From: a virus | Lineage: Duplodnaviria; Caudoviricetes | Direction: 5' to 3' (one strand) | Length of the DNA: 28,474 nt | Virus record (IMG/VR): IMGVR_UViG_3300023179_000399 | Location: 1-28,474 of that record | Part shown: piece after piece, positions 1 to 28,474 of the stretch | How positions within the stretch are numbered: position 1 is the first letter of the stretch | Layout of the letters: every line of letters begins with the position of its first letter | Notes under the pieces: generated by a model | Databases searched by the model: none | Seen by the model: the letters and a program-made list of their open reading frames with translations, nothing else | Told to the model about the DNA's origin: nothing | Program-made: the position numbers and the translations under genes

Positions 1-127
1 GGGGCTGGTTTTTCGACACGATCGGGGGACATGTCGAGGGGGCGACCAGGATGTGCGACCAGGGGGGCCTGCACGAATTCCGAAGAAAAAACTTGTGCCG
101 GCGGCGCGGTGGGGTAGGGTGGCGGTG
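1..127 (+). repeat. Left inverted terminal repeat (127 bp)
   Basis: 1-127 is the exact reverse complement of 28348-28474; the ends diverge after ...ggcggtg (ttc vs caa). Begins GGGG; internal direct repeat gcgaccagg at 42-50 and 55-63. Confidence 0.98.
93..120 (+). promoter_or_regulatory. Putative sigma70-type promoter inside the ITR (fires inward at both ends)
   Basis: A-tract, then TTGTGC-N16-TAGGGT. In the right copy an ATG follows 9 nt after the -10 box. Confidence 0.5.
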
Positions 128-204
128 TTCGGTGAGGGTGGGAGCCGCTACAGAGCCCAGCTCGGCGGCAAAGAGTACCACCCTCACCGGACAGAGATTT
201 CAAA

Positions 205-402
205 ATGAGCACCGCGACCAATACCAAGTTCAACTCCCCTGTGTGGTTTTTCACCAACTCCAAGACCATGCAGATCTACACTGCGGGACTCGGGAATCGT
301 CCTGCCAAGACCTACACCTACAAGGACAACACCGAGTTTCTAAGCGCGATTGAGCGGTTCAAGAATGACGGTTACGACTTTATCAAGGACCAGGGAATTT
401 GA
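205..402 (+). CDS. Hypothetical early protein (65 aa)
   Basis: ATG after A-rich leader, C-ending codon bias, first gene of the left arm. Confidence 0.75.
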   Translation: MSTATNTKFNSPVWFFTNSKTMQIYTAGLGNRPAKTYTYKDNTEFLSAIERFKNDGYDFIKDQGI

Positions 403-416
403 CGTTGCTCAAAAGT

Positions 417-443
417 TTTTTCTTGCACTTCCACCACAACCCA
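417..443 (+). repeat. 27-bp sub-terminal inverted repeat, left copy (partner 27943-27969)
   Basis: tttttcttgcacttccaccacaaccca is an exact reverse-complement match. Confidence 0.92.
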
Positions 444-450
444 GTAGATT
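423..450 (+). promoter_or_regulatory. Putative promoter
   Basis: TTGCAC-N16-TAGATT with an upstream A/T tract; ATG at 461. Confidence 0.65.
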
Positions 451-460
451 GACCACCGAA

Positions 461-715
461 ATGAGCACCACCACCGAAATGATAACCGAAACCAAAACCA
501 CCAAGCTCCCCTTCTCCGCCTTCATTGGCGAAGTTCGCACCATTTTGATTTTCCTTCCAGGCGGTGGCGCGGTGTCTTTCACCGGGAGAATTGCACAACT
601 CATTCCCAATGTTCTCTCCATGGTCTCTGTGGGCAACTTCAACACCCTCCAGTTGCCGAACGAGCGTGTTGTCAACCTGACCCCCAGCGGCAAGCTGGAA
701 CTCAGCCTGATGTAA
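461..715 (+). CDS. Hypothetical protein (84 aa, MSTTTEM...)
   Basis: In-frame ATG of ORF 350-715 just downstream of the promoter. Confidence 0.7.
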   Translation: MSTTTEMITETKTTKLPFSAFIGEVRTILIFLPGGGAVSFTGRIAQLIPNVLSMVSVGNFNTLQLPNERVVNLTPSGKLELSLM

Positions 716-719
716 TCCC

Positions 720-977
720 ATGAAGCCCCTGATCGACGCCAACTCCCCGCTGTATCTGAAGCGACTCGTCCGTGCATTGAACATCGAAGCCATGGCCGGG
801 AACGGATTCTTTGCACCACAATCCACGTTCATGATTCGATGCAACGAAGCCATGCTGCATGGCTCAATGATCCAGGTCCGCGCCGTTAGGGATATCATTC
901 CCCGGTGGTTTTACCCTTCCCGGAACTACTTCGAGACCGTCAACGGAACCGAGATCGTCGCCAGCCGCAAACCCTGA
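720..977 (+). CDS. Hypothetical protein (85 aa)
   Basis: ATG 4 nt after the previous stop; fills the operon. Confidence 0.7.
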   Translation: MKPLIDANSPLYLKRLVRALNIEAMAGNGFFAPQSTFMIRCNEAMLHGSMIQVRAVRDIIPRWFYPSRNYFETVNGTEIVASRKP

Positions 978-1050
978 TCCCCGCTCTGCCCGCCACCGCC
1001 GGTGGCCGGCAGGGCGACGACCAGTCGCACAACACCAACACCACAAAATC

Positions 1051-1857
1051 ATGTCCTACGCCGCATACTCCACCACGCTCCAGTCGCCCGCCGTCCTCTC
1101 CGACCGCCACGCCGAGGGTCTCTCGCCCCGCTACTCGATGGTCCGCAGTGACCAGGTGGTCGACACCCTCCAGTCCGAGGGGTGGACCTTCACCGGTGGC
1201 ACGGAGCGCCGCACCCGTCACCCCGAGCGCCGGGCATTCGCCGCACACGTCCTGAAATTCACCCACGCGGATCTCCCGCTTGTCCGCGGCAACCGCATCG
1301 AGGCGGTCGTCATGAACAGCCACGACGGCGCCACGGCGTTCCGGTTGGCGCTGGGCGTGTTCAGGATCGCCTGTGCCAACGGACACGTTGTCTGCGATGC
1401 CAGCGTCGGCCAGGTCCGGTTGACGCACGTCGGCCTGACGATGCCGCGGGTCGTGGAGGCGACGCACCAGCTGATCCAGCAGGCGCCGAAGGTCGCAGGG
1501 GTCATCGACCGCTGGTCGGGCATCCAAGTCCCCCACGTCGAGGCCCGCATGATGGCTCGACGCTGCGCCCTTGCCCGCTGGGATCGTCTGGCGAACGTGA
1601 ACGCCGGCATGATGCTGATGGAGCGCAGGCCCGAGGACGTGTCCAGCGACCTTTGGACGGTCTACAACCGCTGCCAGGAGGCGGTTCTCCGGGGCGGGAT
1701 GCAGGTCGGCCTGTACCAAGAAGGGGTGACGCCGTCGCCGGAGACGGTCCGATTCCGCAAGGCGACCGCGGTCCGCGGTGCGTTCCGCCAGGTCGAATTG
1801 AACGAAAAGATGTGGGCGATCGGCGAGGAGTTCGCGCAGTCGCTGTCGGTGAACTGA
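1051..1857 (+). CDS. DUF932-family protein (YafZ/YfjQ/YubP-like)
   Basis: Motifs S.RY...V...L..EGW, F..H...F, NSHDG.TAF....G.FR..C.NG, RR.ED...DLW..YNR.QE. Confidence 0.88.
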   Translation: MSYAAYSTTLQSPAVLSDRHAEGLSPRYSMVRSDQVVDTLQSEGWTFTGGTERRTRHPERRAFAAHVLKFTHADLPLVRGNRIEAVVMNSHDGATAFRLALGVFRIACANGHVVCDASVGQVRLTHVGLTMPRVVEATHQLIQQAPKVAGVIDRWSGIQVPHVEARMMARRCALARWDRLANVNAGMMLMERRPEDVSSDLWTVYNRCQEAVLRGGMQVGLYQEGVTPSPETVRFRKATAVRGAFRQVELNEKMWAIGEEFAQSLSVN

Positions 1858-1932
1858 TGGTCGCTCCGATGGTCCCGGTGACAGCGGGACCCTCGAGGCG
1901 GCAATTACGCCGTTCAAAACACCGACAACATC

Positions 1933-2205
1933 ATGAGCAAATTCACCATCACCAAACTCGTCGACGCCTACGCCGAAGCCAGCGCAGCCGCCAAGCGGGC
2001 CGCGGAGGACGCGGATGAACTGAAGGCCAAGATCCTCGCCCTGGGCGACGGACAGTTCCTGGGCACCGACCACAAGGTGACCGTGTCCACCTCGATCCCG
2101 GTCCGGTTCGATTCGGTCCTGTTCCGGGAGACTCATCCGGCCCTGTACGAGGAATTCAAGAAGCAGGGTGACCCGATCCAGTCCGTGCGGATCTACGGAC
2201 GCTGA
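1933..2205 (+). CDS. Small coiled-coil protein resembling the C-terminal part of YqaJ-type phage proteins
   Basis: Helical N-half followed by RFDSVLFRETHPALYEEF; no nuclease domain. Confidence 0.6.
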   Translation: MSKFTITKLVDAYAEASAAAKRAAEDADELKAKILALGDGQFLGTDHKVTVSTSIPVRFDSVLFRETHPALYEEFKKQGDPIQSVRIYGR

Positions 2206-2247
2206 TACTAAACACCGGGGCGCGACGGATACGCGCAAATCAATATT

Positions 2248-2430
2248 ATGGATCTCTACATCAAATTCACATTCTGGGCTGTTATTTTTGGCATCATCGT
2301 TCGTTTTTGCGCGATGGCCACGCTTGAATTCCCATCCAAGAAAACAACCAGTCTTGGGGAGTGCCTTGTGACCACATTGCTGATGATCGCACAAGCTGTG
2401 TGGGCGGGAATCGTCCTCTGGACCAACTGA
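2248..2430 (+). CDS. Small membrane protein (2 TM, 60 aa)
   Basis: Two hydrophobic stretches. Confidence 0.7.
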   Translation: MDLYIKFTFWAVIFGIIVRFCAMATLEFPSKKTTSLGECLVTTLLMIAQAVWAGIVLWTN

Positions 2431-2431
2431 T

Positions 2432-2539
2432 ATGCCCCACCAGACCTTCTACCGTCGCCTGTGCTGGATCCTGCTCGCCATCGCCATCACGGCGTTTGTA
2501 TTCGGATTGGGCCAGTACGAAACCCCTGTCAACCACTGA
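2432..2539 (+). CDS. Small single-TM protein (35 aa, not in ORF track)
   Basis: MPHQTFYRRLCWILLAIAITAFVFGLGQYETPVNH; fills the gap with 1-nt spacing on both sides. Confidence 0.65.
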   Translation: MPHQTFYRRLCWILLAIAITAFVFGLGQYETPVNH

Positions 2540-2540
2540 C

Positions 2541-2765
2541 ATGCCAACAAAACAAAAACTACCTCCCGGTTGGAAGGTTCGAGTTGGAATGATGGTCGGT
2601 CACGGAACCTTTATTGGTCATTTTGAATCACCGACAGGTTTTCGATTCACCAATGACATGTACCAGGCTCACTTGAAGCCTGGACAGTCATTTCGTGACC
2701 TTCTGGTTGAAAGGGTGTGGCAAATCGAAAAACAAACCAAGGAACTCAATACACATGCCCGCTGA
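2541..2765 (+). CDS. Hypothetical protein (74 aa, MPTKQK...)
   Basis: Internal ATG of ORF 2361-2765, 1 nt after the previous stop. Confidence 0.7.
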   Translation: MPTKQKLPPGWKVRVGMMVGHGTFIGHFESPTGFRFTNDMYQAHLKPGQSFRDLLVERVWQIEKQTKELNTHAR

Positions 2766-4353
2766 ATTCAATCTCCACTGGTCCTCGCCCACCGCCCAGA
2801 ACACCTCCGTGGGCGTTCGCATCCTGCGGACCGCAATCCCCACGGAGCAGTTTTGGACCGCGTGGCGCGGGGCCAAGGAGGGGCTCCAGGCGAAAGGGTT
2901 CTCGGTCCGCAAGTCGGACGTTGACGGATGGCAGGTCCTGCACTGGGCTGCGCCTTCGGCGGCGCCCCCGGAGGAATCGAGGACCGCGATCCTCGAGCCG
3001 CTGCGCCCGCTGACCTACCCGCGGGGTCTGCTCGCCTACCAGCCTCCGGCCGTCCAGGCGCACGTCCGTGCGCTCAGGACCCACGGGGCGAGCCTCGACG
3101 CCAGCGACGCCGGCATCGGCAAGACCTACGTCGCGCTGGCCACTCTGCGCGAGCTGGGCCTGCTGGCCGGGGTGGTGGCCACCAAGTCGATCCTGACCCC
3201 ATGGCAGCGCGCCGCGGACCAGATGGGCGTGAAGCTCACGGGCGTCACCAACTGGGAGAAGGTCCGCACAGGCAATACCCCATACGGACGCTGGAAAATG
3301 CTCACCAGCGGAGCCCAGGTTTTCGAGTGGTCGAAAACAGTGCCGGCCATTGTTTTCGACGAGGTCCACCGCGGTGCCGGTATCGGTACAGACAACGCGG
3401 CGATGCTTATTTCGGCCAAAATGCAGGGAATTCCGACCCTGATGATGTCGGCGACCTCGGCCGACTCGCCGACCCGGATGCGGGCGATTGGGTACGTCCT
3501 GGGCCTGCACGGCCTAAAGGATTTCCCGGAGTGGCTGATGGCCCACGGGTGCTACCTTGACGACCGGGAAAAGTGGCAGTTTGCCGGCAGCGACGACGAT
3601 CTCCTGTCGATTCACCGGGCGATATTCCCTTCGAGGGGCAGCCGGATCCGCATTGCCGACCTGGGAGACCAGTTTCCGGCCACCAGCATCACCGCGCAGC
3701 TGGTCGACGTGGTGAACCCGAACGCGGTGGAGAAAGCCTACGTGGCACTCAGGGAGGCGATCCAGCGCGTCCGGGACAAGGAGGCCAACGACTCGGACAA
3801 AGCCGCGCATTTGACCGCCCAGCTGCGGGCGCGGCAGGTCACCGAGCTGGCCAAGATTCCTGCGGTGATCGAGATGGCCCGCGACGAGATCGAGCAGGGG
3901 CGGAGCGTCCTGATCGGCGCGAATTTCACGGACACGGTGGAGACGCTGGCCGGATCGTTCGGCAGCATCAAGGTGGCGACCCTGACCGGGCAGGAATCGA
4001 GCCCCAAGAAGCGCCAAGCGGCAATCGACGCCTTCGCGGAGGACAAGGCGCGGATTTTTATCCTCAACGAGGGGATCACCTCGGGCGTGGGATGCCACGA
4101 CCAGCGCGGGCAGTACCCGCGCACGTCGCTGCTCATGCCGGGGTTCAACCCGGTGAACGTGGTGCAGTTCCTGGGACGCGTTCATCGCGCTACGGGCAGA
4201 AGTAAATCCTTGCAGAAGGTCCTGTTCGCGGCAGGGTGTCCGACCGAGGAACGGAAGGCGGAACGGTTGACGGAACGACTTCGTGGAATGTCGATCCTCA
4301 ACGACGGGGTGGACATTCCGATCACCGAGAACGATTTGATGGGATTGTTTTGA
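2755..4353 (+). CDS. Superfamily 2 (SNF2-like) helicase/ATPase
   Basis: YQ Q-motif, DAGIGKT (I), FDEVH (II), SAT (III), Q.LGRVHR (VI). Confidence 0.9.
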   Translation: MPAEFNLHWSSPTAQNTSVGVRILRTAIPTEQFWTAWRGAKEGLQAKGFSVRKSDVDGWQVLHWAAPSAAPPEESRTAILEPLRPLTYPRGLLAYQPPAVQAHVRALRTHGASLDASDAGIGKTYVALATLRELGLLAGVVATKSILTPWQRAADQMGVKLTGVTNWEKVRTGNTPYGRWKMLTSGAQVFEWSKTVPAIVFDEVHRGAGIGTDNAAMLISAKMQGIPTLMMSATSADSPTRMRAIGYVLGLHGLKDFPEWLMAHGCYLDDREKWQFAGSDDDLLSIHRAIFPSRGSRIRIADLGDQFPATSITAQLVDVVNPNAVEKAYVALREAIQRVRDKEANDSDKAAHLTAQLRARQVTELAKIPAVIEMARDEIEQGRSVLIGANFTDTVETLAGSFGSIKVATLTGQESSPKKRQAAIDAFAEDKARIFILNEGITSGVGCHDQRGQYPRTSLLMPGFNPVNVVQFLGRVHRATGRSKSLQKVLFAAGCPTEERKAERLTERLRGMSILNDGVDIPITENDLMGLF

Positions 4354-4354
4354 T

Positions 4355-4576
4355 ATGAATAACATGAATTCCCCCTTCATCCCTAACGGATCCGGCAAGG
4401 GATCCCGGCCGCGCCCCACCAACCTCAAGACCTATGGAACCAACCACGACGAAATCGACTGGGGTCACTCCAAGCATCCGCGACGCGCTGCGGAGGGCCT
4501 ACGCCATGATGGCGAAGAAGCATCGCCCAGGAAGCCCGGAACAGCAGGAGAGGCTGGCGATCCAAGCTCTCCATGA
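4355..4576 (+). CDS. Small conserved-type phage protein (GKGSRPRP...N.D.I.W)
   Basis: ATG 1 nt after the helicase stop; the N-terminal motif resembles a common small phage hypothetical protein. Confidence 0.6.
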   Translation: MNNMNSPFIPNGSGKGSRPRPTNLKTYGTNHDEIDWGHSKHPRRAAEGLRHDGEEASPRKPGTAGEAGDPSSP

Positions 4577-4679
4577 CCTTGACCCGCACGACCATCTTGA
4601 CCTTGCCAGACCGGTCAAGGCGGATCATTTGAAGGTCGTCGTTCAGAAAATCATCAACCCGAGAGCGCGATGGGAATAA
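4434..4679 (+). CDS. Hypothetical helical protein (81 aa), overlaps the previous ORF
   Basis: Natural-looking composition; needed to cover 4576-4679. Confidence 0.55.
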   Translation: MEPTTTKSTGVTPSIRDALRRAYAMMAKKHRPGSPEQQERLAIQALHDLDPHDHLDLARPVKADHLKVVVQKIINPRARWE

Positions 4680-4819
4680 CACATCACATCCCATGGTCAT
4701 GGAACGATCCTCAACGAATGGAATTGGAGTTCTGGATCAAGATGTTTCTTGATGCTCCCAATAGGCGTCTTGCCTGCATCTATCTTGAGTGTGCCATGCG
4801 TTCGGAACGCACATCATGA
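4670..4819 (+). CDS. Hypothetical protein (49 aa, not in ORF track)
   Basis: MGITHHIPWSWNDPQRMELEFWIKMFL...; its stop overlaps the next start (ATGA). Confidence 0.5.
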   Translation: MGITHHIPWSWNDPQRMELEFWIKMFLDAPNRRLACIYLECAMRSERTS

Positions 4820-5235
4820 GCAAACGCTGCGCCACACCCTATTGCCGCAAGCCGGCACGAGACACCCACCGTCTCTGTTCCCGTTGCAACAATCGCCGGT
4901 GGGCGCAGCGAAACCCTCTCCGCTACGCCTACGGGAACCTCAAGCGCCGCGCCAGGCAGCGCGGCCACGCGTTCGAGTTGACCTTCGAGCAGTATCGGCA
5001 GTTCGCGGTCCAGACCGGCTACGACCAGCTGAAGGGCAAACACGGCAAAAGCCTGTCCATCGACCGCATCGATCCGTCCAGGGGCTATAGCATGGACAAC
5101 ATCCGCGCCGTGTTCCTCTCCGAGAACTCACGCCTCAAGTACTCTTCCATGCCCGGATGGATGAAGGAGGAGTATGAGAAAGAACTTGCGAAAACTTCTC
5201 ACGAGACTGATATTCCCGCCCATGACTGTTTCTGA
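4816..5235 (+). CDS. HNH-like endonuclease with N-terminal Zn finger
   Basis: C..4..C/C..C, K.RA..RG..FELT, SIDRIDPSRGY..DNI.......N. Confidence 0.8.
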   Translation: MSKRCATPYCRKPARDTHRLCSRCNNRRWAQRNPLRYAYGNLKRRARQRGHAFELTFEQYRQFAVQTGYDQLKGKHGKSLSIDRIDPSRGYSMDNIRAVFLSENSRLKYSSMPGWMKEEYEKELAKTSHETDIPAHDCF

Positions 5236-5416
5236 ATTCGAGGGGATCATTCGGACGATGCCGCTGACGAAGGCCATCGAGAAGTTTCCCAATGTCCCGG
5301 AAGAGATCGTCACCGCGGCTGCGATCAACCTTGGATACACGAAGGCCGGCGTGAAGTACGCCTACAAGCCCGCGTCCGAGCGGGCGAGCCGGTACGTGCC
5401 CGTGCTGTCCCGGTGA
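5174..5416 (+). CDS. Hypothetical protein; last gene of the left arm (start may be 5222)
   Basis: GC3-rich codons; ends 15 nt from the converging minus-strand gene. Confidence 0.65.
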   Translation: MRKNLRKLLTRLIFPPMTVSEFEGIIRTMPLTKAIEKFPNVPEEIVTAAAINLGYTKAGVKYAYKPASERASRYVPVLSR

Positions 5417-5431
5417 AGGTCTGCGACCTTC

Positions 5432-6469
5432 CTACAGCAGCAGGAGCAGCAACAGCAGCGCGGCGGCGCCAAATGCACCGCCTGAAGAAGCGGATGTTGG
5501 CTGTCCAGGACTGCCAATGCCGGTTGCACGGTCCGTCAGCACCGTTTCTGGCAATGCCAGTGCGGAGTTGTATCCCAGTACCACGCTCTGGGCGAATTCC
5601 CGGTAGGCCGCGGCCTGTCGCCTGGCATCGTTCATCTCACGGATGGCATCGGCGACCTGGACAAGTTGTATGACCGCAGACGCCCATATGGGAGCCCCCA
5701 GTGTGAAGACACTCGCCACTACTTGGATCACAACATCATAAGGGCTGCACGCAACCCTGCACTGGGCGTCCGGGAATTTTTCCGGGTCCAGCAGACCGTC
5801 AATTATCTCACCATTTGAAGGATTCCTAATCCTTCTAAGGTCTGTTCGTATTCTCCAGATAGCGTGAAATATTCCAGATTGGTAATCCCATGTGTAAGGC
5901 TCCCTCAGACTATGATAAACATCATTTAGAATTCTTGGAGTTACTTCTTCAACAAGTATTAATTCACCACAGCCTCCACAAGGTGGAGGACTAAAAGTCC
6001 AAAGGTTGTAGTAAAGATAGAAAACATCGGCAACTTGCATTTCGCGTATTGTCCGTTCTGCAAGTTCCTTGTCCGATTGCGTGAATGGGAAGTGGTCCCA
6101 TATAAATTCTCTAAACGTATCATTTGAGAATGCCAATGGAGTGTTAGATGCCAACGAGGCCCAAATCCGGAACAGTGAAAGATCATCGCGGCTGAACTGG
6201 GTCAATGTCGACAGGTCCGTCCTGCCATCATTCCACCCTTCTTTCCACCAGGATGCGGTTCCGTCAGGGCGAAGGGTCCAGACGGTGCGGGTTCTCCCTT
6301 CATAATGGCCTCCGTTAGGAAAAATCTGGTTCTGAGTGGTCCATCCGATTCTCCGTGTCCCATCCGGGTCCGTGGTGTCCCACCACACCTTTGGGACTTC
6401 GTATGGTGCAGAACCTCCACTCGCCTGATACCTTGCAAGCGATTCCCCCCAGTCTTTTGCGACGGTCAT
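5432..6469 (-). CDS. Tail-anchored membrane protein (345 aa)
   Basis: Start MTVAKDW coupled by TGATG; ends SSGGAFGAAALLLLLLLL. Confidence 0.8.
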   Translation of the reverse strand: MTVAKDWGESLARYQASGGSAPYEVPKVWWDTTDPDGTRRIGWTTQNQIFPNGGHYEGRTRTVWTLRPDGTASWWKEGWNDGRTDLSTLTQFSRDDLSLFRIWASLASNTPLAFSNDTFREFIWDHFPFTQSDKELAERTIREMQVADVFYLYYNLWTFSPPPCGGCGELILVEEVTPRILNDVYHSLREPYTWDYQSGIFHAIWRIRTDLRRIRNPSNGEIIDGLLDPEKFPDAQCRVACSPYDVVIQVVASVFTLGAPIWASAVIQLVQVADAIREMNDARRQAAAYREFAQSVVLGYNSALALPETVLTDRATGIGSPGQPTSASSGGAFGAAALLLLLLLL

Positions 6470-6780
6470 CAGTATCCTTTCCGGATCGCATCCTCCACCA
6501 CCCGTTTCATCCCGGCAACACCGAGGCGGCCGATGGTTCCCCACTTGATCTGCGCGACGACACCGGACAGCCGGTGGTCCTCGAAGTGCCGGGCGATCCA
6601 CGCCGGCCGGGTGACGGTCCACCAGTGCATCACCGTGGGCGAGCGGTCACCCTTGCGGTAGGCGCTCCACCAGCGGAATGCGTCATTGCCCCGGATGTTC
6701 CCGCCGCGCTTCCAGATGCCCGGGAAGTGCTCCTTGAGCGCCTTGGCGTACCGGTGGGGGAACTGGCGGGGAGTCTTCAA
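6469..6780 (-). CDS. Basic phage hypothetical protein (IWK.GGNIRGN...AW.ARHF...GVVAQIKW)
   Basis: Fills the operon; the motif looks like a conserved phage domain of unknown function. Confidence 0.75.
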   Translation of the reverse strand: MKTPRQFPHRYAKALKEHFPGIWKRGGNIRGNDAFRWWSAYRKGDRSPTVMHWWTVTRPAWIARHFEDHRLSGVVAQIKWGTIGRLGVAGMKRVVEDAIRKGY

Positions 6781-6783
6781 GGA

Positions 6784-7221
6784 CTACCTCCCCCGACCCA
6801 TCAGGAACACCGCGGCACCGGCAAGCAGCAACGCGATGACGACCGTATTCCCGAGCCCGCCCTCGCTCCCCAGCGTCGCCGTCATCGCGGCGATGTCCTG
6901 CTGCGCCTGCGCCTCGGTGATCTCGGACGCGGGCGGTGCGGTGAGCAGGATCCCGCCGCCGGACGTGGTCGGGGCAATTGTGATGTTCGACCGGTAGAAC
7001 TTCCCCATGTAGGACGTGGTGAGCGTGGTCGCCGTGTTCGCCACGACGCGCCAGGAGTCCTGGTAGGTGAGTCCGGACGGGAGCGCCTGCACCGGTGTCA
7101 TCACGAAGCGCATTCCGATGGTCGCATCGGTCTGGTTGATCGCGCTGAAATATCCGGTCATGCCGTTGAGGGTGATCTGGAAGTAATAGGTGCTTCCAAC
7201 CGTTCCGAGGTATTTGATCAT
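6784..7221 (-). CDS. Tail-anchored membrane protein (145 aa)
   Basis: C-terminus VVIALLLAGAAVFLMGRGR. Confidence 0.8.
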   Translation of the reverse strand: MIKYLGTVGSTYYFQITLNGMTGYFSAINQTDATIGMRFVMTPVQALPSGLTYQDSWRVVANTATTLTTSYMGKFYRSNITIAPTTSGGGILLTAPPASEITEAQAQQDIAAMTATLGSEGGLGNTVVIALLLAGAAVFLMGRGR

Positions 7222-8618
7222 AGTAGCAAAAGTAGTCCCGCAATCAGTAGCGGGTTAAATTTCGTTCCGCCCGACGTTTCATCAATCGTGACAGGAGTTC
7301 CGGGAGATTCAACCATGGAGGACGGGACCACGGGAGCCGCCTGCGGCACCACCAGGTGGATCCCCGTGGCGTCCGGCACCGGACCCCAGGGCACCCCGTT
7401 GCGGAACGATCCCGACGCCGGCCAGAAGCCGCCCACGTTCACCAGGGCATGGTCCGGAGTGAACCCCGTCGCCGCGCCGGGCACGACCATCACGCGGTCG
7501 AACCCGCTCGCATCCTTACGGTAGTCGGGGCCGAAGTCCCGGTCCCAGATGTAGGTGGCGAACATCGAGGGCCACACTTCCCGGTTGGCCAGCCAGAACA
7601 TGGTGATCGGCGCACCCAGCTGCACCGAGTTGTACTGCACCAGCACATCGTCATGAATGGCGATGGACCTCGCGTTGAACTCGTGGGGATAGCTTGGCCG
7701 GAACCGGAACATGTTCTGGCTTGTCAGGTGGATGAAGTTGTTCCCGTTCGTGACCGTGTTGCCGGTGATCCGGGTCCCGCGGTGAATGCCGGTGTCGACG
7801 TAGAAGCAGGTTCCCTCGAAGTCGCCGAAGCGGTTTCCGGTCATCCGGAACCCGATCGTGTAGACGGGGGTCACGCCATGCAGCGGGCTGGTCTGGGTCT
7901 CGCTCGACTTCCCCTTGAAGGTGCAGTCCACCACCGCACATCCCGACGCGAAGATGCCGGCCTCGAGCGCCCCGCCGACGCACACATAGGTCACCGCCTC
8001 GACGGATCCTCCGCCCACGGGCTGGCGGGTATTCCTCCCCGGTGTATGGAATGAGCAGCGGCGAACCACCGCGCCCTGGGAGCCGTCCGCGGAATCCGTG
8101 GCGAGGGTGCAGAAGACGACGAAGCTCTCCCCGTTCATCGGGCCGACGCCGAAGCGCAGGAACTCGCAGTCCTCGATGACCGTGCCGGGGCCGGTGACGT
8201 CGATCCCGGAAATGGTCGCGTCCTGGTTCCGGCCATCGTAGTTGCCGTCCAGGGTGATCCCGGAAATCCGCGTGTTCCGGACTTCATGCCCATGGTAGAC
8301 GGGCGAGATGCTGCGGATCATGAAGGCCGAGGTGGCCACCGGAGAGTCCCGCTTGGCCGAGGTGTCGTCGGCGAACTTGAGGATGGTGCGCCCGCGGCCG
8401 GCGCCGGTGATGCGGATCCCGTCCCGGTTGCCCTCGCCCCACCCGAACATGATGCAGGAGCGCAGGGTGCCAATCGGGTTGGTCTGCCCGGAATCCCCGA
8501 GCACGTACACGCCCTCGCCCAGCTCGACGGCGCCGAACTGGGACAGGCACTGGTTGATCGCCGGGGCACAGTTGGTGACCCCGTCGGCGACCGCGCCGAA
8601 TTGTTCGGGCCGGGCCAT
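7218..8618 (-). CDS. Right-handed beta-helix (pectate-lyase-3/tailspike-like) protein with a C-terminal hydrophobic anchor
   Basis: FGAVADGVTNCAPAINQCL, ITGAGRG.TIL, I.G.TLDGN, repeated I.GN rungs; ends FNPLLIAGLLLLL. Confidence 0.85.
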   Translation of the reverse strand: MARPEQFGAVADGVTNCAPAINQCLSQFGAVELGEGVYVLGDSGQTNPIGTLRSCIMFGWGEGNRDGIRITGAGRGRTILKFADDTSAKRDSPVATSAFMIRSISPVYHGHEVRNTRISGITLDGNYDGRNQDATISGIDVTGPGTVIEDCEFLRFGVGPMNGESFVVFCTLATDSADGSQGAVVRRCSFHTPGRNTRQPVGGGSVEAVTYVCVGGALEAGIFASGCAVVDCTFKGKSSETQTSPLHGVTPVYTIGFRMTGNRFGDFEGTCFYVDTGIHRGTRITGNTVTNGNNFIHLTSQNMFRFRPSYPHEFNARSIAIHDDVLVQYNSVQLGAPITMFWLANREVWPSMFATYIWDRDFGPDYRKDASGFDRVMVVPGAATGFTPDHALVNVGGFWPASGSFRNGVPWGPVPDATGIHLVVPQAAPVVPSSMVESPGTPVTIDETSGGTKFNPLLIAGLLLLL

Positions 8619-8621
8619 GGT

Positions 8622-8966
8622 CTACTTGAACAGGAACCACGCGAGCAGCAGGACACCGATGACGGCGCCGGATCCTGCCGCGGCGGTGGACATGGAGGGC
8701 TTTGTCGACGTCGGGGACGTCGGTGGCCTCGGTGGGACATAGCGGATGTAGACGTCCAGGAAATCACCAATCGGCATTTTATTGAGAGCCCCGTTCTCTT
8801 CCCGGAACGAGACCTGGAGCACGACGCCAGTTCCTCCGACTCCAAGAATGGTGACCGGTCGGGCATCGGCAATCGCCCTTTCCCGGGCTCCTGGAACCCC
8901 GATGTACGCCAAATGGTGGTTCTGATCCGCAAATATCCATCTCTCTCCTGCAACAGGTGTTTCCAT
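8622..8966 (-). CDS. Tail-anchored membrane protein (114 aa)
   Basis: Pro/Thr/Ser linker followed by AVIGVLLLAWFLFK. Confidence 0.8.
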   Translation of the reverse strand: METPVAGERWIFADQNHHLAYIGVPGARERAIADARPVTILGVGGTGVVLQVSFREENGALNKMPIGDFLDVYIRYVPPRPPTSPTSTKPSMSTAAAGSGAVIGVLLLAWFLFK

Positions 8967-8969
8967 AAA

Positions 8970-10175
8970 TCAGTGGATTCCGATGACGATGGCCATGTCG
9001 GTGAAACGCTTGTCGCCGCAGGCATGTTTCCCGCCCGGCAGACAGTCACCGCAGTAGCCGGGGCAGACGAACACGCCTTTGGCCGAGAAGTCGCCCTTGA
9101 TCCCCGCCGCCTTGGCGGCATCGAGGACCTCCTTCATGTGGGTATTCCACTCCGGGGTCACCTTGCCGGTCCGCGATCGGCCGGGGGACTTGCTCTGGAC
9201 CTTGAGGGCGCGGAACGTCCCGCGGGCGATCCGGTGTCCGGTCTTGGGGTTCTTCAGCGTCAGCATCCGTTTCACCACCGCCTGGAACTTTTCGCGGGAA
9301 AGGACCCGTTCCAGCTTGGTCCCGCTGGAAAGGTTCATCACGTAGTTTGAGGGCCAGTTCCCGTTGTTGTCCTGATGCCACCGCTCGAAGAAGCTCCAGC
9401 TCTTGCTATACCCGTAGAACTCGTTCTCCGGGTAGCGTTCGCAGAAGTGCATCCAGTAGGTGAGGGTCTCCATCGAGTCCATGTCCCCGTCCACGTAGAG
9501 CCGGACCACCTGGCCGGGCTTGAACTTCGCCCGCGCCTCGGCCTCGATCCAGGTCTTGTCCCGCATGCGGATCAGCAGGGTGTTCTGTAGCTGCCGGAAG
9601 AACGGGGTGACGTGGCGCCACTGGCTGAAGCTGTAGCACCATCCCCGCTTGTTCTTGTCCTCGGGACTCACCAGGCAGTCACCGGCGCCGGGACAGGTGA
9701 CACCAGGCAGCGCGCTGAACGCCCAGAAGGGCAGCTTGATGTTGCCCTTGGCGAAGATGGTGTAGGGAGGCTTCTGTCCGATTGGGTCCTTGAGCCACTG
9801 GCGCATCTTGCGTATGGCGTTCAGGTAGGCTGTCCCACCGGGTTTGCCGGTCTTGGTGATGGTCTTGCCATCCTCGGTGAGGACCGCCTGCTCGAGGTCG
9901 TCGAACGCCTTGTTCAGCTTGGTGATGGTGTCGGCCAGCGCCGCGGTGTAGGCGGCGTCGTTGAGCTTCTGAAAGCTGACGAGGATTGCACCCGTGGGGG
10001 TGTAGTACCGGTCATAGACGTTGGCCGGGTTCTTCCGTTCCTGGGAGGCGCCATGCAGGGTGTTCTCGAACAGCTGGTAGGTCGTCGCACCCAGGAACTT
10101 GGACGCCTCCTTGAGTTCCCCGATGGTGACGTCGGAGAACGGGATCGGCGGTGGGACAATCAGGTCATCATTCAT
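8970..10175 (-). CDS. GP88-like (radical-SAM-related) Cys-cluster protein
   Basis: FSALPGVTCPGAGDC...WCY, VRLYVDGD, FYGYSKSW, N....LS, CPGYCGDC..HACG, terminal IGIH. Confidence 0.72.
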   Translation of the reverse strand: MNDDLIVPPPIPFSDVTIGELKEASKFLGATTYQLFENTLHGASQERKNPANVYDRYYTPTGAILVSFQKLNDAAYTAALADTITKLNKAFDDLEQAVLTEDGKTITKTGKPGGTAYLNAIRKMRQWLKDPIGQKPPYTIFAKGNIKLPFWAFSALPGVTCPGAGDCLVSPEDKNKRGWCYSFSQWRHVTPFFRQLQNTLLIRMRDKTWIEAEARAKFKPGQVVRLYVDGDMDSMETLTYWMHFCERYPENEFYGYSKSWSFFERWHQDNNGNWPSNYVMNLSSGTKLERVLSREKFQAVVKRMLTLKNPKTGHRIARGTFRALKVQSKSPGRSRTGKVTPEWNTHMKEVLDAAKAAGIKGDFSAKGVFVCPGYCGDCLPGGKHACGDKRFTDMAIVIGIH

Positions 10176-10789
10176 CCCATCTTGGAAGCCTGGCGGTTGA
10201 TGTCGTTGTCCGGGATGATGTAGGCGCCGCTTTCGACGTATGGATTCCGTCGCACGGGCCTGATCTTCTTCATGACCGATTGAAGGGTTTCACCAGTCGG
10301 AACAGTTCCCTTGACCTTCATGATCATTGCACCCGTCGACAGAATCTTCTTGATAGTCTTGGAAGACTGCTCGAATGGAACACTGATGGTCTTCAGATTA
10401 CCGCCGTGCGAATACTCGATTTCGACGTATGAATTGACACGAGGATTCCTGCGAATGGAGCGGTCTTTTCCATGAAGTTTGAAGACCTCTTTGAAGTCGT
10501 CCACAGCCTCCTCACGCGAAAGTCCGGCATAGCGGATCCATTCCCGCTTTCCGTCGACAATGGCCGAAACCTTCAGATGTCCGGATGGCTTGAGGACTTC
10601 GACACGCACCCCATCCCTTTGCATTGGATTCATCCGCTCAGTCATCGCTTCTTCCCGATACCCCCGGATGATCCTCTCCTGTTCGCGCTTGGATTTCCCG
10701 GCGATTGCCTCCTCGAGCCACTCGGGCAGGTCACTGTCACCGCGTGGATCCTCGGCGCCCGCGTTGTCGTATTCGGCTTTTCGGCTCAT
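10172..10789 (-). CDS. Modular hypothetical protein with three R-x-N-P motifs (205 aa)
   Basis: Start MSRKAEY coupled by ATGA; RMNP, RRNP, RRNP. Confidence 0.8.
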   Translation of the reverse strand: MSRKAEYDNAGAEDPRGDSDLPEWLEEAIAGKSKREQERIIRGYREEAMTERMNPMQRDGVRVEVLKPSGHLKVSAIVDGKREWIRYAGLSREEAVDDFKEVFKLHGKDRSIRRNPRVNSYVEIEYSHGGNLKTISVPFEQSSKTIKKILSTGAMIMKVKGTVPTGETLQSVMKKIRPVRRNPYVESGAYIIPDNDINRQASKMG

Positions 10790-11691
10790 GAATTTCGTTC
10801 CTTCTCGGCGGCGATCCTCGCCGCCTCCGGGTTCTTTGGTCCCTGCACCATCAGCATGCCCTTGTGCTTGCCCCACTTCTTGAAGTGGTCTTCCAGGCCG
10901 GATGGCGGTTCGCCTGCCAGAATGCACAAAACCCCCTTGTCGTCCAGCATTCCCTCGATCTCGGTCAGGGATGCCTCGTTGAGCGGCATGTCGGTATGGA
11001 TGACGTCGTAGAGCCGGTAGAAGTCCTCGCCGGTGGCCCGGTCGTAGTCCAGGACCCGGTCGCCGGGCTCGAGGACGGTCGAGAGCAGGCTGGTGACGGT
11101 CTGGCGGGGGTTGGCGCGGGACATCCTTGGATTCCGCATGTCGTCCGATGTGGAATTAAACCGTTTGCTCAAGGGGATTGCTTTCCCGGCATCGTCGTAG
11201 GTTACGGGATCGGCGGATTTGATCTGGGACGAATTGAACGGCATATAGACCCCGTATTCATCTCCAAGATCGGAAAGATCAGGAATGTAGAGGGTCCCAT
11301 ATCCCTTGCGGTCCAACTTCACTTTCTTTACCAGGTCTCCAATAAAATCCCGTGGTATGAGATCTGTTTCAAAATCAGGATCGTTCTGCCTTGGATGCGC
11401 CTTGTCCCACAGCCTGTCGATCTCGGCATGGCTTGACTTCCTGATCTTGCCGGGCTTGATGTAGTACGCCCCCACCTTTCCAAAGTGGGATGCGTGGTCT
11501 TTTGACTCGCTGAAAAAGTGGGCACCGTCTCTTGCTGCCGCCATGTCGAACTGGTTGAACTTGCTCTTTGTACCATGGAATACAGGTCCAACCGTATAAC
11601 CCATGGCTTTGGCCGCTCCATCCACCATCCCCTGTGCAGCCTTAACATCACCGCGTTTTACCGCGTCCATGTATTGGGCATCAGAATTCAT
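10786..11691 (-). CDS. ADP-ribosyltransferase-like protein (ART-PolyVal type) with a C-terminal extra module
   Basis: Y..AV..GD...AQ.MV..AAK..GY, VFHGT...F..F, G.HFF....A, QIKSADPVTYDD.G..IPLS.RFN. Confidence 0.78.
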   Translation of the reverse strand: MNSDAQYMDAVKRGDVKAAQGMVDGAAKAMGYTVGPVFHGTKSKFNQFDMAAARDGAHFFSESKDHASHFGKVGAYYIKPGKIRKSSHAEIDRLWDKAHPRQNDPDFETDLIPRDFIGDLVKKVKLDRKGYGTLYIPDLSDLGDEYGVYMPFNSSQIKSADPVTYDDAGKAIPLSKRFNSTSDDMRNPRMSRANPRQTVTSLLSTVLEPGDRVLDYDRATGEDFYRLYDVIHTDMPLNEASLTEIEGMLDDKGVLCILAGEPPSGLEDHFKKWGKHKGMLMVQGPKNPEAARIAAEKERNS

Positions 11692-11981
11692 GTATTGGCC
11701 GGCTTCCTGAACCTGGACAGCACCAGCTCCGTGCTCCTGAGCCCCAACGTGCCCACGAAGAACGCCACCGCATACTGCGTGTGCTCGGTGACGTGGAACA
11801 CGTCGAGGACCAGCGGCGTCAGGTAGTTCGCCGAGGCGGTCCCGGCGATCATCGTGACCATCGCGTCAAACTTCGATAGCCCCTTGATGTGGAACAGGCT
11901 ACCGAAAAACCCGGCGATCATGAACCCAATGTTGACGCCCAACCCGTTGAGCCAGTTGTTGGACACGTCGGAATCGTTCAT
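11688..11981 (-). CDS. Putative holin (3 TM, 97 aa)
   Basis: IAGFFGSL, AGTASANYLTP, AFFVG.LGL, basic C-terminus. Confidence 0.7.
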   Translation of the reverse strand: MNDSDVSNNWLNGLGVNIGFMIAGFFGSLFHIKGLSKFDAMVTMIAGTASANYLTPLVLDVFHVTEHTQYAVAFFVGTLGLRSTELVLSRFRKPANT

Positions 11982-11985
11982 CAGG

Positions 11986-12603
11986 TCAGGTGGTGATGGA
12001 TTTGACGGCCTCATGGACATCGGTGGAGTTCTGTCGGATCTTGGAGATGTCGGAGACCCGCTGCTTGATCGCCGCAACGATCTCGGGCGGGGCGGTCTCG
12101 ATGGCCATGATCAGCGTGTTGCGGACGTCCTCCGCGGTCTGGAGGATTCCCTGCGTCTGGTTCTGCTTGCGCGTCTTCCACGCCGCCACCGCGCCGGTGG
12201 CGAGCACCACCAGCTTCAGTCCCCAGTCGACCAATGGTCCCGTGGGCGTCGGGTTGAACCCGGAATTGATCCCGCGGGCGGTCTCGATGGCCGACGCGAA
12301 GTCGGGGTTGGTGGTGAACCCGTTGGTGGTGACGATGACGTTCGTCCAGATGCTGATCTGGGTGTTGGTGAAGATCAGCGGTTCCCGCTCGATCACGTTG
12401 GTGAGCACGACCCGCTCGCCGGCCACCAGGTTGGTGACCGTGAGCAGGTTGGTCCGCCAATGGACCTCGGGGACCGTGTTGGTGAGGAGCAGCACCACCG
12501 TGTTGGTCCGGGTGACCGGGATGATGGGCCGGGCGAAGGACGGGAAGGAACTGCACCCGCTGGCGGCGAGCAGGAGCAGCATAAGTGACATGAACTGTTT
12601 CAT
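11986..12603 (-). CDS. Lipoprotein with Thr-Asn repeats and an internal TM (possibly spanin-like)
   Basis: MKQFMSLMLLLLAASG-C lipobox, nine TN dipeptides, TM WGLKLVVLATGAVAAW, helical tail; adjacent to the holin. Confidence 0.75.
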   Translation of the reverse strand: MKQFMSLMLLLLAASGCSSFPSFARPIIPVTRTNTVVLLLTNTVPEVHWRTNLLTVTNLVAGERVVLTNVIEREPLIFTNTQISIWTNVIVTTNGFTTNPDFASAIETARGINSGFNPTPTGPLVDWGLKLVVLATGAVAAWKTRKQNQTQGILQTAEDVRNTLIMAIETAPPEIVAAIKQRVSDISKIRQNSTDVHEAVKSITT

Positions 12604-12604
12604 T

Positions 12605-14125
12605 TTAGAATCCAGTGATGACAGAACCAGAATCAACCCAGAACGGTTTCCACATGTACTCGATTGCCGTAAGAGCGTTGGCTCCAACAGTGAACCGAAC
12701 CGTATCGGTTCCGGCAACCGGAGTGTCCTGGACAAGCGTTAAAGTCCCCGTCAATGGAGTAGCGCCGTATTGCTGGAATGATGTGGGAGTGATGGTTGAA
12801 GCAGCACCACCACCTCCGACCGAAAGCACGTAAGTATAAAACCCACGACTAGCCGCGCTCCATGTGCGGACAGTCAAGACACCGGACATCATCTTGCTGT
12901 ATGTTCCAATCGTCATCAGGCTGATGTTTGCAAGTGCAGCAAACCCAGCGCCAGAGTTGTTGTTGAAGGTGTAGCCTCTATAGTCGTTATCTGCCAAAAT
13001 TCGCGCCGTATTCCCGGAGTTTGTCAGCGTTATTGTCCCGATAGAAGTGATATTTGTAATGGTTGCCGAAGTTCCGTAATATGCATTCGCATAAAAGTTT
13101 CCAGCAAGGTAACCATTACGAAAACGAAGAGATCCTGTTGAAAATCCAATATCAACTGTCGAATCAGTCAACGGAATGATGTTTCCATTGAATTGAATTG
13201 AGCTGGAGTCTCCAGAAAGGCTCAGGAATTTGAATGCGCTTGGCGATCCAACCCTAACGAATGGAGAATAAATATCCGAAAACACTCCCGTGTTCGGGGT
13301 TGTTATTCCGATTGGATAGGGTGCTGCCAGTATCTGTTGTACGCGGACTGGACTTGTGAATTGCGACCAGTCTGTCCTGAGAATTCCGAAATAGTTGGTG
13401 TAGATGTAATTTGCAACAGCCGCATATCCTGCGTTGTTCAAGTGGATCTGATCGGAACGCAAGGACGCTGGAGGAATGTCCAAGTTGTAGTCATACACGT
13501 CATTGGTAAGTGCCGGGTTGTATGCAGCAACAAGAGCTTCACGAATAGGTACATACCTCGTACCATACGTTGCTGAAAGTTGTGCATTAAGATTTGTGAT
13601 TGCCGTGTATCCAACTCCTCCTATGGCGTCGTAAGGCACATACTCTCCGTTCAAAACATTCATTACAAGCCACCTGTTTGAATTTGCTCCATTTGCAAGA
13701 GCAGAAATCATCAGGTTGATGTTTGAAATAATGTTTGCCGGGCTGTTGGTATAGACATCATTTCTTCCGGCCCAGATGATTGTTGGAAGCGGATACGAGT
13801 TCGTGTCTGCAACCATGCGAGTTTTTATCTGTGTTGAAGTCTCCCCTCCAACACCTCCATTGCTGACAGCAAACCCGCTCAAAAGTCCAAGAGTTGCCGG
13901 GTAAGCATTGCTTGACGGACTTGCTCCAGTGCCGGCAGTAAGGGAATCGCCCCAAGTTGCGATATTCAGCCAGTTTGTGGACAGTATGGGCGCAACTGGA
14001 GATAGTTGTGACGAAACATTTTGTCCACGAAGGATCAGGTTTGTCTTGACCGTGATGTTGTTGAAGGTCTGCTGGGCGAACAGGGTCGACACGCAAAGGA
14101 CCAGGTAGAGGATGAACTTTTTCAT
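12605..14125 (-). CDS. SGNH/GDSL hydrolase-domain spike-like protein with a signal peptide
   Basis: GDSLT (I), GVGG (II), GRND (III), DQIH (V); N-terminal MKKFILYLVLCVSTLFA; beta-rich fibre-like C-half. Confidence 0.88.
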   Translation of the reverse strand: MKKFILYLVLCVSTLFAQQTFNNITVKTNLILRGQNVSSQLSPVAPILSTNWLNIATWGDSLTAGTGASPSSNAYPATLGLLSGFAVSNGGVGGETSTQIKTRMVADTNSYPLPTIIWAGRNDVYTNSPANIISNINLMISALANGANSNRWLVMNVLNGEYVPYDAIGGVGYTAITNLNAQLSATYGTRYVPIREALVAAYNPALTNDVYDYNLDIPPASLRSDQIHLNNAGYAAVANYIYTNYFGILRTDWSQFTSPVRVQQILAAPYPIGITTPNTGVFSDIYSPFVRVGSPSAFKFLSLSGDSSSIQFNGNIIPLTDSTVDIGFSTGSLRFRNGYLAGNFYANAYYGTSATITNITSIGTITLTNSGNTARILADNDYRGYTFNNNSGAGFAALANISLMTIGTYSKMMSGVLTVRTWSAASRGFYTYVLSVGGGGAASTITPTSFQQYGATPLTGTLTLVQDTPVAGTDTVRFTVGANALTAIEYMWKPFWVDSGSVITGF

Positions 14126-14135
14126 GGGATTGATA

Positions 14136-14483
14136 TCAGAGCCAACCGGTGTTTCCGGTTCCGGAAGCCTTCACATACTGCACGGGCGCCGCGGGGTCGG
14201 AAACATCAAAGTAGATGCTCCCCGGAGGGGCGGCGATGACGCCTTCCGGGGACCCGTTTTCTGCATAGATCTGGGGACCATTGCCAGCCCCGGCAAACCA
14301 TGCGGTCCCGGTCCAGATGTATTCCCTTTGAAGGGTCGTGTCGTAGACCATCATTCCGGCATCGCCGGAACCCAGTCCCAGTGCAAGCCGCCCCGTCGTG
14401 TTGGTGCTTGGGAACGAGAACCCTCGGCCTGCGACCTTGGCGGTCGTCTCAGTCGGGTTGAAAAGGTAGGATTGTGAACTCAT
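14136..14483 (-). CDS. Spike/fibre adaptor protein B (115 aa)
   Basis: N-terminal ~62 aa paralogous to the next gene; C-terminus GSPEGVIAAPPGSIY...YVKASGTGNTGW as seen in phage spike proteins. Confidence 0.8.
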   Translation of the reverse strand: MSSQSYLFNPTETTAKVAGRGFSFPSTNTTGRLALGLGSGDAGMMVYDTTLQREYIWTGTAWFAGAGNGPQIYAENGSPEGVIAAPPGSIYFDVSDPAAPVQYVKASGTGNTGWL

Positions 14484-14486
14484 GGA

Positions 14487-15065
14487 TTATGCCTGGATGT
14501 AAGTACCGCCGACCGACACGGCAGTCCCCGCCTGCACATGGGTTGCAAGGCTGTTGTTCACCCCCGCCGCATAGTGGAAAAGATTGGCAGACGTGCCGGT
14601 GGCACTCGCCGTCAGCGCCGTGGTTGCCCCGGCAGAAAGCCCGGAAGCGACCACGGACAATGGCTGGAAGTTGGCGACGATGGCGGGGACTGGAAGGAGA
14701 ACCTGGAGGTTTCCGCTGGCAGCACCGGACGCCGCCGAGACGTTGAAACTGGCGTTGAATATGACCGCCCCGCCGATGGCGACGAACCGAGCATCCACGA
14801 CCGTGTAGGTGAACACCCGGCCGCCACCGGAATCGACCAGGGTCGGCGCCCATATGCCGGCACGCGCACCGCTGGCGATCCATGAGCTGCCGGTCCAGAG
14901 GAAATTCTGCTGAAAGTCGGCATCGTAGACCATCATTCCGGCATCGCCGGAACCAAATCCAAGTGCAATCCGCCCCGTCGTGCTGTTGCTGGGAAACGAG
15001 AATCCGCGGCCGGAGATCTTGGCGGTCGTCTCCGTCGGGTTGAAGAAGAAGGATTGCGAACTCAT
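14487..15065 (-). CDS. Spike/fibre protein A (192 aa)
   Basis: GMMVYD......W.G..W module plus a receptor-binding-head-like beta domain (G.W.PTL...G.L...LP.P). Confidence 0.8.
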   Translation of the reverse strand: MSSQSFFFNPTETTAKISGRGFSFPSNSTTGRIALGFGSGDAGMMVYDADFQQNFLWTGSSWIASGARAGIWAPTLVDSGGGRVFTYTVVDARFVAIGGAVIFNASFNVSAASGAASGNLQVLLPVPAIVANFQPLSVVASGLSAGATTALTASATGTSANLFHYAAGVNNSLATHVQAGTAVSVGGTYIQA

Positions 15066-15545
15066 TTACCTGAATTTGTTGTGGGTTCGGACCGGCTCGT
15101 AAAAATTGCGCCATTCGGAGGCGGTGGAGTAGTGGATCAGGAAAGCGCCGGTGATGTAGCTGTTGCCAACTGCTCCCTTGGTGACCCACACATTGAACTG
15201 GGTTCCCGCTTTTACAAACAGGGCATCCATGTCGGTCCGGTCCTCGAAAACATGCCATGCAGGAGCCACTGTTGCAGGGCTGTCTCCGAAAACATAATAG
15301 TGAACGACATCCGTCAGCTTGGAAAATGGGGATGTGGCAATTCCAGCAGAAGTGATGTTGAGTCCTCCTGCAACAGCAGCAAGAGCACCGGCAGTTACGC
15401 CAATGTTCACATGGCTGCTTACATGAAGCAGGACGCTGTCCGTATCAAACTTGAAGAATGTCGACGGAGCCGCTGTTGGGCCACCATTCTCGGTGAACGG
15501 AATTGTCGCAATACTGCGTTTCGGCGTGATGTCTCGTTCGATCAT
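15066..15545 (-). CDS. Beta-rich structural protein (penton/vertex candidate)
   Basis: Lies between capsid and spike genes; beta-strand pattern. Confidence 0.6.
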   Translation of the reverse strand: MIERDITPKRSIATIPFTENGGPTAAPSTFFKFDTDSVLLHVSSHVNIGVTAGALAAVAGGLNITSAGIATSPFSKLTDVVHYYVFGDSPATVAPAWHVFEDRTDMDALFVKAGTQFNVWVTKGAVGNSYITGAFLIHYSTASEWRNFYEPVRTHNKFR

Positions 15546-15555
15546 AAATAAAATT

Positions 15556-15612
15556 GCCCGCAGGCAGTGAACTCACCACCGGATAAATGTGGCATTCATA
15601 CCGCCTGCGGGC
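15556..15612 (-). terminator. Long intergenic stem-loop followed by a U-rich tract
   Basis: gcccgcaggc (15556-15565) / gcctgcgggc (15603-15612), inner tgaa/ttca and gccac/gtggt pairing, then aattttattt. Confidence 0.5.
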
Positions 15613-15632
15613 GTTGGACCAAATTTGACCGA

Positions 15633-16034
15633 TCAGGAGATGATCGACTTGTAGCCGTGAAGCGCCAAGGTGATGTTGTTCACGGCTGCACCCAAATTGG
15701 TGAATGTGAAGAGGATGTTCGACTGTGGCTCGAACACGATGGGCCGGCGCTGGAGGATCTGCTGGTAGGCATTGCCGCAAAGCACCCGCTGCGGGACCGG
15801 GGCCGAGGACAGGTCGCGTCCCGTGCTCTGGTCACGGATCGAGACGCTGAACGAGTTCGGGTTGGGCAGGGTGTTCTCCGTGTCGAACGCCGCGCCGCCG
15901 GTGCCCAGGATCGCCGACAGCTCGAAGCGGGAGTCGGCCTGCATGACCAGGGTGAAAGATGCCGTGGAGCCGACCGCCGCCGAGCACTGGGCGGTGACCA
16001 CGTAGACGAAGGGGATGGAATCGGTGTTGTTCAT
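15633..16034 (-). CDS. Small jelly-roll-like minor capsid protein (133 aa)
   Basis: All-beta pattern: F.L..I, V.I.DQ.TGR.L, P.VF...SNI.F.F.N, terminal L.L.GYK; directly after the capsid pair. Confidence 0.65.
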   Translation of the reverse strand: MNNTDSIPFVYVVTAQCSAAVGSTASFTLVMQADSRFELSAILGTGGAAFDTENTLPNPNSFSVSIRDQSTGRDLSSAPVPQRVLCGNAYQQILQRRPIVFEPQSNILFTFTNLGAAVNNITLALHGYKSIIS

Positions 16035-16042
16035 CGAAATTC

Positions 16043-16078
16043 AAAAGGCCCCGCCCACCATTGCGGACGGGCGGGGCC
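16043..16078 (-). terminator. Rho-independent terminator after the capsid genes
   Basis: Perfect 10-bp stem ggccccgccc/gggcggggcc followed by TTTT on the - strand. Confidence 0.85.
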
Positions 16079-16099
16079 AGATTCGGGGTTGCAGGTTGC

Positions 16100-16852
16100 C
16101 TACTGGCTCGGGCGGATGACGTAGCCGTCGAAGACCAGTCCCAGCTCCACGGATGGGGTTCCCGTCGCGTCGGCGGTGGTCAGGGCGGTGTTGGTGAAGT
16201 CGGGCGTGTTGCCCTCGGGGAAGTTGATGACGGCGCCGATCTGGATCTCGGGCTCGATGATCTGGATCGGGTCGATGTTGTAGACCGACTCGGCGCGCCA
16301 GTCGGGCTGTGCGCGCCAGTTGGTGTCGGAGACCTGGGTCTCGGCGGCAACACCCGTGCGGCTCGAACCCAGCGAGGCCACGTCGATGCCGAATCCGGGA
16401 GGGCACATGATGAACGGCTTGGAGATCTGGTAGTACAGCTTCTGGGCGAAGCTGATTTCCAGGACGCCCCGGTGCAGGAGGTCGTTGAGCTTCTCCATCG
16501 CCGAATTGGCCAGAGCGGTGTACCCGCGGAAGGCGAAGTTGGTGCCCGGGGTGAACCCCTGACGAACCTGCGGAACAAAGTTCGCGTAGGTGCGGATCTG
16601 GGTCAGGGCGAAGTATTCCTGCCCGAAGGAGGCGTTCTTCACCAGGTTGGTCTGCTCCAGCGTCTTGAAGATGCCGGAGCCACCGGCGCCAGGATCACTG
16701 GCACCGAGCGGGTTCGAGAAGAAGCTGACGCTGGACGTGCCGGCAGCGAGGAGGCGGACGAAGTCGTACTTCTGGCCGCGGACGATCTGGTAGCGCGAGA
16801 AGTCGGCAGAGCCGAACCGGCGCTGCAAACTGTTGAGGATGTCGGGATTCAT
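16100..16852 (-). CDS. Major capsid protein 2 (putative single jelly roll, 250 aa)
   Basis: Start MNPDIL; FF....G...KT...TNL....SFGQ.F.L..I and C-terminal LVFDGYVIRPSQ; paralog of the next gene; strong codon bias; followed by a terminator. Confidence 0.75.
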   Translation of the reverse strand: MNPDILNSLQRRFGSADFSRYQIVRGQKYDFVRLLAAGTSSVSFFSNPLGASDPGAGGSGIFKTLEQTNLVKNASFGQEYFALTQIRTYANFVPQVRQGFTPGTNFAFRGYTALANSAMEKLNDLLHRGVLEISFAQKLYYQISKPFIMCPPGFGIDVASLGSSRTGVAAETQVSDTNWRAQPDWRAESVYNIDPIQIIEPEIQIGAVINFPEGNTPDFTNTALTTADATGTPSVELGLVFDGYVIRPSQ

Positions 16853-16886
16853 GCTGGGATGATTCGAGGGTTCTTGGCGTCGTGTG

Positions 16887-17615
16887 TTACTGCATCGGGC
16901 GCAGGAGGACGCCGTCAAAAATGACGCCGATCTTCAGCGGGTTGGTGGTGTCGTTGACGACGTTGCTGGCAATCACCGGAACGATCCCGGACGGGAACGA
17001 GATCTTGGCGTTGAACTGCTGTTCAGCCTCGATCAGGATGTTCGGATCGGTGATGTAGACGTTCTTCCTGGAGCGGATCTGCGTGGCCCAGGGGAGACCC
17101 ACCACCGTGGTCGTGCCCGTGGTGGGAACGGCCAGGATCTGGTTGGCGTAGCTGTTCTCGTAGTCGACCTCGTTTCCGGGCGGCGGCAGGTAGAGGAACG
17201 GCTTCGGGACGGTCGCAAACGGACGCGCCCCGATGTTCAGGGTGAAGACACCAGCCTGGGCGAATCCGTTGATGATGTCGCTGGACAGGGTCCGGGTGTC
17301 CAACGTGGCCTGGTTGGCGAGGGTGAATCCGTCCACGTCATTGGACGGGATGCGGATGTCCGTGCTGATGGACTTCAGCAGGAAGTGGGTCTGGCCGAAG
17401 GAACCCGCCTTCGGAAGATTGGTGTCCGCCGTGGTGACGCCGGTCTGTCCGGCCACCTGGCCGAAGAAGTTCAACTCGGTGGTGCCGGCGGAGGGGTACT
17501 GGATGTAGGACCACCACTGCCAGCGGACAGCCTGCCAGCGGGAGTAGTCGATGGTGCCGAACTGGGCACTCGCCGCCATGATGACGGCTTCGGATTGGGT
17601 CGAGGAGGTAGCCAT
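16887..17615 (-). CDS. Major capsid protein 1 (putative single jelly roll, 242 aa)
   Basis: FFGQ..GQ...T.ADTNLPKAGSFGQTHFLLKSI and C-terminal VIFDGVLLRPMQ. Confidence 0.75.
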   Translation of the reverse strand: MATSSTQSEAVIMAASAQFGTIDYSRWQAVRWQWWSYIQYPSAGTTELNFFGQVAGQTGVTTADTNLPKAGSFGQTHFLLKSISTDIRIPSNDVDGFTLANQATLDTRTLSSDIINGFAQAGVFTLNIGARPFATVPKPFLYLPPPGNEVDYENSYANQILAVPTTGTTTVVGLPWATQIRSRKNVYITDPNILIEAEQQFNAKISFPSGIVPVIASNVVNDTTNPLKIGVIFDGVLLRPMQ

Positions 17616-17645
17616 TTTTGGGGTCTGGTCGGTGTTGCGTGATGG

Positions 17646-18413
17646 TTACTCGCCCCAGGCGTTCGACGGGAACGCGCTGGAATTGTCGAGCGCGCCGTTC
17701 ATCGGGGAGACGGATGCGAACCGGCTCGCGGCCATGTAGCCGGGCGGCAACTGGCCGACCGCGGACGTCGGGGTGTAGTCGAGGTACTCGCCGAGGCCGA
17801 GGGTGGTCGCCTGGGCCGGGGCGTACTGCTTGATGCCGGTGGTGATACCGTTGATGAGACCGGAGAGCAGCATTCCCTTGGCGAGGTTCGGGCTGGCCTT
17901 GCGGGTCAGCATCGCACCGAGCAGGGGAATGCCGACCGCGTAGGCGACCTTGACCGCCTTGGCGGTGTTCGCATCGGTCGGAATCGGCAGCATCGAGGTG
18001 TTGTCCGACTTCTTCATGTTGAGAAGATAGTTGGTCAACACGATGCCACCGACACCACCGGCGGCGATGGTGAGGTTCTCCTTGGAGAAGGAGGACTTCA
18101 GCTGCTGGGCGATGCCACCGGAGCCACCACCGAACGGGTTCATGCGGAACCCGCCCCGGCGATGCGAACGACGCCGGCGCGGATTGGCGCGGGCGTAGAT
18201 CACGGCCGCGGACTTGGACCCGCGCAGGTGGCGGACCTTGACGATCACGCGGCGGGCGCAGCGCCGGCTCGAGCGGCGCTTGGTGGCGCTGGCGACGTGG
18301 CGGTAGGTGGTCTTGGATCCGCGGCGCGTGGCGACCAGCGGATTCCGGCGGGTCCGACGGCGCGAGGACTTGCGCTTGCGACGCCGGGGATTGAGGAGCA
18401 TGAGGCTTTTCAT
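17646..18413 (-). CDS. Arg-rich core/DNA-condensing protein with hydrophobic C-half and N-P repeats
   Basis: Protamine-like first ~90 aa with LLNP, RRNP, RANP, RMNP, then 2-3 hydrophobic helices; first gene of the capsid operon. Confidence 0.8.
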   Translation of the reverse strand: MKSLMLLNPRRRKRKSSRRRTRRNPLVATRRGSKTTYRHVASATKRRSSRRCARRVIVKVRHLRGSKSAAVIYARANPRRRRSHRRGGFRMNPFGGGSGGIAQQLKSSFSKENLTIAAGGVGGIVLTNYLLNMKKSDNTSMLPIPTDANTAKAVKVAYAVGIPLLGAMLTRKASPNLAKGMLLSGLINGITTGIKQYAPAQATTLGLGEYLDYTPTSAVGQLPPGYMAASRFASVSPMNGALDNSSAFPSNAWGE

Positions 18414-18423
18414 GTTATTCTGG

Positions 18424-18451
18424 GTTCTATCAGGAACGGAACATGTGTCAA
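18424..18451 (-). promoter_or_regulatory. Promoter of the core/capsid operon
   Basis: TTGACA-N16-TAGAAC with a TGn extension; ATG 10 nt downstream. Confidence 0.7.
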
Positions 18452-18496
18452 CAGGTTGATTCGGATCTGTGTGGTTTATTTTCGGACACTCCGGTC

Positions 18497-18709
18497 CTAG
18501 CGCCGGACGGCAATCGGGGAGTCGTTCACGTAGATGATGCCTGCGATGGCATTCACGTTGTTGATCTCCAAAAGGAAGGCTTCCTTGTTCCTGCCAACAC
18601 GGCGAAGAACACGGGCCGCGGTATCACGACGACCGGACCAGGACAGGTTGGGGAAAATCACCTGTTCACCGGTGGCATTCAGCTCGGATTGACGGATGGG
18701 GATGGTCAT
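18497..18709 (-). CDS. Hypothetical protein (70 aa, MTIPIRQ...)
   Basis: ATGA coupling to the upstream gene. Confidence 0.7.
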   Translation of the reverse strand: MTIPIRQSELNATGEQVIFPNLSWSGRRDTAARVLRRVGRNKEAFLLEINNVNAIAGIIYVNDSPIAVRR

Positions 18710-19287
18710 CGACGGGAGGGCTTGTAGGCCATGAAGTAGTAGTAGCCGAAGGCGAGTGCGGCGACCGGCAGGATGTACTTGGCCATCGAGCCGATGGTGC
18801 CGACCGCCTGTCCGACGTTGGACACCGCGCCCGTGGCACCGACGACCACGTCCGTACCCGTGCTGGGCAGCCTTCCGACCAGTCCGCCGATCCCGCTGAA
18901 GAGGGCGTCGAAGAACCCGTTGTCCCGCGCATACTGGCGGAACGTGGTGTCGAAGGACCGGGCGTCGATGGGCGAGGCGAAGAGTCCCTGCTTGTCCCAT
19001 GCGGTGATGAACCGGCGGTTGGCCTCCTCGAGCCCGTAGGCCCGCTTCAGCGCCATATGCCAGGTCATCCAGTCGGACGCGGTCCACCAGGTGTCGAATC
19101 CCCAGTTGTCGTAGTCCGGCGTCGCAGTCGCCGAGGTGGGGTCATTGGCCGCGGGCCAGCCTCCGTCCGGGGCGTCACCAAACGGCTGGAGCGGATTGCG
19201 GATCCGCTGGAACCCAAGCGTGGATGTCGCCGGCTTTCCGGGTCCGGGATATCCGACCTCGCGGAATGGGACGAAGGGGGAATTCAT
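18706..19287 (-). CDS. Trp-rich tail-anchored membrane protein (193 aa)
   Basis: Start MNSPFVPF via TGATG; ends YILPVAALAFGYYYFMAYKPSRR. Confidence 0.82.
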   Translation of the reverse strand: MNSPFVPFREVGYPGPGKPATSTLGFQRIRNPLQPFGDAPDGGWPAANDPTSATATPDYDNWGFDTWWTASDWMTWHMALKRAYGLEEANRRFITAWDKQGLFASPIDARSFDTTFRQYARDNGFFDALFSGIGGLVGRLPSTGTDVVVGATGAVSNVGQAVGTIGSMAKYILPVAALAFGYYYFMAYKPSRR

Positions 19288-19499
19288 CAGTCCTTCCTGT
19301 GGGACTTGAGCAGGTACTGGGCGGCGATGGTGCCGGCGATGCCGACGAGGATCCAGAAGCAGGGATTCTGGAACGTCGCGCCGAAGGACACCGGGACCAG
19401 GTCCACCGACGGCTTCGGCCGCGGGGTCGTGGACGGTGTCGACGACGCGTCGGTCTCGACCGTGGTCTTGCCGAAATCCTGGGTGTAGGCGGCAGTCAT
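19287..19499 (-). CDS. Small tail-anchored membrane protein (70 aa)
   Basis: Thr/Pro linker, FWILVGIAGTIAAQYLL, basic tail. Confidence 0.8.
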   Translation of the reverse strand: MTAAYTQDFGKTTVETDASSTPSTTPRPKPSVDLVPVSFGATFQNPCFWILVGIAGTIAAQYLLKSHRKD

Positions 19500-19981
19500 T
19501 TGCGGCGGAGGATGAAGTACAGGGCGATGGCACCGACCGCCAGCGCGACGCCTCCGATGGCGAGCGTGGACATTGGCAGTCCTGTGGTGGGATTGACCGT
19601 GACGGTGGTGGCGGCGACCGCGGGCGTGAAGGGGATCGGGTCGGTCACACCGGACACGAACACGTAGAAATTGCCGGCCCGGTCCTTGGCCTTCACCCCG
19701 GAGACCTGCTGCCCGTTGTAGGTGATGGTGACCGCTTCAAGGAACGTCCACCCCTGACTGCGAAGCAAGGACATCCGGGTCTCGTTCATGACACCGCGGA
19801 GATAGGTGCCGACACCCCACTGGTTGGCGAGGTCGACCACATCGCTGAGGACATCGCCGACACCGTCGATGCGCGGCGTGGCCAGGCCCATGCCGCGACC
19901 GGTCAGGTATCCGTCAGGGTTGGCGTTCAGCGCGGAGGTGTAGCCGCGGGCGAAGGGGACGAATGGGGAATTGAGGTTCAC
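19496..19981 (-). CDS. Tail-anchored membrane protein (161 aa)
   Basis: GTG start overlapping the upstream TGA; ends LAIGGVALAVGAIALYFILRRK. Confidence 0.8.
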   Translation of the reverse strand: MNLNSPFVPFARGYTSALNANPDGYLTGRGMGLATPRIDGVGDVLSDVVDLANQWGVGTYLRGVMNETRMSLLRSQGWTFLEAVTITYNGQQVSGVKAKDRAGNFYVFVSGVTDPIPFTPAVAATTVTVNPTTGLPMSTLAIGGVALAVGAIALYFILRRK

Positions 19982-20298
19982 TTGCGCTTTCGGGTTGCGA
20001 GGAAGACGAGGGCGAGGGCCGCGACACCGACGCCCCCGGCGATCAGCATCGTGTTGGTCGAGATGCCGGACTGCGGGGTCGTGGTGGACGTGGTCGTGGT
20101 CGTGGTCGGGTTGGTCGTGGCGCCCGGTCGGGGTCGGTTGGTCCCGAGGGCGTTCTGGAGAGGCGGGACCCACAACGGCGCGGAAAGGGTCAGGACCGGC
20201 ATGATCCAGTCCATCCAGCCCTTGGCCTCGCTGGTGCGGTCGGCAAAGGAGGATCCCATGCCCTTGACGAAATCGACGCGTTGGCAGGAGCAGCTCAT
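19978..20298 (-). CDS. Tail-anchored membrane protein (106 aa)
   Basis: Poly-Thr linker; ends LIAGGVGVAALALVFLATRKRK. Confidence 0.82.
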   Translation of the reverse strand: MSCSCQRVDFVKGMGSSFADRTSEAKGWMDWIMPVLTLSAPLWVPPLQNALGTNRPRPGATTNPTTTTTTSTTTPQSGISTNTMLIAGGVGVAALALVFLATRKRK

Positions 20299-20732
20299 TT
20301 CTTGTCGACGTTCTCGGCGAGGAAGTTGCGCAAAGCGGCGAAGAATTTGATGACAGTGTCCAGACTTGCAACAACTTCAACTTGAACATTGCGGTCAGTT
20401 CGACCAAGGCTACCTGCTCTCCCGTCAACAGACCCGAAAAACAACCTGATAAGGCTAGGGAGTGGAGTGAAACACTGGGTAATGAGAAAAGAGTACGGTC
20501 CCCTGATAGATACCAAAAGGGGGCGAACCTGGCTGTAAAACCTCGACATGGTATTGGCGAAGTTGGCATCCCTGCCAGCCAAGATGCGGGGGTCTTCAAG
20601 AGACCTGGTCACCTCCGAAACCTGCGGTGGGATAGGAATCGAGGCCCCCATCGCCATGACGCTCCCGCTACTGGTAAATTGTATGTTGCGACCCATGCTG
20701 GGAGTTGTTCCAGCATCGCCCATGGAACGCAA
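20295..20732 (-). CDS. Hypothetical protein (145 aa)
   Basis: Fills the operon; its stop overlaps the next ATG. Confidence 0.65.
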   Translation of the reverse strand: MRSMGDAGTTPSMGRNIQFTSSGSVMAMGASIPIPPQVSEVTRSLEDPRILAGRDANFANTMSRFYSQVRPLLVSIRGPYSFLITQCFTPLPSLIRLFFGSVDGRAGSLGRTDRNVQVEVVASLDTVIKFFAALRNFLAENVDKK

Positions 20733-20735
20733 GCA

Positions 20736-21347
20736 CTATCCGACAACCAGCCGGTCCCGGTACTGTGGCACGGGACCGTCCTTGGCGCAGGGATCCATGA
20801 GGATCCACTCGCCGTTCAGCGAATACTCGACAACCACATGGTTGTAGTGCTGCGAATTACCTAACTTGACAGCAACAGCACGGGTTGGAATTCCAATTGA
20901 TGTAAGCATTGAGCCCAACAGAACTACATGGTCATCGCAGTCTCCATAGGCAAATCCTTTTGATTTGATGACATTCAGCAAAACGAGAGGAGTCTGAATG
21001 TATTCGGCTCCGTCAGGATCTGCCAAATAGACCATCTTTGAGATGACCCACGAATACAACGTATTGGCATTGCGCCGCACGTCGTTGTTGACCCTGGAGT
21101 AGAGGATTGCGACCGCCGCGGCCCGCACCTGGGGATTCCTTCCAAACTGCTCGATCACAAACTGCAACGCCCCGATGATGGTGATGGCATCCGGGGCGTC
21201 GGGCGAGATGGGGATTCGGTGGACCGTCCCGTCAGGATCCAGCAGCTTGAGCCGGACCGGCAGACGGGGTGCCACCGCGTACCGGGCGGTGCCGGCGTCT
21301 TTTTCGGGGCTCGAATACAGGACTCGCATCCCCGCATTCTCCACCAA
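20736..21347 (-). CDS. Transglutaminase-like Cys-His-Asp enzyme (candidate maturation protease)
   Basis: Y..DP.G.E..QTP, GDCDD....L.S.L.SIG, NHV, W..MDP. Start may be 21329. Confidence 0.85.
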   Translation of the reverse strand: MVENAGMRVLYSSPEKDAGTARYAVAPRLPVRLKLLDPDGTVHRIPISPDAPDAITIIGALQFVIEQFGRNPQVRAAAVAILYSRVNNDVRRNANTLYSWVISKMVYLADPDGAEYIQTPLVLLNVIKSKGFAYGDCDDHVVLLGSMLTSIGIPTRAVAVKLGNSQHYNHVVVEYSLNGEWILMDPCAKDGPVPQYRDRLVVG

Positions 21348-21564
21348 TCTCCGGCCTTCGCAATGACATTGGCAACGACCGGTTGAACACCGAGAGCAAC
21401 GGGACCCGGAAAACGATCCGGGTCCCGTAGCGTCGGAAGATCAGGTCCGTGCCATCCGACTCGATGGACCAGGGATTGGTCCCGTGGTCAAACAGGTGAC
21501 CCAGTCGCGCCCGGTACTTGCGGCGTTGCAGGGGTGGCAGGCGCTTCTGCACTGGCTTCTTCAT
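21232..21564 (-). CDS. Basic hypothetical protein overlapping both neighbours
   Basis: GC3-rich codons across the 21347-21488 gap; start uncertain. Confidence 0.45.
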   Translation of the reverse strand: MKKPVQKRLPPLQRRKYRARLGHLFDHGTNPWSIESDGTDLIFRRYGTRIVFRVPLLSVFNRSLPMSLRRPEIGGECGDASPVFEPRKRRRHRPVRGGTPSAGPAQAAGS

Positions 21565-22696
21565 CGTCGGGACCGGGGTTCAGGATGACGTCGCGCAGGC
21601 TCTCGAACCATGCCCCGTTCTCGACCACGCCGGGCGTGTTGCCGAACAGGTCGGTGATCCAGGTCGGGCGCTCGAGGATCTGGCAGAGCATCTCGAACTC
21701 CACATCGTCGAGGAAGGAGTCGAGCATCGGCGAGATCTCGGTGACGTCCTTGTTCTCCTTCGCGGACTTCAACAGCAATGGCGTGGCGAAGCGCAGCTGC
21801 CCCAGGAGGTGCTCAACCCGGCGGTTGGTCTCGATGTACTGCGGATTGGGCTGTGGCGGTCCCACCGGGATCGGCTGTTGTGGCTGTTGCGGTGCCTGTG
21901 GCGGCTGCTGTGGATTGCGAGATGCCATGAAGGCACCAATGGCGGGGCCGACCACCTGGGCCAGCTTTGCGACCTTGTCGAGCATGTCTTCCTCTTTCGG
22001 TTCGGAATTGTTGGACGGTGAATCGTTCAGCTCCCGGAGCGCCTTCACGGTCGCTACCGTCTCGGCGATGCCCCCGCGGGGCTTCATGCTCTCGATCAGG
22101 AGCGGGGTGAGCAGCTCGATGATGTTGCCTCCCGCGGGTGCGGTCGGCGACTTGCCGGTGAGCGCGGCGACCAGGACCTCGGTGGAGGACTTCTGGTTCT
22201 GGAGCATCATGGTGAGGAGCAGCTGCTGCTGGGCCTGTGCCTGTGCGGCCTGGCGTTCGGCCATCTCGCGGGTTGCCAGAGCCTGTTCCTTGGCGTTGGC
22301 GAGCATCATCATCAGGAAATCGTTGGAACCCTGGGGCTGACCGGCGATCGGGGTCACGGGCTTTTCCGGTTCCTTGTAAATCTCCCCGATGTGGCGCGGG
22401 TGGACGCTGGTGCGAAGGGTCCTCACGTACTTGCCGGTACGGGTCGCCAACTTCAGCGTGTACTTGCCGCCACCGTAGAGGCGCTTCAGCTCCTCGAGGC
22501 TGAAGGTGTCGATGGGCATCTCGCCCTCGTAGTCGTATTCGGACCGTCCCGGTGCCTGCCGGTGGATCAGGACGCGTCCATCGGAAATGTCGAGCGACTT
22601 GGCCAAGTCGCGGATTCGTGAGATCTCCTCCTCGCCGTCGATGGAGGACTCGGTCTGCTGGCCTTCAAGTTCGGGAGCGTTCTGGAATTGGGACAT
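21488..22696 (-). CDS. Gln/Met-rich coiled-coil protein (402 aa; scaffold or membrane-assembly candidate)
   Basis: Start MSQFQN; YGGGKY domain, long Q/M/A helices, Pro/Gln linker, acidic helical C-domain. Confidence 0.8.
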   Translation of the reverse strand: MSQFQNAPELEGQQTESSIDGEEEISRIRDLAKSLDISDGRVLIHRQAPGRSEYDYEGEMPIDTFSLEELKRLYGGGKYTLKLATRTGKYVRTLRTSVHPRHIGEIYKEPEKPVTPIAGQPQGSNDFLMMMLANAKEQALATREMAERQAAQAQAQQQLLLTMMLQNQKSSTEVLVAALTGKSPTAPAGGNIIELLTPLLIESMKPRGGIAETVATVKALRELNDSPSNNSEPKEEDMLDKVAKLAQVVGPAIGAFMASRNPQQPPQAPQQPQQPIPVGPPQPNPQYIETNRRVEHLLGQLRFATPLLLKSAKENKDVTEISPMLDSFLDDVEFEMLCQILERPTWITDLFGNTPGVVENGAWFESLRDVILNPGPDDEEASAEAPATPATPQVPGATGSPV

Positions 22697-22698
22697 GT

Positions 22699-23109
22699 TC
22701 AGGAGATGAATTGGACCGCGGTGACTTTCGGGAAGGACTTGGTGTCGAGCAGCACGTCGAGCTGGTACGGGACGAACAGGGCCTTGGCATCGGTGGTGAT
22801 GCGCCATTCCTTGTCGATCACCGTCTCGGCCTTGAACTGGTGATGGTACTTCTGGTGGTGGACCCGCTTGTAGTCCGCGGTGCCGATGATCGCGTAGCGG
22901 ATCTCCGAGAGCTTCGCCCACTTCTTGCCGATGACCTCGGACATGCTGACGGGGCCATCGAGCACGTTGCCGGGCGTGGTCACCACCAGTTGTCCGCGCT
23001 GGTGGTCTAGGACGATCAGCTGCGCTGCCAACTGGTCGTCGAAACGGACCTTGGACCCGTCGGCAAGGACCAGTTCTTCGACGCTGTAAAAATGGGTCAG
23101 GGCGTTCAT
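22699..23109 (-). CDS. Hypothetical protein (136 aa)
   Basis: ATGA coupling; strong codon bias. Confidence 0.78.
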   Translation of the reverse strand: MNALTHFYSVEELVLADGSKVRFDDQLAAQLIVLDHQRGQLVVTTPGNVLDGPVSMSEVIGKKWAKLSEIRYAIIGTADYKRVHHQKYHHQFKAETVIDKEWRITTDAKALFVPYQLDVLLDTKSFPKVTAVQFIS

Positions 23110-23441
23110 GGTTCGTTGTATCGGATTCCAACCAGGTAGGTGACTTCGTCCTGCTGCAAAGTGTCGCCATCGGCTTCGGGGTCTTCCATCGGCTCGATGT
23201 CGGAGACATGTTTGGATGCCTCCACTCCATAAAATCCGGCTTCAACGGCCGCTTCGTGAAGCAGACTTGTGTCCAATCCTGCAAGAGAGAGGTCGTTCAG
23301 GGCGTCGTCAATGGCCTGACGTGCCGATGATCCCTCGCCAATGACGACACAGTCGAACCCGCGGAACGAAGCGCCCCACGTCAACAGTTCCCCTTCGGGG
23401 ACGATGCCAAGGTCCAGGATCTCAAATTGGTAGATAACCAT
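23106..23441 (-). CDS. Acidic hypothetical protein (111 aa)
   Basis: Start MVIYQFEI; D/E-rich. Confidence 0.72.
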   Translation of the reverse strand: MVIYQFEILDLGIVPEGELLTWGASFRGFDCVVIGEGSSARQAIDDALNDLSLAGLDTSLLHEAAVEAGFYGVEASKHVSDIEPMEDPEADGDTLQQDEVTYLVGIRYNEP

Positions 23442-23505
23442 GACGTGGACAGATAAATGCCATCCAGATGCCAGGATGTCACCACAAAATGTGCGCCTCG
23501 TGAAA

Positions 23506-23541
23506 TGAAAAAGACCCGCTCCGGGTCGCGGAGCGGGTCTT
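23506..23541 (-). terminator. Rho-independent terminator after the SSB candidate
   Basis: 13-bp stem aagacccgctccg/cggagcgggtctt followed by a T tract on the - strand. Confidence 0.85.
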
Positions 23542-23554
23542 GATGCGTGGCAGA

Positions 23555-23965
23555 CTACTTGCCCTTGCCCTTCGTGGTCGCGGTCGTGTCCAGCTCGACC
23601 TCGGACAGCTTGAACGCACGGTACTTCTTGCCCGTGGGGATCGCACCCATGATGCCGGCGAAAGTCTTGCCGATAAAACCGTCGCCAGGGTACTGCTCGA
23701 CGAGGTTGTCGCGCAGGACCTTGTTGAGGACGATGACCTGCGGCGTCCCGGTGGCGACGTCGACGACGTCGAGCAGCTCGGCTGCGGTCTGGATCGCGGC
23801 GCCGGGCTTCGGGGCGCGGCCGATGCGGATCGCGGACTTGACGGTGAACACCTTCTCGACCCCCTCGACCCACTTCCACACATCGGCGGTGACGTTCTTC
23901 TTGATGACGTAGTTGACGGACATGTTGACTTGTCGGCGTTCTGCGGCGGTGACAGTTGTAGGCAC
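23555..23965 (-). CDS. Putative single-stranded DNA-binding protein (OB-fold-like)
   Basis: Directly downstream of PolB with its own promoter and terminator; V.V.TG....IVL.KVL...L loosely recalls tectivirus SSBs. Start may be the ATG at MSVNY. Confidence 0.55.
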   Translation of the reverse strand: MPTTVTAAERRQVNMSVNYVIKKNVTADVWKWVEGVEKVFTVKSAIRIGRAPKPGAAIQTAAELLDVVDVATGTPQVIVLNKVLRDNLVEQYPGDGFIGKTFAGIMGAIPTGKKYRAFKLSEVELDTTATTKGKGK

Positions 23966-24001
23966 CTGATGTTGAACCCGCTTTCAGCTTCGACAGGTGT
24001 A

Positions 24002-24030
24002 GTTGTACGAAATGGTCGTGATGCTCACAA
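24002..24030 (-). promoter_or_regulatory. Putative promoter for the SSB candidate
   Basis: TTGTGA-N17-TACAAC with an AT-rich upstream element. Confidence 0.45.
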
Positions 24031-24051
24031 GGGAATTTCTTCAATTTCTGC

Positions 24052-24084
24052 AAACAAAACGACCCCCGGTTTCCCGGGGGCCGT
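24052..24084 (-). terminator. Rho-independent terminator after PolB
   Basis: acggcccccgg-GAAA-ccgggggtcgt followed by tttgttt on the - strand. Confidence 0.85.
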
Positions 24085-24101
24085 CCATGCCTAGTGTCGC
24101 G

Positions 24102-25940
24102 TCAACTCTCGGGTGGAAGGGAATCGAAATCGGCCCCGATGTCCACCATCTTTTTCGGGACGTAGGTCTTCCCGTCCGGCAACAGGCGCTTCTTGTCGTA
24201 CCCGCTGACGATCCGCTTGGTGACCTGGCGCCACGTCCCCAGGACCTTCACCGTCTCGTCCTCCTCGTCGGGGATCCGGTTGGCGCAGACGATGGATTCG
24301 CGCAGGCGCCACGGCTGCCAGAAGTCGGCGGTGCCCTCGTCGTAGAAGGTGTCCTGCATCTTCTTCGGGACGCCCTTCGCCTTGGTGACCTGACCCTTCT
24401 TCGGGGTCTCGTACCGGTACATTTTTGGGCTCCGCGTCTCCACGAACGTGGGTCGGTCCTCAAGCTTCATCTCGCCCAGCTCGGTGGAAAGCGGGAACGG
24501 AAGGTCCTTGCCTTCCCACTCGAAGAACAGCGAATCGGTGTCGCAGTAGATCAGGTTCTTCGCCCCGACCTGGTGCATGTAGCGCATCAGCGCCATGCGC
24601 CCGTAGGACGTCACGTAGGACGCGTGGAGGTAGTTGACGTGGTCGGGCAGAGGAATCTCCACCTCGGTCAGCAGCTTGCTCCCGAAGGGGATTCCCGGAC
24701 GTTGAAGAATCATGTCGCCGTCCTCGCCCTCCACCACCATGTCATCGGTCAGGTGAATCGAACGGGTGACCGACCCTTTCATGCCCAGTTGTCCGTAGAG
24801 ATTGTTCATGAGCAGCTTGTAGAACAGGGTCTTCCCCTCGTCGGGTTCGGCCTTGTCCAGCTCCTCCTTCCGCAGCCGGTAGAACGTCTTCACGAACTCC
24901 GCGTAGTAGGCCACGCCGGTCCTCGATCCGTAGCAGTCGTGCAGCTTGATGATCCGGGTCCCTTTGCGCAGCGCGTAGCGGATCTCGTGAACGGTCCACC
25001 ATCCCTCAACCGGTCCGACCGGGAAACAGACCTCGCCGCTCCCCTCACGCTTCACCGGCAGGGGTCCGATCAGTTCGGTGATGGGGATCTCCAACTCGAT
25101 ATGGCAGACCCCGTACAACTCGTCATCGGACCGGAGCAGGAAGTCCGCATCCTCGAGGCTTTTGCAGTCGAACCACTGGTCCGCCGCCTCCGGGAACTTG
25201 TTCAGCATCGTGCTCGGGTACAGCGAATTGATGTCGGTGTAGTAGATGTTCCGGCCCTGCGCACCGGTGCGGAACAACTCCACCCGGCCCCCGGAATAGG
25301 CGTTGCGGATCTCCGCCGCGGAGCACTGCCAGTTGTGGCCACCGAGCACCGGACCGTTCCAGATGCCCACGGCCAGCGACCCCAGCGTCGACTTCATGTC
25401 GCAGCCGAACGAGGCGGCGATGTCCTCGGCCAGGTGGACGGCGCGGCCTACGATCTCCACGTCGCGGAAGACGTACTCCTCGCCCTGGTCGTCAAACTCG
25501 AGCTTCTCGAGGCCCACGGACTTGCCGACCTTGGCCAGCGGCATCGGCCACAAGTTGCTCGAGTCGAGAAGGGTGACGTTGCGCCACTTGGCGCGGACGA
25601 GGCGGTTGCCGACCATGGTGATGTCCAGGTCGTCGAGGTGGTCCCGCCAGATGTTCCCGATGTCGTAGGCGAGGTTGTGGGCGTACAGGCGGGTGCCTGG
25701 GCCGCGGTCCTCGAGCCATTGCAGGAACGGGGAGACGTCCCAGACGGTCTCGGTGTACCGGCCGCGTTTGCGCTTGTGGTTGGCCAACGGGCGGTAGTGG
25801 AACTTCTCGCCGGTGCGGAAATCGATCCCGGCAATCTGGGTGCAGACCTTCTCGTAGCCGGGATGGTCCTGCTTTGCCTCGCTGAACCGCTTGGAATCGT
25901 CCTCGGTGTCGAAGGCGCAGAAGTTGGCGGTTTGGATCAT
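24102..25940 (-). CDS. polB: Protein-primed family B DNA polymerase
   Basis: ExoI FDTE, ExoII YAHNLAYD, ExoIII Y...DV, YSGGR, DINSLYP, KLLMNNLYG, YCDTDS, KMY, KAKGV; TPR1-like LP.K....FP.G...GWW insert. Confidence 0.96.
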   Translation of the reverse strand: MIQTANFCAFDTEDDSKRFSEAKQDHPGYEKVCTQIAGIDFRTGEKFHYRPLANHKRKRGRYTETVWDVSPFLQWLEDRGPGTRLYAHNLAYDIGNIWRDHLDDLDITMVGNRLVRAKWRNVTLLDSSNLWPMPLAKVGKSVGLEKLEFDDQGEEYVFRDVEIVGRAVHLAEDIAASFGCDMKSTLGSLAVGIWNGPVLGGHNWQCSAAEIRNAYSGGRVELFRTGAQGRNIYYTDINSLYPSTMLNKFPEAADQWFDCKSLEDADFLLRSDDELYGVCHIELEIPITELIGPLPVKREGSGEVCFPVGPVEGWWTVHEIRYALRKGTRIIKLHDCYGSRTGVAYYAEFVKTFYRLRKEELDKAEPDEGKTLFYKLLMNNLYGQLGMKGSVTRSIHLTDDMVVEGEDGDMILQRPGIPFGSKLLTEVEIPLPDHVNYLHASYVTSYGRMALMRYMHQVGAKNLIYCDTDSLFFEWEGKDLPFPLSTELGEMKLEDRPTFVETRSPKMYRYETPKKGQVTKAKGVPKKMQDTFYDEGTADFWQPWRLRESIVCANRIPDEEDETVKVLGTWRQVTKRIVSGYDKKRLLPDGKTYVPKKMVDIGADFDSLPPES

Positions 25941-26593
25941 GGTACAGGTTGATCTATGATGGGACCATCATCATACCTTGATTTAGGGCTTTTGGGATAC
26001 GCCCTGACAATGGGGTATGACAGCTTGTTCTTCATTTTCCGAATCTGCTGCCTATTGCCAACAAATTGGAAATACCTATGTTTAGGCATTGGTGGTACTT
26101 TTTCAATCCCGTTTTCCTTGGCCCACCTGACAGGATCTGTAATTCCTCTGTCTCTTAGTGTCATTGGATGAACTCTTTTACCATCTACAATGTAAGCATT
26201 GTCATGAGACTTTGTTGCTCCGGTATAAATCCAGTTAGTAGCCTGATAAATGATGCCGGAATGTCCTTGTTCACTGTCGGCATACGACACAATAGCGCAT
26301 GGTGCTTCAAGCATTTGAAGACTGTTTCCTACAAGGAATGATGCTGCATTCTTTTTGGTTGTTTGCACTACTAGTCTTGCTAGTTCAAGTAGCTTGAAGT
26401 CTCGGTCTTTAAATGCGTGTTTTTGAATTGGGGGTGAAGGTTGACCATATACGCAAACTCCTTCAATTTTTCCATCAATAACCAGTCCAAAACCATGCCA
26501 GAAAATAGGTGCTCTGTGAGAATAGTGTTTTGCGATTACCCATCTGTCGCAATCCTTTTTGGTGAGTTGTATTACATTCATTGTTGGCGACAT
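25937..26593 (-). CDS. Mom-like GNAT DNA-modification protein
   Basis: HYSH, GV..YG.P, LELARL, NAASFL...SL..L, IVSYAD..QGH.G.IYQATNW.YTG, KHRY. Confidence 0.85.
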   Translation of the reverse strand: MSPTMNVIQLTKKDCDRWVIAKHYSHRAPIFWHGFGLVIDGKIEGVCVYGQPSPPIQKHAFKDRDFKLLELARLVVQTTKKNAASFLVGNSLQMLEAPCAIVSYADSEQGHSGIIYQATNWIYTGATKSHDNAYIVDGKRVHPMTLRDRGITDPVRWAKENGIEKVPPMPKHRYFQFVGNRQQIRKMKNKLSYPIVRAYPKSPKSRYDDGPIIDQPVP

Positions 26594-26596
26594 GAC

Positions 26597-27508
26597 CTAC
26601 TTGTTGGTGACCCGAATCAATCTCGGCTGGATCTCCACCGCCGATACCCGCACTTCCGGCAGTCTCCGCTTCAACCAGGGCTGACCCCGGCGCGTCCACT
26701 GGCTCCGCTTCCGGCCCCGGTTCTCCGGCAGCCTCGAGATCCGACGAGCCGAGCCCTGTGAAACAAAACCGAGCACGGAGAGGTGCTCGGCGATCAGTGC
26801 GTAGATTTTCTGGGTGAAGTAGGGCGTGTAGAAATCGGTGTCCTTGGATCCCTGCTCCCGGCGCTGGCCGAAGTCGTCGGACACGGTGATCAACTTTTTC
26901 ATCCCGTCCGGCGTGGTCAGCTCGACCTTCACGTCCACCATCATCGGCAGGTTGCCGACCCCGCGTCCACCCGTCGCCTTCTCTGCCAATCGTCGCATCG
27001 CGTCCGCCGCCAGCGGCACCACCGTCTCATGCCATCGCACCGACCCCTTCCTCGCCACCACCACCACCGGCTGCACCAGCTTGTCGCCCCGGACGACGAA
27101 CAACTTCGTCGCCTTCCTGCGCGCCGACTGGGTTGGGAACTGCTGCGGGTCCAGCGTGTGCGGCCGGTACGGCAACGGGACCTTGCTCTTGGCCGTGCGC
27201 CTCTTACCGGTCGAGGTGTAGACCTTCTCGACGTAGGGACGGACAGTGCGGTTCTTGGTGACGTAGAACGCGTAGACCTTGCCGCGGTAGTTGGATCCCA
27301 CACGGTCACCGGTCTTGGCCTTCGACGTCGGACTGGCGGCGATCAGGACGATGGTGCCCAGCTCCGATTTCCTGGGTCGGAACTTCTTCCGGACCGCCTC
27401 GTAGGCGGTGACCACCTTGCTGGCCTTGGTCTGGGCCTTGAGTTTTTCTGCGAACTTTTTCCCGAACCGTTGACGAAGGCTCGGGTTTTCTTCGGAGTCG
27501 TCGGACAT
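26597..27508 (-). CDS. Candidate terminal protein (basic, 303 aa)
   Basis: Very K/R-rich, typical size, first gene of the PolB operon; called by position only. Confidence 0.55.
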   Translation of the reverse strand: MSDDSEENPSLRQRFGKKFAEKLKAQTKASKVVTAYEAVRKKFRPRKSELGTIVLIAASPTSKAKTGDRVGSNYRGKVYAFYVTKNRTVRPYVEKVYTSTGKRRTAKSKVPLPYRPHTLDPQQFPTQSARRKATKLFVVRGDKLVQPVVVVARKGSVRWHETVVPLAADAMRRLAEKATGGRGVGNLPMMVDVKVELTTPDGMKKLITVSDDFGQRREQGSKDTDFYTPYFTQKIYALIAEHLSVLGFVSQGSARRISRLPENRGRKRSQWTRRGQPWLKRRLPEVRVSAVEIQPRLIRVTNK

Positions 27509-27517
27509 GGCTTTGGC

Positions 27518-27545
27518 ATTGTCCCCCGCGGTGGGGTGGGGTCAA
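27518..27545 (-). promoter_or_regulatory. Promoter of the replication operon
   Basis: TTGACC-N16-GACAAT; ATG 9 nt downstream. Confidence 0.65.
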
Positions 27546-27640
27546 GGATCCTCCCGCCGGAACACTGACGCGGTTGTGCTTCGTGGTCCGTGCGCCGCCG
27601 GGATACCGCAAAAATCGGCGGCTACGGGAGGATCCGAAAA

Positions 27641-27943
27641 TCAGATGAAAGTGGTGATACCAGAAGTGACAGCTATCGAGTCTTGACGATACTTTTTTCG
27701 CAACTCGATAAGACAGTTGTTGAATTCCTCGATGTCTTCCTTGGTCACCCGGATAGTGGATACCATGCACAGGTTCTGGTAAGTGCTCCAGGTCGAGGGT
27801 CCTCCACAGAAATGGACTGCTTCAGAATATGTTGTGACAAGTCTCATGAACTCATCGCAAAACAAAGACCACTCCTGTTGTGTTAGCTTGTTGTCGGTGT
27901 TTCCGATCTGGAAGACACAGGTGTAGGTGGAGGGAGGGGTCAT
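27641..27943 (-). CDS. Conserved-type phage hypothetical protein (100 aa)
   Basis: IGN.D.KLTQ.EW..F, F.GG.....YQN, Y.QDSIA motifs. Confidence 0.8.
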   Translation of the reverse strand: MTPPSTYTCVFQIGNTDNKLTQQEWSLFCDEFMRLVTTYSEAVHFCGGPSTWSTYQNLCMVSTIRVTKEDIEEFNNCLIELRKKYRQDSIAVTSGITTFI

Positions 27944-27969
27944 GGGTTGTGGTGGAAGTGCAAGAAAAA
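27943..27969 (-). repeat. 27-bp sub-terminal inverted repeat, right copy (partner 417-443)
   Basis: Exact reverse-complement match. Confidence 0.92.
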
Positions 27970-27977
27970 CTTTCTAT

Positions 27978-28208
27978 TCAATCGGGAATATTCTCCACGA
28001 TCCAGCGGACCCCAAGTTCCGGGACATCACTTGTTTTGATGTCCGTCCAAAGAGCAGCAAAACGAGAGACAAAGTAGGCCCGGAGGCGACCATTGTGGAT
28101 GGAGTTATGGTGGATCCTACCGGGACCAAATAGAGAAAACGTCTCCACTCGGGAAATATATCGACCCTTCTTTGGGCTTGGCATTGATTTGAAAAAATTC
28201 GGTATCAC
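27978..28208 (-). CDS. Hypothetical protein (~76 aa)
   Basis: GTG overlaps the upstream TGA; start uncertain. Confidence 0.5.
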   Translation of the reverse strand: MIPNFFKSMPSPKKGRYISRVETFSLFGPGRIHHNSIHNGRLRAYFVSRFAALWTDIKTSDVPELGVRWIVENIPD

Positions 28209-28345
28209 TTGGAATCTCCAATCTTCAGAAGCTCGTTCCAACACGTTGAACAAACCTTTCCATACCCTCGGACATAGCGAGTTCCGGCAGAGCTATCACA
28301 CCGGACACAGGGTTTCCGCATTTTGAATTTGATCGTGGTGCTCAT
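28205..28345 (-). CDS. Small Zn-ribbon protein (46 aa, not in ORF track)
   Basis: MSTTIKFKMRKPCVRCDSSAGTRYVRGYGKVCSTCWNELLKIGDSK; two CxxC pairs; ATG 2 nt beyond the inner ITR boundary. Confidence 0.7.
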   Translation of the reverse strand: MSTTIKFKMRKPCVRCDSSAGTRYVRGYGKVCSTCWNELLKIGDSK

Positions 28346-28347
28346 TG

Positions 28348-28474
28348 CACCGCCACCCTACCCCACCGCGCCGCCGGCACAAGTTTTTTCTTCGGAATTC
28401 GTGCAGGCCCCCCTGGTCGCACATCCTGGTCGCCCCCTCGACATGTCCCCCGATCGTGTCGAAAAACCAGCCCC
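28348..28474 (-). repeat. Right inverted terminal repeat (127 bp)
   Basis: Exact reverse complement of 1-127. Confidence 0.98.

Follow-up and report, generated by a model that had tools for sequence, protein, structure and literature searches.

The locus analyzed here raises the question of how a virus encloses its DNA when no gene for a packaging motor can be recognised in it. The window, by which we mean the whole stretch of 28,474 nucleotides that was analyzed, is a nearly complete linear genome, of approximately 29 kb, of a tailless virus with a protein-primed polymerase (pPolB; 24102..25940, reverse strand, identified in Pfam and PHROG scans) and two paralogous capsid genes. The original prediction took the genome to be apparently complete. 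Comparison of repeats identified an inverted terminal repeat (ITR) at the left (1..127) and right (28348..28474) ends, and a 439-nt contig from run X1 spans this 127-nt repeat and extends 312 nt beyond each window end, so that the repeat is in fact longer (at least 439 nt), with the 127 nt as its inner portion and its ends clipped. Near-completeness was hence borne out while the word complete was slightly overstated, the ITR continuing for at least 312 nt past both ends; with the missing termini the genome is about 29.1 kb long. The completeness given by CheckV is 33%, a figure that likely reflects comparison with unrelated larger phages. Upstream of pPolB and near the genome end, a basic conserved protein of 303 amino acids (26597..27508, reverse strand) is a candidate terminal protein by its position and composition.

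Search for a packaging ATPase

Searches with Pfam, PHROG and NCBIfam, together with six-frame family searches, gave no A32, FtsK or terminase match, in agreement with the predicted lack of a recognisable genome-packaging ATPase. Pfam and PHROG scans of the 46 genes yielded no terminase, no portal and no match to phrog_2666, and their sole P-loop family match was an SF2 helicase. Because Pfam by itself missed the PRD1-type P9 control, its negative results weigh little. PF04665, phrog_2666 and phrog_6891 gave 0 matches against the six frames of the window with stops read through, phrog_2666 having detected the controls P23-77 at 3e-40 and SH1 at 2e-78. A profile built from 11 annotated ATPases recovered, under leave-one-out, 10 of the 11 at E <= 7e-9 and 10 of the 10 true A32-type control ATPases, while the six-frame translation of the window gave it no match (best E 1.0). 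A strict Walker A scan of the six frames returned three matches. The first falls in a non-coding frame and the second within pPolB, and the third belongs to a conserved 136-aa protein adjoining pPolB (23555..23965, reverse strand), which may be SSB-like by its size and place.

That a divergent ATPase was overlooked in an orphan ORF, or lies in sequence that the contig does not include, is in our view highly improbable. The sequence lacking at each end (at least 312 nt) and the low CheckV figure leave some room for it, as does a 345-aa orphan with a C-terminal hydrophobic tail (5432..6469, reverse strand), which has no homologue in 79 related loci and no Atlas match, and whose Atlas model is too poor to fold-type. 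This orphan has no Walker A, however, and neither has any unassigned ORF of the size of the control ATPases (164-275 aa); the missing termini are more ITR, of at most 104 codons for these 312 nt, and thus too short for a motor gene, and the gaps in the gene map do not exceed 221 nt. The candidates that remain by size without a Walker A are a coiled-coil protein, very basic proteins and non-conserved orphans. ORF 22699-23109, suspected of hiding an ATPase, falls in a pair of conserved small genes (22699..23441, reverse strand; 136 and 111 aa) that match no family and are too short for an A32 ATPase when compared with the controls.

The SF2 helicase itself (2755..4353, forward strand) lies in the opposite arm among non-structural genes. 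Since its motifs are intact (a variant AGIGKT, DEVH, SAT and QFLGRVHR) and no other P-loop NTPase is present, it could in principle double as the packaging motor, and the fact that helicase P0277 and major capsid protein (MCP) P0003 both have a longest contig of 23,985 suggests that the two co-occur in one close relative. We nevertheless consider this role very unlikely: the gene is encoded on the opposite strand, 12 kb from the capsid genes and with DUF932 and HNH genes around it, its product has none of the [RK]x?NP motifs described below, and among the matches listed it forms 9 clusters at 49-57% identity whereas the best 120 MCP clusters are all at 71% or above, which suggests patchy presence. 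We also know of no SF2 helicase that acts as a capsid motor, which we count against this explanation.

The relatives, 79 loci each covered within 10 kb of the MCP, also lack the ATPase according to the profile, which found nothing in their 9,351 segments (best E 0.2), and according to the polymerase-to-capsid arm of 14 of them. Ten core genes are common to all of the 14 relatives having pPolB and both MCPs, in identical order in the 13 mapped for order, and no ATPase is found in this arm; in P23-77, SH1, SNJ1, PRD1-like L17 and PM2 the corresponding stretch is where the ATPase gene lies, no more than about 3 kb away from that of the MCP. The relatives contain 47 Walker A-like strings with no credible Walker B, except for two in wrong-frame ORFs. 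The best single-query match, of the PM2 ATPase to a 38-codon off-frame segment of one relative (L006), was dismissed as fortuitous; it scored 13.5 bits, with E 0.001 when Z was fixed at 500 for the 9,351 segments.

Capsid genes and their conserved neighbours

Structures were predicted for two proteins of the window, MCP1 and a 402-aa protein. MCP1 (16887..17615, reverse strand) is predicted to be a single jelly roll (pLDDT 86.5), with one barrel in 242 aa. In the PDB it is closest to SPV1 (Z 7.8, rmsd 3.3, 137 aligned residues, 10% identity), a result compatible with an SPV1-like capsid fold, although this Z score belongs to the range labelled by the tool as a common arrangement and exceeds that of the following match by only 1.1; HHIV-2 and HCIV-1 take ranks 2-3. 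In BFVD the top match is I1ZBH9 (211 aa, E 1.8e-4, TMq 0.41), presumably gp46 of SSIP-1 judging from its length. Alignments of the MCPs gave nothing significant in the PDB sequence search or the PHROG scan. MCP2 (16100..16852, reverse strand) is a paralogue of MCP1 (30% identity, E 3e-22) and would be a single jelly roll by this homology only. After the MCPs there is a conserved beta-rich protein of 133 aa (15633..16034, reverse strand; 47 of 79 loci), a putative penton by position.

Just upstream of the capsid genes lies the gene of an Arg-rich protein (17646..18413, reverse strand), with homologues in 73 of the 79 loci. Its first 100 amino acids contain 35 K/R and 0 D/E, and three [RK]x?NP motifs are followed by moderately hydrophobic helices. 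This protein had been called membrane-anchored and Arg-rich; its Arg-rich nature and its conservation beside the capsid genes held, but the anchor is weak, the best hydrophobic window reaching 1.47 (19 aa) or 1.81 (15 aa) on the Kyte-Doolittle scale. Judging by its composition it is likely a DNA-condensing core protein. Five small genes occupy 18497..20298 (reverse strand); all 14 long relatives retain four of them, and two of the five products are likely membrane proteins in view of a strong C-terminal hydrophobic helix. The transglutaminase-like protein (20736..21347, reverse strand) has an intact and conserved transglutaminase-type triad, C137/H170/D185 being unchanged in all 22 sequences aligned, and is likely a protease or a cross-linker. 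The conserved 402-aa protein (21488..22696, reverse strand), another place where a P-loop fold had been suspected, has no Walker A, and its low-confidence model (pLDDT 57.7, pTM 0.26), comprising a small beta domain, a long coiled coil and a helical bundle, shows no P-loop topology. Fold searches with this model included no P-loop NTPase among the matches listed and no match at all at Z >= 8, a negative that carries little weight by itself, and its Atlas matches are unnamed clusters only; it is likely an assembly scaffold.

An observation new in this analysis is that a variable ADP-ribosyltransferase/GP88 cluster carries the [RK]x?NP motif, as does the Arg-rich protein. The cluster, on the reverse strand, comprises a GP88-family protein (8970..10175, two motifs), a 204-aa orphan (10172..10786, three motifs) and a protein with an ART-PolyVal ADP-ribosyltransferase domain (10786..11691, three motifs), each of them likely virion cargo. 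The motif was noticed post hoc; eight copies were observed in 8970-11691 against 0.54 in shuffled sequences (none of 2000 shuffles reaching this number), and six in the other 42 genes against 3.5 (70 of 500 shuffles). The enrichment recurs in 7 of 7 relatives tested, which are not independent samples.

Other genes of the reverse strand encode a beta-helix/tail-spike-like protein, likely the vertex spike (7218..8618), a holin (11688..12077; phrog_2359, E 6e-10) and a GDSL/tail-fibre-like receptor-binding protein (12605..14125), the first and the last being identified in Pfam and PHROG scans. A bacterial host is suggested by the genes for the holin, Mom and the spike. In metagenomes the family comprises 426 MCP clusters at 90%; 199 distant MCP clusters are known without genomic context. 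Scanning a virus contig collection with a degenerate capsid motif and with MCP1, an alignment (A1), pPolB and the helicase yielded no relatives, and a phage collection gave no MCP match; frequent as it is in metagenomic data, the family is almost missing from the virus collection that was scanned. Of two candidate loci in genome contigs one proved genuine, namely L092, a contig of 4.5 kb in an Actinomycetota bin; since it shows matches to genes of the window family alone, the bin provides no host evidence. The other (L093) was a chance match in cellular DNA.

Proposed assembly around a condensed core

Taking the absent ATPase and the conserved core genes without a motor, the shell is likely built around protein-condensed DNA, DNA not being pumped into it. 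We regard such an ATP-independent, motor-free encapsidation, by co-assembly around a condensed core, as reasonably probable, bearing in mind that the case for motor absence consists of absence plus inference and that the virus is known here from its genes alone. In this process the Arg-rich protein would coat and condense the new genomes, after which its hydrophobic C-terminal helices, together with the small membrane proteins, would tie the core to a patch of host-derived membrane that the 402-aa coiled-coil protein may shape. The two capsid proteins and the penton would then close the shell around the core. The [RK]x?NP motifs would route the ADP-ribosyltransferase/GP88 cargo into the core or, alternatively, may be cut sites of the transglutaminase-like enzyme.

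A procapsid could also be filled by a borrowed motor, either a host translocase of the FtsK/HerA type or one supplied by a co-infecting helper virus. We consider this rather unlikely, the virus having, unlike a satellite, its own polymerase, capsids, spikes and holin, and the conserved Arg-rich protein needing some other role if a motor were borrowed. It is nonetheless true that a 29-kb genome capped by a terminal protein is of the kind that PRD1 pumps with P9 (PMC6356626, in part), and satellites with incomplete morphogenetic modules exist (10.1101/2025.02.15.638363, in part).

Placement among known viruses

The combination of two single jelly-roll capsids and a 29-kb protein-primed genome without a motor is new as far as we could find in print, and no published description of the family was found in a search of the openly accessible literature. 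Tailless viruses without the ATPase are already known, namely SPV1, FLiP and the Odin group. SPV1 has a circular genome of about 20 kb, a nucleoprotein core and an archaeal host. The window resembles Portogloboviridae in lacking a packaging ATPase, with SPV1 as the nearest, though modest, solved-structure match of MCP1, and differs from them in having two MCP paralogues and a linear genome with ITRs; a single MCP gene and no packaging ATPase are what the pertinent part of PMC8812541 describes for SPV1. The Odin group and FLiP also have no packaging ATPase, assembly of the capsid around the genome being proposed for them, and some Odin contigs carry inverted repeats or PolB (part of the account in PMC5894146). 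They differ in their double jelly-roll MCP and in being genomes of 7-11 kb (Odin) or circular ssDNA (FLiP), against about 29 kb and a single barrel in the window, so that motor-free packaging would be extended to genomes several times larger than those of the Odin group; the smaller size of the ATPase-less dsDNA viruses described in the literature consulted weighs against the motor-free reading. Neither these double jelly-roll precedents nor the SSIP-1 link or the [RK]x?NP motif figured in the original prediction.

Halopanivirales (SH1, HCIV-1, HHIV-2, P23-77, SNJ1) share with the window two single jelly-roll MCPs preceded by a protein with hydrophobic helices, and SH1-type genomes are linear, of 28-31 kb, with ITRs (PMC12643093), as is the dsDNA genome of about 29.1 kb studied here. 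All the controls tested encode an A32-type ATPase, however, and the window does not; sphaerolipoviruses are without a canonical DNA polymerase whereas the window has pPolB. The group is further characterised by an internal membrane, a T=28 lattice and haloarchaeal hosts. Tectiviridae, Autolykiviridae and MetSV have pPolB (23-29% identity) and linear genomes, with ITRs in Tectiviridae as in the window, but also a double jelly-roll MCP and a P9-type ATPase, neither of which the window has. The FtsK-type ATPase is regarded as a hallmark of viruses with two single jelly-roll capsids, and their link to the double jelly-roll viruses was first argued from it (PMC8812541); a widespread motorless two-capsid family with a 29-kb protein-primed genome breaks this link. 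It also offers a test of the order of events, that is, whether capsid duplication preceded the motor or the motor was lost. The published scenario places capsid duplication first and the ATPase later; if it is true, the family may be the implied intermediate, a stage that has been proposed and of which we found no description.

The likeliest cultured relative of the family is SSIP-1. Like the window, it has adjacent paralogous capsid-like genes (gp45/gp46, E 1e-12), a coiled-coil gene (gp33) followed by a transglutaminase gene (gp34, E 9e-13 for transglutaminase), R-x-NP motifs (in gp41-gp43) that recall [RK]x?NP, and no phrog_2666 ATPase. It differs in being circular (43.8 kb), in having an integrase, no pPolB and a hypersaline host, and in encoding a RecA/KaiC-like ATPase (gp40) that has no match in the window; sequence homology between the two was not significant for the MCP, coiled-coil and Arg-rich proteins. 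Judged by its sequence, gp40, the supposed packaging motor of SSIP-1, is RecA-like, and SSIP-1 appears to have no A32 ATPase. We put forward, as a tentative possibility, that the window family belongs with SSIP-1 to one unrecognised lineage of single jelly-roll viruses with two capsids, in which an FtsK-type motor was never acquired. Such viruses would assemble around an Arg-rich core, and the [RK]x?NP tag would serve, through recognition or cleavage by the transglutaminase-like enzyme, to load interchangeable effectors into the virion; gp40 would be a RecA-like cargo. The comparison suggests that SSIP-1 has been mis-assigned a packaging motor, and this can be tested at the bench.

Search for a packaging ATPase

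The original prediction that the SF2 helicase (2755-4353) is the only credible P-loop protein, and that an A32/FtsK packaging ATPase is lacking, agrees with our searches: the helicase was the sole P-loop match among the 46 window genes in Pfam and PHROG, NCBIfam added none in the 21 genes compared, and PF04665, phrog_2666 and phrog_6891 gave no match in six frames of the window with stops read through. As a control, phrog_2666 detected P23-77 (3e-40) and SH1 (2e-78). Because Pfam alone overlooked one control ATPase (PRD1-type P9), the weight of the negative result is carried by phrog_2666 and by a custom profile of 11 annotated ATPases from tailless viruses, whose best E value in 504 window segments was 1.0 (Z fixed at 500). 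Leave-one-out recovered 10 of the 11 (E <= 7e-9), the exception being gp40 of the cultured virus SSIP-1 (just 0.11), and the ten-member profile without gp40 reached 0.54 in the window. In PMC4124505 gp40 is predicted to be a packaging ATPase from its Walker motifs. Its gene (L082:24775-25737) matches AAA_25, KaiC and UvsX-like profiles and not phrog_2666, which matched nothing in the whole SSIP-1 genome, and gp40 is RecA/KaiC-like and not A32-type. We judge it very improbable that an ATPase is present and was missed.

The ORFs named beforehand as possible carriers of a P-loop fold did not reveal one. The product of 21488-22696 is conserved (35-66%), has no Walker A, and yielded a model, of low confidence overall, in which a beta domain of four strands is accompanied by a 57-residue helix and a helical bundle; fold searches were uninformative. 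Its small beta domain (residues 20-100) best resembles Rubisco small-subunit-like domains, with scores (Z 6.1-6.8) that fall short of what the tool regards as confident. The 22699-23109 product has 136 aa, every control ATPase being longer, and that of 5432-6469, formally still a candidate, has no Walker A and no homologue in the 79 related loci.

Genome ends and related loci

A 439-nt contig from sequencing run X1, perhaps the source sample, spans the terminal 127 nt and extends 312 nt past each window end, and the genome is thus about 29.1 kb or slightly longer. The repeat at the window ends is clipped: the actual ITR is at least 439 nt, against 127 nt at 1-127 and 28348-28474, and 127 is also a common assembler word size. 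The genome had been called apparently complete, which is a slight overstatement, with at least 312 nt more beyond each end; the missing piece as observed has room for no more than 104 codons, and no gap in the 46-gene map exceeds 221 nt. A perfect 27-nt inverted repeat (417-443 and 27943-27969) lies directly upstream of each arm's second gene, possibly as an early regulatory element common to both arms.

A metagenome scan confirmed 80 of 84 loci, the window among them. Fourteen held the protein-primed polymerase and both capsid genes, all with the ten core genes; gene order was that of the window in 13 mapped relatives, and the terminal-protein candidate was also reached in nine. P23-77, SH1, SNJ1, L17 and PM2 encode the ATPase at most about 3 kb from the MCP. 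The related loci, which reach 10 kb from the MCP, thus cover its usual place well, the helicase-bearing distal arm falling outside in every relative. Within that scope the relatives likewise appear to lack the enzyme, the full profile giving a best E of 0.2 in 9,351 segments of 79 loci (494 kb; Z fixed at 500). Among the matches listed, helicase homologues formed at least 9 clusters (49-57% identity) and those of the MCP at least 120 (71% or more), which hints from sequence comparison that the helicase is an accessory gene; that it acts as the motor, being the one P-loop protein at hand, we consider improbable.

Near-identical DNA came from runs labelled lake water, freshwater or unspecified metagenome. 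One relative's capsid region (L092, 4,546 nt) fell into an Actinomycetota MAG; it showed no host genes at its flanks and is at most a weak lead to the host. The product of 11986-12600, adjoining the holin, has a lipoprotein-like N-terminus (LAASGC) and a hydrophobic stretch near the C-terminus; we take it to resemble a one-piece spanin, a hint of a diderm host. The window showed no recognisable endolysin. A Mom-like DNA modification gene (25937-26593) between the terminal-protein candidate and the polymerase has no homologue in the 79 loci, other small genes occupying its place. Two relatives (L005:15210-16070, L017:15491-16363) encode a conserved 280-290-aa protein without Pfam match, absent from the window and, with its GDSG motif, of trypsin-like appearance.

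The Arg-rich protein and its motif

The gene of the Arg-rich protein (17646-18413) sits immediately upstream of the MCPs. The first 100 residues of the protein contain 35 K/R and lack D/E, and helices of moderate hydrophobicity come after them; 73 of 79 loci encode a homologue, and the layout is kept, where complete, in the 15 homologues shown. Genes at this position in P23-77, SH1 and SNJ1 encode hydrophobic helices but no basic arm, whereas the window protein has both. It carries three [RK]x?NP motifs against 0.27 expected (1/2000 shuffles), and three unrelated proteins of the variable cluster (8970-11691) carry eight against 0.54 (0/2000), compared with six against 3.5 (70/500) in the remaining 42 genes. 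The positional cluster of seven relatives held 3-9 against 0.2-1.0 (0-3/500), without such enrichment in the other genes of two of them; as the motif was noticed post hoc and relatives share kinship, these counts are descriptive. It often lies close to domain junctions; the cluster genes of L005:16605-19744 and L015:14289-18549 encode polyproteins in which ART-PolyVal and methyltransferase domains have the motif between or beside them, and it is also found in the variable cluster of L043:18153-20712. It is possibly a virion-loading tag or a cleavage site.

We think it rather probable, inferring every step, that packaging proceeds as follows: the Arg-rich protein would condense the linear genome and attach it to a patch of membrane to which the coiled-coil protein and small membrane proteins give shape, the two capsid proteins would close around it without ATP, and the motif would serve to load cargo or to release it. 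A motor borrowed from a host or helper seems doubtful to us.

Capsid proteins and known viruses

The product of 16100-16852 is a paralogue of MCP1 (16887-17615; 30% identity, E 3e-22), and MCP1 homologues form 426 clusters at 90% and 199 at 50%. Its model (125-sequence alignment; pLDDT 86.5, pTM 0.83) is one jelly-roll barrel, for which the first solved match was the SPV1 capsid (Z 7.8, rmsd 3.3, 137 aligned), followed by HHIV-2 (Z 6.7) and HCIV-1 (Z 6.3); Foldseek again ranked SPV1 first (E 0.015), these modest scores for a predicted model indicating fold class more than family. A 199-nt duplication (80%; 14285-14483 and 14867-15065) produces paralogous N-termini, and several spike genes of relatives begin with this module, which suggests a swappable vertex-anchor domain.

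In BFVD the model matched the unnamed protein I1ZBH9 first (211 aa, E 1.8e-4) and I1ZBI0 at rank 22 (256 aa), which we take, from equal lengths, to be SSIP-1 gp46 and gp47. SSIP-1 has two paralogous capsid-like genes, as the window does, a coiled-coil gene with a transglutaminase next after it (E 9e-13 to that of the window, 20736-21347, whose C137, H170 and D185 are kept in 22/22 sequences), and four [RK]x?NP motifs in gp38-gp44 against 1.08 expected (12/1000). Against a link, transglutaminases are widespread, the capsid, coiled-coil and Arg-rich profiles had no significant match in SSIP-1, and genome form and replication differ.

No description of the window family was found in searches of open-access literature, and by feature tests it lies outside Portogloboviridae, Halopanivirales and Tectiviridae. 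Sphaerolipoviruses resemble it in genome form and in having paired capsids, yet they encode an ATPase and no polymerase (PMC12643093). Some tailless viruses are already known to lack an ATPase: FLiP and SPV1, the latter having one MCP, a single jelly roll (PMC8812541), and the double jelly-roll Odin group, of 7-11 kb (PMC5894146). The window family would work like SPV1. PMC8812541 proposes that an SPV1-like ancestor gave rise to two-MCP viruses via capsid duplication and ATPase gain; the window family represents capsid duplication without ATPase gain, either ancestrally or through loss.

Follow-up and report, generated by a model that had tools for sequence, protein, structure and literature searches.

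A basic-Asn-Pro motif marks the joints of cargo modules and recurs in the putative core protein of a probably tailless bacterial virus

In a set of cargo proteins, comparison of homologs places a short basic-Asn-Pro motif at the borders between shuffled modules, and it also punctuates the basic tail of the putative core protein of the same virus. We propose that the motif is a cut site, which would free the modules from polyproteins probably packed into the virion, probably through a transglutaminase-fold enzyme; we judge this reading about evenly poised between right and wrong.

The genome and its relatives

The stretch analyzed here in its entirety (the window; IMGVR_UViG_3300023179_000399, 28,474 nt) is a complete linear phage genome of 28.5 kb, and comparison of its ends reveals inverted terminal repeats at 1..127 and 28348..28474. 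It probably belongs to an uncultured bacterial virus without a tail. A Pfam match (PF03175) identifies a protein-primed-type family B DNA polymerase (PolB; 24102..25940, minus strand), which carries no tag, and several small proteins have hydrophobic C-terminal tails of the kind sought as a sign of an internal membrane. Neither a Pfam or PHROG match nor a conserved Walker A motif pointed to a packaging ATPase of the FtsK/HerA type in the window; the Walker A pattern in 23555-23926 was dropped as a sign of an ATPase because it is not conserved. Five queries of IMG/VR returned no relatives, and a genome scan led to two short contigs in bins from different phyla, which gave no assignment of a host. 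Eight metagenome loci besides the window cover the cargo block.

Motif counts and definition of the tag

The sequence-only reading of this genome had singled out eight R-x-N-P motifs in four proteins. All eight are found where it had placed them, and the other 40 genes have none. In the 44 curated genes of the window, these 8 motifs compare with 1.26 expected, and 0/600 shuffles contained at least 8. Of the 4,290 a-x-b-c patterns that occur, R-x-N-P ranks first (Poisson 4.3e-5); once corrected for the 8,000 possible patterns, however, its significance is ~0.3. Hence, the enrichment within the window alone is borderline after the choice of pattern is taken into account. PolB lacks NP and the helicase lacks R-x-N-P (two NP are present there), both as claimed; PolB homologs contain 0.31 NP per sequence vs 0.71 expected, and the missing NP of PolB is not informative. 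The FRNP of a 70-aa membrane protein, which may be a helix cap, was left out of the tag counts.

It is the homologs that settle the reality of the motif. In an independent set of 19 cargo ORFs from the 8 other loci, basic-NP occurs 38 times vs 3.5 expected, with a maximum of 10 in 500 shuffles, and R-x-N-P occurs 15 times vs 0.95 expected. These and further homologs also redefine the motif, which is (R/K)x-NP or x(R/K)-NP: R occupies position -2 in only 15/78 distinct junction contexts and position -1 in 60%, and an acidic residue is found at -1/-2 in 0/78.

Every Asn and Pro codon occurs at the tags and synonymous codons vary freely, which shows selection at the protein level and excludes a DNA recombination site as the role of the tag. 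Such a site is one form of the proposal that the motif has no dedicated partner, the others being relics of fusion, a structural turn or helix cap, and an Asn-Pro bond that breaks slowly by itself. Asn-Pro is a common turn, and some conserved NP do look structural, namely the one before the membrane helix of 19287-19499 and VYL..NP in the ART domain. Non-enzymatic cleavage after Asn exists (PMC8582265), although a passage on Asn-Pro was looked for there and not found. However, the tag is strictly kept while its flanks vary, a second Pro lies at most 5 residues away in 54/97 tag contexts, unlike at the start of a helix, and the ART domains of tailed phages have no tag. We therefore give this proposal hardly any credence.

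Tags in the cargo genes

Three of the four tagged genes had been described as adjacent and translationally coupled, and indeed neighbors overlap by ATGA. They are placed between holin-like and membrane-tailed genes, i.e. among late/virion genes. Cargo gene 1 (10786..11691, minus strand; Pfam and homologs) encodes an ART-PolyVal module, a double tag and a constant C-terminal domain. The ART-PolyVal match spans residues 37-161, and the sequence MRNPRMSRANP, reported to lie where the ART domain stops, is there as two tags, MRNP (N187) and RANP (N194), at 11107..11139 on the minus strand, as seen in the sequence and in homolog comparison. The constant domain (10789..11106, minus strand), a candidate anchor, has no PHROG match; on visual inspection, it resembles a degenerate methyltransferase. 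Among near-identical viruses, the upstream module has been exchanged, with joints at 11115 and 11119; the DNA joints at the RANP tag come from two other runs. Homologs of this gene range from 235 to 860 aa and carry other strings of modules; several unrelated conflict enzymes share a polypeptide in shuffled order, and the modules of cargo homologs include ART, methyltransferase, GNAT and ParB types.

Cargo gene 2 (10172..10789, minus strand) encodes 205 aa with tags RMNP (N54; 10625-10636), RRNP (N115; 10442-10453) and RRNP (N182; 10241-10252). These do divide the protein as had been noticed, but into four pieces of 53, 61, 67 and 24 aa rather than modules of 30-60 aa, and in homologs modules are swapped or duplicated at the tags. 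The GP88-like product of cargo gene 3 (8970..10175, minus strand; Pfam PF17338) has the predicted RKNP near residue 50, at N49 (10026-10037) after a 48-aa leader.

The strongest pattern comes from 121 homologs of the ART gene, in which 233 junctions were defined by the adjacency of module cores, as clustering of junction flanks was blurred by tandem tags. NP is present at 233/233 junctions, covering 33 ordered module pairs, with R/K at -1 or -2 in 230, although these counts overstate independence because the sequences are related. When module ends were defined without NP, NP followed in 37/37, 39/39, 21/21 and 143/153 cases, and never SP, TP or DP. Homology breakpoints lie at most 6 aa from NP in 320/950 cases vs 89 expected; modules are also duplicated (P0121) and swapped (P0124, P0125) tag-to-tag. 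The copies of the ART domain in tailed phages end without NP in 5/5 cases. Conservation of the motif in homologs, on which the sequence-only reading had staked its proposal, holds likewise for the RKNP of the GP88-like protein, where N-P is retained in 6/6 aligned homologs, and for the RANP of the core protein (see below); the claim that core and cargo share a motif located at module borders is borne out.

That reading had left open whether the motif is a cleavage site or a docking tag. It was right that the motif is real, conserved and found at module borders, but the junction pattern favors release by cutting over loading. A docking or packaging tag, in which basic-NP would bind a pocket on the core, the capsid interior or a scaffold without being cut and additional copies would add grip, is in our estimate possible but doubtful. 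It would explain tags on minimal leaders of 2-3 residues (MRK-NP, MR-NP; tags at 24/70 N-termini), tandem tags with a spacing of five residues, such as NPMKT-NP, the variable copy number in core tails and the lack of a packaging ATPase in the window. However, to dock, a protein should need no more than one or two tags, yet every junction retains one; just two residues are fixed, the hydrophobic preference near the tag is weak (104/149 vs a background of 0.59), and 46/70 N-termini have no tag. The cut-site reading has difficulties of its own: minimal leaders and the doubled tags at 66/233 junctions leave little to release, and basic-NP, although uncommon inside module cores, has 16 matches there, such as VYLKNP in an ART, with a further internal LKNP in the GP88-like protein (9246-9257).

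Tags in the core protein

The putative core protein (17646..18413, minus strand; 255 aa), proposed from sequence features and 561 homologs, contains 35 R+K and no D/E in residues 1-95, followed by a predicted helical domain (101-204); a beta-hairpin is predicted at 56-76. The motifs attributed to its first 93 residues are all present, on the minus strand: LLNP (N8; 18387..18398), RRNP (N24; 18339..18350), RANP (N77; 18180..18191) and RMNP (N92; 18135..18146). N-P of RANP is invariant in 40/40 aligned homologs. RMNP lies directly before the helical domain, and one subgroup lacks it. In the alignment of close homologs, the Asn of the N8 site is invariant and Pro is replaced by Ala in 59/114, which counts against the cut-site reading. 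The tails of 108 distant core proteins carry 0-6 tags; as 14 have none and several only near residue 8, severing of the tail from the helical domain is not universal. A comparison of the core model with 48,161 PDB chains gave generic helical bundles only (best Z 6.7, rmsd 10.5) and hence no assignment, and the core domain had no match in cultured phages.

A tail so rich in arginine could instead use the Asn-Pro turn to present adjacent arginines to DNA. SPKK-type DNA-binding motifs consist of S/T-P followed by basic residues, SP and TP being the usual equivalents. In the core tails, NP does have Arg before and after it (R at +2 in 45%, at +3 in 44%), and some spacers are polybasic, e.g. NPKRKIKRGLRK. 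However, NP occurs 212 times vs 18 expected, whereas SP (46 vs 51) and TP (27 vs 27) are at chance; furthermore, many junction tags have a single basic residue in an acidic context (D-I-R-NP, E-F-R-NP), and only 31/78 contexts have a basic residue at +1/+2. Such a DNA clamp is thus quite improbable.

Candidate enzyme and capsid proteins

The only cysteine-enzyme match in the window is Transglut_core (PF01841), in the gene at 20736..21347 (minus strand), whose start is likely at 21329. In the homolog alignment, the triad C131, H164, D179 is invariant in 23/23 sequences, so that a candidate processing enzyme, catalytically intact judging by its triad, lies in the virion gene block. Two adjacent paralogs with 27-31% identity are the putative major capsid proteins 1 (16887..17615) and 2 (16100..16852), both on the minus strand; for the former there is a jelly-roll lead only (0.77). 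A capsid protein modeled without an alignment reached a pLDDT of only 27.5, PDB sequence searches with the enzyme and capsid alignments gave nothing useful, and cultured phages offered only weak, unrelated matches to the capsid protein. Basic-NP was found in only 1/103 capsid candidates, which favors the cut-site reading weakly since the sites are conserved.

A transglutaminase fold is able to act on side-chain amides. The enzyme might link rather than cut: the Asn of the tag would serve as acyl donor, and transpeptidation or isopeptide cross-linking would tie cargo to core or membrane proteins. The fold itself, the greater strictness of Asn than of Pro in the core and the tags on minimal leaders would fit, but linking leaves the need for a tag at every junction unexplained and no acceptor motif was identified, and we regard it as very unlikely.

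If the motif is a cut site, cargo polyproteins would enter the particle, perhaps held by the constant anchor domain or a membrane tail during assembly of the shell around the core-bound DNA. The enzyme would be present in the particle and cut at or beside Asn-Pro, loosening the core and yielding pieces of ~130 aa that would enter the host with the DNA. Because each module would end up free, exchange at the tags would cost nothing.

Comparison with known systems

Maturation at short motifs that occur several times in a substrate has precedents in SPN3US (PMC10052503) and adenovirus (PMC4246237). The adenovirus protease AVP is a cysteine enzyme that cuts (M/I/L)XGG|X or (M/I/L)XGX|G, a short motif in core and other internal precursors, and thereby primes uncoating (PMC4246237). 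Our system resembles it in combining a candidate cysteine enzyme with a short motif common to core and cargo. The comparison with adenain made earlier is apt only in this sense of working alike: no adenain-type protease was found in the window, the candidate has a transglutaminase fold, the junctions carry basic-Asn-Pro in place of the Gly-Gly-type sites, and shuffled enzyme cargo is among the putative substrates. The prohead proteases of SPN3US, phiKZ and T4 also use a short motif with several sites per substrate and process ejection proteins, cargo that enters the host; in SPN3US, 13/14 sites remove N-terminal propeptides, which also target (PMC10052503). Here, in an apparently tailless virus with a different candidate enzyme, the tags part internal modules.

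The cargo is closest to the phage polyvalent proteins, which are multi-domain and encoded by late genes, and for which packaging and processing have been suggested (Iyer et al. 2017, PMC5512222). Late-gene location and ART, methyltransferase, GNAT and ParB-type modules are shared. As far as the main text of that paper goes, in which the words 'linker' and 'GP88' are absent, the fixed junction motif and the apparently tailless virus set our case apart, and processing is ascribed there to built-in zincin metallopeptidases, whereas HExxH occurs in 0/121 of our homologs.

SSIP-1 is a cultured, halophilic, membrane-containing icosahedral bacterial phage. Like sphaerolipovirus-like viruses, it belongs with the vertical single jelly-roll viruses, whose hallmarks are two paralogous single jelly-roll capsid proteins, an internal membrane and a packaging ATPase of the FtsK/HerA type. 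The SSIP-1 protein gp34, annotated as structural, is homologous to the window enzyme (E 4e-11), and RENP precedes both the membrane tail of gp41 (N256) and the last domain of the giant structural gp43 (N2155). R-x-N-P occurs 4 times in its late block vs 0.8 expected (P about 0.008), with only 5 in the whole phage, and gp41 also starts with a minimal leader, MRE-NP (N4); gp44 has NP at N45 and N54. The best SSIP-1 match of the core profile is weak (gp44, E 0.017), just before gp45/gp46; pairwise profile tests gave no significant result for gp44, gp45, gp46 or the end of gp43, and the gene at 22699-23109 was not supported as a match to the end of gp43. Unlike the window, SSIP-1 has a circular 43.8-kb genome, an ATPase and integrase, and an acidic proteome; capsid homology between the two was not detected. 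Because this cultured phage has a homologous enzyme and RENP at domain borders, the cleavage idea is testable.

Implications

How tailless phages load and release anti-defense proteins is largely unstudied, and our searches of open-licence papers turned up neither a maturation protease nor a junction code described in these phages. We tentatively suggest, while thinking it somewhat improbable, that tailless membrane phages from freshwater to the halophilic SSIP-1 share a protein-cassette code, in which a virion transglutaminase-fold enzyme would read basic-Asn-Pro and cut cargo off membrane or domain anchors in the particle (or ligate at Asn). If so, bacterial jelly-roll viruses would have a maturation protease of new fold and specificity, possibly with an unusual preference for Asn-Pro, and any enzyme bracketed by the tag would be a deliverable anti-host module. 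This would explain why the effectors of tailless membrane phages shuffle as plug-in cassettes, and a four-residue code that accounts for both processing and cassette evolution would serve as a guide by which virion cargo can be recognized in the thousands of genomes without annotation.

A basic Asn-Pro tag marks module junctions

The sequence-only reading had counted eight R-x-N-P motifs in the products of four minus-strand genes, the core gene (17646..18413) and the three cargo genes for the ART (10786..11691), 205-aa (10172..10789) and GP88-like (8970..10175) proteins. All eight are present, with none in the other 40 curated genes and 1.26 expected proteome-wide, and the cargo genes are adjacent as described, all three overlapping by ATGA. 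For the window alone, the R-x-N-P excess is borderline, with a probability of about 0.3 when 8,000 possible patterns are allowed for. An excess was borne out in an independent set of 80 related loci, 8 of which, besides the window's own record, extend to the cargo block: their 19 cargo-block ORFs contain 38 basic-NP motifs (Arg or Lys at -1 or -2, then Asn-Pro) vs 3.5 expected.

Homologs of the ART gene were found via its constant C-terminal domain. When the best 120 of 328 and the window protein are split at tags they yield 78 architectures, a count that depends on the tags. As a guard against circularity, 15 module cores were trimmed free of junction tags and mapped back, their reference boundaries being derived from the tag-split architectures, and gaps of at most 75 aa between adjacent cores were scored. 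In this sample NP occurs in 233 of 233 gaps, covering 33 ordered pairs, and R or K stands at -1 or -2 in 230, although the junctions are not independent events because the proteins are related. There is one NP in 166 gaps, two in 66 and three in 1. A tag-blind test placed 320 of 950 homology breakpoints within 6 aa of an NP, vs 89 by chance; the sole higher scorer among 172 dipeptides was LN, itself part of the same junction. Module ends matched without using NP were followed by NP in 37/37, 39/39, 21/21, 17/18, 23/23 and 143/153 cases. The junction motif is a real feature. R-x-N-P proved to be genuine but only a subset of it, as R is found at -1 in 60% of the 78 distinct junction contexts and at -2 in just 15; an acidic residue occupies -1 or -2 in 0 of the 78.

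The modules include ART-PolyVal, methyltransferase, GNAT, DUF5872 and ParB C-terminal domains, and the median piece is 131 aa long vs 515 aa for the whole protein. A 44-aa module (VKPRKGE...FVSRCMSEE...QRIAVCLSK), without a match in a PHROG search, is bracketed by tags at L061:17885-18058, in three other loci (L015, L030 and L046) and in P0125, a homolog of the 205-aa protein, and once forms an entire 57-aa gene.

Exchange at tags and the level of constraint

Four of five matches of the 205-aa protein were compared, the fifth being the window protein itself. In the homolog P0121 the window's second module is duplicated tag to tag; P0124 and P0125 retain both end pieces, with the middle ones exchanged at tags. 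At the DNA level, contigs from two other runs carry 266 or 772 other bases in place of the ART module; the joins, at 11119 and 11115, both fall at the RANP tag (11107-11118), and the X3 loose end, read by hand, encodes K-V-R-A-N-P. Across 61 tag sites every Asn and Pro codon is used in near background proportions, so the constraint is on the protein. That the tag has no dedicated partner is very improbable, and Asn-directed ligation at the tag is scarcely more credible.

As a control, the ART domain was examined in five copies from cultured tailed phages (5 of 11 records). NP follows the domain in 0 of 5 (ends DIRFS, DILFS, RITFS, SITAS and DLLAQ); therefore, the tag does not belong to the fold itself. 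The D-I-[RL]-F-S-like strings that end these domains (L081-L085) are possibly the tailed phages' own junction tag.

The putative core protein

Charge and position suggest that the product of 17646..18413 is a core protein: residues 1-95 contain 35 R+K and no D/E. In its model (mean pLDDT 58.7) a hairpin ends at N77 and a helical domain, not strongly hydrophobic, spans 101-204. N77-P78 is invariant in 40/40 aligned homologs, and the tail beyond residue 10 has 1-3 NP in 120/120 close homologs. Among 108 full-length proteins from 150 distant representatives, the tails hold 212 NP vs 18 expected, with SP and TP at chance; 94 proteins have at least one NP and 14 none. A tag acting as a DNA clamp seems improbable.

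Possible function of the tag

A separation signal fits the tag's distribution best, since the tag is present at every joint, optional at N-termini (24/70) and uncommon within module cores (16 matches). We give about even chances to cleavage of basic-NP by the candidate transglutaminase-fold enzyme (20736..21347, minus strand), whose Cys131, His164 and Asp179 are invariant in 23/23; proteases with this fold exist. However, tags also occur on leaders of 2-3 residues and in tandem, some core tails lack them, and a few sites lie inside domains. Docking without cutting is a less likely alternative: with only two residues fixed, the motif looks more like something an enzyme recognises than like a binding site. 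Cutting and targeting need not exclude each other, and T4 propeptides are described as doing both (PMC10052503).

The enzyme's sole cultured-phage match is gp34, annotated as a structural protein, of SSIP-1, a membrane-containing icosahedral phage. SSIP-1 gp41 has RENP at its start and again directly before a hydrophobic tail, and gp43 (2,319 aa) has it ahead of the last 164 aa. The SSIP-1 late block holds 4 R-x-N-P vs 0.8 expected (P ~0.008) and the other genes 1 vs 0.45; the basic-NP excess is weaker (6 vs 2.5). The numbers are small, and this pattern is a lead. The structural protein gp43 (L088:26863-33822) has several domains and repeats DEPEGMNTADL internally, in two copies.

The region just after the enzyme gene (18706-20732; homologous blocks in L014, L015, L017, L046 and L056) encodes small proteins that end in membrane tails and frequently contain G-hydrophobic-G strings such as RIDGVG and CGLG, and the core protein has GLGEY. 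Such strings may form a second code, one on which the enzyme actually acts. A 70-aa membrane protein (19287-19499) has FRNP, either a tag or a helix cap, ahead of its helix in 28/30 homologs, and FQNP in the window. ORF 20295-20732 is possibly not a true gene: its frame is doubtful, none of the loci has a homolog of it, and in relatives its place is taken by a gene for a membrane-tailed protein.

Genome and virus type

The window, a complete linear genome, has inverted terminal repeats of 127 nt at both ends, and near-identical DNA occurs in freshwater metagenomes from other studies. The genome encodes a protein-primed-type PolB, Mom-like, holin-like and spike-like proteins and Transglut_core. 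Two neighbouring paralogs (16887..17615 and 16100..16852, minus strand; 27-31% identity) are likely the capsid proteins. As their sole fold evidence is an Atlas lead (0.77) to the PM2 P2 and PRD1 P3 clusters, we only infer a tailless jelly-roll virus. No packaging ATPase was found in the window by Pfam and PHROG matches or as a conserved Walker A; for ATPase-less jelly-roll viruses, shell assembly around DNA has been proposed (PMC5894146).

The Mom-family DNA modification gene (PF25680; 25937-26593), adjoining PolB and without homolog in other loci, is a recent anti-restriction gain. Upstream of both, a 303-aa basic protein (26597-27508; net +39), present in 9 loci, is a candidate terminal protein. 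The two genome ends contain, upstream of genes that face inward, a perfect 27-nt inverted pair (417-443 / 27943-27969) and a weaker 26-nt one (460-485 / 28321-28346), possible shared early promoters. Two spike-like proteins (14136-14483 and 14487-15065) share the start peptide MSSQS-x-[LF]-FNPTE within a 199-nt repeat; relatives retain a [YF]NP[TS] start on at least one spike gene, and this start peptide is probably an attachment motif separate from the basic tag.

Relation to known systems

The proposed parallel with adenain extends only to how the system would work: the sole cysteine-enzyme match is Transglut_core rather than an adenain-type protease, and the junction motif differs from the adenain sites (M/I/L)XGG|X and (M/I/L)XGX|G. 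Processing of polyvalent proteins has been ascribed to a metallopeptidase (PMC5512222), whereas the ART-gene family is without one (HExxH in 0 of 121). Among open-licence papers, a literature search on this virus group or motif turned up no description of such a tag. New here are the junction statistics, the DNA-level swaps, the tailed-phage control and a cultured test system, SSIP-1. In its working, the tag system would resemble the maturation of adenovirus or of giant phages, carried over to polyvalent proteins.
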